From an uncultured Chloroflexia bacterium (GTDB lineage Bacteria; Chloroflexota; Limnocylindria; Limnocylindrales; CSP1-4): a stretch of 64,000 nt of DNA. The translations under genes and the position numbers were made by a program. The notes beneath the pieces are model-generated. The model ran no database searches. It was given only the letters and a program-made list of their open reading frames with translations, and was not told where the DNA came from. The DNA is taken from positions 416,001 through 480,000 of the forward strand of contig CAWFXA010000001.1 of the NCBI GenBank assembly GCA_963819655.1, in the 5' to 3' direction. Shown one piece after another: positions 1-64,000 of this stretch (its first letter is position 1; each line of letters begins with the position of its first letter).

Positions 1-111
1 CCCCAAAGAGGTGGACTCAGTCCTGTCCGCGGACCCGGTGGCGCCCTCTATGCACCGCCGCGGATGTTATCACCGGGTGCGCGGGCCCCCAGGGCGCACA
101 TGGAACGAGAC

Positions 112-465
112 CTAGCGCACCTGCCTCTGGATGGCCGGGGTCGCGACGGTCAGCCATGCATCGCCGACCAGGCCCGTGAGCTCGTCCCAGTCGACCTCGA
201 CATCGAGGTACACGCCGAGCCACCCCCGGTGGCCGACATACGGGGGCCGAAAGAACCGCTCGGGAGCGGCCGCGACCAGCGTCTCTTGCGCGCCGGGCGG
301 CGCGGCGAGCCAGGCTGCCCGGCGGTCGTCGTGATGGCGATCGGCCGAGGTCACGAACTGCCGCTTCCCGACGAACCAGCTGGCCTCGCCGTGGCTCAGC
401 CGCTCGGTCGTCTCCGGAAGGGCGAGGCAGATCGCCCGGAGTCGGGCGTAGGGATCGGTCGTCAG
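112..465 (-). CDS. MmcQ/YjbR-family protein
   Basis: The ORF 112..354 extends in frame upstream to a CTG at 465 (LTTDPYARLRAICLALPETTERLSHGEASWFVG). Typical motif RFFRPPYVGHRGWLGVYLD..DWDEL. Confidence 0.8.
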   Translation of the reverse strand: MTTDPYARLRAICLALPETTERLSHGEASWFVGKRQFVTSADRHHDDRRAAWLAAPPGAQETLVAAAPERFFRPPYVGHRGWLGVYLDVEVDWDELTGLVGDAWLTVATPAIQRQVR

Positions 466-872
466 ATCGCGCGCATCCGGTTGTTCTTGGCGTCGTGCGT
501 CAGCTCGGCCTTGCCGAGCGCTTCGAGGAGCGGCGGCAGGTACATCCCGAACCGGCCTCGATAGCCCTTGCGCAGCCCGTACCAGCCGCCGACCGGGTTG
601 CCCGGGTCGCGTCCCCAGCCTTCGACCGTGCCGGGCTTGGCATCCTTTTGTTCGTCGGCCGCGCCGAGGTCCATCCAGTCACCGTGCTGCTTGAGCATCG
701 CGTGCAGGTCGTCGATGGCGCTCAGGTTGTACTTCAGCTGGGTCGAACCGACCTGGCACACGAGCGCCGGTGGATCGGCCGTCTCGTCGCGCCACATCTG
801 GTAGTCGGACGTGCCGGGCGGCGTCTTGAGCTGCCACGGATCCTCTTTGGTGCCACTCCCCGTCGCGGTCAT
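462..872 (-). CDS. conserved hypothetical protein (DUF6855-like)
   Basis: ATG at 872 with a GGAGGAG RBS, overlapping the upstream stop. Conserved-looking PWQLKTPPGTS and NPVGGWYGLRKGYRGRFGMYLPPLLE. The family name is from memory. Confidence 0.7.
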   Translation of the reverse strand: MTATGSGTKEDPWQLKTPPGTSDYQMWRDETADPPALVCQVGSTQLKYNLSAIDDLHAMLKQHGDWMDLGAADEQKDAKPGTVEGWGRDPGNPVGGWYGLRKGYRGRFGMYLPPLLEALGKAELTHDAKNNRMRAI

Positions 873-1333
873 GCGCTCTCCTCCTTCCGGTCGGCCGTCC
901 CGACGACCGCCTGATAATGCGGCAGCAGGGTCGTCCAGCCGCCCATGTTGCGATCGCGCCACGTCTGGCCGTCGGCGCCCAGCGCCTCCCAGCCACGGTG
1001 CTCGATATCGATCCTGGTCGAATCGGACGCGATCGATTCGAACCTGATCTCCACTTCTGTCGCCTCTGCGCGCTCACGTTTGAGGTGCCACAAGTAGACG
1101 AGTCGAGCCGGGGGTTCCCACGCGGTCACCTCGCCCCAGTCCCATTCGTCGCCATCGGGCGTCCGCTCGAAGATCCGGCCACCGACCCGACCTTCGAGCA
1201 CGATCTGGAGATCGGTCCGGCCGGTGTGCGTGTGGTCAGCCGGCCACCATCGACCGATCCCGTTCGTCCACGTATCGAAGGCGTGATCCTGCGGCGCCTC
1301 GACGTCGAACGACAGACGGAGTGGCTCGATCAT
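869..1333 (-). CDS. SRPBCC/AHSA1 domain protein
   Basis: AFDTWT..IGRWWP, GEVTAWEPPARLVYLW, TEVEIRF, GGWTTLL; directly downstream of ArsR. Confidence 0.9.
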   Translation of the reverse strand: MIEPLRLSFDVEAPQDHAFDTWTNGIGRWWPADHTHTGRTDLQIVLEGRVGGRIFERTPDGDEWDWGEVTAWEPPARLVYLWHLKRERAEATEVEIRFESIASDSTRIDIEHRGWEALGADGQTWRDRNMGGWTTLLPHYQAVVGTADRKEESA

Positions 1334-1677
1334 CGGGCTCTGCTCCGAGGCTTCGGCGCCGTGTTCTCGGCAACGATCCGATATCGACTCGCGGCCTCGC
1401 CCCAGACGGTCTCGAGATAGCGCCGGACGGCGTCCGGCCCGAGCTCGTCGAGGGCATAAAGCCGTCGCGTGCCGACCGCACGCTCCTTGACGAGCCCGGC
1501 TTCCCGCAGCAGGCGCAGGTGGCGCGAGACAGCCGGGCGACTGATCGGCATCGACGAGGCGAGCTGCCCGACCGACCGCTCGCCGTCGCGCAGCAGCCCG
1601 AGGATCTCCCGCCGATGCGGGTCGCCGAGAGCCTCGAATGGATCGGCCGCCCTTTCCGGGTTTCTGCTCGGTAACAT
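1330..1677 (-). CDS. ArsR/SmtB-family transcriptional regulator
   Basis: FEALGDPHRREIL...SRPAVSRHLRLLREAGLV..R..GTRRLY winged HTH. Confidence 0.93.
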   Translation of the reverse strand: MLPSRNPERAADPFEALGDPHRREILGLLRDGERSVGQLASSMPISRPAVSRHLRLLREAGLVKERAVGTRRLYALDELGPDAVRRYLETVWGEAASRYRIVAENTAPKPRSRAR

Positions 1678-1703
1678 CGGAGTTACGGTAACACGATGGT
1701 TAC
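1671..1703. promoter_or_regulatory. tandem palindromic operator (2x GTAAC-N6-GTTAC), probable ArsR autoregulatory site
   Basis: GTAACatcggaGTTAC (1671-1686) and GTAACacgatgGTTAC (1688-1703); the first overlaps the ArsR start codon. Confidence 0.7.
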
Positions 1704-1731
1704 AGGGCGAGTCGGGAGCGTCTCGACCAGA

Positions 1732-2118
1732 TCAGGGCTTCAGCTGGACGATCGCGAGAGCGTTCTTGCCTGGGTCGATGATCCACGACATCCAGGCGAA
1801 ACCAACGTCGGCGATGCCGTCCTCGGTCTTCAGATCCGGCAAGTCGTAGTCCTCGATGCGCACGCCGCGTGCGCGAAGCTCATCGATCTCGACTTGGAGA
1901 TCGTCGACCTCCCAGCCGATCTGCGTCTGACTGTCGGACGTCCCGACCGTGCTTTTCGACACCGCCAGCTTCGTCCCCCCGCCGCACCTGAATTCGATCT
2001 TGTGGTCGCTCTCGGTGACAACGTCCAACCCGAGCTTGCCGTGATAGAAGTCGCGAGCCTGATCGAGATCCTTGGCGAGCAGGATCGGATGGACGCTTGC
2101 GTTTCCCAGCATCATCAT
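1732..2118 (-). CDS. VOC/glyoxalase-family protein
   Basis: DLDQARDFYHGKLGL...WEVDDL...LRARGV...WIIDPGKN. Confidence 0.9.
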   Translation of the reverse strand: MMMLGNASVHPILLAKDLDQARDFYHGKLGLDVVTESDHKIEFRCGGGTKLAVSKSTVGTSDSQTQIGWEVDDLQVEIDELRARGVRIEDYDLPDLKTEDGIADVGFAWMSWIIDPGKNALAIVQLKP

Positions 2119-2207
2119 TCCCCCAAGTGAGGCCGAGCCCGGCCGAGGTGGGTTCCGGGCTCCTCACGGTGAACACACCGTACGCTGGAAACGTTTCAGG
2201 GGACGCC

Positions 2208-2870
2208 ATGGATCGGAACGATCCCGCGTACCGCGGTCAGGCCGACTACTCGCGGCTGTTGCTCAATCTGTACGACCCGGTGGTGATCGGGTTCTTGTCC
2301 TGGTTCATCTGGCACTGCCCGGCAGAGCCGATCCTCGACGGTTATCGGGACCACATCCGGGATCGCCACCTCGATGTGGGCCCGGGCACCGGCTACTGCA
2401 TCGACAAGTCCGGCCTTGCCGATGGCAGTCGCGTCACGATCGTCGATCCGAACAGGAATGTCCTCGACCACGCCGCGCATCGCCTTCGACGGCTGGACGT
2501 CACGGCCGTCGAGGCCGATGTCCTGAAGCCGCTGCCCGTCGATGGGCCGTTCGACTCCGCCGCACTCAACATGGTGATCCACTGCCTGCCCGGGCCGCTG
2601 TCTCGGAAGGCCGAGGCCGTCAAGAACGTGGCCGCGGTCCTGGCGCCGACAGGCGTGCTGTTCGGCGCATCAGTGCTCGGGACTTCGGGGGCGCACACCT
2701 GGCTTGCGCGCCGTGTCCTCAGTGCCTTCAATCGGCGCGGCGCCTTCGGCAACCTCGACGATACGGAGGCGGGGCTGCGCGAGATCCTTGCCGAATCTTT
2801 CGATCACGTGGAGCTCGAGACGTTCGGCTCGGTCGCGGTCTTCTCGGCGGCGAACCCGCGCCGAGCCTGA
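2208..2870 (+). CDS. class I SAM-dependent methyltransferase
   Basis: HLDVGPGTG motif I; ATG at 2208 preceded by AGGGGA. Confidence 0.85.
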   Translation: MDRNDPAYRGQADYSRLLLNLYDPVVIGFLSWFIWHCPAEPILDGYRDHIRDRHLDVGPGTGYCIDKSGLADGSRVTIVDPNRNVLDHAAHRLRRLDVTAVEADVLKPLPVDGPFDSAALNMVIHCLPGPLSRKAEAVKNVAAVLAPTGVLFGASVLGTSGAHTWLARRVLSAFNRRGAFGNLDDTEAGLREILAESFDHVELETFGSVAVFSAANPRRA

Positions 2871-2920
2871 CGGCGCGGCGAGACCGCGCTGGCGAGGCCA
2901 CGCCGAGCGACGTCACCAAG

Positions 2921-4162
2921 CTACGTCCATGGTGAAGGCAGGTGCGTCAGCGGCTCCCGGTCCGGAAGCACGTCCACCTGCAGCGCCGGGTCGGCCGCCG
3001 GCACGTAGCGCTCCTCGAGACCGAGCTCCTTGAGGACGATGTTGCGCGCCTGCGCGATGGCCGTCGTCTTGTAGAACGCGATGGTCCGGCTGAACCCCTG
3101 CCGGCCGAACCCGCAATCGCTGGACAGGATCAGTTGGTCCGCGGGGATCACCTCCAGTGCGCGGCGCACCCGCGCGGCGACAACCGCCGGCATGTCCGCC
3201 TGGAGCGTGCGGTGGTTGACCATGCCGACGGCGACCTTCTTCTTGAGGCGGCCTGCGTATGGCTTGAACAGGTCGATCTCGGCCAGCTCGTTCTCGGTCG
3301 CCTCGACGGTCCAGACATCGCCCTTGAGCCGCTCGAGGTAGATCTCGATCGAGTTCGCGTACGACTCGCCCGTGTAGACCTTCTGCATGTTCGGGTTGCC
3401 CCAGCACGTGTGGATCCACAGCTCGACGTCGTCGAGGCCGTCGACCTCGTGGTTGAACGCGTCGACGAGAAAGTCGAGCAGCTCCGTCTCGTCCGGGTAG
3501 AAGTTCGCGACGAAATGGATGGTCGGCTCTTCGATCTGGATCACCTTGGCGCCGGCCGCTGCGAGCTGGCGCAGCTCGACGTTCATGGCGGTCGACATGT
3601 CCCAGATCAGCTGCTTCTTGTCCTCGAGGTCGTACTCGGCCGTATGGCTGTCGAGGAAGATCGAGAGCACTTGCGACGAGCACGTCCCGAACTTGACGGG
3701 CTTGCCCGCGCGCGCCTGGGCGATCCGCCAGAGCTTGGCGTACTCGAGCGGATTGCGGCGGTCGTGCTCGACCTTGCCGACCACGCGCGGCCACCGCCAC
3801 GTCGTCTCGATCTCGTTCATCAGCGTGCCGGGCGGGAACTCGAGCAGCCGGTCACGGGAGCGCTCGTATTGCAGCTCCTCGTGCTCGAGCCCGGTCCAGC
3901 GTTGGAGCGGGTAGTGATGCCACGAGCGGCCGGCGAAATCCTCGTCGAGGTGATAGTCGCCGTTGGTCACGATGTCGAGCCCGGCGCGCTCCTGGTCGGC
4001 GATCACCGTCGAGTGCGCATCGAGGAACTGTTCGCGGAACTTGACGTCGAGCAGCGCCGTGTCGAGCGGCCGGCCCCACAGGCCGCCGTCGTACCAGCGC
4101 GGCCGCGGCCACGAGCCGGTGACGGTGGCAGGGAGCATCAGGTCCTTGGTGGCCGTGAGCAT
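2921..4162 (-). CDS. cobalamin-independent methionine synthase II family (core, single-barrel) protein
   Basis: TVTGSWPRP, QERAGLDIVTNGD, IQIEEP; Zn ligands WIHTCWGN and SDCGFG. Confidence 0.88.
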   Translation of the reverse strand: MLTATKDLMLPATVTGSWPRPRWYDGGLWGRPLDTALLDVKFREQFLDAHSTVIADQERAGLDIVTNGDYHLDEDFAGRSWHHYPLQRWTGLEHEELQYERSRDRLLEFPPGTLMNEIETTWRWPRVVGKVEHDRRNPLEYAKLWRIAQARAGKPVKFGTCSSQVLSIFLDSHTAEYDLEDKKQLIWDMSTAMNVELRQLAAAGAKVIQIEEPTIHFVANFYPDETELLDFLVDAFNHEVDGLDDVELWIHTCWGNPNMQKVYTGESYANSIEIYLERLKGDVWTVEATENELAEIDLFKPYAGRLKKKVAVGMVNHRTLQADMPAVVAARVRRALEVIPADQLILSSDCGFGRQGFSRTIAFYKTTAIAQARNIVLKELGLEERYVPAADPALQVDVLPDREPLTHLPSPWT

Positions 4163-4267
4163 CGGGCGTGCGCCTCCTCGTCGAATCCGGTGGTGGGTCG
4201 ATCCTAGATCGTCGCCACACCTTCAGAGGCGCGTCTCCCGAAAGCCAGGCGTCAGGACCCGACCGTG

Positions 4268-4681
4268 CTAGCTCTTGGGCTCGAGCTCCAGGGCCGCTGA
4301 GTTGATGCAGTAACGGAGGCCGGTGGGATCGGGTCCGTCATCGAAGACGTGCCCAAGGTGGCCACCGCATGCCGCGCACATGGCCTCGGTTCGGGTCATC
4401 AGGAAGGAGCGGTCGGTCTCAGTCGCGACGGCGGCCGGATCGACGGGCGTGAAGAAGCTGGGCCAGCCTGTGCCTGACTCGAACTTCGCGTCGGACTGGA
4501 AGAGCTCGGCGCCGCAACCTGCGCACCGGTACACGCCGGCTCGATGCTCATCCCAGAGGTGCCCACTGAAGGCTCGTTCCGTTCCCTTCTGGCGGAGGAC
4601 GCGGTATTGCTCGGGGGTCAGTTCTGCGCGCCACTCGGCATCCGATTTGGTGTTTGTAGGCGGGTTCTTGATGTCACTCAT
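4268..4681 (-). CDS. msrB: peptide-methionine (R)-S-oxide reductase
   Basis: [18 protein letters not shown], Cxx[28 protein letters not shown]. Confidence 0.97.
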
Positions 4682-4740
4682 GGACAACAGGGTAGGACTC
4701 GAATGTGGCGACTCGATGACGACCAGCCGGGGATCGTTGA

Positions 4741-5262
4741 TCACGATCCCGAGCCTGGGCGTTCGGTCCAGTAGAGGCACATCTCCTTATCGTTTTTGGC
4801 CCAGGTGAACACGCGCATCGCGGAGTGGACCTTCGCGGCAACGGCGCGAGACGGCGCGTTCTCGGGGGACACGAGCGAGCAGGCGACGTCGAAACGCGTG
4901 TTGGCAAAGACCCAGGCGACGCAAGCACGGGCCGCCTCGGTGGCGTATCCGTGGCCCTGCTCGGAGGGGACGATGTGGTAACCGACCTCCGGGATCAACT
5001 CATCCTCGACGAGCTGGAGCATGGGTCCGCAGTCGCCGAGGAACCGCCCATCGGAGCGCCGGATGACGGCCCACAACCCGAACCCGTTCCCCCGGTAGCT
5101 CCGGCGAGCCCACTCGATCCAGGCGGCGACGCCATCGCGGTCGAACGGACCCGGGTAGAACCGCATCGCGACGGGATCACCCAGGACCTCTAGGAGGGCG
5201 TCGAGGTCATCGACTTCGAGCTCCCTGAGAAGAAGGCGTTCGGTCGCCACCACGTCCTGCAT
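4741..5262 (-). CDS. GNAT acetyltransferase (RimJ/RimL type)
   Basis: [34 protein letters not shown]. Confidence 0.9.
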
Positions 5263-5544
5263 CGGCGCAGGATATGGACCACCCGCCTCCGCGTCACGCC
5301 TTCAGCGACGACATCGAGGACTGGCTCAGTGTCCGGGAATGCCGACCGGTCGATCCCAGATCGTCGGGGCCGGTGCGGGAGGTCGCGTGCGCGAGTCGAT
5401 TTCGGGCGTATCGTTGGCTCAGACGAACCGACAGGAACGGATCTGTCATCCGGTGGTCAGTCTGCGGGCGCACGGGTGAGACGGTCGTTGCGATGGCAAT
5501 GGCGTAGCCCGACGTCATTCCGGAGATCTCGTGCGAGACGTGTC

Positions 5545-6033
5545 GTGATCTGGTCGAAGGCGATCCAGACGGTCGTCGGCTTCCTCGTCGGCGTTTTCGT
5601 GGCCGCCAGTGTTGGTCTGATGGCCAGCCCGCCCGATCTCACCCCCGCCCCACCCGTTCCACCTGTCACCGTGGCGATGGCGGTCGAGCTCGTCCCGCCG
5701 AGCACCGGATCCGTACCTGTGGCAACACCTGTTCCGAGGGGCACGCCTGCGCCGTCGCCGACGGCAGATCCGACACCTCGTGCCGACACGAAGAGAGCAG
5801 CGGAAACGCAGCAAGGTCCTAGCCCGAAGCCGAAGCCGAAGCCGAAGCCGTCACCTCGTCCGTCTCCGACCGAGACGCCTGCGCCGCCCACGGATCGAGT
5901 GCCCAGCCCGACGCCCGACCCGACGTCGGTGATCGCACCGACTCCTACCCCCTCGCCTCCTACCCCCTCGCCGAAACCCGGTAGAACGCCGAAGCCGTCG
6001 AAACACGAAAAGCCACCGAGACCGCCGCATTAG
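5545..6033 (+). CDS. membrane-anchored Pro-rich hypothetical protein
   Basis: Hydrophobic N-terminus (VVGFLVGVFVAASVGLM), then P/T/K low complexity; start uncertain. Confidence 0.55.
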   Translation: MIWSKAIQTVVGFLVGVFVAASVGLMASPPDLTPAPPVPPVTVAMAVELVPPSTGSVPVATPVPRGTPAPSPTADPTPRADTKRAAETQQGPSPKPKPKPKPSPRPSPTETPAPPTDRVPSPTPDPTSVIAPTPTPSPPTPSPKPGRTPKPSKHEKPPRPPH

Positions 6034-6096
6034 GTCTTCCTGGCACAGCGTTCGTGAATGTCGGGGTACGCGACGATCGGGTGGTTCTGTGTCCTG

Positions 6097-7623
6097 TCAC
6101 CCGGCGGAGTTGATCTCCCGTTTGCGTCGCGCGACGAACGCATCGAGCGCCTCGGCGATCGACGGATCCAGCGGCGGTGGCACCGCCTCGGCGAGCAGCC
6201 GCTTCCACAGGGTGTTCGCCCGCTCTGTGGCCGTCTTTGAGCCGTCCGCCTGCCACGTCTCGAAGTTTCGCCAGTCTGATACGAGCGGCGTGTAGAACGC
6301 CGTCTCGTACCGCTCCAGCGTGTGCGCGGTCCCGAAGAAATGGCCGCCCGGGCCGGCTTCGGCGATCGCGTCGAAGCCCAGCGAGCCCTCGTCGACGACC
6401 AGCGGCTGCAGCACCTCCGAGATCATCTGGAGGATCTCCGCGTCGATGATCAGCTTCTCGTACGACGCGGTCAGCCCGCCCTCCAGCCAGCCCGCGCCCT
6501 GGTACAGCAGGTTTACGCCGCCCATCACCGCGCCCCACACGGCCATCTCGGCCTCGTAGGCCGCCTGCGCGTCCACGACTGGTGACGCGGTCGCGTTCGA
6601 CGACCGCCACGGCAACCCGTACCGCCGCGCCATCTGCCCGGACGCGAACTGCGCCTTCACCGACTCGGGCGTCCCGAAGGCCGGCGACCCCGTCCGCATG
6701 TCGACGTTCGAGGTGAACGCGCCGTAGATCATCGGTGCGCCCGGTCGGACGATCTGGGCGAGCGCGACCATGAACAGCGCCTCGGCGTTCTGCTGAGCGA
6801 TCGCGCCCGCCAGCGAGATCGGGCTCATCGCTCCGGCCAGCGTGAACGGCGTCGCCACGACCGGCTGGCCGTGGAGCGCCATCTCGATCAGCCCGTCGCT
6901 CATCGGCCCGTCGAGGCGAAGCGGGGAATTGGTGTTGATGATCGTGATCAGCGCCGGATCGCGCGCCAGATCGTCACGCGACACGCCCCGCAGAAGACAC
7001 GCGACTTCCAGGGCGTCGTCGACGACGACGCGTCCGGTCCCCAGGCAATGCCACGTCTTGTCCAGCTCGGTCGCGAAGATCTGGTACTGGTCGAGGTGCC
7101 GCGTCTCGATCGGCAGGTCGGTCGGCTCGAGCGGTCCACCGCCTTCCTGGTGGATGACATCGAGCGCGCCGATCAGTCGGACGTAATCGCGGAAGTCGGC
7201 GATATTCCCCGGCCGCCGGCCGCGATCCAGGTCGCTCACGAACGCCGGCCCGCCGACCGCGCAGAACACCAGGTTGGTCCCGCCGAACACCACGTCCCGC
7301 TCCGCGTTCCGGGCGTGCAACCGGAACTCTCTGGGGGCAAGCGCGACGAGCTCCTCGACCTGCCCCGGCTCCAGCCGCACGTTCCGCGAGCCGCGGTCCA
7401 CAGAAGCGCCCGCCCCCGCGAGCGCATCCAGCGCCCGATCCCCCAGCACCTGCATCCCGATCTCGGACAGGATCCGGAGCGACGCCCGGTGGATCGTCTC
7501 GACCCCCTCCTCGGTCAGGATCTCGACCGGTCGATACGGGTTGACGAGACGGCGCCACGGGATCTGCCGGATGACGCCCGACTCGCGCCGTCGGCGGCGG
7601 TGCACCGCCTCGTGTTCGCTCAC
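6097..7623 (-). CDS. trimethylamine methyltransferase superfamily (MttB-like, non-pyrrolysine)
   Basis: INTNSPLRLD, TPFTLAGAMSP, NAEAL, SNVDMRTGSPAFGTPE, DAQAAYE, AGWLEGGL, GPGGHFFG. No in-frame TAG. GTG at 7623 follows a TAGCAT -10 box. Confidence 0.93.
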   Translation of the reverse strand: MSEHEAVHRRRRRESGVIRQIPWRRLVNPYRPVEILTEEGVETIHRASLRILSEIGMQVLGDRALDALAGAGASVDRGSRNVRLEPGQVEELVALAPREFRLHARNAERDVVFGGTNLVFCAVGGPAFVSDLDRGRRPGNIADFRDYVRLIGALDVIHQEGGGPLEPTDLPIETRHLDQYQIFATELDKTWHCLGTGRVVVDDALEVACLLRGVSRDDLARDPALITIINTNSPLRLDGPMSDGLIEMALHGQPVVATPFTLAGAMSPISLAGAIAQQNAEALFMVALAQIVRPGAPMIYGAFTSNVDMRTGSPAFGTPESVKAQFASGQMARRYGLPWRSSNATASPVVDAQAAYEAEMAVWGAVMGGVNLLYQGAGWLEGGLTASYEKLIIDAEILQMISEVLQPLVVDEGSLGFDAIAEAGPGGHFFGTAHTLERYETAFYTPLVSDWRNFETWQADGSKTATERANTLWKRLLAEAVPPPLDPSIAEALDAFVARRKREINSAG

Positions 7624-7739
7624 GCACCAGATGCTACGGCCGGCCATCCCGATTCTCAGACCGGTCTCAGCCGGCGCCTCTTCGATACGGGCGACCACGG
7701 CGGATCGACCGCCGAGTGTTCGGAGGGTAGGCGCAACAC

Positions 7740-8924
7740 ATGCGACTCAAGATCCTCGCGCTGGCGGTTCTCGTCACCGTGGGCGTCGCAGCCCTCGGGG
7801 TGAGCGTCGGCGGCCTCGGTGCGGGTACCACGACCGCGACCGAATACCTGACGTCCGACGCGGCACTCGGCGATGTGACCGACGAGGTGGCCGCCACCGG
7901 GAGCCTCGCCTCCGCGACGTCGTACGGGCTCGCGTTCGGCTCGGACCCGTGGCAGGTCGTCGATGGCGAGGACGCGCCCGCGTCCGAAACGGCCTGGCCG
8001 GTCATCGATGTCTCGGTCAAGCCGGGCGATACGGTCACGGCCGGTCAGGCACTCGCCACGGCCGACACCACCGAGATCAAGCGCGCCCACGACCGTGCGA
8101 CGAACGACCTCCGGACCGCGAACATGCAACGGACGCTCGCGAACGAGCAGCTGGCGGACGCCCGCGATGCGGATGACCGGAACGCGGAACGCCAGGCGCT
8201 GCTCCAGGTGTATGCGACGCGGAACCAGGTCTCCAAGGCCACCGAGGATCGGCAGGCCTTGCAGGCGCAGCTGAACGCCGCGACCCTCAAGGCGCCGATC
8301 GACGGCATCGTGACCGAAGTCAACATCGCACCCGGGTTCGATGCGCCGGCCGGCGCGGCCATCGTGGTCGCATCGCGAACGCTGACCGTCACGACCGACG
8401 TCGTCGAGAGCGACCTCGTCGATGTCGAGGTCGGCCAGGCCGCAACGGTCACGATCGATGCGATCGGCGCCACGCTGGACGGCATTGTCACCGCCATCTC
8501 ACCCACAGCCGGCGATGGGTCCTCGGGTGTCGTGTCCTATCCCGTCACGGTCACGATCGCGGAAACACCCGCCGACGCGCGGCCCGGGATGAGCGCGGAC
8601 ATCGCGATCACGATCGCCTCGGCGACGAACGTCGTGACCGTCCCCAGCGCCGCTCTCGAGGGCACGACCGGGGACTACGCCGTCATGACGCTCGACGCGG
8701 GGGGCAACCCGCAGCGGGTGCCCGTCGAGGTCGGCCTCCTCACGAACTCGACCGCCGAGATCAAGAGCGGTCTCGAGGCCGGCACGCCCGTGGTCATCGG
8801 CACGACCGCCGACCTCGTCGGCACGAACGACAACGGCGGGTTCGGCGGTGGCGGCGCGCTACCCGGTGGCGTGGTCCGTCGCATCGACGACGGCGGACCC
8901 CCGATCGAAAAGCCGATCAACTAG
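7740..8924 (+). CDS. efflux periplasmic-adaptor-like (MacA/HlyD) subunit
   Basis: N-terminal anchor, [13 protein letters not shown], coiled coil, [16 protein letters not shown]. Confidence 0.88.
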
Positions 8925-8934
8925 GGATCCGACG

Positions 8935-9605
<671 letters not shown>

Positions 9606-9609
<4 letters not shown>

Positions 9610-10797
9610 GCCTCTTCGAGCTTCTGCGCCTCGCCCTGTCGCGACTCCGCGACCAACCGGCTGCGGGCAGCGCTCACGATGCTCGGCGTCATCATCGGCG
9701 TCGGCTCGGTCGTCGCCCTGGTCGGCGTGGGCCAGGGCACGACGTCCAACATCACGACGGCGCTGGCCAGCCTCGGCACGAACCTGCTCACGATCAGCCC
9801 GACGGAACAGGCTTCCGACGGCTCGACGAGCCTGACGATCGAGGATGCTGCGGCGATCGCCGACGAGCCCGGCGTTGCGGGCGTCGCCCCGGAGGTCTCG
9901 ACCGGCCAGGACGTGACGGCCGGTGAGGAGTCCACGAACACGACGATCATCGGCACGACTGCCGACTACGTGAGGGTGCGGGCGCACACGATCTGGCAAG
10001 GCACGGGGCTGACCGACGTCAGCGTCGAGCGCGAGCTGCGCGTCGCGGTGCTTGGCAAGTCGACCGCCGACGATCTCGGCCTGGGCGCGGACGCGGTCGG
10101 TTCCGAGATCAGCATCGGCGGCATCGGGTTCACCGTCATCGGCATCCTCCAGCCGAAGGGCGGCAGCGGCTTCGAGGACCCGGACGACCTGATTCTCGTG
10201 CCGGTCGCGACCGTGCAGAAGTACTTCCTCGGCGGCGACAGCGTGCGCAGCATCGGCGTCAGCGTCGCGACCGCGGCGGAGATGGACGCGACCAACGCCC
10301 GGATCACCGCGCTCCTGCGTGAGCGCCACGACCTCGCCGCTACGGATGACGACGACTTCGCGATCTTCGATCAGACGCAGTTGCTGGAAGCCGCGTCGTC
10401 GATCAGCGGGACGCTGACGCTGCTGCTTGGCGGCATCGCGTCGATCTCGCTGGTCGTCGGCGGCATCGGGATCATGAACATCATGCTCGTGTCGGTCCGG
10501 GAACGGACCCGCGAGATCGGCATCCGCAAGGCGATCGGCGCGAGGGCGCTCGACATCCTCGCTCAGTTCCTCGTCGAGGCGCTGACCCTGTCGCTCCTCG
10601 GCGGCCTGCTCGGGGTCGCCCTCGGTCTGGTGGTCTCGGCGCTCATCGCCCAGGTCGCCGGGTGGTCGTTCGCCTTCAACCCCACGACGTTGATCGCCGC
10701 CGTGATGTCGAGCCTGCTCGTCGGGGTCGTGTTCGGCGTGTGGCCGGCGCGTCAGGCGGCCCGGCTCGACCCGATCACGGCCCTTCGCTACGAGTAA
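9606..10797 (+). CDS. ABC transporter permease (MacB/FtsX type), apparent +1 frameshift near 9648
   Basis: [14 protein letters not shown] (frame 9606) joins [17 protein letters not shown] (frame 9679) if one C is removed. [29 protein letters not shown]. Confidence 0.9.
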
Positions 10798-10809
10798 GGA
10801 GAGACCTCG

Positions 10810-11343
10810 ATGACGATGGAACCCGCTCCGGTCGGAACCGCTCCGGTCGAACCCGCCAACCCGGTTGCGATCCGGACCCGCCGATCGAACCGGTTGCTCG
10901 ACGTCGCACTGGCCCTCGCCGCCGTCCTCGCGATCGGCGCCGTGGCGTTCGCGGCCGGCCGGATGACCGCTCCGGCCAGCGCACTGCCGCCATTCGCACG
11001 CGGCGGGCTCGCCCCGGGTGGGGCGATCGTCGCGCCCGACGGCAGCTTCGACCCGAACGGGCCGAAGCCCGGTGGCCTGGCATCGAACGGCGGTCTCGCC
11101 ATCGACGGGACCGTCACGGCGGTCGACGCCGACAGCATCACGCTGAAGCTCGCCGACGGACAGGAGATGACGTTCAAGCTCGATGACGCGACCACGTACC
11201 ACGAAGCCGCGGACGCCTCGTCGTCGGACGTGGCCGTCGGTGACGACGTCTCGGTGAAGGTCACCGGTGGCCGCATCGTTTCGGGCGACGCTGGCGGCGA
11301 GACACCGGACATGTCGGCCCGCGATGTGACGGTCTCGCGATGA
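10810..11343 (+). CDS. membrane-anchored DUF5666-like protein
   Basis: TM helix then GTVTAVDADSITLK...VAVGDDVSV; AAGGAG RBS. Confidence 0.65.
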   Translation: MTMEPAPVGTAPVEPANPVAIRTRRSNRLLDVALALAAVLAIGAVAFAAGRMTAPASALPPFARGGLAPGGAIVAPDGSFDPNGPKPGGLASNGGLAIDGTVTAVDADSITLKLADGQEMTFKLDDATTYHEAADASSSDVAVGDDVSVKVTGGRIVSGDAGGETPDMSARDVTVSR

Positions 11344-11370
11344 CCCGGCACCACCGCTAGGCTGACCGAC

Positions 11371-12048
11371 ATGCACCTGCTCGTCGTCGAGGACGACCCT
11401 CGCCTGTCGCGGCTCCTCAAGCGTCTGCTCGAGGACGACCGTCATGTCGTCGAGCTCGCGACGGACGGCCGATCGGGGCTCGAGATCGCCGAGGACGCGC
11501 CCGGGATCGAGTGCGTGATCCTCGACATCGGCCTGCCCGATATCAGCGGGCTGGAGGTCGCGCGACGTCTCCGGGCTGCCGGCTCCGAGCTCCCGATCCT
11601 CATGCTCACGGCACGCGACACCGTCGGCGATCGGGTGACCGGCCTCGACGCGGGCGCCGACGACTACCTCGTCAAGCCGTTTGCGTTCGAGGAGCTCTCG
11701 GCTCGGCTGCGGGCCCTCGCCCGCCGGGGTGCGCCACCCGGACGCCGGACGAAGCCGACCCTAGTCGCAGGGCCGATCGCCTTGGATGAGACCGCCCGAC
11801 GCGTGACGGTCGACGGTTCGACCGTCGACCTGAGCCCGCGCGAGTTCTCGCTGCTCGAATGCCTCCTCCGGCATGCCGGCCAGACCCTGTCGCGCGACCA
11901 GCTGCTCGATCAGGCCTGGCCGTTCGGCGTCGCCGTGACCCCGAACGCGGTCGACGCGTACATCCACTACCTGCGCGACAAGCTCGGCTCGGCCGGCCGC
12001 TACATCGAGACGGTGCGAGGTGTCGGCTACCGACTCGCCGATGCCTGA
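11371..12048 (+). CDS. OmpR-family response regulator
   Basis: VVEDD, ILDIGLP, MLTAR, GADDYLVKPF, IETVRGVGY. Confidence 0.96.
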   Translation: MHLLVVEDDPRLSRLLKRLLEDDRHVVELATDGRSGLEIAEDAPGIECVILDIGLPDISGLEVARRLRAAGSELPILMLTARDTVGDRVTGLDAGADDYLVKPFAFEELSARLRALARRGAPPGRRTKPTLVAGPIALDETARRVTVDGSTVDLSPREFSLLECLLRHAGQTLSRDQLLDQAWPFGVAVTPNAVDAYIHYLRDKLGSAGRYIETVRGVGYRLADA

Positions 12049-13390
12049 GGGCGTGACGGCGGAGGAAGCGCGGCTCCTTCGCCGGGTCCGGATCCAGCTG
12101 GTGCTGTGGAGCGGCGGCATCACGCTCGCGCTGCTGGTCGTGCTCGGGATCGTTCTGTACATCGCGGTCGACCGCTCGCTGTCGAGCTCGGGGACTGCCG
12201 AGTTGATCGGCCAGGCGAACTCGATCACCGGACGGCCGCCGGGCCCGAACGACGAGCTGCCGACCGGTGGGTTCATCTTCGGTGGGCCCGGGTCCGGGAC
12301 GTTGACGTTGGTCCTCGACGACCTGGGCGTGCCGATCAGGCAGGGTCCGCTCGTCCCGGAAGGCCTGCCCGTCATGGCCTCCGTCGACGCGGCGCGTGCG
12401 ACCGGGAAGCGGGACATCCGGGACGCGACGGTCCCGATCAAGGTGCGGGACGTCACGCCTGCGGCGGTCCGCGCAACGGTGACCGATACGCCGGTCCGGG
12501 TGCTGACCGATCCGGTCACGTTCCGTGGCCGGCAGCTGTTCATCCAGATCGTCGGCGACCGGACGACCGAGGAGCGGACCCTGCAGATCCTCGTGCTGGT
12601 CCTCGTCGTCGGCGGTGGCATTGCGTTGCTCGTCGCGTCCGGCGTTGGGGCGGCCTACGCGAACCGCGCCCTCGTGCCGATCCGCCAGTCCCTCGTGAAC
12701 CAGCGCGAGGCGTTGCGCCGGCAGCGCGAGTTCGCCGCGGACGCATCGCACGAGCTGCGCACGCCCCTGACCGTAATCCGGGCGAGCGTCGATGACCTCG
12801 AGCGACACCCGAAGCGATCTGTGGCCACGGTCGGGAACGCGCTGACCGACATCCGTGACGAGGTCGACCACCTCACGTCGATGGTCGACGACCTGCTTCT
12901 GCTGGCGCGGTCGGATTCGGGCGCCGTAGAACTGGAGAGGGTGCCACTCGACGTGGGGGACATCGCCTCGACGGGGGCGTCCGCCCTGACGCGGCTGGCC
13001 GAGGAACGACAGGTCAGTCTGGTCGTCGACCCGGTCCCGGCCGAGATAACCGGCGACCCGGCCAGGTTGCGGCAGCTCGTCGCGATCCTGGTCGACAACG
13101 CGATCCGCCATGCGCCGGGTGGCAGCCGGGTCGACGTGCGCGTTCGGACCGACGGCGGTGATGCGGTCGTCGTCGTCGAGGACGAGGGCCCGGGCATCCG
13201 GGCCGAGGACCTGCCACGGGTCTTCGACCGGTTCTATCGCGGCGCCGGCGCGCCCGGTGGCGGGACGGGGCTCGGGTTGGCGATCGCGGCCTGGATCGTG
13301 GAGCGGCACGGTGGCCGGATCGCGGCCGCGAACCGGGACGGCGGCGGGGCCCGCTTCACGGTGCGTCTGCCGCTTGTCAGGACGGAGTGA
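12041..13390 (+). CDS. sensor histidine kinase
   Basis: Two TMs; H-box ADASHELRTPL, N-box LVDNAIRH, DEGPGI, GTGLGLAI. Confidence 0.95.
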   Translation: MPEGVTAEEARLLRRVRIQLVLWSGGITLALLVVLGIVLYIAVDRSLSSSGTAELIGQANSITGRPPGPNDELPTGGFIFGGPGSGTLTLVLDDLGVPIRQGPLVPEGLPVMASVDAARATGKRDIRDATVPIKVRDVTPAAVRATVTDTPVRVLTDPVTFRGRQLFIQIVGDRTTEERTLQILVLVLVVGGGIALLVASGVGAAYANRALVPIRQSLVNQREALRRQREFAADASHELRTPLTVIRASVDDLERHPKRSVATVGNALTDIRDEVDHLTSMVDDLLLLARSDSGAVELERVPLDVGDIASTGASALTRLAEERQVSLVVDPVPAEITGDPARLRQLVAILVDNAIRHAPGGSRVDVRVRTDGGDAVVVVEDEGPGIRAEDLPRVFDRFYRGAGAPGGGTGLGLAIAAWIVERHGGRIAAANRDGGGARFTVRLPLVRTE

Positions 13391-13424
13391 CGGCGCGCGA
13401 CGGGACGCCGTGACCCCGCCGACC

Positions 13425-13617
13425 AGCGGCTGATCGTTCTCCGCCAGATACCCGTGGACGGAGTCTTCGGCGCCGAATCCGACGACCGATCTCGCTCAGT
13501 GGCCGAAGCACCCGTACGGGAGCGCACCTCCGAGCCCATCAGCCGGCCGAATCGCGTCTGGTTGGCCGCCTAAGACTCCTGGGGCGAGTATCTGGCGGCC
13601 ATACATGATCGGCCGCT
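13425..13617. repeat. ~190-bp imperfect inverted repeat (rod-like hairpin; MITE/REP-like element or structured RNA)
   Basis: Paired arms AGCGGCTGATC/GATCGGCCGCT, CCGCCAGATAC/GTATCTGGCGG and GGAGTCTT/AAGACTCC. Confidence 0.7.
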
Positions 13618-13649
13618 TCGAGGGCCTACCTTCTCGCTAGTCTTGCTGC

Positions 13650-15634
13650 ATGGCGAATAGTCGAGGACCGTGGCCGATCTTCGGGCACGACGCCGCTGAC
13701 GTCGCGTGGCGGCCCGATCCGGCTGCGGCGGTCGAGGCGCGACTGGCGCGGTTCCTGGCGCTCGACCGGGGAGCCGTCACTCGACGGCGCTCCAGGCTCG
13801 AGCGGTCGCGGATCCGGCCTGGTTCTGGGGCGCGGCCTCGGACGACATCGCCATCCCGTGGACGCGGCGGCCCCGCGAGGTCGCGGACTTGTCCGGTGGG
13901 CCGGCCTGGACGCGTTGGTGGGTCGGCGGGTCGTTCGATTGGTCGTGGGCCGCCGTCGAGCCGCGTGCAGCACGCGATCCGGACGGCATCGCCATCACTT
14001 GGGAAGGCGAGGACGGCTCGGTCCGGTCGATGACCAGCACCGAGCTGGCAGGCGCCGTCCGCGCCGCCGCCGGGCAGTTCGCCGACCTGGGCGTGGGCGC
14101 CGGCGACCGCGTCGGGATCCTTCTCCCGATGCTGCCCGAGACCGTCATCGCCGTGTTGGCTGTGAGCCGGCTCGGGGCGATCTTCACGCCGATCTTCTCG
14201 GGCTACGCGGCCCCGGCCATCGCCTCGCGCCTTGCCGACTGCGGCGCAAAGATGCTTATCACCGCCGACGGCTTCCTGCGCCGCGGCTCATGGGTCGACC
14301 TGAAGTCGGTCGCGGACGCGGCAGTCGCGGGGGTGCCCTCGGTCGAGCGCGTCCTCGTCGTTCGCCGCGCGGGCGACGTGCTGTCGATCCCGTGGCGGGA
14401 GCCGAGGGACGTGTGGTGGGCGTCAGATAGGCCCGGCGTACCGGGATCGCCGCCGGAGCGCGACCCCGAGACGCCCTACATGATCATCTACACGTCCGGC
14501 ACGACCGGTCGGCCGAAGGGCGCCGTCCACGTCCACGGCGGCTTCCCGATCAAGGCCGCTCAGGACCTCGCTCACACGTTCGACCTGACCGAGCGCGACG
14601 CGCTGTTCTGGTTCACCGACCTCGGCTGGATGATGGGGCCCTGGGCGATCGCCGGCGCGCTCCTGCTCGGCGCCCGCCTCGTTCTCTACGAAGGGGCGCC
14701 GGACTTCCCGGGCCCCGACCGGCTGTGGGAGATCGTCGCCCGACACAAGGTCACCCACCTTGGCCTGTCGCCGACCGTCATCCGCGCCTTGATGGCGCAC
14801 GGCGAGGAGCCCGTTCGCGCGCATGACCGGTCTTCGCTCCGCATCCTTGGCTCGACCGGGGAGCCGTGGAACCCGGAGCCGTGGTGGTGGTTCTTCCGCG
14901 AAGTCGGCGAGGGCCGCTGCCCGATCGTCAACTACAGCGGCGGCACAGAGGTCAGTGGCGGGATCGTCGGCGGCAATGTGGTCGGGCCGATCAAGCCCAC
15001 GAGCTTCTCGGGCCCGTGCATCGGGACGGCCGCCGACGTCGTCGATGACGCGGGCGCGCCGGTGCGCGGCCGGGTCGGCGAGCTCGTCATCCGCGCACCG
15101 ATGCCGGGGATGACCCGCGGCTTCTGGGGCGACCGCGAGCGATACGAAGAGGCCTACTGGTCGCGCTGGCCCGGGCTGTGGGCGCATGGCGACTGGGCGT
15201 CGATCGATGCCGACGGCTTCTGGTACATCCATGGTCGCTCGGACGACACGCTCAAGGTCGCCGGCAAGCGGGTCGGCCCGGCCGAGGTCGAGAGTGCGGC
15301 CGTCGGGCATCCGTCGGTGCTCGAGGCGGCCGCGATCGGTGTCCCGCACGCGATCAAGGGCGAGGCGATCGTCGTGCTGTGCGTGCTCCGCCCGGGCGAG
15401 ACCGACGACGATGCGCTGCGCGGCGCGATCTCGAAGGCCGTGACCGACAACCTGGGCAAGCCGCTCAAACCCGAGGTGGTGGCCGTTGTCCGGTCCCTCC
15501 CCAAGACGCGGTCGGGCAAGGTCATGCGCCGGGTCATCCGAGCCGCCTGGCTCGGCCTCGATCCCGGCGACCTGTCAGCGCTCGACGACCCGGCCTCGGT
15601 CGAGGCCATCCGGGCCGTATCCTTGGGTCGATGA
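13650..15634 (+). CDS. acetate/acyl-CoA ligase (AMP-forming, Acs-like); two apparent +1 insertions near 13761 and 13786
   Basis: IYTSGTTGRPKG, FTDLGWMMG, GSTGEPW, YSGGTE, GRSDDTLKVAGKR, LPKTRSGK; the N-terminus is encoded in frame 13650. Confidence 0.9.
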
Positions 15635-16104
15635 CCCAGATCGCGGCCCCGCAACGCGACATCGTCAGCTGGGACGACCTCGACCGGCTGGTCGGGGTGG
15701 TCGCGGAACGCCTCGCCGGCCGGCAGTTCGACGTGATGCTGGCGATCACGCGTGGCGGCATGGTGCCGGCCGGGATGCTGGCGTATCGACTCCGGCTGCG
15801 CGACATCCTCGTCGCCGCCGTCGAGTACTACGACGACAGCGGCCAGCCCGGTCCGCGGCCGACCTTCTTCCAGTTCCCGGCCGACCCGCTATTGCGCGGC
15901 AAGCGCGTGCTGATCGTCGACGAGGTGTGGGACAGCGGCACGACGATCCACGCCGTCACGGAGCGCGTCCGTCAGGCCGGTGGCTCGCCGGTCACCGCCG
16001 TCCTCCATTACAAGCCGGAGCATTCCGTCGTCCCCGCCGGCCCCGACGTCTACGCGGTCGAGACCGACCGCTGGGTCGTTTATCCGTTCAAGGCCGGCCT
16101 GTAG
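15631..16104 (+). CDS. type I phosphoribosyltransferase (xanthine/guanine PRT-like)
   Basis: AITRGG, PRPP loop VLIVDEVWDSGTT, WVVYPF; ATGA overlap with the upstream gene. Confidence 0.9.
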   Translation: MTQIAAPQRDIVSWDDLDRLVGVVAERLAGRQFDVMLAITRGGMVPAGMLAYRLRLRDILVAAVEYYDDSGQPGPRPTFFQFPADPLLRGKRVLIVDEVWDSGTTIHAVTERVRQAGGSPVTAVLHYKPEHSVVPAGPDVYAVETDRWVVYPFKAGL

Positions 16105-16131
16105 GCCGGATCGTTCCCCCGGAGGACCGTG

Positions 16132-17217
16132 ATGACCGATGTCCAGCTCCTTGTCGGCACGCCGAAAGGTGCCTTCATCCTCGACAGCGATCAGGACCGC
16201 CGCGACTGGGCGGTGCGTGGGCCGCTGTGCGAGGGCTGGCCGATCCACGACCTGATCATCGAGCCGTCGAGCGGCGCGATCCTGGCCGCGGGCGGGAGCC
16301 CCTGGTACGGCCCGGCCGTGTGGCGGAGCGAGGACGGCGGGACCACGTGGACGCACTCGTCCGAGGGGCTGACCTACGGCGAGGGTGAGGGCGTCGAGCC
16401 GATCGCCACCGTCTGGAGCCTGGCGACTGGGCCGGACGGGACGCTGTTCGCCGGCGTCGAACCGGCCGGTCTCTTCCGGAGCTCGGATGGCGGCGCGACC
16501 TGGTCCCACGTCGAAGGGCTCACGAACCATCCGACGCGCTCGACCTGGGGGCCTGGCGCCGGCGGGCTGATCCTCCACACGATCGTCCCTCACCCGACGG
16601 ACCCGCAGCGGACATGGGTCGGGATCTCGGCGGTGGGCGTGTTCGAGACGCGCGACGGCGGGGCGTCGTGGGAGCCGCGGAACAAGGGCGTTCGCGCCGA
16701 TTTCAACCCGGGACCCGAACCGGAGACCGGTCAGTGCGTCCACAAGCTCGCGATGGCGGCCGGTGAGCCCGAGACCCTCTATCAGCAGAACCACTGCGGC
16801 CAGTACCGCTCGACCGACGGCGGCCTGACCTGGACCGACCTCTCCGCGAACGGCGTGTCCAGCCAGTTCGGCTTCCCGCTCGTGACCCATCCGCGCGACC
16901 CGAAGACCTTCTGGGTCATCCCGTTGACCCAGCCGGAGGAGGGTCGCTACATGCCCGATGCGAGTGCAGCGGTGTGGCGGACGACCGACCGCGGCGACAC
17001 ATGGACGCGCGGAGGATCCGGGCTGCCGCAGGAAGACGCCTACCTCGGCGTGCTGCGCGAGGCGATGGCGCGCGACACGCTCGATCCGGTCGGCGTGACG
17101 TTCGGCACCAAGACCGGCCAGCTCTGGCACAGCGCCGACGAGGGGGACTCGTGGCGGCTCGTCACGGCCAACCTGCCCGAGATCTGGGCGGTCGAGGCGG
17201 TCGTCCGCGAGCACTGA
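16132..17217 (+). CDS. BNR/Asp-box beta-propeller protein (sialidase-like fold)
   Basis: Repeated S/TxDGGxTW Asp boxes; LLVGTPKGAF, GQCVHK, QQNHCG. Confidence 0.88.
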   Translation: MTDVQLLVGTPKGAFILDSDQDRRDWAVRGPLCEGWPIHDLIIEPSSGAILAAGGSPWYGPAVWRSEDGGTTWTHSSEGLTYGEGEGVEPIATVWSLATGPDGTLFAGVEPAGLFRSSDGGATWSHVEGLTNHPTRSTWGPGAGGLILHTIVPHPTDPQRTWVGISAVGVFETRDGGASWEPRNKGVRADFNPGPEPETGQCVHKLAMAAGEPETLYQQNHCGQYRSTDGGLTWTDLSANGVSSQFGFPLVTHPRDPKTFWVIPLTQPEEGRYMPDASAAVWRTTDRGDTWTRGGSGLPQEDAYLGVLREAMARDTLDPVGVTFGTKTGQLWHSADEGDSWRLVTANLPEIWAVEAVVREH

Positions 17218-17221
17218 GGCG

Positions 17222-17485
17222 ATGGCGACCGTCCTGCTGCCGAGGTCGCTGCTCACGCTGTTCCCCGGCGTCGAACGACGCCACGTGCTGGCCGGCGAGA
17301 CCGTGGATGCGCTGATCGCGGCGCTCGATACGCAGGCGCCCGGCATGCGCGACCGGCTGGTCGAGCCAGGACCGCGGTTGCGGCCCCACATCAATGTGTT
17401 CGTCGACGGCCAGATGGCCGATCTCGCGACGCCGGTCGGCGCCGCGGCCACGGTGCATGTCATCCCGGCGGTGTCGGGCGGCTAA
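17222..17485 (+). CDS. MoaD/ThiS-family ubiquitin-like protein
   Basis: 87 aa; HINVFVDG; C-terminal IPAVSGG. Confidence 0.93.
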   Translation: MATVLLPRSLLTLFPGVERRHVLAGETVDALIAALDTQAPGMRDRLVEPGPRLRPHINVFVDGQMADLATPVGAAATVHVIPAVSGG

Positions 17486-17520
17486 CGGGGCGTTTGGCAG
17501 CCCGTCCCGTCTCGCGGCCC

Positions 17521-19137
17521 TCAGTCCTTGTCGAACGCCCCCAGCGCGTCGAACGATTCGGTCCGCTCTGCGACCGCGTCGCCACCGATGGCCCACGTCG
17601 CCCGACCCTCGCGATTGCGGCCGACTGCCCGCGGCGGATCGCCCACGACCGCGCGCCAACCGAGATCGGACAGTCGGTCGAGCGTGGTCATCGCGACTGC
17701 GAGCATCGCGGTGGCGTGATCGTGGGCGACGCCGTGGAGCGGCCGCCGCGTCGAGACGCCGGCGACCTCGGTCGCGGTCCGTGCCGCGGCCCGAGCGTCG
17801 CTGGCCGCCAGAGCCATGTCCGGGTGGCTGCGCCGCATCAGCAGGGCACTCGGGCCGGTCCGCGTCAGCGCCGCCGCCACGATGTACGACCACGCGGCGG
17901 CCGGACCCCCGATCGACCCATTTGCGACGGGCTCGTCGAACCGGATGATGTGATCGGGGAACAGCGAGCGTCGGACGTCGACCTCGGCGAGGACGCGGGC
18001 CACGGCCGACGGCTCATCGGCCAGCCACGCCGGATACGCGCCGACGACCATCCGGTCGCTCGACAGACCGTCGGCGCGCGCGAGCGCCACGCCCAGCAGC
18101 TGCAGCGCAAGCGCCCGGCCCGACCGGGTCGCCGGATCCGACGGCACGCCAGAGACGAGATCGGGGGCGACGACCAGCGGCCCCGGTCCGATCGACACGA
18201 ACGTGTCGGAGCGTCGATGAAGCCTTCGGGCGAAGGCGTGGTCGGCCAGCGACCGGTCGGGATCGACGCCACCGACGACGATCTCGGCGACGGGATCGGC
18301 CTCGACCAGGTCGACGCGCTCGAAGGCTGCGACCACGGCCCCCTCCGGCACGCCGAGCGGCGGGATCGCGGTCCCAAGGCGCACGTAGCCGCGGCGTTGG
18401 GCGGCGACACCGTCGGCGGCGCGGCGGAGACGCGCGAGAGCGCGCTGACTGCCCGAGGGCGCGGGGTCGGCGCCGTCCATATCCGCGACCCTCGAGCGCC
18501 CACCACGACTATCCCTCGGGTGCCATTCCGGTGGCTCGACGCCCGCCGATTGCATCCGGTCTGCCAGCTCGCGACCGATCGGCACCTCGACCCGGAGGAG
18601 GTCGAACCCGGCCGATGCGAGCGCGGCGGCCTCGTCGAGCGCCTCGTCGACTTCGGGTTCGGCGAGTGTCGTGCCGATCCACGGACGGGACGCCTCACCC
18701 AGCAGGTCCAGGAGCTCCCGACGGGCGATCCGGTCGGCGTCGATCCGATCGACGGCGACGCCCACCAGGCGCTCGGCTTCGGCGACCGCGATCGCCCGAC
18801 GCTCCGGTTCCCGCAGCAATTCCGCTTCCAGCGCGAGATCGATCGCGCCGGACGCCACGTCGAGTGCCAGCTGCTGCGGCTCGAGGTCGTACTCGGTCAG
18901 GGCCATCGCGAACGGCAGCGCGATGCCACCGCCGAGCCCGTCCTGTGCGCTCGTCAGCCAGCGGTCCACCGCGGCGCCCGCGAGAGGCCGCCCCGAGCGG
19001 TCCAGCCCGGTCACCCCGAACAGCCGCAGCAGCGCCCGCTCCTGGCCGAGCGTTGTCGATGCCCGGGCGCGCGCGCCCCACGCGCCGGCGAGCGTCTCGG
19101 CGCGTTCCGCCAGCTTGTCGATCGCGCGATCAGCCAC
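17521..19137 (-). CDS. lysine 5,6-aminomutase alpha-subunit-like TIM-barrel protein (degenerate)
   Basis: STTLGQERALLRLFGVTG...PL and SQRALARLRRAAD...YVRL...PEGAVVAAFERVDLVEAD...DRSLADH align by eye to KamD; GTG start near the M55 stop. Confidence 0.72.
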   Translation of the reverse strand: MADRAIDKLAERAETLAGAWGARARASTTLGQERALLRLFGVTGLDRSGRPLAGAAVDRWLTSAQDGLGGGIALPFAMALTEYDLEPQQLALDVASGAIDLALEAELLREPERRAIAVAEAERLVGVAVDRIDADRIARRELLDLLGEASRPWIGTTLAEPEVDEALDEAAALASAGFDLLRVEVPIGRELADRMQSAGVEPPEWHPRDSRGGRSRVADMDGADPAPSGSQRALARLRRAADGVAAQRRGYVRLGTAIPPLGVPEGAVVAAFERVDLVEADPVAEIVVGGVDPDRSLADHAFARRLHRRSDTFVSIGPGPLVVAPDLVSGVPSDPATRSGRALALQLLGVALARADGLSSDRMVVGAYPAWLADEPSAVARVLAEVDVRRSLFPDHIIRFDEPVANGSIGGPAAAWSYIVAAALTRTGPSALLMRRSHPDMALAASDARAAARTATEVAGVSTRRPLHGVAHDHATAMLAVAMTTLDRLSDLGWRAVVGDPPRAVGRNREGRATWAIGGDAVAERTESFDALGAFDKD

Positions 19138-19975
19138 TGACCGACTCGACCAGGCGCACGATCGAGAGGAACCCGCGGAAGGCGGTCTCGGGGTCGTCGT
19201 GTGCGAATCGGACGGTCCGGTCGCCGACGCGCTCGACGCCGGGCATGATCGCCGCGTGGTCGGCGATGACCCCGCGCGGGACGTCGATCTCGATGGTGAC
19301 GGGCCGCCCAACCTCGAGGACCTGCAGCTCGCCAGCCGTGGCGGCGCGCCTGACCGCGCGCTCGGCACCCTCGCGGACGCGGTCGCGCGCGACCGTCGGA
19401 TGGAACGACGTCGCGCTATGGCCGCCGTCGATCGTCTTGACGACGACCCGCTCGGCCCACGGCAGCCAGCCCTCGACCTCCTCGGCCAGGGCGTCGTCCC
19501 CGCCGACCATGCCGACCGGGATGCCCCATGCACCGAGGACGAGCGCATTGACGCCGTACTCGCCGGTCGGCCGGCCGTCGAGGCGGGTCTCGACCGGCAT
19601 GCCTGAATACGTGTGGGCGATCGTCCCGCTCGGGTGGCCTGCTCGCGCGTGGTAGCCGACGAACAGGGCGACATCGAACGATGGCCGGCCGTCCGCGTCC
19701 CGCCTGGCGCCGGCCACCATCGACCACGCCTTCTGGCCTTGCAGCACCCGGGCGCTCGGGTGGACGTCGGCGGGGAGCAGGTTGTACATGTTCCAGTGGC
19801 TGTCGTTGACGAGGATGTCGGTGGCGCCAGCGGCGAGAGCGCCCTCGATCGCCGCGTTGGTTTCGCCAACCATCAGGTCCACGGCCACCGGGTAGCGGCG
19901 GTCGGCGGGGTCGGTCGGATGCGGGTGGGTGATCCCCGCGATGCCCTCCATGTCGACGCTGATGTAGACCCTCAC
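19130..19975 (-). CDS. M55 family D-aminopeptidase (DppA-like)
   Basis: YISVDMEGI, VNDSH, FVGYHA, AHTY, GEYG. Confidence 0.93.
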   Translation of the reverse strand: MRVYISVDMEGIAGITHPHPTDPADRRYPVAVDLMVGETNAAIEGALAAGATDILVNDSHWNMYNLLPADVHPSARVLQGQKAWSMVAGARRDADGRPSFDVALFVGYHARAGHPSGTIAHTYSGMPVETRLDGRPTGEYGVNALVLGAWGIPVGMVGGDDALAEEVEGWLPWAERVVVKTIDGGHSATSFHPTVARDRVREGAERAVRRAATAGELQVLEVGRPVTIEIDVPRGVIADHAAIMPGVERVGDRTVRFAHDDPETAFRGFLSIVRLVESVSG

Positions 19976-20715
19976 GAGCCCTCCTCCGGTCCGGTCCGCG
20001 CCGCCTGCCCGATCCAGACATGCCCGTCGCTGAAGCGCTCGGCCTTCCAGATCGGTGCGCGCGCCTTCGTCTCATCGATGGCGTAGCGAGCAGCCTCGAA
20101 CGCTGCGTCGCGGTGCGCGCTGACGGCCACGACGGCGATCGACACCTCGCCGAGGGGCACTTCCCCGGTCCGGTGCACGATCGCCACCCGCTCGACGCCG
20201 AAGCGCGCGGCGATCTCGTCGGCGATCTCGCCAAGCACCCCGATGGCCATCGATTCGTGGGCCTCGTACTCGAGCGATTCGACCGCTCGATCGGCGTGGC
20301 GCGCGGCCTCGGCTTCCTGACCCGGTGCCGGCGTGCCGGGCGTCACACGGGTCCGGCCGAGGAACCCGACCGCGGCGCCGTCCTCGGGCGTGGCCAGCCG
20401 GGCGGTGAGATCGGCGAGGATCCTTTCGTCGAACGGGTCCGCCCGCAGCTCGAGCACGCGACGCGCGGCGCCACCGCCCGACACCGGCGGGATCATCGCG
20501 ACCTCGTCGCCATCGGCGAGCAGCGTGGTCTCGTCCGCGTACGCGCCGTTTCGCGCGAACCGGACCGAGGCGCGCCCCGGCTCCAGCGAGGGATGGGCCG
20601 TCACGAGCGCCGTCCAGGCATCGGCGACGGTGGCGCCGTCCTCGAGCTGGAGCGGGACCTCGCGCGTGCCGGCGAGCTCGCGCTGGATCGCGAAGAGCCG
20701 GACGCGGATGCGCAC
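19972..20715 (-). CDS. fused MoaD-MoaE molybdopterin synthase (MoaX-like)
   Basis: VRIRVRLFA...EVAMIPPVSGG then GAAVGFLG, LEYEAH, VHRTG, SAHRDAAF, IDETKARAPIWKAE. Confidence 0.92.
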   Translation of the reverse strand: MRIRVRLFAIQRELAGTREVPLQLEDGATVADAWTALVTAHPSLEPGRASVRFARNGAYADETTLLADGDEVAMIPPVSGGGAARRVLELRADPFDERILADLTARLATPEDGAAVGFLGRTRVTPGTPAPGQEAEAARHADRAVESLEYEAHESMAIGVLGEIADEIAARFGVERVAIVHRTGEVPLGEVSIAVVAVSAHRDAAFEAARYAIDETKARAPIWKAERFSDGHVWIGQAARTGPEEGS

Positions 20716-20728
20716 GCGAGCGGTGCCC

Positions 20729-21394
20729 TCACCCGCGCCATGTCGCGGCGAGCAGCCCGTCGCCGACCGGCAGGATGGTGGCCGTGAACCGCGCGTCGCC
20801 GAGGACGCGTTCGCAGAATGCACGGAGGGCGGTCGTCCGCTCGCCGTCGTCGTCGGGACGAGATCCGCCGACGCGCCCGCTCCACAGGACGTTGTCGGCG
20901 AGGATCAGCGCGCCGGGCGCGAGGCGCCCGTCGATGAGCGCGTCGAGATAGGCCGTGTATTCCTGCTTGATCGCGTCGATGAACGCGAGATCGAACGGAC
21001 CGGTGAGCGCAGGGTCGGCAGACCCGAAGGCGTCGAGTGCCTTGGCCGAGATGATCGAGATCCGTTCGTCCGCGATGCCGGCCTCGCGCCACCAGCTTCG
21101 GGCGAGGTCGGTCCGCTCGCGGTCCGGGTCGATGGTGACGATCGTACCGTCGTCGGGTTGACCGAGGGCCAGCCACAGCGTCGAGAACCCGTACGCCGTT
21201 CCGACCTCGACGATGCGGCGCCGGCCCCCGGCGAGCGTGGACAGGACGCGGCCCGCATCGCGATCGACGATCGGGATCCCGAGCGGCTTGGCGGCGACCT
21301 CGATGGCGGCGAGCGCGGGCGGGAGCGGCGGCGCGATCGACTCGATCCAGTCGAGGTCGGTGGCGTCGGGGATCCAGTCGCGCTCGCTCTTCAT
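20729..21394 (-). CDS. O-methyltransferase (caffeoyl-CoA/YrrM type)
   Basis: VEVGTAYGFS, FDLAFIDA, ADNVLWSG, LPVGDG. Confidence 0.92.
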   Translation of the reverse strand: MKSERDWIPDATDLDWIESIAPPLPPALAAIEVAAKPLGIPIVDRDAGRVLSTLAGGRRRIVEVGTAYGFSTLWLALGQPDDGTIVTIDPDRERTDLARSWWREAGIADERISIISAKALDAFGSADPALTGPFDLAFIDAIKQEYTAYLDALIDGRLAPGALILADNVLWSGRVGGSRPDDDGERTTALRAFCERVLGDARFTATILPVGDGLLAATWRG

Positions 21395-21422
21395 CGCTGC
21401 TCCACGTGCGTGTCGGTGCCGG

Positions 21423-22262
21423 TCAGACCAGCAGGCCGTAGCCGAAATACAGGCCGGCCGCCAGGATCGTGCCCGCGGCGATCGTGCCGACGTTGATATA
21501 CAGGAGGCCGGTCGCCGATTCCATCGACCGCGTGCGCGCGGTCTGCACCGCCGCCCACGACACGATCAGCGGGAAGATGAGCCCGACGATGAGGCGCAAC
21601 CAGACGAAGAGTGCCCCCTCCCCGGTCAGCGCGCCGAAGGGCGCAGGGTCCGCCGGGCCGGCGCCCACCGCGACCCACGCCACGAACAGGCCGACCTGGA
21701 TGGCCATGACGACGAGGAGCACTCGAGCGAGCAGGATGAGCGGCGCTTCGGGGAGCTTGGGCGTCACGAGATACCAGTGGCCCAGGATCATCGCCGCGAA
21801 GACACCGCCCGTGGCGGCGAAGAGGACGGCCAGCTGCACCAGCAGCGCCGCGGCTCCCAGCGGGCCGTTGCCCCAGCCGAGCGCGCCGAACACGACTGTC
21901 AGTCCGCCGGCCACGAGGGCGAGCGTTTCCGCGACGCTGGCCGCCTTTGGTGATGCCCGGCGCCCGACCAGGGCGACGACCGCCAGGACCACGAATGCGG
22001 CGAGGGCGGCGCGGCGCGGGATGTCGAACGAGGGATCCGGCACGACCGGGGACGCTCCGAGCGATCCCGGCAGCGCGCCATCACTGAGCCACGCGAGCAC
22101 CCCGAACGCGATCGCGCAGGCTGTCGCGAAACCCAGGTAGCCACGGGTCGCGGAGGTGCGTCGACGCAGAAGAGCGACCGCGGCGTAGGTGCCCAGCGCA
22201 AGGCCCGCGAGCATCGTCCAGTTGATGTAGGCGAGGTTCTCCGCGATCTGGGTCGCTGACAC
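21423..22262 (-). CDS. polytopic membrane protein of unknown function
   Basis: About 8 hydrophobic segments; AMILGHWYL and SATGLLY motifs. Confidence 0.75.
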   Translation of the reverse strand: MSATQIAENLAYINWTMLAGLALGTYAAVALLRRRTSATRGYLGFATACAIAFGVLAWLSDGALPGSLGASPVVPDPSFDIPRRAALAAFVVLAVVALVGRRASPKAASVAETLALVAGGLTVVFGALGWGNGPLGAAALLVQLAVLFAATGGVFAAMILGHWYLVTPKLPEAPLILLARVLLVVMAIQVGLFVAWVAVGAGPADPAPFGALTGEGALFVWLRLIVGLIFPLIVSWAAVQTARTRSMESATGLLYINVGTIAAGTILAAGLYFGYGLLV

Positions 22263-22321
22263 GTCGCGAGTGTAGCCGCGCCGCTAGCATCGACAATCGA
22301 CGACGCGACGGAGGTATCCCA

Positions 22322-23053
22322 ATGGCACTCCCCGACGGCACCACCATCACGTGGTTCGGCCACTCCTGCATCCGCATCGACACCGCCCGCGGTCGGACGG
22401 TGATCATCGATCCCTGGTTCGCGAGTCCGACGAGCCCGATCGGGGTGGATGCCGTTGACCGCTGCGATCTGCTGCTCGTCACGCACGGCCATTTCGATCA
22501 TTTCGGGGATGCCCTCGCGCTGGCCAGCCGGCTTCGACCGGCGTGGCCGTGCATGCACGAGATGAGCCTGTGGTTGGCGCGCCAGCTCCCCGGTGGCGCC
22601 GATGCGGTGACCGGGATGAACAAGGGCGGCACGGTCGAAGCGGCAGGGCTGCGGGTCACGATGGTCGGCGCGGATCACTCGGCAGGTGACTGGAACGCGG
22701 GTGGCGAGACGACGCTGTACCTCGGCGAGCCTGCGGGGTTCGTGATCGAGCTCGAGGACGGGTACCGGATCTACCACGCCGGCGACACCACCTTGTTCTC
22801 GGACATGCAGCTGATCCGCGAGCTCCACAGGCCCGACCTCGCGATGCTGCCGATCGGCGGGCATTTCACGATGGACCCGCGGGCAGCGGCCATGGCGGCC
22901 GAGTTCCTGGGGGTCAAGGAAGTCGTGCCGCTGCACTACGGGACGTTTCCTGTGCTTGCCGGGACGCCGGAGCAGTTGCGTCAGGCGCTGGCGGCGCGAG
23001 GCCTGGGCGACGTGCGCGTCCACGAGCCGCGCCCGGGCGGTTCGCTCGGCTGA
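22322..23053 (+). CDS. metal-dependent hydrolase, MBL fold (UPF0173-like)
   Basis: WFGHS, IDPW, THGHFDH, YHAGDT, LPIGGHFTM, PLHYGTF. Confidence 0.92.
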   Translation: MALPDGTTITWFGHSCIRIDTARGRTVIIDPWFASPTSPIGVDAVDRCDLLLVTHGHFDHFGDALALASRLRPAWPCMHEMSLWLARQLPGGADAVTGMNKGGTVEAAGLRVTMVGADHSAGDWNAGGETTLYLGEPAGFVIELEDGYRIYHAGDTTLFSDMQLIRELHRPDLAMLPIGGHFTMDPRAAAMAAEFLGVKEVVPLHYGTFPVLAGTPEQLRQALAARGLGDVRVHEPRPGGSLG

Positions 23054-23062
23054 TCAGCGGTG

Positions 23063-23278
23063 GCTCCGTCGCGTCGCCGTGATGCACATATTCCACGTCC
23101 GACCGGACCCTTGTTCGTTGATGCGCACCGGCCGCATCAACGCGCGTCAATACCGCGTTGATGGCCTCCGACATCACGCGGGTCGACCGCGGTTGATGCG
23201 GCCCATGCGCATCAGCAAGGGGTGGTCGACACGGGGTGGTCGACGCCGGCGCAGAAAGTGGACATCAACGCTTGGAGC
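23063..23278. repeat. cluster of REP-like palindromes (GTTGATG...CATCAAC) between convergent genes
   Basis: Hairpins at about 23116-23142, 23155-23180 and 23192-23216; units 1 and 3 are mutually inverted. Confidence 0.7.
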
Positions 23279-23285
23279 GGGAGTG

Positions 23286-24512
23286 CTACGGCCCCAGCGT
23301 CGGTCGGAACGAGACCGAGTCCAGCCAGGTCGTGACATCGGACCGACCGAGATCGACCTCGAGAACGGCGTTCTGGTCCGTCCCGGAAGCGATGATCGGG
23401 AAGGTGATCGGTGCCCACGCAGGGCCGACCGTCGCGGTCCGGGCGACGTAGGAATTCCCTGCCGTCGATGTGATTCGCACGCGGATGTCGCGTGCAGTCT
23501 CGGAACGCATCCACAGTGTGAGCAGGTAATGACGGCCCACCTCGATACGCATGCCCGGCTGGCGCAGCGAGATCCCGGCGTAGGCGGCACTGCCCACCGT
23601 GATGTCGACGACGGCTGCGGTCGTGCCCGCCGCCGGGGCAGTGGTGTCGGCGGCGAGCGACGCCTGAGCGCCCAGCCCGACGAACAGCGCCCACGGCGTC
23701 CCGACGCCGGTCTCGAAGCCACCGTTCGTGACCTGCTCACCCGGCGCCGGCGATGGCTCCGGCGGGATCGGACCACCGGACGGCGGAGGCGATCCGACGG
23801 GTGGGGCCGGCGTGACCGAAGCGGGCGGCTCGCTCGATGGCGGCGGGGCTGACGACGGCGGCGGCGGGGCGGTAGACGGTGGCGCACTCGGTGGCGCGGG
23901 GCTCGGCGAAACGACAGGTGTCGGCGGCGGCGCGACTGCGAGCGCATCGAGCTCGGCCTGCAATGGTCCGAGCTCGGCGATCATTATCACGATGAGGCCG
24001 GCGCCGGCGCGATAGACGGCGTCGTTCTGCACCGATGCGGCGAGCGTCTCGGCCGCCAAATCGCCCATCGACTTGTACAACGCCGCCAGCTTGCCTCCAG
24101 GCTCGTTCTCGCCCAGCGCGCCACCCAGCCCCGCCACGTACTCGGACCCGAGGTTGACCCAGGTGTTCACCTGACGGATAAGTGAGACGACCTCGTTCGT
24201 CCGGAGCGTCGACCGGTCGAGCTCACGCTGCAACCCGAGGCCGATCCCAGCGAGACGCTCATTCACGCCTAGCAGGAGCTTGACGGTGCCAGGGTCGACC
24301 AGTGGCTTGGGCGAGGCCGTCGCGGGCGCGAGCGACAGCGTGGGACCAGGGGATCCCGAGCCCGAGGGCGATGCCGGAGGGACCGCGAAGGCCGTCGTGC
24401 CGAGCACCGCGAGGACGATGACCGCGAGGACGGTCCCGACGATCTCAGGTCCGGGTGGCCAGGTCCGCCTCGGCGCAGGGGTCAGCTCCGGGGCCCGCTC
24501 CGGAGCCGTCAC
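23286..24512 (-). CDS. membrane-anchored protein with Pro/Ser linker and C-terminal carbohydrate-binding (CBM4/9-like) domain
   Basis: N-terminal TM, helical region, PPPS linker, then VTNGGFETG..PW...WLDSVSF. Confidence 0.75.
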   Translation of the reverse strand: MTAPERAPELTPAPRRTWPPGPEIVGTVLAVIVLAVLGTTAFAVPPASPSGSGSPGPTLSLAPATASPKPLVDPGTVKLLLGVNERLAGIGLGLQRELDRSTLRTNEVVSLIRQVNTWVNLGSEYVAGLGGALGENEPGGKLAALYKSMGDLAAETLAASVQNDAVYRAGAGLIVIMIAELGPLQAELDALAVAPPPTPVVSPSPAPPSAPPSTAPPPPSSAPPPSSEPPASVTPAPPVGSPPPSGGPIPPEPSPAPGEQVTNGGFETGVGTPWALFVGLGAQASLAADTTAPAAGTTAAVVDITVGSAAYAGISLRQPGMRIEVGRHYLLTLWMRSETARDIRVRITSTAGNSYVARTATVGPAWAPITFPIIASGTDQNAVLEVDLGRSDVTTWLDSVSFRPTLGP

Positions 24513-25351
24513 GAACCGGCGCCGGCGACCGGTGCCGCTAGAGCTAGCTCGAGATCGGCCGCCGGCATCCCGCCGATCGTCCGGAAGACGATCGCGAGCG
24601 AGGACTGACCCTCGCGGCCCGAGATGATCACCCGGTCGTCCATCGCCGTGACATCGAAATCGAGGACGGCTCCCTCGTGGCGGACCTTGAGCTCACCGGC
24701 ATCGACGGGACCGAACACGCGCAGCTGATCGCCATCGCGAGCGATGGCATAGCACGCACCGATCTCGAGGCCCGCGTTGCCCGAGATGTACACACCGGTG
24801 GAGAGGACCTCACCTGCGCTGATCTCCTCGGAGGTCGTCGCTGCGACGTAGTTGGAGGCCGTGAACGTCGGTCGGATGCCCAGCGACGTGGGAGACGCCA
24901 TCGGCCGAGTCGGCCAGTCGCGCGAGTCCCGACGCGTCGACCCGCGCGCACTCCCGATCGGAGTCGGTGCGACGGACGCCGCTGGCTGCCGATCGCTGTC
25001 GACCGGCGCGACCCTGGCGCCGAGCGTGCGGAATGCGACGGGCTCAGGCGCCGCAGTCGGCTGGCTCTCGCGCGGTGCCGGGCCAGGCTCCCCGATCGAC
25101 CCGAATGCCAGCGATGTCCCGCACCGATCGCACAACGACGCCCAGCCGTGGACCTCCGTATCGCACGTCGGGCAGCGTCCGGGTGGCGCGACGACAAGGA
25201 GGACAAAAGCGAGAGGGCCCGTGAGGGCGCCGAGCGCGAACCACACGGCGGGATTCCGCGCGCAGCGCGTCGCGTACCACCCCGCCAGCGGCGCCCCTAC
25301 GCCGGCCAGCAGGACCAGCACGATGGGGATGCCATCGAGAACGCCCTGCAC
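24509..25351 (-). CDS. membrane protein with zinc ribbon (CPTC...CDRC)
   Basis: GTG at 25351 with a GGAGGA RBS; two TMs (RNPAVWFALG..GPLA) followed by two CxxC. Confidence 0.7.
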   Translation of the reverse strand: MQGVLDGIPIVLVLLAGVGAPLAGWYATRCARNPAVWFALGALTGPLAFVLLVVAPPGRCPTCDTEVHGWASLCDRCGTSLAFGSIGEPGPAPRESQPTAAPEPVAFRTLGARVAPVDSDRQPAASVAPTPIGSARGSTRRDSRDWPTRPMASPTSLGIRPTFTASNYVAATTSEEISAGEVLSTGVYISGNAGLEIGACYAIARDGDQLRVFGPVDAGELKVRHEGAVLDFDVTAMDDRVIISGREGQSSLAIVFRTIGGMPAADLELALAAPVAGAGS

Positions 25352-25700
25352 GCTTCCTCCGGTGTGGTCGGACCGAGGCGGCCATGCTACCCGAGGTCCG
25401 ACAAAGACCGGGGATGGGGTCATGACTCGAGGCTCCGCCACACCGCCGATTGGTGCGGCGGTGCACCGGAAGACGCGTCTGCAATACCCCGCATGCGTCA
25501 ACCGGCCCGTAATCGCAAGTGTAATTGAGAGGTCTGGGCCTTACGATAGGGTCCTCGCGGCTGGTACTTTTAGATCAGCCAAGAGGCGCTGTCATCGGGT
25601 CCGTATCGGACTCATGTCGGTCCGACACTCATCCTGGGGAGGTCTGTCGTCGCGGGAAAGCCGGAGCACCGAGGCTTCGGCATGAAGGGGGAAATAGCGA

Positions 25701-27089
25701 ATGCGTGTCACCGTAGTCGGATTGGGCTACGTTGGGCTCGTCACGGGCGCCTGTCTAGCCGAGTGGGAGCACGACGTCACTGGCGTCGATGCGGACCCAC
25801 GTCGTTTGGCGACGTTGCGCGAAGGGCGCGTCCCATTCCACGAGCCGCGGCTCCCGGAACTGGTCGGCGACGGTGTCACCACCGGGCGCTTGAGCTTCAC
25901 CGACGACCTCAAGGCAGCCTCCGCGGCGGCCGATATGGTGATCGTCGCCGTGGGCACCCACGACGGGAATGGCGGCTGGCAGACCGACACGGTCCGCGGC
26001 GCACTCGCCGACATCGTCCCGGCCATGGCCGAGGGATCGACGCTGGTCGTCCGCTCGACGCTGCCGCCCGATTTCATCCGACAGCTGCCGGCGCTGGTCG
26101 CCAGCCGCCGGGCGACCGCCGGGCTGTCGCCGATCCCGGTGATGCTCAACCCGGAGTTCACCCGTGAGGGTCGGGCCGTCCGTGACTACCAGCAGCCCGA
26201 CCGGATCGTCCTCGGGGTCGTGAGCGACCCGGACGGCCACGGCGAGGCCGCTCTCCGCGAGCTGTATCACTCGGCGGCGGCACCGGTGATCGTCATGGGC
26301 GCCATCGACGCGGCGATCACGAAGCTCGGGGCGAACCTCTTCCTCGCGACGAAGATCAGCTTCGCGAACGAGCTCGCCGAGATCTGCGACGCATTCGGCG
26401 CCGACGTGTCCACGGTCGTCGACGGCATGTCCTATGACAGCCGGATCGGCGGATCCTTCCTGCGCGCCGGTGTCGGGTTCGGCGGCTCGTGCCTCCCGAA
26501 CCAGGTCGCGATGACGATCCGCACGGCCGCCCAGGCCGGGGTGGACACGCCGCTGCTGAGCGCCGTCGACGAGGTCAACCATCGCCGCCGCAGCCAGGTC
26601 GTCGAGCGCGCCGCCTCGCTGCTCGAGGGCACGGTGCGAGGTCGCCGCGTCGCCCTCCTCGGCCTGACGTTCAAGCCCGATACCGACGACCTGCGTGACG
26701 CGCCGGCACTGACGATCGCGACCGAGATGATCGAGCAGGGTGCCTCGGTCGTCGCCTATGACCCGATGCCGTCCGCTCGCGAGCGCTCCGCCGTCCTGGT
26801 GCCAGGGCTGGAGGTCGTGCCTGCGGCCGCCGATGCTCTCCGCGGCGCCGACGTCGCCGTGCTCGTCACCGAGTGGCCGGAATTCGTCGACCTCGATTGG
26901 GCGGTCGCTGGAATGACCATGAGCCGCCGCATCGTCATCGATGGTCGCAATGTGCTGACCGCTGAGCGGCTGTCGGCTGACGGCTTCACGTACTCGTCGT
27001 TCGGCCGCGGAACCGTCGTGCCGGACATGGCTGCGGAAGGCGCCTCTGCCAAGGCCCGTGTCGCTTCGCTGCAGTGGGGCCGCGGGTGA
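25701..27089 (+). CDS. ugd: UDP-glucose 6-dehydrogenase
   Basis: GLGYVG, NPEF, KISFANE, GFGGSCLP, GLTFKPDTDDLR. Confidence 0.92.
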   Translation: MRVTVVGLGYVGLVTGACLAEWEHDVTGVDADPRRLATLREGRVPFHEPRLPELVGDGVTTGRLSFTDDLKAASAAADMVIVAVGTHDGNGGWQTDTVRGALADIVPAMAEGSTLVVRSTLPPDFIRQLPALVASRRATAGLSPIPVMLNPEFTREGRAVRDYQQPDRIVLGVVSDPDGHGEAALRELYHSAAAPVIVMGAIDAAITKLGANLFLATKISFANELAEICDAFGADVSTVVDGMSYDSRIGGSFLRAGVGFGGSCLPNQVAMTIRTAAQAGVDTPLLSAVDEVNHRRRSQVVERAASLLEGTVRGRRVALLGLTFKPDTDDLRDAPALTIATEMIEQGASVVAYDPMPSARERSAVLVPGLEVVPAAADALRGADVAVLVTEWPEFVDLDWAVAGMTMSRRIVIDGRNVLTAERLSADGFTYSSFGRGTVVPDMAAEGASAKARVASLQWGRG

Positions 27090-27754
27090 CACCAGCACGA
27101 CGCCACCACCTGGTCGTCGCCCTGATCGCTGCGCTGGCGGGCGCCGGGATCGGACTGGAAGTCGCCCGCGCGGGCGTTGCCCTCCAGCCGAGCCTCGCCT
27201 GGTGGCTCGGCGTCATCGGGATCATCGCGCTGGTCCTGGTCCTGATCACGCCGCCGGAGGAGCAGGCCGCGGCCCCGACCGCGACGCCTGCGCGCGCCGG
27301 CTGGGCCGAGTTCCGGCGCGAGCTCCGTCGCTCACGCCGATCCGTCCGGCCGATGACGCTGCTCCGCCTGCCCGGACCGGTGAGCCACGAAGCCGCCGAA
27401 ATGGCCGATCTGGCCGGTCGATCCCGCAGGCTCCATGAACACCTGCGCCTCGTCGATCGCACGTGGGTCGATGACGGCAGCGTCTACGTGCTGCTCCCCG
27501 AATCGCCGCGGGCGGCCGCCGACGCCCTCCTCGGCCGGCTCCGGGGCGTCGTTCCGGATCTCATCGCAGATGACGTCAGGATGGCGACGTTCCCCGACGA
27601 CGGGCTGACGAGCGGTGCGCTGATCTCCGCTGTCCACGGCGCGTCGTTGAGCGAGGTTCCGAGGCCGATCCGCGCGGCGCTCGCGGAGGACGATGCCGAG
27701 CTGCTTGGACCCGACGACGTCGAGCCGCTGCCTGAGACCGCGTCGAGATCATGA
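27086..27754 (+). CDS. 2-TM protein with degenerate GGDEF domain retaining the RxxD I-site (PelD-like c-di-GMP receptor)
   Basis: RRELRRSRRSVRPMTLL...LRLVD-RTWVDDGSV-YVLLPES...LLGRLR...ATFPDDG follows the GGDEF-fold pattern without GG(D/E)EF. Confidence 0.7.
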   Translation: MTPARRHHLVVALIAALAGAGIGLEVARAGVALQPSLAWWLGVIGIIALVLVLITPPEEQAAAPTATPARAGWAEFRRELRRSRRSVRPMTLLRLPGPVSHEAAEMADLAGRSRRLHEHLRLVDRTWVDDGSVYVLLPESPRAAADALLGRLRGVVPDLIADDVRMATFPDDGLTSGALISAVHGASLSEVPRPIRAALAEDDAELLGPDDVEPLPETASRS

Positions 27755-28380
27755 CCCGCTCGCCCGGCCAGGTCCGAACGCCCCGCGGATACGCGGCCAC
27801 GAAGCGCATGATCGACCTCGGCGTCTGTCTCATCGCCCTGCCGATCCTGCTGCCGGTCGGGCTGCTCTGCGCCCTTCTGATCCGGCTCGAGTCGCCCGGC
27901 CCGATCCTGTTCGCTCAGCAGCGGACCGGCCAGCACGGCGTCCGGTTCCCGATGTGGAAGTTCCGGACCATGGTCCAGAACGCCGAGGAGCTCAAGGCGT
28001 CGCTCCAGCACCTGAATATCCTGCCCGCGCCCGATTTCAAGATCCCGAACGATCCGCGGGTGACGCGCGTCGGCAAGTTCCTGCGCAAGACGAGCCTCGA
28101 CGAGCTGCCTCAGCTCCTCAATGTGATGCGCGGCCAGATGTCGATCGTGGGGCCGCGTCCGACCTCGTTCGCGGCGAGCACCTACGACCTCTGGCACTCA
28201 GAGCGTCTCGAGGTCGTGCCCGGCATCACCGGCCTGTGGCAGGTCAAGGGCCGCGGGACGATGACCTTCGACGAGCGCCTCCGGCTCGATATCGAGTACA
28301 TCGAGAGCCGATCGACAGGCAACGACCTGAAGCTGATGGCGCAGACCGCCATGGCGGTCTTCAAGGGGTCGGGCGTCTAG
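27751..28380 (+). CDS. priming sugar-phosphate transferase (Bac_transf family)
   Basis: KRMIDL, SPGPILF, KFRTM, DPRVTRVGKFLRKTSLDELPQLLNV, VGPRP, PGITGLWQV. Confidence 0.96.
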   Translation: MTRSPGQVRTPRGYAATKRMIDLGVCLIALPILLPVGLLCALLIRLESPGPILFAQQRTGQHGVRFPMWKFRTMVQNAEELKASLQHLNILPAPDFKIPNDPRVTRVGKFLRKTSLDELPQLLNVMRGQMSIVGPRPTSFAASTYDLWHSERLEVVPGITGLWQVKGRGTMTFDERLRLDIEYIESRSTGNDLKLMAQTAMAVFKGSGV

Positions 28381-28385
28381 GACCG

Positions 28386-28674
28386 TCCCGATCGCGTCAC
28401 TCAGAGCGACATCGTCACTGTGAGTGACAAGATCCGCACAGCCGTGCACGATCGATCGCCCAAACGACGATCCGCCGCATCCTGGGCGCCTCGGCCGTGC
28501 TCGTTCATCCCGATCGCGTCACTCAGGGCGACATCGTCACTGTGAGTGACAAGATCCGCACAGCCGTGCGCGATCGATCGCCCAAACGACGATCCGCCGC
28601 ATCCGTGGGCGCCTCGGCCGTGCTCGTTCATCCCGATCGCGTCACTCAGGGCGACATTGTCACTGTGAGTGACG
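28386..28674. repeat. tandem repeat, ~2.4 copies of a 122-123 bp unit with a GTCACTCA...TGAGTGAC hairpin
   Basis: Units start at 28386, 28508 and 28631 and are near-identical; they lie between convergent genes. Confidence 0.9.
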
Positions 28675-28676
28675 CG

Positions 28677-29628
28677 TCACCGTTGCGGAGCGACCGCGCC
28701 GCGCCGGCCTAGATGCCAGGCGACCTGGCGCGCCAGACCATCTGACGGCTCGACCTGCGGCTCATAGCCGAGGGCGGCCCGTGCACGACCCACGTCGGCG
28801 CTCGTGTGCCGCTGATCGCCCGGTCGCACAGGCTCCCGGTGGATGATCGGCTCGACGCCGACGTGTCCCGCGATCAGCCCGATCGCATCGTTGAGCGAGA
28901 TCGTCCGCCCACCGCCGATGTTGTAGATCCCGCCGACCGCGCCCTGTTCGAGCGCCCGGATCGTGCCGTTGACCGCGTCATCGATGTACGTGTTCGAGCG
29001 CGTCTGCTCACCATCGCCGAAGACCGTGATGGGCTCACGATCGAGCATCGCCTCGATGAACCGGTGGTACGCCATGTCCGGACGCTGGCGCGGCCCGTAG
29101 ATCGAGAAGTAGCGGATGATCGTGGCCGGGAAGCCGCTCAACGCGACGTGCGCCAGGACGAGCTTCTCAGCGGCCAGCTTGGTGATCCCGTAGGGCGAGG
29201 AGGGCTCGAGCGCCCGGTCCTCGTTCCCGACCGCCTCGAGGCCGTACACCGACGACGTCGAGGCCACGACGAACCGCCGGACGCCGGGCGCGCTGGGCCG
29301 CCTCGATCAGGCGGTTCGTGGCGAGGATGTTGCAGGACGTGTATAGCTCGAGGTCCGTCCAGCTGCGCATGAGGCCGGCCATCGCGGCCTCGTGGATGAC
29401 GGCATCGGCGCCGTCGAGCCACGGGTCGAGGTCGTCGGTCCGGAGATCGACCTCGCCGAACCGGTAGCCGGCCGCGCCCGCGATCGGCGCCAGGTTGGCT
29501 TCCTTCATCGACCGCGGGTAGTACGGGATGAAGGCGTCGAGCCCGACCACCTCGTGACCGGCGGCGACCAGCGCCTCGGCGAGGGTGGATCCGATGAAGC
29601 CGGCCGCGCCGGTCACGACGATCCTCAT
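28677..29628 (-). CDS. NAD-dependent epimerase/dehydratase (UDP-glucuronate 4-epimerase-like); +1 frameshift near 29287
   Basis: MRIVVTGAAGFIG in frame 29167; ASTSSVYG, YGITK and YGPRQRPDMA in frame 28677. Confidence 0.9.
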
Positions 29629-31562
29629 GATCCGACGTCCTGGAGCACGCTCACCTCCGCGAGATCGATTGCCTGGGCCGGGGGTGCGCCGGCTGTTTCG
29701 ACACAGACGGAGCCGACGGTCCGGACCGCCGGCATCCGCCAGCGTAGCCCGGCCACGCCGGCGATCAGCTTTCCGCCGTCGGATGTCACTCGCAGGTTGT
29801 ACGTTCGCTTGGCCTGGTCGATGACCGCCGTCACGCGATACCAGACGGTGGGCCGGATGCGCACGGTCGAGCGGATCTTGGTCGCGCGGTCGAACCACGC
29901 CAGCACGCCCTGGTTCGTGACCCGCAGGCTGGCGGTCTCGCCGCCGCTGCCGCGCACGGACAGGATCGTTGCGTCGTCGAGGCCGCGGCGGGACACGCGC
30001 ACGCGCATCCGGATCGTGAGCGTGGTCCCGGGGACCTCGGCAACGTCTCGACACGCGCGGACGCCGGTCTTCGACGACGGCACGCTCAGCGCCTGGCCGT
30101 TCCCGCCGTCGGTCACGATCGACAGCGGAGCGGCTCCGTCCTCCGGTCGCACGTACCAGCCGGCCTCGACCGTCGGACCCATCGGCCACGGCTCGAAGGT
30201 GTCGCGCAGGAGCGTGGCCGTGACCCCGTCCGGAGCGGCCTCAGCAGTGTTCGGGCGGTCAGGATCGGCCGGGTTCGCCGCTGGCGGCCCGGCACCCAGG
30301 TCGACGACGCCGTGGAGGTACCGCCCGCTCGTCCGGTCGCTGGCCAGCACGAGCAGGCCGGCCTCGCGCGAGAGCGGACCCTTGCTCGATGTCACGTCGT
30401 CGATGGTGGTCTCGGTCGGGCTTGCGATGAGCGGGACGCCAGCGCCTGTGTCGAAGAGGATCCGGTCGAGTGGCGCTCGCTTGTAGTAGATCGCTCCGCC
30501 GCTGCCGGGCGACGTTGCAGCGACGGCGATGGTCATCGTCTCGGGATCGACGAGGACGATCGGTCGCGCGAAACGATCACCGATGAGACCGACGAGCGTC
30601 GTGTCCCATGTTCCGTCCGGCCCGCGCGTGGCCAGCAGCGTGCCCGGATCGAGCGACCGATCGAGGGTGGTCCCGACCGCGGCCGCCACGCCGATCCCAC
30701 CGTCTGCCAGCGGGTACGGGACCACGCTCAGCGCGGCATCGTTCCGTTGACCTGTCAGGACCGGCTCCGGCGCCGACCAGGAATCGTCTGGGGCGCCGTC
30801 CTCGTGGACGCTGAAATAGATCCCGGACAGCTGGTTCGTCCACATCACCCCGATGCGTCCGGGTCCGAACGCGACGATCGAGGAGACGTCGATCAGGTCC
30901 ACCGCGGCGGCCCCCGACGCCAGCGCGGTCGGAACGCTCCAGCTCGTGTCCGTGGCGAGCGTGTGCGTCACCAGGACCCGTCCGCCCGCGACGAACGTGA
31001 CCCACACGCCGCCTGCGGAGTCCGCGGTCATCACCGCCGAGCTCCCGCCACCGGGGAAGATCGTGACCGGGAAGTCGGCGTCGAGCGTGAAGCGCACCGC
31101 CTTGGCGTCGAAGGTGAAGCGGCGAACGCGGATGGCGTGGTTCTCCGAAGGTCGCGACCCGCCGGCCACCGTGTAGAGATGGGTCCCGGTCCACAGGACG
31201 TCCGCGTCGGCAAACGGCCGCTCGTCCATGAGCTCGCCCGTGTCCGCCCAGACCTGGGTATCCGCATCGAGTCGGTAGATGCCGAGCCGGTTCGTCGTGC
31301 GGCCGAACAAGGCGCCCCACCACTGGCCCTCCGCGTACCACAGCTTCGATTGGGCGGAGCTCGTCGTCGGGGCGCCGACGATGGTCGGGTCGACGGCGTA
31401 GTCGGCGAACGTCAGTCCGGCGGGCGGGGGCGGGAGCGGTGACCCGGTCGGCGGCGGCTGCGGCGTGGCGATCGGGGCCGTGGGCGTCGGGCCAGGACTC
31501 GGGCTCAACGCCATGACGGCCACGATCGAGCCGGCCGCGACGATGACGATCAGGCCCAGCAC
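29625..31562 (-). CDS. membrane-anchored surface protein: Pro linker, beta-propeller-like domain, C-terminal beta-sandwich
   Basis: SKLWYAEGQWW...ADVLWTGTHLY...FPVTI is homologous to the N-terminal domain of the 36096 protein; start uncertain. Confidence 0.75.
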   Translation of the reverse strand: MLGLIVIVAAGSIVAVMALSPSPGPTPTAPIATPQPPPTGSPLPPPPAGLTFADYAVDPTIVGAPTTSSAQSKLWYAEGQWWGALFGRTTNRLGIYRLDADTQVWADTGELMDERPFADADVLWTGTHLYTVAGGSRPSENHAIRVRRFTFDAKAVRFTLDADFPVTIFPGGGSSAVMTADSAGGVWVTFVAGGRVLVTHTLATDTSWSVPTALASGAAAVDLIDVSSIVAFGPGRIGVMWTNQLSGIYFSVHEDGAPDDSWSAPEPVLTGQRNDAALSVVPYPLADGGIGVAAAVGTTLDRSLDPGTLLATRGPDGTWDTTLVGLIGDRFARPIVLVDPETMTIAVAATSPGSGGAIYYKRAPLDRILFDTGAGVPLIASPTETTIDDVTSSKGPLSREAGLLVLASDRTSGRYLHGVVDLGAGPPAANPADPDRPNTAEAAPDGVTATLLRDTFEPWPMGPTVEAGWYVRPEDGAAPLSIVTDGGNGQALSVPSSKTGVRACRDVAEVPGTTLTIRMRVRVSRRGLDDATILSVRGSGGETASLRVTNQGVLAWFDRATKIRSTVRIRPTVWYRVTAVIDQAKRTYNLRVTSDGGKLIAGVAGLRWRMPAVRTVGSVCVETAGAPPAQAIDLAEVSVLQDVGS

Positions 31563-31724
31563 GAGCCAGGGACGCGGCGACCCGTTCGTGGTGACTCCTC
31601 CCCCGGCGTGTTCGTCTGGGCGCTCGGCCCGATGGGTGGCCCGGAGTGTACGACGGCATCCCGGCGAGGCGGTTGCGACCGATGCCTCGGCGCACCACCG
31701 GCCTGCGGCCGCGGCGGCTCGGGA

Positions 31725-32796
31725 TCAGTCGGGCGAGCGGCGCGCGTCCAGACCGGCGGCCCACGCGAGCTGGGCGCGGATGAGGGGAACGCCGGCGCGA
31801 CCGCCGACGTTGATCCGGCGCAGGCGCAGCCGGTCGACCCGGCGCAGGTCGTTGCCTCCCCGGTCGGTGGTCATCGCGATATCCATGCCGGCCTCGAGCG
31901 CCGCGGTGACTGCCGCGCCGCCGTGCGCACCACTCGGGTAGGCAAGGACACGCGGGATCGCCGCGAGCGGGCCGATCTCCCGCTCCAGGTCGGCGTGAGA
32001 GCCCGCGATCTCCTCGATGGCCGTCTCGAGTGGGACGCGGTCGAGCAACGGATGGCGGCGCGTGTGGGGCGCGAGGGTCACGCCGTCGCGGGCCAGCGCT
32101 CGAAGGTCATCCCAACCGAGGACGGCCGGACTCGCTCGGAACGGTCGGGGCGTGATGGCCGCCCTCTGGCGTTCCATCGCGAGCTCCCAGCTCCTCGACG
32201 ATCCGGTCGACCTGGCGCATCGCCTCATCGTGGTCGAGTGTCTTGAGCCAGTCCCGGATGGTCGCGACGGTCCCGCGCGCATGCTCCGCGCCGACCGGTA
32301 ATGGGCCGTCGGGCGTGGCGATCGGCGCTGGGCCCGGCGCCCGTTGGACCGCGACCCACAGTCGATCCCACCAGAACGCGGTTGATGGATCGGTGGCGGC
32401 GCCTGTCGCGACGAACATCGTGGCCGGCACGGACGCTGCACGCAGCACCGGCCAGGCATGTGTGGCGAAGTCGCGATAGCCGTCATCGAACGTCACGAGG
32501 ACCGCGCGCCGCGGGAGGCTGGCGGGATCGTCCAGCGACGCGAGGACGTCCGGCAGCGATACCGGGTCGAACTGGCGGGCCACCATCGCGATCTGGGCCG
32601 CGAACGACGCGGGCGTGGCAGAGATCAGGCTCGGCATCAGATCCGGTCGGGCGGCGGGGTCGTCGACGCGGTGGTAGGTCAGGATCGTCAGGACGCCACG
32701 CGCACGTGGGATCGCGCGGTCGAGGATCCCCGCCGCTGCACCTGCCACGGGACCGCGCGTCGCGGCCGCGACCACTCGACGCAGCCTGTCAGCCAC
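31725..32796 (-). CDS. polysaccharide deacetylase (CE4/NodB); +1 frameshift near 32187
   Basis: LTYHRV, VTFDDGY, FWWD in one frame; LGWDDL, HTRRHP, AYPSG in the next frame. Confidence 0.88.
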
Positions 32797-34015
32797 GGCT
32801 TCGCCACACCCGTCGCAGCGAATCGCGTGCGATGGTCGGGATCTGGGCGAGGCCCGGACCCGGGTCCGACCAGGTCATCAGATCGTCGGCGATGCGCGGA
32901 TCGGCGAGGCTCGCCAGGGCGCCGATGGCGGCGCGCCGACCGGGCCACGGCAACGCGGCGTGGCGGTGACGGCCCGACAGCACCGCCCCGATCCACGCGA
33001 GATCCAGACGCAGGTTCCGTGCCCGGACGCCGCGTCGATAGTCGGTCGCGACCGGCTGATCGGCGGGCGGCGACCCATCGAGCAGGAGGTCGGCGAGACG
33101 GCCCGGGAAGTCCATCCCGGCGCGGACGGCGAGCGGCAGCGAGCCCCACACGCGGCCGTTGATCTCCATAAGGTTGCCGACGCCGTCGGCGCCGCGGCGG
33201 AACTCCACCATGGCCAGCCCCGTCCAGCCGAGCTCGCGCAACAGGGCGACGGCGTGGTCGTACAGGTCCGGATCGAGCTCGACGCTCTCCCGCAGCGCGC
33301 TTGCGCCGCCGGTCGGCGGAACCTCGCGGATCCGTCGGTGCTGGAAGGCGGCAAGCGGCCGGCCGTGGTCCATGAGCAGCTCCACGCCGATCCCGTCGCC
33401 TGGGAGCCAGCGCTGTAGCAGCACCGAACCCGCCACGTTCGGTGAGGTGAAGCGGCGGCGGAGGTCGTCCGGATCGCTGGCGTAAGCCACCGCGTACGAC
33501 CCGATCGTGCCGTCATCGAGGAACTGCCGCGACGAGACCGGCTTCACGACGACCGGGTAACCGAGGTCGGCGGCCGCCGCCAGCGGGTCGTCCCCCGGCC
33601 GGACGACGCGCGTCAGTGGGACCGGCACTCCGAGCCGCTCGGCCAGCGCGACGGTCGTTCCCTTGTCGTGCGTCGCGGCCAGGGCCGTTCCGTCCGGCAA
33701 CGCCAGGACGGTCCGCCCCGTGAATCCCGCCCGGGCGTCGGCGAGCGGCAGGCCGACCTCGTCGGTGACCGGGATGACGAGGTCGACGCCGGTCGCGGTC
33801 ACCGCCCGGTCGATCGCGTCGACGACGGCGTCGGGCTGTTCCGAAGGGCGGGGATAGAGCAGCCGGTCGGTCGTGTAGCGCGACCGGAAACCGGCGCTCG
33901 CGGGGTCGGAATCGGCCGCGGTGACACGCCAGCCGCGCCGGCCGAGGGACCGGATGAAGGCCACCGCGCTGCCGCGGCCGGCGTCCGTGACCAGGACATG
34001 TCGGCGATCGGCCAT
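32789..34015 (-). CDS. ATP-grasp carboxylate-amine ligase-like protein
   Basis: IRSLGRRG, SRY, HDK, YPVVVKP, GLAMVEFR, LMEINGRVWGS, AGMDFP. Confidence 0.88.
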   Translation of the reverse strand: MADRRHVLVTDAGRGSAVAFIRSLGRRGWRVTAADSDPASAGFRSRYTTDRLLYPRPSEQPDAVVDAIDRAVTATGVDLVIPVTDEVGLPLADARAGFTGRTVLALPDGTALAATHDKGTTVALAERLGVPVPLTRVVRPGDDPLAAAADLGYPVVVKPVSSRQFLDDGTIGSYAVAYASDPDDLRRRFTSPNVAGSVLLQRWLPGDGIGVELLMDHGRPLAAFQHRRIREVPPTGGASALRESVELDPDLYDHAVALLRELGWTGLAMVEFRRGADGVGNLMEINGRVWGSLPLAVRAGMDFPGRLADLLLDGSPPADQPVATDYRRGVRARNLRLDLAWIGAVLSGRHRHAALPWPGRRAAIGALASLADPRIADDLMTWSDPGPGLAQIPTIARDSLRRVWRSRG

Positions 34016-34020
34016 CGCGC

Positions 34021-34710
34021 TTAGCGGGCTCCGTCGCCGGCGGGCAAGCGGGCGACGATCGCTGCGGCGACGCGGTCGGTGACCTCGTCGATGGGGCCGG
34101 TCGCATCGACCTCGACGAAGTCGCGGACGTGCCCCTTGATGGAGCGGTACTCGTCCCGGCGCCGTTCGAGCGCTTCGACAGTGCCTTCACCCTTCCGGGC
34201 GAGGAGCACGGCCCCCGGCGCATCGAGGTAGATGACGAGGTCCGGGCGGGGGTACAGCCGGCCGAGGACGACGCCGTGCAGCCGTTGCGCCCACGATCGC
34301 TCGTCGCCCGCGACGTCATAGGCGTGGTAGTCGGCGTAGAAATGTCGATCGAACAGCACGACCGAGCCCGCCCGTTGCCAACGCCAGGCCAGCCACTGTC
34401 GATACCACTCCTCGGCGAAGCGATTGCCGAGACGCGCCGCGGCGCGGACGTCGGACAGCCGACGCCGCGCGAAGGAGCGCGATCTCGGTCGTCGGGGTCC
34501 GTGGGACGGCGGACCGGCGGTGTCGGGTGGCGCGCCGAGAGCACGCTTGACCCGCCGCGTGATCCGCGTGGTCGGCAGCATGACGTTGCTGGAGTCGGTG
34601 CTGACCCCCATGTACAGGTAGCGCACAGGCACCGGCAGGACGTCCGCCAGCTTGCGCGCGACCGTCGTCTTCCCGGCGCCGTCCGCACCGATCAACGCGA
34701 CCGTGGTCAT
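34021..34710 (-). CDS. thymidylate kinase-like P-loop kinase
   Basis: VALIGADGAGKTT, YLYMG, VLFDRHFY.D, PDLVIYLDA, ARKGE. Confidence 0.82.
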   Translation of the reverse strand: MTTVALIGADGAGKTTVARKLADVLPVPVRYLYMGVSTDSSNVMLPTTRITRRVKRALGAPPDTAGPPSHGPRRPRSRSFARRRLSDVRAAARLGNRFAEEWYRQWLAWRWQRAGSVVLFDRHFYADYHAYDVAGDERSWAQRLHGVVLGRLYPRPDLVIYLDAPGAVLLARKGEGTVEALERRRDEYRSIKGHVRDFVEVDATGPIDEVTDRVAAAIVARLPAGDGAR

Positions 34711-35867
34711 GACGGCGCGAGCACGGGGCGGACCGAGTCGAGCAACGCCGCCAGGTCGACCGGGTAGGGATGCGTGACGAGGTACGTCGGGCGCCCAGCG
34801 AAGATCCGGTCGAGCAACTCGCCCTGGCGCGCCTCGGCGTTGGCGAGATGGTCGTTCTGCAGCGAGGGAAAGGCGAAGCGGGCCTGCAGCAGGAGCGTCG
34901 CAAGATCGAGCCGTTCGTGGACGAGGGACGCGCGCATCCGGGACGCGACCTCCAACGGATCGATCGGTTCGACGGTGGTCTCCGGCCCGGCAGCACTCAC
35001 CACGAACAGGATGCGATCCAGGTTGCCGGTGTTGTGGCTGACGTCGCTGAACAGCCGTTCGGGTGGGAGGTCGACGTGGAGCTGGCCTTCGAGCGTGGGC
35101 ATGGCGCGACGCAGGAGCTTGCTCGGCGGCAGGCGCCTGAGGCGTTGCGGCGTGGCGCGCTCGAGCCTGCGCAGGGCCGGGATGCCGCCGAGCTTCAGGC
35201 GGTCTGTGAGGGTCAGGTGATCGCGTGCCACGGGAAGCTGGCGGATATGCCAGTCCCACAGGCGGATCGGCTCCGGGATGCCGTACATCCGACCGTCGGT
35301 CGTGAGGTACACCCACTCGTCGCCGATGTACCGCGCGCCGGCTCCAGCGGCGGCCATGAGCAGCTCGGTCTTGCCGCCCTTGGACCAACCGGTGACGAGC
35401 GTGCCCACACCGTCCAGCTCGAACGCCGCGGCGTGGACCGGCAGCGCGCCGTTCCCGAGGACGGTCAGATTGAGGACGGCGATCAGGAACGGAACCGCGG
35501 GCAGCCCGCGCTCGCACACGATCTCGCAGCGGCCGCCGATGCGGTCCATGGGCAGGCGCACGACCACCGGCGCCTTTCGGCTGCGCAGGACGAAGAAGCC
35601 GTCGTCGGTCCAGCCGGCCTCCTTTGCACCAAGGTAGCGCAGACGCGAGCTGTGCTCGATCCGGTCGACGAAGCGGATCGTGATGTCGGGCTCACGATCG
35701 AGCGTCCGCGGCAACGGGCCCAGCTGGCGGCCGACCGCGGCAGCGTCCGACGACCCCGCGTCGACGAGGCGCACGCTGGCGAGACCGTGGAGGTCGAAGT
35801 CCACGAACCCGTTCTGTGTCATGCGTGGCGCAGGTGCTCGGTCACCGGCTCCCCAATCTGAAGTCAT
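34707..35867 (-). CDS. HPr-kinase/PEPCK-like P-loop protein
   Basis: PVHAAAF...TLVTGWSKGGKT...YIGDEW; start uncertain (35822 or 35867). Confidence 0.7.
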   Translation of the reverse strand: MTSDWGAGDRAPAPRMTQNGFVDFDLHGLASVRLVDAGSSDAAAVGRQLGPLPRTLDREPDITIRFVDRIEHSSRLRYLGAKEAGWTDDGFFVLRSRKAPVVVRLPMDRIGGRCEIVCERGLPAVPFLIAVLNLTVLGNGALPVHAAAFELDGVGTLVTGWSKGGKTELLMAAAGAGARYIGDEWVYLTTDGRMYGIPEPIRLWDWHIRQLPVARDHLTLTDRLKLGGIPALRRLERATPQRLRRLPPSKLLRRAMPTLEGQLHVDLPPERLFSDVSHNTGNLDRILFVVSAAGPETTVEPIDPLEVASRMRASLVHERLDLATLLLQARFAFPSLQNDHLANAEARQGELLDRIFAGRPTYLVTHPYPVDLAALLDSVRPVLAPS

Positions 35868-36095
35868 CCGCCGTCGTGCGGCAGTCCCCATCGCTCGAGA
35901 ACGTCATTCATCCAGCAAGAACGTCCTCGGCGTCGGGGGACAGTACAGCACGGGGCCGTGGCGGCGCGGTCGTGTCACGCGACCGATCCGGCGTCCTTGG
36001 GACTGCAAGGTCTGCCGACAGGCAAGGGGTGTACGATGCCCTGAACGCCCACCGGAGAGACCCGGTCGGTCGTGTGGGGGAGAGCGCGCATTACC

Positions 36096-39000
36096 ATGAC
36101 CACCCAGACTGCTGGCCCGTCCATGTCCACGCCCACGCCGCGTCGACACTGGGGCCGAATCGCGGCCATCGTCTTCGGCCTCGGCCTGGCACTCGCCGTG
36201 CCCGCCGTCGCCTCCGCCGATCCCGGCGACATCGGCTTCCAGGGGCCCGCCGGCCCGGGCGGCGCCCCCACCGGCTCCAAGCCGGAGTCGAAGCTCTGGT
36301 TCAACGACGGCCGCTGGTGGGCCAGCATGTACGACCTCGCGACGAGTGATTTCTACATCTGGGTGCTCGACCAGTCGACCGACACGTGGAGCCGCACGAA
36401 CACCCGTCTCGACGATCGCAACAGCACGCGGGCCGACATCCTGTGGGACGGCACCAAGCTGTACGTGGCGTCACACAACTTCCACGAGAACGACGGGGCC
36501 GGTGTGTCTCGTCTCTATCGGTACAGCTACAACACCTCCACCGACACCTATGCCCTCGACAGCGGCTTCCCAGCGACGATCAACTCGGTCCGCAGCGAGA
36601 CGCTGGTCATCGCCAAGGATTCGACCGGGCAGCTGTGGGCGACGTGGGAAGCGGGCGGGTCGATCTGGCTCAACCGGACGACCGGCGCCGACAACGCCTG
36701 GGGCTCTCCGTTCGTGATGCCCGGCGCGGCAACCGTCAACACCGATGACATCTCGTCGATCATCGCCTTCGGCGGGGACAAGGTCGGCGTGTTCTGGAGC
36801 AACCAGAGCGCGTCGCCCGACGCCGACTTCTTTGCGATCCACAACGATGCCGACGGCGACACGACGTGGACGAGCGAGACGGCGTACAGCGGCACGAACG
36901 TTGCCGATGACCACATCAACCTCAAGACCGATTCGTCCGGTCGCGTCTATTCGCTGGTGAAGACCAGCGTGACGGGCGCGAACCCCCTCATCGTTCTGCT
37001 CGTTCGCGAGGCAGGCGGTGGATGGACGAACCACACGGTGTCCCTCGGGACGCTCGACGAGACACGCGGGATCCTGGCCATCGACGAGGTCAGCGGGCTC
37101 CTGCACGTCTTCGTGACCTCTGCCGGCAACGGCGGGACCATCAACGAGCGGGTCTCCGCGATGGGGTCGATCTCGTTCGCGGGCGGTGAGGGAACCGTGG
37201 TCTTGAAGGACGCCAGCGCCCTGAAGATGAACAACGCGACCGGCACGAAGCAGAACATCTCTGCCGCGAGCGGGCTGATCGTCGTCGGCTACAACGACAC
37301 GACGCGACAGTATTGGCACGCCGACATCCTCGGCGGCGGGCCGCCGCCGAACACCGCGCCGACGGCCAATGCCACGAGCGCGACGACCACGACGGATGTG
37401 GCGGTCGGCGTGGCCCTGTCGGGCAGCGATCCCGAGACGTGCGAGCTGTCCTTCTCGATCGTGACCGGGCCGGCCCACGGCACGCTCGGTTCGATCGGCG
37501 GCGCGGCCTGCGCGAGCGGCAGCCCGAACACCGACAGCGCGTCGGTCACGTACACCCCGACGACCGGCTACAGCGGCCCCGACTCGTTCACCTACAAGGT
37601 CAACGACGGCACGACCGACTCGTCCCCTGCGACGGCAACGCTGACCGTCAACGGCGGCCCCGACATCACGCCGCCGACCCGCGGCTCCTCCGTCGTCTTC
37701 GGGGCGACCCTCGAGGTCACGTACGACGAGCCACTGAACGCGAGCTCGACGCCGGCCGGCACCGACTTCGCCGTTGCGGTCAACGGGAATACCCGCGGGG
37801 TGAATGCCGTCACGATCACTGGATCGACCGTGACGCTGACCCTCGCCAGCCCGGTCATCGCGAGTGACAGCGTCACCCTCGGGTACACGCCAGGGGCAGC
37901 GCCGATCGAGGACCTCGCAGGGAACGATGCGGCGTCGTTCAGCGACGTTGCGGTCGCAAACCAGACGCCGCCCCCGGGTCCGACCTCGCAGACCTTCACC
38001 CCGACCGCCGACGCCCAGGTGCGATCGAGCACGACCACCACCAACTTCGGGACGCTGACGACGATCCGGCTCGGTGGTGAGGGCACGACCACGACCTATC
38101 GCACCTACCTCAAGTTCAACGTGACCGGCCTGACGGGCTCGGTGACGGCGGTCAAGCTGCGTCTCTTCGCGACCGACGCCAGCTCCAACATCGTGCACGT
38201 GTTGCCGGTCGCCGATACGAGCTGGATCGAGAGCGGCGCGGGCGGCATCACCTGGGACAACCGGCCGGCGATGGGCTCCCCGGAGGTCGGCTCGGGGCCT
38301 GTCCCGACGCTCACCGCGTACAACGACATCACCCTCAGCCCGAGCTCGGTGAGCGGCAACGGAGTGGTCAGCTTCGGGCTCACCATCGAGCGGCACCAAC
38401 AGCGCCATCTTCAGCAGCAAGGAAGGCGCCAACGCTCCGCAGCTGGTCGTGACGCAGAGTGGCGGCGGCCCGCCGCCGAACACCGCGCCGACGGCCAATG
38501 CCACGAGCGCGACGACCACGACGGATGTGGCGGTCGGCGTGGCCCTGTCGGGCAGCGATCCCGAGACGTGCGAGCTGTCCTTCTCGATCGTGACCGGGCC
38601 GGCCCACGGCACGCTCGGTTCGATCGGCGGCGCGGCCTGCGCGAGCGGCAGCCCGAACACCGACAGCGCGTCGGTCACGTACACCCCGACGACCGGCTAC
38701 AGCGGCCCCGACTCGTTCACCTACAAGGTCAACGACGGCACGACCGACTCGTCCCCTGCGACGGCAACGCTGACCGTCAACGCGCCTGGAGACATCACCG
38801 CGCCGGTCCGCGGCGCGACGACGATCAACGGTGCGACTCTGTCGATCGCGTACAACGAGCCGCTCGACACGGGCTCCGTGCCGGCGACATCGGCCTATGC
38901 GCCGCTCGTCAACGGCAGCGCCCGGAGCGTGACCAACGTGGCCGTGGCCGGCTCCGGCGTGACGCTCACGCTGGCGTCACCGGTCGTGGCGGCCGACAGC

Positions 39001-39592
39001 GTCACGCTCTCCTACACCCCGGGCGCCTCGCCGATCCAGGACCCCGCCGGCAATGACGCCGCGTCGTTCAGCGGGGCGACGGTGACCAACAACACGCCAC
39101 CGACCGGCGGCTCGACGGTCACCTTCACCCCGACCGCCGACGCCCAGGTGCGATCGAGCACGACCACCACCAACTTCGGGACGCTGACGACGATCCGGCT
39201 CGGTGGTGAGGGCACGACCACGACCTATCGCACCTACCTCAAGTTCAACGTGACCGGCCTGACGGGCTCGGTGACGGCGGTCAAGCTGCGTCTCTTCGCG
39301 ACCGACGCCAGCTCCAACATCGTGCACGTGTTGCCGGTCGCCGATACGAGCTGGATCGAGAGCGGCGCGGGCGGCATCACCTGGGACAACCGGCCGGCGA
39401 TGGGCTCCCCGGAGGTCGGCTCGGGGCCTGTCCCGACGCTCACCGCGTACAACGACATCACCCTCAGCCCGAGCTCGGTGAGCGGCAACGGAGTGGTCAG
39501 CTTCGGGCTCACCATCGAGCGGCACCAACAGCGCCATCTTCAGCAGCAAGGAAGGCGCCAACGCTCCGCAGCTGGTCGTGACGCAGAGCTGA
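36096..39592 (+). CDS. large secreted surface protein: beta-propeller-like + 2x(Ig-like/Big_9, SwmB-like, DNRLRE/CBM96-like); +1 frameshifts at ~38388 and ~39517
   Basis: Signal peptide; NTAPTAN...GPDSFTYKVNDG; Y.EPL...VTLTLASPV; PTADAQV..YLKFNV..KLRLF. Removing one base restores TNSAIFSSKEGANAPQLVV, ending TGA at 39592. Confidence 0.82.
37332..39588 (+). repeat. 1129-bp-period internal tandem duplication
   Basis: 37332-37653 = 38461-38782 and 37992-38459 = 39121-39588 are essentially identical; the middle 338 bp is diverged. Confidence 0.92.
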
Positions 39593-39657
39593 CGAGCGAC
39601 ACGACCGACGTCGTCCGGATGACACCCCGGTCGATGGACAATCGCTAGGATGGCGCC

Positions 39658-39930
39658 GTGCAAGGCATCGAGCTGATCCTGCTGTCCGTGGGCGTCCTCG
39701 TCGGCGTCGCATACGTGGCCACCCAGTTCGCGCGGGGCGGCGTGTCGGATCATCCGGTCGGGCGTCTGTTGCTGGGTGTTGTCCCCGCGGTGATCGCCGT
39801 GACCTTGATCCTGATCGCGCGCCTCGACGTCGTCCCCGACGACCTCGAGCAACCGATCTCGATCTCGGCCGTCGTGCTGATCAGCCTGGGCCTGCTCCTT
39901 GTCACAAGCTACCGATTAGCCCGTCGGTAG
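39658..39930 (+). CDS. small 3-TM membrane protein
   Basis: Three hydrophobic segments; TAGGAT -10 box 6 nt upstream of GTG. Confidence 0.7.
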   Translation: MQGIELILLSVGVLVGVAYVATQFARGGVSDHPVGRLLLGVVPAVIAVTLILIARLDVVPDDLEQPISISAVVLISLGLLLVTSYRLARR

Positions 39931-40065
39931 GGCTGGCGCGGCCCGACCGCCCGCCGGTGCCGCGTGGCACCGGGGTCCTAGCCCTTCTGGTCCAGTCGTC
40001 GGCCTGAACCGGTATCCTTGCCCGGATCAGCCCGGTATGGGTAGGGGTGTTCCCAAGGGGGTCGA

Positions 40066-41703
40066 GTGGAACTGACCGGCTACCTCGCGGTCGCGAGGCG
40101 GTGGTGGTGGACGTTGCTCGTGGCGACCTGGGTCGCAGGCGTCTCCGGGTACGTCGTTGCATCGCAGATCCCCCCGACCTACGAGGCGGAGACCCAGCTG
40201 CTCGTCGGCCCGTTCAACACGGACCGCGAAACGCTGGTCGCTTCGGGCGACCTCGTGCAGACGTACTCGCAGCTGGTCACGACGACTCCCCTCCTCGATT
40301 CGGCGATCAAGGAGGCCGGCGCTCGGCTGACGCCTGCCGACCTCGGCCTGGCTACGCGCGTGACAGCCAACGACACGACGCGATTCCTGTCGATCCGCGT
40401 CCAGGACACGAGCCCCGTGATGGCCGCGACGCTGGCCAACAAGCTCGCAGAGGAACTCACCCAGCTCGCCTCCGCCGGTACCAATCGGCCCGAGGGTCAG
40501 GTCCAGATCGTCGACGCCGCCGTCCCACCGACGGAACCGGTCGCACCGCAGAGGTCGCTCATCGTCGCGCTCGCCGCGCTCGCGGCGCTCATCGGCGCGA
40601 TGGTCCTGGTCATGCTCCTCGAGTACCTGAGCGCGGCCGTCCGGTCGGAGGATGAGCTCGGGCGCCTCACGGGTCTGCCGTTCCTCGGTCGTCTCGACAT
40701 CTCACGGTCCTTGCCCGGCGAACGCGGCCTCATCGATCAGGCCCCGGACTCCGCCGCCGCGGCGGCGTATCGGCTGGTGCTCGCGAAAGCCGCATTCCGC
40801 GACGCCGGCGGGCCAGCTCGCTCGATCGTCGTCGTCGGCACCGGGTCCGACGGTGCGAGCAGCCAGATCGCCGCGAACCTCGCCGCCATCACGGCCCGCA
40901 GCGGCCGCCAGGTCGTTGTCGTCGATTACGACGCGAGCGACGCGTCGGTGACCCGCATCTTCGGGCTGCACGACCGAAGCGGTGTCACCGACCTCGTCGA
41001 CGCCTCACCGGCCGACGTGTCGAGCCGACTCGTCCGAGTCTCGTCGACGCTGCGCGTCCTCCCACACGGCATCTCGCAGGAGCCCGACACGATCGACCGG
41101 GATCGGGCGGCTGCGGTCATCGCGGCGCTGGTCGACCAGGCCGACCTCGTGATGGTCAACGCCGGCGCCCTGCACCTGTCGGCCGGGGCACTCGCCTGGG
41201 CGCAGGCAGCCGATGCCGCGATCCTGGTGGCGGTCCGCGATCAGGCCCGGCGCGACGACGTCGAGTACGCGGCCGAGAGCCTGCGCCTCGTCAACGTCGA
41301 GGTCGCGGGGACGGTCCTGGCGGAACGGAAGCGCGGCATCCGCCGCGGCCGCGGTCGCCCCGAGACGCCGGAGCGACCCCGACCCACGACCCGCCAGGCG
41401 CAGCGTGAGTCGGTGCGCGAGCCGGTTCGCGAGACGTTCCGCGAGGTCCGTGTCGAGCCCGTGCCGGACCAGGTCCGTGACGTGTACCCGGCGCCGGTGC
41501 TCCAGGCCAGTTACGAACCGCCGCGCGAGCTCCGTCCGGAGCCCGTCCCTCAACCGCTCCGCGAGCCTGTGATCCTCGAGTCGTACGGCCCGCCGATCGT
41601 GCAGCCGGAACCGGAGCCGGTCCGCGAGATCGAACCCGAGCCCATCAAGACCCCGACCCGCCGCAGCTCCCGGCGGCGGAGAAACCCCAGCCCGAACGCC
41701 TGA
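40066..41703 (+). CDS. polysaccharide co-polymerase (Wzz/Wzc-like) with degenerate BY-kinase domain
   Basis: RRWWWTLL..PPTYEAETQLLV, IVDAAVPP..P, second TM, IAANLA, VVVVDYD; EPV-rich tail. Confidence 0.85.
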   Translation: MELTGYLAVARRWWWTLLVATWVAGVSGYVVASQIPPTYEAETQLLVGPFNTDRETLVASGDLVQTYSQLVTTTPLLDSAIKEAGARLTPADLGLATRVTANDTTRFLSIRVQDTSPVMAATLANKLAEELTQLASAGTNRPEGQVQIVDAAVPPTEPVAPQRSLIVALAALAALIGAMVLVMLLEYLSAAVRSEDELGRLTGLPFLGRLDISRSLPGERGLIDQAPDSAAAAAYRLVLAKAAFRDAGGPARSIVVVGTGSDGASSQIAANLAAITARSGRQVVVVDYDASDASVTRIFGLHDRSGVTDLVDASPADVSSRLVRVSSTLRVLPHGISQEPDTIDRDRAAAVIAALVDQADLVMVNAGALHLSAGALAWAQAADAAILVAVRDQARRDDVEYAAESLRLVNVEVAGTVLAERKRGIRRGRGRPETPERPRPTTRQAQRESVREPVRETFREVRVEPVPDQVRDVYPAPVLQASYEPPRELRPEPVPQPLREPVILESYGPPIVQPEPEPVREIEPEPIKTPTRRSSRRRRNPSPNA

Positions 41704-41725
41704 CGGGCGACCGTCGGACTGCGCA

Positions 41726-42724
41726 ATGCACATCCTGGTCACCGGTGGCGCCGGGTACATCGGTTCGCTGACAGCGCGCCATCTCGCCGATGCGGGGCAC
41801 AGCGTCGTCGTGATCGATGACCTGCGGAGCGGACATCCCGCGGCGATCGAGCCACTGCCGCTCGTCGTCGGCGACGTGCGCGACACCGACCTCGTGGCGT
41901 CCGCGATCGACCGTCATGGGATCGACGCGGTCGTGCATTTCGCGGCGCTCAAATCCGTCGAGGATTCCGTCAGCGACCCGGGCGCCTATTTCGACGACAA
42001 CGTCGGGGGGACCCTCAGCGTCCTTCGCGCGATGGCCCGCACCGGTGTGCACCGCTTCGTCTTCTCGTCGTCGTGCGCCGTGTACGGCACGCCGGACGTT
42101 TCCCCGGTCGACGAGTCGGCGACCATCCGGCCGATGAATCCGTACGGGGAGAGCAAGGCGACCTCGGAGCGTCTGCTGCCGTGGTTCGAGTCGTCGCACG
42201 GTATCCGCAGCGTCGTCCTGCGCTACTTCAACGCCGCGGGCGCCGCAGAGGACGGCTCGCAGGGCGAGGACTGGCACGAGGCCCAGAACCTGATCCCGGT
42301 CGTGCTCAAGACCGCGGCGGGGCAACGACCCGTCGTGCGCATCTTCGGCACGGACCATCCGACGCTCGATGGGACGGCTATCAGGGACTACATCCATGTC
42401 CTGGATCTGGCTGCGGCGCATCGCTGTGCCCTCGAGGCGATCGACACGCGGGATGGGTCGCTGACGGTGAACGTCGGGACGGGGGTCGGGGCGTCGGTGC
42501 TGGATGTCCTCGATGCTGCCCGGCGCATCTCGGGTCGGGAGATCCCGACGGAGGCGGCCCCGCGCCGGGAGGGCGATCCATCGGCCATCTGGGCCGATAC
42601 GCGGCGGGCCGAGGAACTGCTCGGCTGGCGGCCGACACGCTCACTCGATGACATCGTCGGCTCCGCGTGGCTGTGGCACAGCCTCCACCCGGATGGCTAC
42701 GGGCGCAGGGACGTGACGGGGTGA
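41726..42724 (+). CDS. galE: UDP-glucose 4-epimerase
   Basis: TGGAGYIGS, HFAALKSV, FSSS, YGESK, LRYFNAAG, DGTAIRDYIHV. Confidence 0.93.
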   Translation: MHILVTGGAGYIGSLTARHLADAGHSVVVIDDLRSGHPAAIEPLPLVVGDVRDTDLVASAIDRHGIDAVVHFAALKSVEDSVSDPGAYFDDNVGGTLSVLRAMARTGVHRFVFSSSCAVYGTPDVSPVDESATIRPMNPYGESKATSERLLPWFESSHGIRSVVLRYFNAAGAAEDGSQGEDWHEAQNLIPVVLKTAAGQRPVVRIFGTDHPTLDGTAIRDYIHVLDLAAAHRCALEAIDTRDGSLTVNVGTGVGASVLDVLDAARRISGREIPTEAAPRREGDPSAIWADTRRAEELLGWRPTRSLDDIVGSAWLWHSLHPDGYGRRDVTG

Positions 42725-44028
42725 GTGCCGGGGATGGCCTCACCGTTGCCTATGTCATGTCGCGTTTCCCCAAGCTGACCGAGACGTTCATCCTCGCGGA
42801 ACTGGAGGCGATGGACCGGGCCGGCGTCCACATCGAGCTCCACCCGCTCCTGCGCCAGACCGGCGAGCCCGTCCAACCGGCAGCCGAGCGCTGGGTGGAG
42901 CGCGCCCATTTCCTGCCGTTCATCTCGCCCGCGATCCTGCGGAGCCAGCTGGCATTCCTGCGTGACCGAAGCCGTCGACGGCGCTACCTGCGTGCCTTCG
43001 CCGACATGATCCGCGGAACGTGGCACAGCCCGAACTTCCTGCTCGGCGGGCTCGGGATCTTCCCGAAGGTCGCTCATATGTCGTTGGCATTGCTCGACGA
43101 GCGAATCGATCACGTCCATTGCCATTTCGCGAACCACCCGGCGCTGGCCGGCTGGCTGGTGCACCGTTTGACCGGGATCCCATACAGCTTCACGGCGCAC
43201 GGCTCGGACCTGCACGTCGACCGGACGATGCTCGCCACGAAGGTCGCCGAGGCCGCATTCGTCGTCACGATCTCGGCGGACAACCGGGCGGTCATCGAGG
43301 CGACCGTCGGGGATGCGTCGTCGGGCAAGGTCGAGGTGATCCATTGTGGCGTCGACCCGGACGCCTTCCCGGTGTCCGATCGCGCCCCTGGAGGACCGCT
43401 GCGGATCGTCGCGGTCGGCACGCTCCACGAGGTCAAGGGCCAGGTCCACCTGATCGAGGCCTGCCGACGGCTCGCACAGCGTGGCGTGGCGTTCACCTGC
43501 CGGTTCATCGGTGACGGACCCGATCGGGAGGCCCTGGCGCGGCGGATCGACCAGTACGCCCTGGGCGATCAGGTCACGCTCGCCGGCCGGATGACGAGCG
43601 ACGCAGTCGCCGCCGAGCTTGCCCGGTCGGACGTGCTCGCGGCCCCGAGCGTGCCGACGAGCGGCGGCAAGCGCGAGGGCATCCCGGTCGTCCTCATGGA
43701 GGCGATGGCAGCCGGCCTGCCGGTCGTGGCCAGCCGCCTGTCGGGGATCCCGGAGCTCGTCACGGACGAAGTCAGCGGGCTTCTCGTCCCACCCGGCGAC
43801 GACGACGCCCTGGCCGATGCCCTCGAGCGCCTCGCCGGCGACCCGGCGCTCCGGGCACGCCTCGGTGCGGCCGGCCGGGAGACAGTGCTGCGCGATTTCG
43901 ACGTCGACCGCAACGCCGCGACCCTCGCCTCGCGGATCCAGGCGACCCTCGCCGCGCGGCGGGAGATGCAGGCGACGACCAGCGAGCGAGCCACGACGGG
44001 CGCCGGCGCGCCGGAGCCGGTCGCCTGA
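42721..44028 (+). CDS. GT4 glycosyltransferase (WcaL-like)
   Basis: FPKLTETFI, HCHFA, SFTAHG.D, EGIPVVLMEAMA. Confidence 0.92.
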   Translation: MSAGDGLTVAYVMSRFPKLTETFILAELEAMDRAGVHIELHPLLRQTGEPVQPAAERWVERAHFLPFISPAILRSQLAFLRDRSRRRRYLRAFADMIRGTWHSPNFLLGGLGIFPKVAHMSLALLDERIDHVHCHFANHPALAGWLVHRLTGIPYSFTAHGSDLHVDRTMLATKVAEAAFVVTISADNRAVIEATVGDASSGKVEVIHCGVDPDAFPVSDRAPGGPLRIVAVGTLHEVKGQVHLIEACRRLAQRGVAFTCRFIGDGPDREALARRIDQYALGDQVTLAGRMTSDAVAAELARSDVLAAPSVPTSGGKREGIPVVLMEAMAAGLPVVASRLSGIPELVTDEVSGLLVPPGDDDALADALERLAGDPALRARLGAAGRETVLRDFDVDRNAATLASRIQATLAARREMQATTSERATTGAGAPEPVA

Positions 44029-45245
44029 TGGCGGCCCTGTTCTGGGCTGCGGTCGGCCTTGTCGTCTACACGTACGTCGGCTTCCCGCTGCTGGTCCTCG
44101 CCAGGGCCAGGCTCCGGCCGCGGCCACACCTTGCCGCCGACATCACGCCGACCGTGAGTGTGGTCATCGCCGCGCACGACGAGGCCGCCTCGATCGGACC
44201 ACGCGTCGACAACCTGCTCGCAGTCGACTATCCGGCCGACAAGCTCGAGATCGTCATCGCGTCGGACGGGTCGACCGACGCAACGGTGGAGGGGGCCAGC
44301 CGTCGGTCCGATCCGCGGGTACGCGTCCTGGACCTGCCGCGAACCGGGAAGGCCACGGCGCTCAACACCGCGGTCGCGGCCTCGACCGGCGAGATCCTCG
44401 TCTTCTCGGATGCGAACACGGCCTACGCGCCGGACGCGATCCGTCAGCTCGTTCGATCCTTCGCGGACCCCGAGGTGGGAGGCGTCGCCGGCAACCAGGT
44501 CTACCTGCCGACCTCTGCGACCACGGGTCCGTCGGACCCCACGACTGCAACGGCCGTCGGCGTCGGGGAGCGCAGCTACTGGGACCTCGATCGCCTCGTC
44601 AAGGACGCTGAGAGCCTGGGCGGCAGCGTGATCTCAGCCACCGGCGCGATCTACGCCCTCCGGCGTGAACTGTTCCAGGACGTCCCCGACGGCGTCACCG
44701 ACGACTTCGTCACCTCGGTCAGGGTCATCGCCGCAGGTCGACGGCTCGTCTTCGAGCCGGGCGCGATCGCGCGGGAGCCCGTCGCCGGGTCAAGCGGGCG
44801 CGAATACCGTCGGAAGGTCCGGATCATGACCCGCGGCCTGCGTGGCGTCGCGGTGTCGCGCCAGCTGCTCGATCCGCGCCGGTACGGGTTCTACGCGTTG
44901 CAGCTGATCACGCACAAGGTCCTGCGTCGCCTGATGGCGATCCCGCTGCTGGTCATCGCGGTCACCAGCGCCGCGCTGTGGGACGCGGGCCCGATCTACC
45001 GGCTGGCGGTCCTCGGCCAGGCATTGGTCTACGGCCTCGGCGGGATCGGCCTCGCGCTTCGCGATCGACGTGCCGGTCGCCGCCCATGGTTCGCGATCCC
45101 CGCGTTCTTCGTGCTCGTCAATGTCGCCTCGCTCCACGCCTTGTGGAACCTGATCTCCGGCCGGCGGATCGACCGCTGGCAGCCGGCGCGACGGGCCGAC
45201 ACCTCCGGGGAGCCCGGGGAGTCGCCGCTGGACGCTCCGACATGA
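44028..45245 (+). CDS. GT2 glycosyltransferase
   Basis: VSVVIAAHDE, SDGSTD, GKATALN, FSDAN, TDD, RRKVRI; C-terminal TMs. Confidence 0.92.
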   Translation: MAALFWAAVGLVVYTYVGFPLLVLARARLRPRPHLAADITPTVSVVIAAHDEAASIGPRVDNLLAVDYPADKLEIVIASDGSTDATVEGASRRSDPRVRVLDLPRTGKATALNTAVAASTGEILVFSDANTAYAPDAIRQLVRSFADPEVGGVAGNQVYLPTSATTGPSDPTTATAVGVGERSYWDLDRLVKDAESLGGSVISATGAIYALRRELFQDVPDGVTDDFVTSVRVIAAGRRLVFEPGAIAREPVAGSSGREYRRKVRIMTRGLRGVAVSRQLLDPRRYGFYALQLITHKVLRRLMAIPLLVIAVTSAALWDAGPIYRLAVLGQALVYGLGGIGLALRDRRAGRRPWFAIPAFFVLVNVASLHALWNLISGRRIDRWQPARRADTSGEPGESPLDAPT

Positions 45246-46774
45246 GCGCTCCCGGCACGACGATCCGTCCCGCGGGTCCGCCCCCAGCTCGACGCGCCCC
45301 GGCCGACCGCTCCGCGGTGGCGATGGCGCTGCTCATCGTCATGGGCTCGCTGGCCGCAGGGATCCTCGCGGCGGACGCGCCGCTACTGACGGTCGCGGGC
45401 GCCAGCGCGCTGCTGCTCGGGATCGCCATCGTCCTGCGACCGGACGTCGCGACGCTGACGACCATCGCGATCCTCTACACGAATGCGGCTGTGGTCGCCG
45501 TCCGGTTCCACGGCGTCCCTCTGTTCGTCGGGGCATTCGTGCCGGCCCTGCTCGTCGTGCCGCTGGCCCGCGATCTCGTCGTCCGTCGGCTGCCCGTCGT
45601 GGCGCCCCCGATGCTGGGCTGGATGGTCGTACTGCTGTTCATCCACGTGATCTCGGCGCTGTTCTCGAGCGACACCGTCGTGTCGTGGGATGCCGTCGTC
45701 ATCTTCGTCGTCGAGGGGTTCGGCCTGTATTTCCTGCTCATCAACGTCATCAGGACGCCGGAGATGCTGCGCTCGGTGACCTGGGTCCTCCTGATATCGG
45801 GCGCCCTGGTCAGCTTGTTGGCGATCCACCAGGTCGTGACGGAGAACTACGACAGCAACTATCTCGGTTTCGCACAGGCGGACTCGGCGATCCGCACAGG
45901 CGCCACCACGCTCGCCGGCGACGTCCTCCAACCCCGGATGGCCGGCCCGATCGGTGAGACGAACCGTTTCGCCCAGGTGATGCTCATGCTGGTGCCGTTG
46001 GGCCTCTTCCGCGCGATCGGTGAACGATCGACGTCGCTGCGGGTCATCGCCGGACTCATGACGCTGGCGATCACGCTCGGCGTCGTGCTGTCGTTCTCAC
46101 GGGGTGGGGCGGTGGGGCTGGCGGCGCTCGTGCTGGCGCTCATGGTGCTCAGGCTCGTCCGGGTGCGGCATGTGCTGGTGCTCGTGGTCGTGCTCGGACT
46201 CATCCTCGTGGCCCTTCCGCAGTACGCGAACCGGCTGACCTCCCTCGCCGACCAGGGCGGCTTCGGTGGCAGCACGTCGTCGGCAGTCACCGACACGTCG
46301 TTGCTCAGCCGCGCGACGGAGACGCTGGCGGCCGCGCTCGTGATCGTCGATCACCCCGTGCTCGGGGTCGGCCCCGACATGTTCCCCGTCTACTACGAGG
46401 AGTACGCCCAGGTCGTCGGGATCCTCATCCGGAACGATGCGGCCCGGGAGGCGCACAACCTCTATCTCGGCATCGGGGCCGAGCTGGGCATACCCGGGCT
46501 CATCGTGTTCCTCATCATCGCGGTGCTCACCATCCGGATGATCCTGGCCGCGCGACGCGCGAGCCTCATTCGACGCCCCGACCTCGAGCGCCTGACCACG
46601 CCGTATCTCCTTGCGCTGCTCACCTATTACGTGACGGGCCTGTTCCTGCACCTTTCCTTCGCCCGGTACTACTGGCTGATGCTGGCGGTGGCCGGTGCCG
46701 CGGCGATCATCACGCTCCGTGAGACCGCCGCGGACGAGGCCTCCGATCAGGGTGCCGTCAGCCAGTCCGTGTAG
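45242..46774 (+). CDS. O-antigen ligase/Wzy-like polymerase
   Basis: About 12 TMs; R..GPIGETNRFA, SFSRGG, HPVLGVG, AHNLYL..AELGIPG. Confidence 0.88.
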   Translation: MSAPGTTIRPAGPPPARRAPADRSAVAMALLIVMGSLAAGILAADAPLLTVAGASALLLGIAIVLRPDVATLTTIAILYTNAAVVAVRFHGVPLFVGAFVPALLVVPLARDLVVRRLPVVAPPMLGWMVVLLFIHVISALFSSDTVVSWDAVVIFVVEGFGLYFLLINVIRTPEMLRSVTWVLLISGALVSLLAIHQVVTENYDSNYLGFAQADSAIRTGATTLAGDVLQPRMAGPIGETNRFAQVMLMLVPLGLFRAIGERSTSLRVIAGLMTLAITLGVVLSFSRGGAVGLAALVLALMVLRLVRVRHVLVLVVVLGLILVALPQYANRLTSLADQGGFGGSTSSAVTDTSLLSRATETLAAALVIVDHPVLGVGPDMFPVYYEEYAQVVGILIRNDAAREAHNLYLGIGAELGIPGLIVFLIIAVLTIRMILAARRASLIRRPDLERLTTPYLLALLTYYVTGLFLHLSFARYYWLMLAVAGAAAIITLRETAADEASDQGAVSQSV

Positions 46775-48561
46775 CCGAAGTTCTTGCCCGTCCGCGCGGG
46801 GGCGGGTCCGCGATACGCGGTGCCGTAGCGCCGGTCGATCAGCCAGGGTTGCCACTCGTCGTCGCCCTCGGCCACCCAGCCGGCACGTCCGTACAGGAAC
46901 CGGGTCGCGCGCAGCAGGGCGCGGTCCGACCAGTTCCAGGCGTCGTAGCCGGCAACGCGAAGCAGCTCTGCCTGGAGCACGGCACCCTGGAGGCCTTCCC
47001 AGGCGTACCCGGTCGGAGCCGGCGGCCAGGCGAACGTTCCGCCCCGCCGCATCTCCTCCGGCAAGGCGCCGCCGATGTCGATCCCGTTCTTCGTGCAGCC
47101 GGTCGGGTTGATGCCCACGGGCTTCGTGGGATCGCACTGCCAGGACAGATCGCCGTAGATGAAGCCGGCGTACGCGGCCCGGTCCCCGAGATAGCCGCGG
47201 AACACCTGGGCGGTCCGGGCCATCTCGGCCGAGTCGCCGAGGTACGCGGCGATCGCGGCACGCGCCGCCCCGGCGTGGGTGCCCCAGTTGTTCGGTCGTC
47301 GCTCATGCGTCTGACGCAGGGTCATGCCGTCGAGCGTCGTCGAGAGCAGTGCCCGGAGCCATGGCCGGAACGCCGCCGTATCGAACGCCGGGTCCAGCGT
47401 CCGGAGTGAGATCAGGTCGGCGGCGATCACATAGGCGGGGAGGTTGCGGCCCAATGCCAGGGTGCGGCCGCCGGATTCGGTGCCGAGCGCGGATCTCAGG
47501 CCGGCCAGCACGCTGGTGCGGTAGCTCGCGACGCCCGTCCGGGCATAGACAAGTGCCTTGGCGAGCACCACCTGGTCGGTGTTGTCGTCCTGGTTCGAGA
47601 TGTTCGGGGCCCCGAGCGCTGAGTCGGCACGGGCCTGCAGAGCTGTCCAGGCGGGACCGGAGGTCGGCAGGCGCCCGATCTCGGACGCCGACACGAGGAT
47701 GCCGCTCCCCGGCGCGACGACGAGCGGGCCCGACGGCGCGGTCGGCGTCGGCGATGGCGTAGGCGTCGGCGTCGGCACGGCGGTCGGCGTCGGCGTGGGG
47801 GTCGGGGTCGGCGACGCGGTCGGAGTCGCGGTCGCGGTCGGGGTGGGAGTCGGCGAGGCCGTCGGGGTCGGCGAGGCAGTCGGGGTCGGAGTCGCCGCCG
47901 CGGCAGGTGTCGGAGTCGCCGTCGGGGCGGCCGTCGGGGTCGCCGTCGGTGCCGGCGTCGGGCTGGCGGTCGGGGCCGCAGTCGGGGCAGCCGTCGGCAC
48001 TGGAGTCGCCGTCGGAGCCGCTGTCGGTGGCGCCGTCGGCGCAGGGGTCGGAGTGGGGACGGGCGTAACGCGTGGTTTCGCGCGTGGTGTCGCGACCGGC
48101 GTCGGCGCCGGGGTCGGATCCGGCTTCTTGGCCGGGGCGACGATCTCGACGGCCAGCAACCCGCGTTCGACACCCTGGTCGTCGACTGCCCGCAGCTCAT
48201 GCACACCGCGCTCGAGCGTCGGTGGCAGGCGAACCTTCACCGAGAACCGGCCTTTGGCGTTGGTGCGATAGGCGACCAGCTCCGTCCCGTCGGGCCACAC
48301 CAGGAGTCCCGTCTCAGCGCGGTCGAACCCGGTGCCGACGATGACGATGCGCTGACCCGGCGTCGGCGCGTCGGGCGTCACCGCCAGGGTCGGCGTCGCC
48401 GCGGCCGTCATCACGAACGGAAGGATGAGCGCAGGGATCAGCAGGATGATCGGCAGGGTCGCCAGGATGTCGCGATGCTTCGACCACCGGGACGGGGGCG
48501 GTGGTGGCTCCGGGTGCGAGAAGACCCAGTCCTTGCGATCGGCGATCCTGATGTTCCGCAC
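46747..48561 (-). CDS. alginate-lyase-like (alpha/alpha) protein with N-terminal TM, Ig-like domain and Pro/Thr linker
   Basis: ALVYARTG, TLALGR, AADL, RPNNWGTH, EMRRG, GYAWEGLQG, GYTDW; AGGGAGG RBS. Confidence 0.72.
   Translation of the reverse strand: MRNIRIADRKDWVFSHPEPPPPPSRWSKHRDILATLPIILLIPALILPFVMTAAATPTLAVTPDAPTPGQRIVIVGTGFDRAETGLLVWPDGTELVAYRTNAKGRFSVKVRLPPTLERGVHELRAVDDQGVERGLLAVEIVAPAKKPDPTPAPTPVATPRAKPRVTPVPTPTPAPTAPPTAAPTATPVPTAAPTAAPTASPTPAPTATPTAAPTATPTPAAAATPTPTASPTPTASPTPTPTATATPTASPTPTPTPTPTAVPTPTPTPSPTPTAPSGPLVVAPGSGILVSASEIGRLPTSGPAWTALQARADSALGAPNISNQDDNTDQVVLAKALVYARTGVASYRTSVLAGLRSALGTESGGRTLALGRNLPAYVIAADLISLRTLDPAFDTAAFRPWLRALLSTTLDGMTLRQTHERRPNNWGTHAGAARAAIAAYLGDSAEMARTAQVFRGYLGDRAAYAGFIYGDLSWQCDPTKPVGINPTGCTKNGIDIGGALPEEMRRGGTFAWPPAPTGYAWEGLQGAVLQAELLRVAGYDAWNWSDRALLRATRFLYGRAGWVAEGDDEWQPWLIDRRYGTAYRGPAPARTGKNFGYTDWLTAP
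47735..48115 (-). repeat. low-complexity coding repeat for a (PT/PTA)n linker
   Basis: Reiterated GTCGGN hexamers. Confidence 0.85.
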
Positions 48562-48653
48562 GACGTCCTCCCTGCTCCGCGACTGCGTAGGCGGGGAGCG
48601 TTGGACGCCAGCGCGACCAGGGAACGGGTCAGCGTCCCAAGGCGCGCTGCGAC

Positions 48654-48730
48654 TTCGGCAACCCGGCTACCTGGGATCCAGGCCCGTGGCTTTGCGGCCC
48701 CGCCTCGCGACGGGTGTGCCTGTTCGGTAT
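48654..48730 (-). ncRNA. cyclic di-GMP-I (GEMM-I) riboswitch
   Basis: Minus strand reads ACAGGCACA-CCCGTC-GCGA-GGCGGG-GCCGCAAAGCC-ACGGGCCT..AGGTAGCCGGGTTGCCGAA: GNRA-capped P2, CGCAAAGCC core and 3' GGTTGCCG; about 93 nt upstream of the 48561 start. Confidence 0.9.
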
Positions 48731-48961
48731 CTGCGGTCCGGTGACGGTTACGTGTCCGTGACGGGACGGGGTTGGGGCGATCGTGCCCGTTGGGGGTCGT
48801 GCCACGATGCACCCGGGCGTCAGCCCGTGGCAATCGGACCATCGTCCGGGCGAGCCTCCGATCGGCCACGTCGATGGCCGCGGAGCGAGTGCGCCGGCGC
48901 CATCCCCGTCGACTCGGAACCACCACGGACCGGACCGGACTGGACGGTCCGAAGGTACCGG

Positions 48962-50305
48962 CTAGCTGCCGTACAGCCAGTCCGTGTAGCCGAAGACCCG
49001 CCCGATACCGGCCTGCTCGGTCGGGAGGTCGAGCCCGTAGCGTGCGTTGAGAAGCCACGGGACGTGGTGGCTCACAGCCGAGCGGTTCCAGGTCAGACCG
49101 CCCGCCTCGCCCGAGCGGGTGACGACATCGGCCGCCCGACGGATGGCCGAGTCGGACCACGTCCAGACGTCGCCATAGCCGTTGACCGTGAGCAGCTCGG
49201 CCTGGAACGAGAGCCCCTGCAGCGACTCGAGCGTGTAGCCGATGCCGTCCCGCCCGGGCGGCCATTTCCTGTTCCCGCCGCGGTCGATGTCGCGGACGAT
49301 CGCGCCATCGAGATCGATCCCGCCCTTCTCGCATGGCGGATTGACCGGCGTGTATCGCGACGGATCGCAGGCCCAGCTCGCCGCGCCTTCGACCGGCTGG
49401 AACCGATCCCATGCGGATCGATCACCGAGGAAGCCCTTCAGGACCTGCGCCGCACGCTGCACATCGTCCGTGTCACCGAGGTACAGGCTGGCGGCGATCC
49501 GCGAGGCGCCCGTGAACGAGCCCCAGTTGTTCGGAGCGTCCTCGTGCGTGGACACCAATGACGTCCAGCGCCCGTGACCGCCGAGCTCGCGCGTCCGGAT
49601 ATCGTCGAGCCAGGATCGGAAGCGCTCGTCGTCCGGGCCCGACAGCCCGACGAAGTCGGCTGCGAGGACGTACGCCCCGAGCTGGCGGCCAAGCGACAGG
49701 ATCGAGTTGTTGGCACCCGCCCGCTCGGTGCCGATGGCATCCATGATCTGGGCCGTCGCGCGCTCGCCATAGGCGGGGTCCCCCGTCCGCGCGAAGACGA
49801 GTGCCGCGGCCAGCGTCATCACGCCGTGGCGGTTGTCCTGATCGCGCAGGTCGGGTTCCCCGGGCGGCTCGTCGGCCCACGCGACCAACGACTCCCAGGC
49901 GAGACCGCTGGTGGGCAATGCCATGAAGTCGGCCTTCGACATGAGGAGATAGTCGCCTGGGGGCCGAGGCGATGGTGGTGGCGGCAGCGACACGCTGGGC
50001 GCGACGGATTCGGTCGCATCGGGGGACGCCCCGGAGGAGCCGGTCGGGCTCGGGACGACCGCGCTGGACGGGCTGGCGCCCCCTTCCGGCCCCGGCCGCA
50101 ACGGCAGCCAGCTCGACGCGATGAGGGCAGCGACGACGAGGACCGCCGCCGCGAGCAGGATCCGGAGTGGCCGTCGTGGCCGGCGGGGCGGCGTCGTGGG
50201 CGGGGCGGGGGGCTCCCCCGGCGGTCCGGACGCGGGCCCGGACGACGGCTCGGCTGGAGGCGTCTTGGGCGTCGGGATACGGATCGTCGGGCTGTCGTCG
50301 GCCAT
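48962..50305 (-). CDS. alginate-lyase-like paralog 2 (membrane-anchored)
   Basis: ALVFARTG, LSLGRQL, AADF, APNNWGS, DIDRG, GYTLESLQG, GYTDW. Confidence 0.72.
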   Translation of the reverse strand: MADDSPTIRIPTPKTPPAEPSSGPASGPPGEPPAPPTTPPRRPRRPLRILLAAAVLVVAALIASSWLPLRPGPEGGASPSSAVVPSPTGSSGASPDATESVAPSVSLPPPPSPRPPGDYLLMSKADFMALPTSGLAWESLVAWADEPPGEPDLRDQDNRHGVMTLAAALVFARTGDPAYGERATAQIMDAIGTERAGANNSILSLGRQLGAYVLAADFVGLSGPDDERFRSWLDDIRTRELGGHGRWTSLVSTHEDAPNNWGSFTGASRIAASLYLGDTDDVQRAAQVLKGFLGDRSAWDRFQPVEGAASWACDPSRYTPVNPPCEKGGIDLDGAIVRDIDRGGNRKWPPGRDGIGYTLESLQGLSFQAELLTVNGYGDVWTWSDSAIRRAADVVTRSGEAGGLTWNRSAVSHHVPWLLNARYGLDLPTEQAGIGRVFGYTDWLYGS

Positions 50306-50596
50306 GTCCGCGACAGTCTACGGTCGAGCGCGGCGGGGCTCATTCCGCTGCCGTGATGTGGGGACGCACGCGTTGCCCCGACGCACCGAATGGAAGCGGT
50401 GACTGGCCGCAACGGGGTGACAGGGGCGTTGATCGGGTGCAAACTCCCTGTTGACAAAGGTTGCAGGGGCCTTGTCCCCTCCCGCGCTCACCGCGGGCCG
50501 TCAGCCGCTTCACCCGTCACCCACCGATCGCTCGTCCCGGTCGGTCCGCCGTTCGTTCGTCGCATGTCCTGCGACGTCCAGGTAGGAAGGAGCACC

Positions 50597-51721
50597 ATGC
50601 GGCCGGTCGGAACCGGCGTCCAATGGACGTCCCGAATGGCTCGCCGAGCCAGGCTTGCAGCCACGATCCTGGCGATCGCCGTCCTGATCCCGAGCACCCT
50701 CCCCGCCCCCGCCGCCGCCGCGACCGACTACATCCTCATGTCGCGCTCGGATCTCCTTGCGAGACCTGTCAGCGGCATCCCGTGGGCCAACATGAAGGCC
50801 GTCGCTGACGGCAGCCTCGGGACACCGAACCTGTGCAGCCTGGATGCGAAGCACCACCTGCGGACGCTCGCAGCCGCGCTCGTCTTCGCGCGGAGCGGTA
50901 GCGCGTCGTACGGTCTCAAGGCCCGCCAGGGCGTGATGGCCGCGATCAAGACGCAGCGAAGCGGGTGCGACAACGCGACTCTCGCGCTCGGACGCCAGCT
51001 CATGGCATACGTCCTCGCCGCAGACTTCGCGGAGTTGACCGGGACTCCGGACGCAACGTTCCGCGCCTGGCTCACGACGATCCGGCGCAAGATCATCGGC
51101 GGCCACGGAGTCTGGGATTCGCTGTTCCGGACGCACGTCCGATCAGCCACGAACTGGGGGGCCTACGCCGGTGCATCGCGCATCGCGGCGAGCCTCTATC
51201 TCGGCGACACGGCCGACGTGGTTGCCGCCAGCGCGATCACCCAGGGCTTCCTCGGGATACGGACAGCGTTCCGATTCTCGGATCGGATGAGCTCGTCGGC
51301 CCTGTCGTGGTCGTGTGCGCCCAGCATCTACACGCCGGTCAACGGCGTGTGCAAGAAGGGCGTCATCAACGTGAGTGGCGCTGTCATCGCCGACATCAGC
51401 CGTGGCGGCTCGCTCCGCTGGCCACCCGGCGGCACCGGGGTCCAGTATCAGCTCGACTCGATCCAGGGCGTCGGCATGCAGGTGGAGCTGCTCTACCAGA
51501 ACGGCTATCCCACGGCCTGGGAGTGGTCCGCCGCCGCCGTCAAGCGGATGGCCGATCTCGTGACCCGGTCGAAGTCGGGGGGCGGGACTGGCTGGAACGA
51601 AACCACCGCATCGCGGCAGATGCCCTGGCTGCTCAACCGTCGCTACGGGATGTCGATCCCGAGGCGAAGCTCTGGTATGGGCCGAGCGATCGGTTTCACC
51701 GATTGGCTGTGGGGCCCGTGA
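50597..51721 (+). CDS. alginate-lyase-like paralog 3 (signal peptide, basic)
   Basis: GGAAGGAG RBS; ALVFARSG, LALGRQL, AADF, ATNWGA, DISRG, GFTDW. Confidence 0.72.
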   Translation: MRPVGTGVQWTSRMARRARLAATILAIAVLIPSTLPAPAAAATDYILMSRSDLLARPVSGIPWANMKAVADGSLGTPNLCSLDAKHHLRTLAAALVFARSGSASYGLKARQGVMAAIKTQRSGCDNATLALGRQLMAYVLAADFAELTGTPDATFRAWLTTIRRKIIGGHGVWDSLFRTHVRSATNWGAYAGASRIAASLYLGDTADVVAASAITQGFLGIRTAFRFSDRMSSSALSWSCAPSIYTPVNGVCKKGVINVSGAVIADISRGGSLRWPPGGTGVQYQLDSIQGVGMQVELLYQNGYPTAWEWSAAAVKRMADLVTRSKSGGGTGWNETTASRQMPWLLNRRYGMSIPRRSSGMGRAIGFTDWLWGP

Positions 51722-51829
51722 TCCGCTAATCCCAGCGTCCGCGTGAACGCCTGCCCGTACCCCCCTACCGGGCGGGCGTCACGCCGGGCGCACCCGGTGC
51801 GCATCCTGCACCCGCAAGCGTCCGTGTCG

Positions 51830-52960
51830 CTATCGTGCTCGGCGCTCGCGCCGGACGGTCAGGACCACCCCGAGCAGCGTGACGCTCCCGAGCAAGGAGA
51901 CGGCCAGCAGTCGCTGCGCCAATGCCGGGTCGTCCGACGCCGGGTCGTCGGACGAGTCCTCATCCATCGGCGCCAGGCCGGCCAGTGGCCTCGCCTCGCG
52001 AACGACGTCCAGATACCGGTAGCCATGGCCGACGCTCGGTTCGATGTGGGAGTTCTCGCTGAACTCGTTCCAACTGATCAGACCGATGGCATCGGGCCGC
52101 GTCTGAGCGACGAGCTCCATCTGTCGACGAAGGTGTTCGCCATCATCGCGCGTGATGACCCGCGTCCCGCCGATGAGGCGCGCGTCGAACCCGGCTGCGA
52201 CCGGCACGATCCACAGGCCGCCCTGCGAATGCACGACCGCGCTCATGGCCGTCAGTTTGTCGACGTAGTTGGGAAAGGTCTCGGGGTCGACGGAAGACCA
52301 GTAGTACGCGTCGCCATCGACGGTACCGGCGAGCCGGTTGATACCGTCGACGTCCTTCTCGGAGGCCAGGACGCGGAGCGTCGGGCGGACCTCGGACGTC
52401 ACGCTCTCGATCTCGGACCGGCTGAACTCCCACGTGCCCGACCACACCACGAGCGGTCGGTCGAGGATCTGGAACACGGGTTCCGACGCGTACTCGGCCG
52501 CGAACGATGCGAGGTCCCGACCGACCTGCGCGACGGGGACCGGGTTCCGATCGAAGTCGAGTCCCTGGTAGATGATCGCGAGCTTGAAATCTGCATCGCG
52601 CGCGACCTCGACGAGCTGGCGCAGCCGCGCATCGAGCTTCTCGGTGCTCTTCCAGCTCACGATGAATCCGTCGATCCCGGCGCTCTTTGCCCAGTCGATG
52701 TGCTCGCGCATCACCTGGCGCGAGCTGGACGAGTAGGCGCCCAGAATCGGCATATCGGTCTTGGCGCGGTCCCACGATCCCCGATCGAACCAGATGTAGT
52801 AGTAGGCAAGGACAGGGGCGTCGTGGGCGGTCGGCACGGCTGGCCGCGCCGCCACGGCCGCCAGCAGCAGGACCGTGATCAGCAAGCTGGCAGCGAAGCT
52901 GGCGAAGACCGCGAGCAGCAGGTGCCGTCTCGTACCCGGGAGCCGGCGTGACGCGCTCAT
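51830..52960 (-). CDS. GH99/GH71-like glycoside hydrolase with C-terminal TM
   Basis: VLAYYYIWF, PILGAYSS, AKSAGIDGF, GFDAR, ISWNEFSENSHIEP; ATGA overlap. Confidence 0.8.
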   Translation of the reverse strand: MSASRRLPGTRRHLLLAVFASFAASLLITVLLLAAVAARPAVPTAHDAPVLAYYYIWFDRGSWDRAKTDMPILGAYSSSSRQVMREHIDWAKSAGIDGFIVSWKSTEKLDARLRQLVEVARDADFKLAIIYQGLDFDRNPVPVAQVGRDLASFAAEYASEPVFQILDRPLVVWSGTWEFSRSEIESVTSEVRPTLRVLASEKDVDGINRLAGTVDGDAYYWSSVDPETFPNYVDKLTAMSAVVHSQGGLWIVPVAAGFDARLIGGTRVITRDDGEHLRRQMELVAQTRPDAIGLISWNEFSENSHIEPSVGHGYRYLDVVREARPLAGLAPMDEDSSDDPASDDPALAQRLLAVSLLGSVTLLGVVLTVRRERRAR

Positions 52961-54597
52961 GACTTCCGGAGCCGGCGGCCGCAGGTCCGACACAGGCGAG
53001 CTCTCCATGTCACCTTGCTGCCGCAGTAGCGGCACGGAACAAATCGATGGGCACGCTCGCCGGGTCCCGACGCAAGGCTCATCAAGGACATCGCGGGCGC
53101 GCCGCCGGCGAGCTGGGCAGGATCCCCGAGCGCGATGGCCATCGGACCACCGGTCGCTGACATCGTCGTGGCTCCGGTCATCGTCGGTGTCGGCGCGAGG
53201 ACGCGGGATGGTCGGGTCACCAGCCGTCGGATGCGGCTGCCAGCCGCGCGCACGCGGCGGGCGACTGCCCGAACCAGGTTCACCGGAAGGAGCAGGAGCG
53301 TCACGACCGCATGGCCGATCCGCCGCAGCCCGCGTCGACCGGCTCGACCGACGGGACGTCCACCGGCCAGGACCAGGGCGATCGCCACGCTGAGACCGGT
53401 GCCCAGCACGAACACGGCGTCGACGTAGCTCACCACCGGCAAGCGGGCGCTCTGGTCGCGCGACAGGACGAGCGGTGTCGAGACCGGGAACCCGGGGGGA
53501 TGCTCGACGAGCGCCGTGTAATTGCCACGCGGCAACGCGCTGATGGTGGCCGACGCCCGCTCGTCGAGTGGGACACTCTCGGTCGACCCGTTCGGGTGCA
53601 CGAGCCGGACCGATGTCCCGATCGGATAGCCAAACAACGCGTCCTGCCCGGAGAACGTCAGCGAGTAGAGCAGAAGCGGGACCACCCATGTATCGATGGC
53701 GCCGTCCGGCGAGAAGTGCAGCCGGCCACGATCGACGACGTTCGAGCCGCGGACGCCGACCTCCTGGAGCCGGTACTCGATCGGTACCGAGCTCAGCTGA
53801 CCGCCGACACGCATGATCCGGTTCTCGATCAGCCAGGTCGGCTCCAACGCACTTGGTTGCAGGACCTCTCCACGGTCATTCGCGATGAGCAGCGACTCGA
53901 TGCGCCCTGGGTCGACGGGCGCGCCCGTGGAGTCGACGAAGCCGAACTCGACAAGGTGTTTGCGCTCCAGCCCGATGACCAGGTCCGATCGGCCCGGCAA
54001 CCTGATCGAACGCGTCGTGTCACGGCTGCCGTCACCCCATCGATCGAACGTGAGCTCCCGTTTGGGTTCCGCGGGAGGCAGGATGACGTCCAGCTCGTAC
54101 CGGCGGACCTCCGGGATCGGGATCCTGATCGTCCCGTCCGCCCCGGTCGACAATGGGCTGCCGCGGTCCACCCGGAGAAGCGGCAGACCGGCGATCGCGG
54201 GCACCGTCCGCACCGTGAACGTGGCCGGGATGACGTGGAGTGTCACGGGGGCGCTCACGCTCGCAAGGAGGTCCGCGGTCCCCCGGAAGACCGCCTGGAT
54301 CTGGTAGTCGCCAGCATCCAGGTCGCGTGCCAGCACGGTCGTCGCCTCGCCCTTGACGTCGGTGACGACGCGCATCGTCTGGCGCCCGTCGAGCTGGACC
54401 TGCACGGCCGCACCGGCGACCGGGCCGGCCGAGCCGGTCAGGCGGACCATCACGGTCGGGTGCACCCCGACGGTGATGGACGAGTCCAGGTCCATCGTCA
54501 GAGATGTGGGGGTAGCGGCTTGCACCGACATCGGGCCAAAAAGCCAGGCCGTCAGCAGGCTCAGGCAGGCCGCGAGCCTGATCGACCGCCCGATCAT
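52957..54597 (-). CDS. secreted Ig-like domain membrane protein with C-terminal zinc ribbon
   Basis: Signal peptide, Ig-like (AGDYQIQAVFRG), TM, terminal CRYC...CRTC. Confidence 0.7.
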   Translation of the reverse strand: MIGRSIRLAACLSLLTAWLFGPMSVQAATPTSLTMDLDSSITVGVHPTVMVRLTGSAGPVAGAAVQVQLDGRQTMRVVTDVKGEATTVLARDLDAGDYQIQAVFRGTADLLASVSAPVTLHVIPATFTVRTVPAIAGLPLLRVDRGSPLSTGADGTIRIPIPEVRRYELDVILPPAEPKRELTFDRWGDGSRDTTRSIRLPGRSDLVIGLERKHLVEFGFVDSTGAPVDPGRIESLLIANDRGEVLQPSALEPTWLIENRIMRVGGQLSSVPIEYRLQEVGVRGSNVVDRGRLHFSPDGAIDTWVVPLLLYSLTFSGQDALFGYPIGTSVRLVHPNGSTESVPLDERASATISALPRGNYTALVEHPPGFPVSTPLVLSRDQSARLPVVSYVDAVFVLGTGLSVAIALVLAGGRPVGRAGRRGLRRIGHAVVTLLLLPVNLVRAVARRVRAAGSRIRRLVTRPSRVLAPTPTMTGATTMSATGGPMAIALGDPAQLAGGAPAMSLMSLASGPGERAHRFVPCRYCGSKVTWRARLCRTCGRRLRKS

Positions 54598-56255
54598 CGT
54601 CGACCGACCCGGATGTGGCCGAAGGCCGCATTGAGGATGGTCGCTGCGGCGATGATGACGGCGAGGGCGTACGACGCGTAGATGAACTCGCGCCGGACGG
54701 GTGGGCGGTCCGGCGTCGCCGCGGACTGGGGAGCCGGCAACGAGCCCGAAACGGCGGATTGCACCTCGTAGATCTGGATGATGGGCGTTTCGATCGTCGT
54801 CCCGGACGCCGCGCCCGACAACGTCTGGACGTGCACGAGGCGGCCGTCGTAGCGACGCACGAGCTCCATGAGCTTGTCCGAGAAATGCGACGTCCGGGCG
54901 GCCGAGAACGCATCCCACACGAGGTAGCGGAACTCGCCCGTGCGGACGCTGAGATCTGCGTTGCGGATCGGCTCGTACGACGGATTCCGCTTCAACGGGT
55001 CAGGGCTCACGGACAACGCCCGGGTCGTTCGATGCCCGTAGAACTGGAGGATGTTGCCCATCGATGGACCGATCGTCATGAGCCGCGCCGACGCCGGCAA
55101 GTTCGTGTCGATCCACTGGCCCGCCTCGCGCCCTCCGGACACGCCCCCTCCCCCGGCCAGCACCTGGCCGGTCGCCGGGCCGAGGATCGTGAACGCAGAT
55201 TGGACGGCGAGTGACGCAGCGACGATCAGGACGGCGATGGCGCGCGGCTGACGGACGAGCTTCGGGACCCAGCGAGGCGCCTCGGGCACGCGCCGCGGAC
55301 GCCAGTCCACGAGCAACCGCGCCGCGAGGATGGCCACCACCGGCGCCGCCGGGAGGAGGTATTGGAACCCTTTCGTCGGCCACAGCTCGAAGAACGTGAC
55401 CGGGACAAAGACCCACGCGAGCAGGAGCCGGAGGCGCCAGTCGGCGTTCGAGCGGAATACCCACAGGCTGACCAGGGCGACGAGGAGGAGAAGCAGGCCG
55501 ACGGCCTGGGGGACCACGGTCGGATAGAAGAGGAGGTCGTGGTTGGGACGGCGGAGGAGCTGCCACACGAAATACTGCTGCGCCGTGCTCGCGCCACCTC
55601 CACCGGCGAGCGCCAGCGACAACGGGAAGCACGCGATGACCAGACCCATCGTCAGCATCGCGATCGCGAGATGGCGGAGCCGGACGAAGAGGTCGGGAAC
55701 CAACGCGAGGAACGCGTAGGTGGCAGCGATGAACACGATGGCCGTTTCCTTCGACAGGAATGCGAGCCCCAGGACGGCGCCTGCGGCGTACAGCCAGGCG
55801 TACCGATTCCCCTTTCCGAAGCGCGCAAGGCAGTACAACGTGAGCGTCGTCAGGAAAGTCAACGGCCCGTCGAGCAGGAACTGTCGCGTCACGATGACGT
55901 GGTAGGGCATCACCGCTATGAACAGCGCGGCCACAAGTCCGACCCAACGCCCGTACAGCAGAGACCCAAGCAGGTAGACCAGGACGATCGTCGCGAGGCC
56001 GATGATCGTCGCCGTGACCCGCGCCACTATGTCGCTGCCGTCGATGCTGAACGCGAGCGCCAGCGTCGTTTGGACCAGCAGCGGGTGCGCCCGGAAGATC
56101 GGGAAGAACGGCGCGAGCACGGTGTCGCCGGCGATCGACGCAGCCTGCCCCGAGTAGACGGCTTCATCGGAGTTCATCCCGACCGCGGTGAGGCCATACA
56201 GCCGCATGACGGCCGCGACCGCGACGATCAGGAACGGAGCGGCCCGACCGATCAC
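54594..56255 (-). CDS. GT-C glycosyltransferase family 39 (PMT/ArnT-like)
   Basis: NSDEAVY, HPLL, AFLSKET, QYLLP; multiple TMs. Confidence 0.88.
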   Translation of the reverse strand: MIGRAAPFLIVAVAAVMRLYGLTAVGMNSDEAVYSGQAASIAGDTVLAPFFPIFRAHPLLVQTTLALAFSIDGSDIVARVTATIIGLATIVLVYLLGSLLYGRWVGLVAALFIAVMPYHVIVTRQFLLDGPLTFLTTLTLYCLARFGKGNRYAWLYAAGAVLGLAFLSKETAIVFIAATYAFLALVPDLFVRLRHLAIAMLTMGLVIACFPLSLALAGGGGASTAQQYFVWQLLRRPNHDLLFYPTVVPQAVGLLLLLVALVSLWVFRSNADWRLRLLLAWVFVPVTFFELWPTKGFQYLLPAAPVVAILAARLLVDWRPRRVPEAPRWVPKLVRQPRAIAVLIVAASLAVQSAFTILGPATGQVLAGGGGVSGGREAGQWIDTNLPASARLMTIGPSMGNILQFYGHRTTRALSVSPDPLKRNPSYEPIRNADLSVRTGEFRYLVWDAFSAARTSHFSDKLMELVRRYDGRLVHVQTLSGAASGTTIETPIIQIYEVQSAVSGSLPAPQSAATPDRPPVRREFIYASYALAVIIAAATILNAAFGHIRVGRR

Positions 56256-56284
56256 GCGACCGCTTTCATGACGCTGGGATGGTA

Positions 56285-59200
56285 TTAGTCGAACGTGACG
56301 ACGAGTTGCGGTCGGTTGCTGACTGTGGCCTCCCGTGAGGCCACCCCGAGACCATTGCTGGACTGGGCGACGAGCACGAAGCTGTACGTCCCGTCGCCGT
56401 TGACGACGGTGGTGACGGGGTACTCGACGAACGTGTTCTTGGAGACGCTGCCGAGGTCGCCCACGACGGTGCCAGCGGCGGGCTGGTTATTCCAGGTCAG
56501 CGTCGATTCGGTCCAGGCGCTCGATGTCGTCGCGAGCTGCGGAGCGTTCGGCGTGCTGTCGGTCACCCACAGCCGGACGACGGCGCTCTTGACCGTGCCG
56601 GTGATGCCCGTGGCCACGAACTTGAGGTACCCGCGCTGGGCGGGCGACGTGTCAGCGAAGATGTTGGTGCCGGTCCCGAAGTTGCTGTTGCCGCTCCCCG
56701 CCGCCGTGTAGGTGTCCTCGACCGCCACGAACGCGATCATGGTGGGTGTCGTGACGCTGGCTGGGGTACTCGGGGCGGACTGGTTCGCCAGATCCCTGGC
56801 CACGATCCGGTAGCTGTAGGTCGTACTCGGAGCGACGGTCGCGTCGGGGTAGTTGAGGGTCGTCCCCGAGACCGACGCGATGACCGTGCCGTCGCGCACG
56901 ACGTCGTAGCCGGTGACCGCCACGTTGTCGGTCGAGGCCGACCACGACACGTCCACGAGCGAGGTCGACGCGGCAACCGCGCTGACCCCCGTCGGCACGC
57001 TCGGCGCCTCGGTGTCCGGCGGCCCGGGCAGGTACGTGACGACGAGCTGAGGTCGGTTGGTCGCGGCGGTGACCTGACGCGAGGCCACCCCGTGGCCATT
57101 GCTGGATTGTGGAACAAGCACGAAGCTGTAGGTGCCGTTGCCGCTGATGGCGACGGTGGCGGGATACTCGATGAAGGTGTTCCTTGAGACGCTGCCGAGG
57201 TCGCTCACGACGGTTCCCGGCGCGGGCTGGTTGTTCCAGGTCAGGGCGGTTTCGGTCCAGGTGCTGGTCGTCGTGGCGAGCTGCGCGGCGTTCGACGTGC
57301 TGTCGGTCACCCACAGGCGGATCACTGCGTTCTGGACCGTGCCGCTGATACCGGTGGTCACGAACTTGAGGTACCCGCGCTGGGCGGGTGAGGTGTCAGC
57401 GAAGATGTTGGTGGCGCTCCCGTAGTTGGTGTTGCCGGTCCCCGCGTCGGTGTAGGTATCCGCGACAGCCACGAAGGCCACCGTGACGGGTACAGCCGGG
57501 GTCGTGACGCTCACGGCCGGGCTGCTCGGGGCGGACGGGTTGAGGCCGTCGGTGGCGACGATCTGGTAGCCATAGGTCGTGCTCGGGGTGACCGTCGCGT
57601 CGGGATAGGTCAGGGTCGTCCCCGAGACCGACGCGATGACCGTGCCGTCGCGCACGACGTCGTAGCCGGTGACCGCCACGTTGTCGGTCGAGGCCGACCA
57701 CGACACGTCCACCAGGGTCGGCGAGGCGGCCACGGCGCTGACCCCGGTCGGCACGCTGGGCGGCTCGGTATCGGACGCGGCCGGGGTCGTGACGAGGGAC
57801 GCGACGCTCGGAGCGGACTGGTTGCCGGCCAGATCCTTGGCCACGACCGTGTAGCTGTAAGTGGTCGACGCGGCGACCGTCGCGTCGGGGTAGGTCAGAG
57901 TGGTGTCGGACACCGACGCGATGACGACGTCGTCGCGCAGGACGTCGTAGCCGGTCACCCCGACGTTGTCGGTCGACGCCGTCCACGACACGTTGACGAG
58001 CGACGACGAGGCGGCCACCGCGCTGACGTCGGTCGGCACGCTCGGATCCTCGATATCGCCCGCGGCCGGCGTGGTGACGACCGACGCGATGCTCGGAGCG
58101 GACTGGTTGCCGGCCAGATCCTTGGCCACGACCGTGTAGCTGTACGTGGTCGACGCGGCGACCGTCGCGTCGGGGTAGGTCACGGTGGTCCCGGACACCG
58201 ACGCGATGATGACGTCGTCGCGCAGGACGTCGTAGCCGGTCACCCCGACGTTGTCGGTCGACGCCGTCCACGACACGTCGACGAGCGACGACGAGGCGGC
58301 CACCGCGCTGACGTCGGTCGGCACGCTCGGATCCTCGGTGTCGGGCGTTGGTTCGCCGACGTCGTAGGTCTGGACGTCGAAGCTCTGGCCGAGCGAGTTG
58401 ATCGGCTCCACGGTCACCTGGCTGCCGTCGACTGTCACCTTGAGGAAATGGATCACCTCGGCCGGCGAGCTCGGCGGCGTCGCCGCGCCGCAGGCGTTGC
58501 CGGTACTCGAGCTGTTGGACCAGCCGATCGCGTACGCGTCGATGGCCAGACACGGATCTTCGCCGACGGACTGCGTCTTCGCGCCGCCACCGCCGGTGAG
58601 GTAGGCGACCGTGCCGCCCGGATCCGCGAAGTTGCGCTGGTAGATGTGCGCGTGGCCGTTGAAGGCAAGCTTGACGTCGTACTGGTTGAGGAGGCCTTGC
58701 AATGAGTTCGGGCCGTGGAGGAAGGTGTCCGACGTCTCGTGCTTCTGGTCGGAATACAGCGGGTAGTGGAACGCAGCCATCTTGATCTGGTTCGGGTGGG
58801 CAGCGAGGTCCGCCTGGAGCCACTGGTACTGGGCGCTGCTCGGCGTCCATTGGTAGGCGGCGTCGACCTCGTACGGGTCGCTGTTGACGCCACCGTTCGA
58901 GTCGGACCACGCGGCCTGGAGGACGTAGATCCGCGTCCGCCCGGCATCGAAGGCATACCAGGTGCTCGGGAGGACCAGGGACTGCGGTCCCGAGCAGACA
59001 GCAGTACGTATCGCGCTGGTAGCGTCCGTTCGATTCGCTGACGGCGCGGTCCTGCGGCCAGTTCGTGAGATGGGGATGCGCCATGTCGTTGCGCAGGAAG
59101 CCGTGGTTGCCGATCGCCGGGTACATCGGGATGGATGAGCCGGCCACGGTCCAGAACTGCGGACCGAAGATCGCACTCAGCTCGGGGCCGACCTCGACGA

Positions 59201-60426
59201 GGTCGCCGTAGTTGCCCTGGCTGCCCGACGCGTAGGCGTTGTCACCGGTGGTCACGGCGAAGCTCACCCCACTCTGGGCGATGCGTTGCATGAGGTTCGC
59301 CTGGTCCGGGTTGCTCGACGACTCGTCGACCTGGCCCCAATCGCCGAGCACGGCGAACGAGAAGGGGGTCGTGGAACCGGTCGGCAGCAGCGTCCGGAAC
59401 CTCGGGCTGGGGTCGCTGCCCAGAAGGTCCGCACCGTCCAGGCGTGACCCGATAGCAGTACGCCTGATCCGGGAGGAGCGTGAGGTTGGCCTCCCATTGG
59501 TAGAGCGGGACGGAGTTCACCGTGATCGGTGTCCGCGCGCCCGCGACCGAGGTCGTCGGGGAGCACGATCCGTCGCCGGCGACAGCGCCCCACACGGCTG
59601 CCGCGATCGTGGACGACCGATCCGTCGCCCAGTTGATCGTCGCGTAGCCGGTCACGGCATCGGCTGAGTTCACGACGTCGGTGAGGTACGGATAGCGACG
59701 CAGCGACGCGGAGAACGCAGCGGTCGACAACGACGCCGTCGCGGCGTCGGTCCCGGACGACCTGGTTCCCGGGGAGGCCGCGGTCGCGCCGGCCGTCGTC
59801 GTCGTCTCGACCGGAGCCTCGTCCGATCGCCCCGACCGTAGGCCGGTGATGTCGACGGCCTCGACGGTGTAGATGCCCCGCGCCGAGTCCTTGCGCATGT
59901 CGATGAACGCGAGGGTGCCCGAGTTGACGGTCGCGACGTGCCGGTTACCGCGCCGGATCACGTACGCCGAGATGTCGGAATCGTCGTTGGAGCTCTGCCA
60001 GTCGACGAGCACGGAGCCGTCGGCCATCGCCACCGCATGGACATCCTCGGGAACGGTCGGTCGGTTGTGGTCCTGGCGTTCGGGAGGGCTGGGTGTCTTC
60101 ACACGGATCGCTGCCGTGGCTGCGGTCCCGCCAGGGCTGACCGCCTCGACGATATAGGTGTACCGGCGCCCTGCCAGGACCGTGGAGTCGTTGAAGGTGA
60201 ACGTGGCCGGGTTGACGGACGCTCGGACGGCGCCATCGCGGCGAACGTTGTACGAGGTGACGTCGGGGCTGCCGGGCTCCCACTCGAGGACGACCTCGGC
60301 GGACGTGATCGCCACCGCTCGGACGATCGGGGGCGCGCTCGGCGGCGTCGCGGCAGCAGCGGTCGGGATCGCCACCGCGACGGGCAGGGCGAGCAGAAAC
60401 GCGGCGACACGACGCCCGGCTTTCAT
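56285..60426 (-). CDS. large secreted metallophosphoesterase (purple acid phosphatase-like) with FN3 repeats and DNRLRE-like domains; +1 frameshifts at ~59441 and ~58985
   Basis: Signal peptide MKAGRRVAAFLL; motifs GDWG, GDNAY, GNHG, HYP, GHAH across three frames; repeated WTASTDNVGVTGY; 2x YLKF..VRLWV. Confidence 0.82.
56290..58340 (-). repeat. intragenic FN3 repeats (~285 bp period) and duplicated DNRLRE-like units
   Basis: Near-identical units at about 57790-58050 and 58075-58340, plus related copies at about 57500-57770 and 56750-57015. Confidence 0.85.
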
Positions 60427-60660
60427 CGGTCGAGAACGCCTGGTGACAGGACCAGGTGCTCGGCTGGCCGGCATGTGGCCGGGCACCAGCCGAGAGGGTG
60501 CACTAGGCGCGGTCTCCAACCCCCTTCGTGCATCGAGTGTCGTGGGCCATGGGTACTGCGTCAATGGGGTACCGATGACCCACGGGGCATCGATGCGGCG
60601 CGCACGCAGCGCGCTCGCGAACTTGCGGTGCACTCGCGCACCGAACCGGCTCGGATACCA

Positions 60661-62368
60661 TCAGTCGGCGCCCGCATCCCGCACGGCCGGGACGAGCTCC
60701 AGGGCCGCATCGCCGAGGATGATCTCGGGGATGAAGGGACGTTCCAGTGGCACGGGAACGGGTGTCGGCGCGGACGGCTGGTCGACGGTGCCCAGGTCCG
60801 ACCGGGACGAGGACAGGCCGCCTGATGATGGCTGGGAGTCGCTCTGCCCACTCGTGGCCAGGCACGCTCAGGTGCCATGACCGAGCGTCCGCGATCGCCG
60901 CTCCAAGAAGCTCGGCCTCGCGCTTCCTGAGGGCGGCATAGTCGTCGCCATTGATCCGGATGTGCGGTGCGAACAGGCTGAACGGCGGGAACCCGTAGGC
61001 GTCGTCCGTGTTCTCGATCAACCGTCGAACGGTCTCGTCGTCGGACAGCCGATCCTGTCGTTCCTCGCCGTGCTCCATGAGCACGATGGTGCGGATCGGG
61101 GCATGTCCTCCGACGGCACATTCGAAGAGCGAATCGATGCGATGCTTCGGCGGCGGGACCAGCGCCTGGACGATGGCGTTCATGGTCATGATCGGCAGGT
61201 TCCGCTTCCCGAGCGACTGGCCGGCCCGACGTCCCGACTTCGAGTGGAGCCGGCTCTGGATCGCGAGTGCCGCGCGATCGAAGGTCGTCAGCCGGCCGTC
61301 CTTCGCCACCCGCATCGTGTGGAACGAGAGCGTCATCGGCTTCGGGTAGCTGATCGCTTCACCGTGCGGGCCGACGATCGTCATGTCGTCCGACAGGAAC
61401 CGGTACTCACCGGTTCGCACGAGGGTGATGACCGTGCTCGTCTTGCCCGTGTCGGTCTGCGCCGACAGCAGCGTCGACCCGTGCTCGTCGGCGATCGCGG
61501 CCGAGTGCAGGAGCACGTAGCCCTTGGAGACGAGCAGGAACCGGAGCAGCGCCTCGACGATGTTCGTGTACACCACGTGCGGCGAGATGGCCAGCACGGG
61601 GCTCACCTTGATCTCGATCGGGTCGCCCATGCGGAGCGCGAAGTTCGCTGCCAGCGGACCGAGGTGCTCGCGATACACGAGATCGTCGCCGGTGTCCTCG
61701 AACTTCACGCGTCGCGTGGGCCGGGGCGAGACGAATCCGACGCGGATCCGGATGTCCGGTTTGCTGACGCGGTCGGTCCGGAAATAGGTGAGCTCGCGAA
61801 GCACCACCGCTGACTCGATCGAGAGGATCCCGCCGATGTCGTACGCATAGCGTGCCGCGGCCTCCACCGTTCGGGCAGGCACGGCGACGGTCCCCTCGGC
61901 TGACGCCGCCGCGACTGGCGATCCGCCCCACAGCCAGCGGTGCGAGACGGCGAGGCGAACCACGAAGAATGCGACGAGCGTGACCAGGTTCGAGAGCGCG
62001 TAGCTGACGTGGACGAACTCGGTCAGCATCCAGAGGAACGGGATCCGTAGCACCAGCAAGGCGGCGTTCAGCCCGAGGAAGCCGATGTACCGGTCGCGCA
62101 GTGAGCTGGTCGGTCGGCGTGCGTCGAAGGCCCACCGCTCGATCCACAGGAAGTTCCAGGTCGATGACCCGACCGTGGCGATCGCGGCGGACACGATGTA
62201 GAAGACGGCCAGCAGCTCGGTGACCGCGATCAGCAATACCTGGTTGACGGCGACGCCCGACGCGCCGACGACCGTGAACCTGACCCACTCACGGAAGTGG
62301 GTGCGATCGGTCGACAGGACCCCAAGCCCGCCGGCTCCCCCGGTGCGGGCATCATCAGTTCTATTCAT
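60661..62368 (-). CDS. GtrA-family domain fused to HPr-kinase-like P-loop domain; +1 frameshift near 60792
   Basis: N-terminal RFTVVGASGVAVN...WNF..ERWAF; C-terminal LLHSAA...LSAQTDTGKTS...FLSDD. Removing one G gives TVDQPSAP...DAGAD and a stop at 60661. Confidence 0.8.
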
Positions 62369-62988
62369 CGCGCGCTCGTCTTTCTGTCGAAGGTCTGGGT
62401 CACCTGCAAAGAGCCGGTGGGTCAGCGCAAGCGCTCACCACCGGTGCCGGGACTCCAGTCGGCAGGACCAGCGCGCGGATGACAGCCGAGGAAGGACTCG
62501 CTCGTCGGGATCGCTCGGAACGAAGCCCGACGACGACCAACGCCCACGACGAGACGTCGGAACGCGCACATCCGCATGGCCATATATCTCCCCCTGGCCT
62601 GGGTGGACGCGAGGTCCCCGGCCGGTAGGTCCCTCCCTACGCGGCGTGCGTCAACGACCCAGGTCTAGTCCGTCCCCCCGTGATCGGCACGTCGACGCGA
62701 TGACGCGCGACGAAACATCCCCTACCGATCACAGAGCGACGCGATCGCTCCCCCAAAGCCCCCCGGCTTGGCGCGTGGAAACAGACTCGGCTGGCCGCGG
62801 TGCGGCTCGATGCCGGCGTCTCATCTCGTCAATGCGATGCGTCCGAGCGCGCCCCCCGGGCCCCGCCTACGGACTGTCGATATAGCGCCGTTAACCGTAC
62901 GGAATCACTACTTAACTAGCCCGCACCTCACAAAGCAATACCAGGGAGGTCGCGCGCGGGACAAATCGGAGAATGAGCGGTGCGACGG

Positions 62989-63012
62989 CGCACCAGAGGG
63001 CCCTCTCGGCGC
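62989..63012 (-). terminator. GC-rich hairpin just after the enoyl-CoA hydratase stop
   Basis: Minus strand GCGCCGAGAGGGCCCTCTGGTGC; no U-tract, so weak. Confidence 0.3.
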
Positions 63013-63014
63013 TT

Positions 63015-63863
63015 TTACTCGGCCGATCGGCCTTCCGGATCGGCCTGGGCGGCGGAGCCGGCGAGGCGTTCGTCGTAGCGCTGGTCGCGCCAGGCCAGGG
63101 CTGCCTTGAGGCCCTCCGACCGGACGATCGCGTCGAATTCGCGGGCGGTCTCGCTCATGTTGATGAACGCCTGGAGGTCGAGGCCCATCTCGACCGCCGC
63201 GGCGAAACCCGCGGCATCCATCGCCCGATTGAGCATCAGCTTCGTCGGCGCCATGACATCCGGCGGCACGCGGGCCAACCGGTCGGCAAGGTCATCGACT
63301 TCGTCGTCCAACCGGTCGCGGGCGACCACCCAATTCACCAGACCGATCCGATGCGCCTCGGCCGCATCGATGAGGTCACCGGTCATGAGCAGCTCGCGCG
63401 TCTTCTTCTGCCCGATGAGAAACGGCATCAGCAGCGTGACCGGTGCCGAGCCGAACCGGATCTCGGGCTCCCCGAGCTGGGCGTCGTCGGCCGCGACGAT
63501 GAGGTCGCAGGCCATCGCCAGCTCGAGCCCGCCGGCCAGGGCATAGCCATGGACCTGGGCGATGACCGGTTTCGGGCACGACCAGACCGCCAGGGTGGCG
63601 CCAACGTCCCGCGCAAGGACGTCGCGCCAGGCCCACGCCGTCGGCGGAGCCGCCTCGGAAAGGTCATAGCCGGCGCTGAACGCCCGACCCGCTCCGGCGA
63701 TGGCGATGACCCGGACGCGCTCATCGTCGGCGGCCGCGGCGATCGCCGCCGTGAGGTCGTCGATCAGCTCGGCGGACAGGGCGTTGAGCTTCGCGGGACG
63801 GTTGAGGATCAGCCGGACACCCCACCCGGTCGTCTCCGTGAGCAGAACCGGTTCATCGGCCAT
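63015..63863 (-). CDS. enoyl-CoA hydratase/isomerase family protein
   Basis: LNRPAKLNAL, FSAGYDL, KPVIAQVHGYALAGGLEL, PEIRFG. Confidence 0.95.
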   Translation of the reverse strand: MADEPVLLTETTGWGVRLILNRPAKLNALSAELIDDLTAAIAAAADDERVRVIAIAGAGRAFSAGYDLSEAAPPTAWAWRDVLARDVGATLAVWSCPKPVIAQVHGYALAGGLELAMACDLIVAADDAQLGEPEIRFGSAPVTLLMPFLIGQKKTRELLMTGDLIDAAEAHRIGLVNWVVARDRLDDEVDDLADRLARVPPDVMAPTKLMLNRAMDAAGFAAAVEMGLDLQAFINMSETAREFDAIVRSEGLKAALAWRDQRYDERLAGSAAQADPEGRSAE

Positions 63864-64000
63864 CGTGTGGCTCCCTGGACGGTCCCCCGAGGACCACGAG
63901 CGCGTCGACCGCCACAGCGCCGTCCGCCGTGGCGATGACCGGGTTGAGATCGACCTCGAGGAGATCGGGACGCTCGATGGCGAGCGTCGACAGGCCCGCG
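63853..64000 (-). CDS. C-terminus of acetate-CoA ligase (ADP-forming) family ATP-grasp protein, partial
   Basis: Manual translation ...PDLLEVDLNPVIATADGAVAVDALVV...; truncated by the window edge. Confidence 0.75.
   Translation of the reverse strand, partial: AGLSTLAIERPDLLEVDLNPVIATADGAVAVDALVVLGGPSREPHDGR

Follow-up and report, generated by a model that had tools for sequence, protein, structure and literature searches.

Does the 39-kb segment 23286..62368 encode a distinct surface-glycan system, and does c-di-GMP control it? The window, the whole 64,000-nucleotide stretch that was analysed, comes from an uncultured Chloroflexota bacterium of soil or sediment whose relatives are labelled Candidatus Limnocylindrales. 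Genes were called from open reading frames and third-position GC and were annotated with Pfam and NCBIfam. The segment is a genuine surface-polysaccharide gene cluster of the Wzx/Wzy type. It is mostly ordinary in kind, and its unusual part is a small undescribed sensor-like protein (g04) adjoining the priming enzyme. The borders of the locus hold because unrelated metabolic genes lie on both flanks. The best explanation of the whole, to which a probability of about 0.62 is given, is a lineage-specific modular Wzx/Wzy pathway with c-di-GMP-gated priming, a riboswitch, polymer decoration, a variable add-on and frameshifts that arose as assembly errors.

Glycan assembly and putative decoration genes

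The genes up to the polymerase are as follows (position, strand, assignment, evidence).

g01, 23286..24512, -, surface protein with N-terminal hydrophobic segment (residues 24-42), Pro/Ser-rich linker and CBM_4_9 (Pfam, E 7e-7, 30.1 bits, cut-off 25.9)
g02, 24509..25351, -, membrane protein with two hydrophobic segments and a zinc-ribbon-like motif (weak DZR_2/DZR, below cut-off)
g03, 25701..27089, +, ugd, UDP-glucose 6-dehydrogenase (three UDPG_MGDP_dh domains, E 3e-43 to 1e-29; NCBIfam TIGR03026, 385 bits, cut-off 189.8)
g04, 27074..27754, +, mini degenerate-GGDEF membrane protein (predicted fold, alignment to true GGDEF proteins)
g05, 27751..28380, +, small monotopic phosphoglycosyl transferase (PGT), priming (Bac_transf, E 1.6e-63)
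g06, 28677..29628, -, NAD-dependent sugar epimerase/dehydratase, frameshifted (Pfam Epimerase)
g07, 29625..31562, -, secreted or anchored beta-propeller protein with weak C-terminal ConA/laminin-G-like region (domain model, Foldseek)
g08, 31725..32796, -, polysaccharide deacetylase, frameshifted (Polysacc_deac_1)
g09, 32789..34015, -, ATP-grasp ligase (ATPgrasp_Ter, E 2e-12, 47.3 bits, cut-off 29.1)
g10, 34021..34713, -, dTMP-kinase-like P-loop protein (Thymidylate_kin, 34.7 bits, cut-off 27; TIGR00041 below cut-off)
g11, 34707..35822, -, HprK/FomB-like P-loop protein (FomB family, E 1e-8, and HprK_rel_A, both below cut-off)
g12, 36072..39589, +, beta-propeller, Big_9, SWM-repeat and CBM96 protein, two +1 frameshifts (Pfam)
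g13, 39658..39930, +, 90-aa protein with three hydrophobic segments, function unassigned (conserved in G021 and G180; no family match in Pfam or NCBIfam)
g14, 40066..41703, +, polysaccharide co-polymerase (Wzz and GNVR) fused to a degenerate MinD/BY-kinase-like P-loop (Pfam, NCBIfam)
g15, 41726..42724, +, GalE, UDP-glucose 4-epimerase (TIGR01179, 383.2 bits, cut-off 262.3)
g16, 42667..44028, +, GT4 glycosyltransferase (Glycos_transf_1, E 3e-37)
g17, 44028..45245, +, membrane GT2 glycosyltransferase, one N-terminal and three C-terminal hydrophobic segments (Glycos_transf_2, E 2e-24; top NCBIfam model PgaC_IcaA, far under cut-off)
g18, 45242..46774, +, Wzy-type polymerase/O-antigen-ligase family membrane protein, about 12 hydrophobic segments (Wzy_C, E 2e-19, 70.3 bits, cut-off 31.7)

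The first-pass gene list holds in nearly every entry. Pfam and NCBIfam confirmed ugd, the priming transferase, the epimerases, the GT2 and GT4 enzymes and the Wzy-like gene of the first-pass annotation. Its Wzc-like gene was right in that Wzz and GNVR are fused to a P-loop in g14. However, the Walker A motif is GTGSDGASS, which has no lysine, and the C-terminal tyrosine cluster is missing; the same holds in G021 and G024. By homology, nucleotide sugars are supplied by Ugd, GalE and the second epimerase, the lipid carrier is primed by the small PGT, and the repeat unit is extended by the GT4 and GT2 enzymes. A MOP flippase moves the unit, and the Wzy_C protein polymerises it with the co-polymerase whose ATPase domain is degenerate. 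The predicted product is an acidic, uronic-acid-containing surface or extracellular heteropolysaccharide.

As claimed earlier, neither Wzx nor Wza lies in the window, but the system is not Wzx-less. A Wzx-type flippase (Polysacc_synt; PF01943 and PF13440 matches) is encoded at G000:C1:483492-485192, which is 5.1 kb to the right of the locus and outside the window. Its orthologs, with 40-48% identity, lie less than 20 kb from g04 in 8 of 10 distant genomes. From these gene positions, the flippase is displaced out of the locus in this genus and sits inside it elsewhere. Wzy was seen in three of the ten distant 40-kb views, several of which end at the GT2 gene, and a single-protein search found it in 6 of 40 relatives. 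Poly_export and Omp85 were not found in the whole genome (91% complete). The host is apparently monoderm, in agreement with the proposed Wzy-type glycan locus in a monoderm lineage.

The polymer would be decorated by the deacetylase, the ATP-grasp ligase and the P-loop kinases. The deacetylase resembles the N-terminal domain of PgaB, and PDB relatives of the ligase are CPSase-like proteins, glutathione synthase and cyanophycin synthase. Three P-loop kinase-like domains had been proposed beside the ligase and are indeed present, one dTMP-kinase-like and two HprK/FomB-like. Atlas neighbours of g11 carry the name 'putative Hpr(Ser) kinase/phosphatase'. The two beta-propeller proteins, g07 and g12, are paralogous as predicted, sharing an N-terminal domain of about 365 aa (30% identity, E 9e-50). 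The model of the propeller domain has a pLDDT of 88.9 and a pTM of 0.90. Top Foldseek matches of g07 included a PL25 ulvan lyase, 5uam (E 2.6e-9, TMq 0.64), together with PL24, GH145, PLL lectins and sialidases. The propeller and lyase-like proteins may trim or bind the polymer extracellularly. Tethered enzymes may remodel the decorated polymer, as their domain content and their single hydrophobic segments at the N terminus reasonably suggest.

Candidate c-di-GMP control of priming and of a lyase-like gene

At its two ends, the g04 gene overlaps the stop of ugd and the start of the PGT gene, and it would be translationally coupled between the two. It consists of two hydrophobic helices and a GGDEF-fold domain of about 120 aa. 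No match to g04 was found in Pfam, NCBIfam or PDB sequences. The AlphaFold2 model is of moderate confidence (pLDDT 72), and all of its top ~30 Foldseek matches in the PDB were GGDEF domains (best 4urg_A, E 4.9e-5, TMt 0.60). The g04 profile matches GGDEF/AGDEF proteins of the canonical type (E 2e-6 to 9e-6), and the alignment places RLVD-x5-DGSVY over RxxD-x5-GGDEF. Fold and alignment thus support the degenerate-GGDEF membrane protein of the first-pass annotation. The inhibitory-site (I-site) position holds RLVD (residues 125-128), and GG[DE]EF is replaced by DGSVY. The cyclase motif is lost, and the GTP-binding segment would be gone as well, with the RxxD I-site retained. All 25 class members have this RxxD. 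The family comprises 442 representative clusters at E<=1e-10. Among 149 representatives with <50% mutual identity, R is found in 146 and D in 145, and the GGDEF positions drift freely. Of 29 loci, 24 show the order ugd-g04-PGT and 25 the pair g04-PGT. One of these 25 (L038) belongs to the unpublished genome G131, and the remaining four loci are true GGDEF enzymes.

In PelD and BcsE, a degenerate GGDEF domain binds c-di-GMP by way of its RxxD (PMC8461298). The protein g04 is likewise a degenerate GGDEF protein with the RxxD kept. In Myxococcus, a priming transferase is directly activated by a signalling protein, and post-translational regulation of Wzx/Wzy pathways is described as poorly understood, both in PMC12802240. 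The protein g04 may bind c-di-GMP and then switch on or recruit the priming transferase. The first committed step of the pathway would thereby be gated by the second messenger. We infer such control of priming, but the conserved RxxD could serve protein contacts instead.

A rival reading makes g04 a c-di-GMP-blind accessory subunit, a scaffold in the membrane that would stabilise or dimerise the small PGT much as the N-terminal domains of large PGTs do, with its GGDEF ancestry a relic. In NCBIfam, the PGT aligns to the WbaP/WcaJ/EpsZ models over their catalytic C-terminal part only; it has neither the membrane nor the cytoplasmic N-terminal domains of the WbaP-type enzymes. The coupled g04 would add a cytoplasmic domain and two membrane helices, and its family has diverged too far to be matched by any GGDEF HMM. 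However, conservation in the family is highest at the two I-site residues and the tryptophan after them (145-146 of 149), and the former active-site positions drift, as would be expected if a ligand site had been retained. The genome also encodes 18 GGDEF domains above cut-off and two c-di-GMP riboswitches. A scaffold blind to c-di-GMP is considered doubtful, and c-di-GMP-dependent priming is preferred.

A second candidate level of control lies beside the lyase-like genes.

g19, 46747..48561, -, lyase-like paralog A with N-terminal hydrophobic segment (Alginate_lyase, 46.9 bits, cut-off 22.2)
aptamer, 48653..48729, -, c-di-GMP-I riboswitch (RF03167, 64.6 bits, E 5.6e-13; RF01051, 64 bits, gathering score 35)
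g20, 48962..50305, -, lyase-like paralog B (Alginate_lyase, 40.1 bits, cut-off 22.2)
g21, 50429..51721, +, lyase-like paralog C (paralogy to g20, E 1.5e-122; Pfam E 0.05 at best)

Both the riboswitch and the three lyase-like paralogs had been recognised at first pass and were upheld. The paralogs share 38-52% pairwise identity (g20 and g19, 41%; g20 and g21, 52%), and two of the three pass the Pfam Alginate_lyase threshold. The aptamer is of the canonical c-di-GMP-I type despite the Rfam label "GGC". It is nearly invariant in G021 and G024 though the flanks diverge. The GTG start of g19 lies 91 nt after it, and this start and the Shine-Dalgarno sequence GGGAGGA are conserved in G021, G024 and G180. 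The 3' strand of the closing helix could pair instead with the start-codon region. This alternative pairing is kept in 4 of 4 species; covariation was seen in 1 of 24 predicted pairs with no compensatory changes, and the single-sequence fold was no better than shuffles (z -0.41). The riboswitch is probably an ON switch, and in this genus it would also control translation of one of the three secreted lyase-like paralogs. It stands beside the locus in four congeneric genomes, G000, G021, G024 and, by position, G180. It was found within 20 kb of g04 in none of five further genomes carrying the locus. Among the other 29 best-scoring riboswitch loci of the class, not one is followed by a locus protein. 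We infer two-level c-di-GMP control through g04 and the riboswitch, the latter layer being beside the locus only in the four congeneric genomes.

Conservation and modularity of the locus

Synteny was examined in ten distant relatives from two families of the class, in 40-kb views around the ugd/mini-GGDEF/PGT triad. The locus families co-occur around the triad in all ten, contrary to the absence of co-occurrence that would have spoken against the first-pass proposal. The propeller-lectin gene g07 has homologs there in 10/10, GT4 and the epimerase in 9/10 each, the co-polymerase in 8/10, GT2 in 7/10, and the deacetylase, HprK-like and lyase-like genes in 6/10 each. Homologs of g01 adjoin the triad in G180, G124 and G316, and g02 is kept beside ugd in G180, G124, G244 and G316. 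Searches and NCBIfam equivalogs, of which GalE alone scored above cut-off, yielded no characterised locus with the same gene set. The proposal of a distinct and possibly undescribed system is supported in part, but its 39 kb are not the single fixed unit once implied. The right part contains the following genes.

g22, 51830..52960, -, GH71/GH99-like protein with hydrophobic segments at both ends (Glyco_hydro_71, 50.2 bits, cut-off 34; Glyco_hydro_99, 36.4 bits, cut-off 33)
g23, 52957..54597, -, Big_3_5 Ig-like protein with C-terminal hydrophobic segments and a zinc ribbon (Pfam); start overlaps the g24 stop
g24, 54594..56255, -, GT-C glycosyltransferase of PMT_2/PMT type, the predicted GT39 (PMT_2, E 2.5e-21; PMT, 38.9 bits, cut-off 22.7)
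g25, 56285..60426, -, large secreted protein with two +1 frameshifts: fn3 repeats, purple-acid-phosphatase-like metallophosphoesterase, fn3, two CBM96 (Pfam on three pieces)
g26, 60791..62368, -, GtrA-like membrane domain fused to an HprK-like P-loop domain (GtrA_DPMS_TM, E 1.3e-15; HprK_rel_A, E 3.8e-6, below cut-off)

The GT-C block at 51.8-62.4 kb, of which g22, g23, g24 and g26 were labelled the accessory block, was seen in this genome and one sister only. The sister G024 lacks 35.8-40.0 kb, with the CBM96-repeat gene, and 51.8-63.0 kb, and keeps the rest. Homologs of the four labelled genes lie near the triad in 0/10 distant loci, and gene order around the triad differs between genera. 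By gene content, the locus is modular, and the GT-C/GtrA block would be a variable add-on for extracytoplasmic glycosylation.

The same observations also suit several neighbouring glycan systems, in which a conserved core EPS locus (about 25.7-46.8 kb) stands beside an unrelated extracytoplasmic glycosylation module (51.8-62.4 kb). That GT-C/GtrA/GH99-like/phosphoesterase-CBM96 module would modify proteins or another wall polymer, and the lyase-like and propeller genes would forage on foreign polysaccharides. The block has no GtrB-type polyprenyl-phosphate sugar synthase recognisable by Pfam, which fits such a division. However, the lyase-like and propeller genes stay by the biosynthetic genes across two families, which fits processing of the self-polymer better than foraging. 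Block and core also have paralogous domains in common: HprK-like in g26 (C-terminal part) and g11, and CBM96 in g25 and g12. Several neighbouring systems are considered rather unlikely, and one modular locus with an add-on is the favoured account.

Frameshifts in four genes

Six frameshifts break g06, g08, g12 and g25. In g06, a +1 frameshift near 29283 leaves N and C halves that match Pfam Epimerase in different frames; in g08, the Polysacc_deac_1 matches are split over two frames near 32130. The +1 frameshifts of g12 (38390/38391 and 39519/39520) are an identical extra C in both copies of a 1129-bp tandem repeat (37332-38460 and 38461-39589). Those of g25 (near 58997 and 59420) are single-base insertions against G021. 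Compared with the sisters, all are single-base insertions bar one unclear site. Intact orthologs are present in G024 for g06 (316 aa) and in G021 for g08 (357 aa), g12 (1083 aa) and g25 (1335 aa).

If the frameshifts were real, the locus would be decaying in this strain, and the epimerase, the deacetylase, one propeller-CBM96 protein and the phosphoesterase-CBM96 protein would be pseudogenes. The six in 39 kb compare with none in rpoB and rpoC (8.2 kb, intact) and no more than one candidate in the 11 kb of flank, but the difference is not significant: about 2.9 would be expected in 19 kb, and 0-1 were seen. The same C in both repeat copies is not what random read error would produce; the insert lies, however, in a 469-bp stretch over which the copies match at 100%, where consensus polishing of the repeat would copy an error. 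Few-contig assemblies of the genus also carry their own frameshifts, G021 in its GT4 gene, and G015 has many in-frame stops. Two of the sites are covered by short-read contigs from near-identical strains (96-98% identity to the window). Decay is considered improbable. The six frameshifts are most likely long-read assembly errors, because the short-read contigs lack the extra base at both covered sites, 29283 (runs X1 and X2) and 38390 (run X1).

Gene content and assembly pathway of the locus

The genome under study comprises 3.49 Mb in three contigs, is 91% complete and has about 70% G+C. Because spurious ORFs fill such high-GC DNA (the window has 162 ORFs of at least 100 aa, many of them spurious), genes were picked by third-position GC and frame periodicity and then refined against the sister genomes G021 and G024. 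The gene list of the first-pass annotation, which was made from the sequence without searches, was borne out by Pfam and NCBIfam scans. Its borders, 23286 and 62368, are sound because the genes on both flanks are unrelated to the locus. The left flank holds MttB, a MacB-type ABC system, a two-component pair, acetyl-CoA synthetase, a BNR protein, MoaE and an O-methyltransferase, and the right flank holds enoyl-CoA hydratase. The MttB-family gene (trimethylamine methyltransferase-like, 6097-7698, minus strand) is full-length (E 4.5e-188) in a frame without internal stop, and is presumably a non-pyrrolysine member. The locus genes are transcribed in five blocks.

Transcription blocks of the locus (genes g01 to g26)
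Block 1, minus strand: g02 to g01
Block 2, plus strand: ugd, the mini-GGDEF gene g04 (27074..27754) and the priming phosphoglycosyl transferase (PGT) gene
Block 3, minus strand: g11 to g06
Block 4, plus strand: g12 to the Wzy gene (g18)
Block 5: g20, the riboswitch and g19 on the minus strand; g21 on the plus strand; g26 to g22 on the minus strand

The proposed paralogy of the lyase-like proteins and of the propeller proteins was upheld by pairwise comparison. The lyase-like paralogs A, B and C (g19, g20 and g21) share 38-52% pairwise identity, and the 645-aa protein g07 and the CBM96-repeat protein g12 have a common N-terminal domain of ~365 aa (30% identity, E 9e-50). The HprK-like domains of g11 and g26 are related as well (E 5e-5).

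The small priming PGT, g05, matched Bac_transf with E 1.6e-63 and 213.9 bits (cut-off 27). For g18, which has about 12 hydrophobic segments and scored 70.3 bits against 31.7 for Wzy_C, we infer polymerase activity; the Wzy_C family also includes ligases. The earlier statement that no Wzx or Wza is recognisable in the window stood as far as the window goes, but a flippase is encoded 5.1 kb to the right of g26, at C1:483492-485192 (L018:3492-5192; Polysacc_synt 50.8 bits against 28.2), beyond genes for enoyl-CoA hydratase, ADP-forming acyl-CoA synthetase and acyl-CoA dehydrogenase. It is one of five PF01943 matches in the genome. The same displaced arrangement was found in G021 and G024. In eight of ten distant genomes a flippase ortholog (40-48% identity) lies in the 40-kb neighbourhood of g04, in several of them directly beside the HprK-like gene. 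Because of this flippase and its in-locus orthologs elsewhere, the predicted pathway is Wzx/Wzy-complete. The displacement in this genus looks like a small local rearrangement. A synthase-dependent pathway, considered from the absent Wzx, was dropped once the flippase was found. Poly_export (PF02563) and Omp85 were not found in the whole 91%-complete genome, which fits an envelope with a single membrane and the monoderm lineage named earlier.

The co-polymerase g14 scored 27.8 bits against 25.5 for Wzz and 38.5 against 27.7 for GNVR. The hallmarks of BY-kinases are an intact Walker A motif (GK[ST]) and a C-terminal tyrosine cluster. The P-loop of g14 reads GTGSDGASS in the genome under study and in G021 and GAGSDSASS in G024, so that the Walker A lysine is missing in all three species, and its tail has three scattered tyrosines and no cluster. 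It reached 45.7 bits against the TIGR01007 cut-off of 108. The label 'Wzc-like' is limited to architecture because the lysine and the tyrosine cluster are missing, and kinase activity is probably absent.

With the exception of GalE, no locus protein scored above an NCBIfam equivalog cut-off, and no account of such a locus in the Limnocylindria lineage was found in the literature on exopolysaccharide there. These results favour the proposal of a distinct, possibly undescribed system. The assembly core of the locus is of the ordinary kind. The observation made from the sequence was confirmed and its interpretation is partly supported.

The mini-GGDEF protein g04

In the window, g04 overlaps both neighbours, at its start with the ugd stop and at its stop with the PGT start. 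The protein had been described as a degenerate-GGDEF membrane protein. Pfam, NCBIfam and PDB profile searches with g04 gave no match, and the PF00990 GGDEF HMM did not match it at E<=0.05 or in the genome-wide scan. Nevertheless, its fold, the reach of its profile, its motif register and its conservation speak for the description. In the AlphaFold2 model, built with 22 homologs (pLDDT 72), an alpha/beta domain follows two N-terminal helices, and the model's best ~30 Foldseek matches in the PDB are all GGDEF domains (4urg_A, E 4.9e-5, TMt 0.60). Across 301 genomes of the class, the family profile gave 29 matches, spread over 13 of 57 genera; they fall in 15 of 91 genomes of family f1 and 13 of 103 of family f4, the genome under study not counted. 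At the weak end of these matches (E 2e-6 to 9e-6) stand four long proteins in which the GGDEF or AGDEF motif is canonical. In the joint alignment, R125-L-V-D128 of g04 followed by five residues and D-G-S-V-Y falls exactly on RxxD, five residues and GGDEF. The GG[DE]EF active-site motif is missing, with DGSVY in its place, and the segment aligned to the metal/GTP-binding DxDxFKxxND..GH..GD is deleted.

The RxxD motif is kept in all 25 family members of the class. A profile search of 1.84 billion representatives returned 812 proteins at E<=1e-3, of which 442 reach E<=1e-10; the family amounts to at least 442 clusters at 50% identity, with proteins of about 200 aa that are not seen by Pfam. Among the best 149 representatives the median length is 211 aa, and the arginine is kept in 146, the aspartate in 145 and the tryptophan after it in 145, whereas the former GGDEF-motif positions are variable. 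This pattern marks a cyclase-dead domain in which selection maintains the ligand pocket of the inhibitory site. According to a 2021 review (PMC8461298), PelD and BcsE show the same cyclase-dead pattern with a kept I-site. A pattern scan of genome contigs found g04 at 20 loci, in close relatives alone, and has little bearing on the taxonomic range. A 2,140-bp contig labelled 'Patescibacteria group bacterium' (L110) carries a g04 homolog that shares 72% identity with the query; the contig is probably mis-binned because all other g04 matches are from Chloroflexota.

The g04 gene is followed by a small PGT gene at 25 of 29 loci (L038, from the unpublished genome G131, is among the g04-PGT loci counted) and preceded by ugd at 24, in one orientation throughout. 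Because the genome scan found 18 GGDEF domains above cut-off, the organism clearly uses c-di-GMP. In the proposed mechanism, c-di-GMP would bind g04, and g04 would then activate or recruit the small PGT. The g04 family may form a new minimal 'I-site-only' class of c-di-GMP receptors that directly gates a small monotopic PGT, a reading to which we give a probability of roughly 0.4.

Like PelD and BcsE, the degenerate-GGDEF proteins YdaK of Bacillus and PssE of Listeria are c-di-GMP receptors of synthase-type EPS systems. Like receptors of the PelD/BcsE type, g04 is membrane-anchored or -associated, is encoded within an EPS operon, and has a GGDEF fold in which the catalytic motif is lost and the RxxD I-site is kept. 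Unlike PelD-type receptors, it is much smaller (226 aa, with a domain of ~120 aa that lacks the GTP-binding segment), has no GAF or other partner domain, is missed by the Pfam GGDEF model and adjoins a Wzx/Wzy priming transferase rather than a processive synthase.

A second comparison is with the Eps system of Myxococcus xanthus, in which the priming transferase EpsZ is activated by EpsW (PMC12802240, PMC7484181). The locus resembles Eps in its priming PGT, GT4/GT2, MOP flippase, Wzy_C polymerase and Wzz/GNVR co-polymerase. NCBIfam EpsZ, EpsE and EpsD are among its best matches, and the locus would share with Eps a signalling protein that works directly on the priming enzyme. In contrast, the locus scores far under all Eps equivalog cut-offs (226 against 400 for EpsE), its PGT is a small single-domain enzyme whereas that of Eps is a large monoPGT, and its proposed regulator is a membrane mini-GGDEF protein rather than a phosphorylated receiver domain. 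The locus also has no outer-membrane export protein, and its co-polymerase ATPase is without the Walker A lysine.

In the 2025 Myxococcus study (PMC12802240), the post-translational control of Wzx/Wzy pathways is called poorly understood and c-di-GMP control is described as typical of synthase-type systems; the word 'Wzy' is absent from the main text of PMC8461298. If the mechanism is true, gating by g04 would provide the first case of a c-di-GMP checkpoint acting on Wzx/Wzy priming, and the pairing of g04 with the PGT would add a new variation to the theme of post-translational control in these pathways. To our knowledge, the exopolysaccharide c-di-GMP receptors acting in post-translational control are all in synthase-type systems. 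The word 'first' is confined to the priming step because HfsJ, a glycosyltransferase of the Caulobacter holdfast pathway, reportedly binds c-di-GMP. The candidate switch is tiny, strongly conserved and I-site-only, lies between ugd and the priming transferase, and is directly testable. The host lineage is abundant and uncultured, and occurs in soil and freshwater. With its many unannotated members, the g04 family would lend itself to a Pfam-type model. This unannotated family is the main value of the locus, and the remainder is a useful, unsurprising catalogue of a Chloroflexota glycan cluster.

The riboswitch and the secreted enzymes

The aptamer at 48653-48729 (minus strand) scored 64.6 bits in cmscan against RF03167 (c-di-GMP-I-GGC, cut-off 59), and the GGC label wins the Rfam clan competition by 0.6 bit. 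The window reads CGCAAAGCC against the variant consensus ACGCGAAgCc, with A at the position of the G that sets the GGC consensus apart. We take this position to be the ligand-stacking A47 of the canonical class and to define the GGC variant. Because A stands there, the aptamer is read as an ordinary c-di-GMP-I aptamer and not as the GGC variant. The c-di-GMP-I riboswitch of the first-pass annotation is accordingly retained: the match to canonical RF01051 is full-length (model positions 1-87), scores 64 bits where the gathering score is 35, and has the conserved core of that family.

The aptamer is nearly invariant in G021 and G024, whereas the surrounding leader diverges. In G180, a further genome of the class, a riboswitch is present by position, 17 kb from its g04, and in five further locus-carrying genomes none was found within 20 kb of g04. 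Because of these five genomes, the riboswitch layer at the locus appears to be a recent, genus-level addition. In the bacterial class, 67 of 151 genomes have a c-di-GMP-I riboswitch, a tally that takes in the unpublished genome G102. Like others in the class, the locus aptamer precedes a gene for a secreted or surface protein, and among the best 30 riboswitch loci the window's own is the only one to precede a locus protein. The other downstream ORFs (27, from loci L050-L078) encode six Peptidase_MA_2 proteins, two subtilases, one methyltransferase and 18 proteins without family; the class riboswitches mostly precede such small family-less proteins (18/27). Closely spaced or tandem copies were seen in G008:C27 (22945 and 23448) and G068:C9 (87151 and 87991).

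A scan downstream of the aptamer detected no terminator, and single-sequence folds of aptamer plus leader were no better than shuffles. In the consensus fold of four leaders, the aptamer end (UGCCGA.GUC) pairs with GAC..GUGC, in the region where the GTG start lies. None of these pairs varies between the leaders, and no covariation support was found. Should this alternative pairing be real, the bound ligand would release the start codon and the riboswitch would act as an ON switch, a reading given roughly even odds. High c-di-GMP would then turn on lyase paralog A (g19). No report of a c-di-GMP-I riboswitch paired with a polysaccharide-lyase-like gene was found in the literature. A second c-di-GMP-I riboswitch lies about 28 kb beyond the window, at G000:C1:507980-508058 (plus strand; L019:7980-8058), with 60 bits for RF01051 and 65.8 bits for RF03167. 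It is just upstream of an OmpR-type response regulator gene (L019:8389-9210) and directly after a GAF-GGDEF-EAL gene, and another GGDEF-EAL gene is nearby.

Against Alginate_lyase (PF05426, gathering score 22.2), g19 scored 46.9 and g20 40.1 bits, and g21 was placed in the family by paralogy alone. A single-sequence PDB search gave no match with g20 and chance-level matches with a propeller protein and an HprK-like protein. The beta-propeller fold claimed earlier was confirmed by a model and its matches to solved structures. The model, from an alignment of 25 homologs, is all-beta with about 27 strands (pLDDT 88.9, pTM 0.90), and its best match is the PL25 ulvan lyase 5uam (E 2.6e-9, TMq 0.64, 12% identity). 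The PL24 lyase LOR107 is also among the best matches. GH145 enzymes, one of them in complex with glucuronic acid, score similarly, as do the PLL lectins of Photorhabdus and sialidases, and the modelled domain could be a lyase, a hydrolase or a lectin. C-terminal add-ons aside, no Pfam model covers it in the 120 homologs listed.

AlgL, PelA, BcsZ and PssZ are polymer-cleaving enzymes encoded in EPS operons. As with these and with PL24/PL25 and GH145, secreted lyase or hydrolase folds are found here among genes for a predicted uronic-acid-type polymer. Unlike those EPS-operon enzymes, the locus has five such genes (three alpha-toroid lyase-like, two beta-propeller), with likeness at the fold or Pfam level. 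The secreted enzymes would act on the cell's own polymer. Judging from ugd, the TviC/dehydratase-like epimerase and the lyase-type and GH145/PL25-like folds, this polymer would contain uronic acids. The deacetylase, ATP-grasp protein and kinases would add or remodel its substituents. A precedent is a Campylobacter capsule in which glucuronate is reportedly amidated by an ATP-grasp-type enzyme.

Reading frames and conservation across the class

The locus in G021 is collinear throughout, with 77-80% nucleotide identity. The segments 35.8-40.0 kb and 51.8-63.0 kb are missing in G024, and G020 has rearranged pieces of the locus. Compared with intact orthologs, four genes of the genome under study have broken frames: the epimerase gene (29283) and the deacetylase gene once each, and the CBM96-repeat gene (38390 and 39519) and the phosphoesterase-CBM96 gene (~58997 and ~59420) twice each. 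Five sites are single inserted bases, and the deacetylase site (~32130) is an ambiguous 5-nt difference. Both CBM96 sites have the same extra C, inside a block of 469 bp over which the two repeat copies show 100% identity. The 1129-bp tandem repeat of the CBM96 gene occupies 37332-38460 and 38461-39589 of the window; its 322- and 469-bp blocks are 100% identical and flank a centre of only about 60-70% identity, a pattern that could come from gene conversion or from repeat-collapsed polishing. In Logan contigs of public short-read runs (likeness of at least 90%), the informative sites were 29283 and 38390. One base fewer is present at 29283 in contigs of both runs, X1 and X2 (X2 contig of 1381 nt, 58 differences), and at 38390 in an X1 contig (531 nt, 12 differences). 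The rpoB and rpoC genes are intact, and at most one frameshift candidate was found in 11 kb of flank. For the six frameshifts, we put the odds of assembly error against real decay at about three to one.

The few-contig sister assemblies show frame errors or fusions of their own. G021 has its own GT4 frameshift, by which GT4 runs into GT2 as one 867-aa ORF (L010, ortholog of window 42667-45245), and its PMT_2 gene and the next, Ig-like gene form one 1087-aa ORF. At about 13671-13787 of the window, the N-terminus of acetyl-CoA synthetase matches G024 in two frames (residues 9-37 and 47-663), possibly a seventh frameshift or a difference of G024.

The first-pass annotation had made its proposal depend on the co-occurrence of these genes in other genomes. 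Matches at E<=1e-8 around g04 were tabulated in ten further genomes.

Locus families near g04 in ten further genomes
Propeller-lectin: 10/10
Second epimerase: 9/10
GT4: 9/10
dTMP-kinase-like (several weak): 8/10
Co-polymerase: 8/10
GT2: 7/10
Propeller-CBM96: 7/10
Deacetylase: 6/10
HprK-like: 6/10
Lyase-like: 6/10
ATP-grasp: 5/10
Wzy (several views end at the GT2 gene): 3/10
g22, g23, g24 and g26: 0/10

The core families do co-occur near g04, and on these matches a core set appears to be kept together across two families of the class. By single-protein search, Wzy was found in six of 40 relatives. The GT-C block (g22-g26) is accessory. It holds a GtrA domain and a PMT_2 GT-C enzyme, and no GtrB-type GT2 was recognised there; the sole GT2 of the locus is g17, whose best match is PgaC-like. 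Extracytoplasmic glycosylation of the GtrA/GtrB/GT-C type combines a GT-C transferase with a GtrA-like flippase and a synthase of polyprenyl-phosphate sugars. In f2/g2, a sister family of the same order, Wzy was found in 0 of 16, g04 in 0 of 12 and the riboswitch in 0 of 6. Its genomes are about 1.0-1.4 Mb at about 90% completeness, and the group appears strongly reduced beside its 3-Mb relatives.
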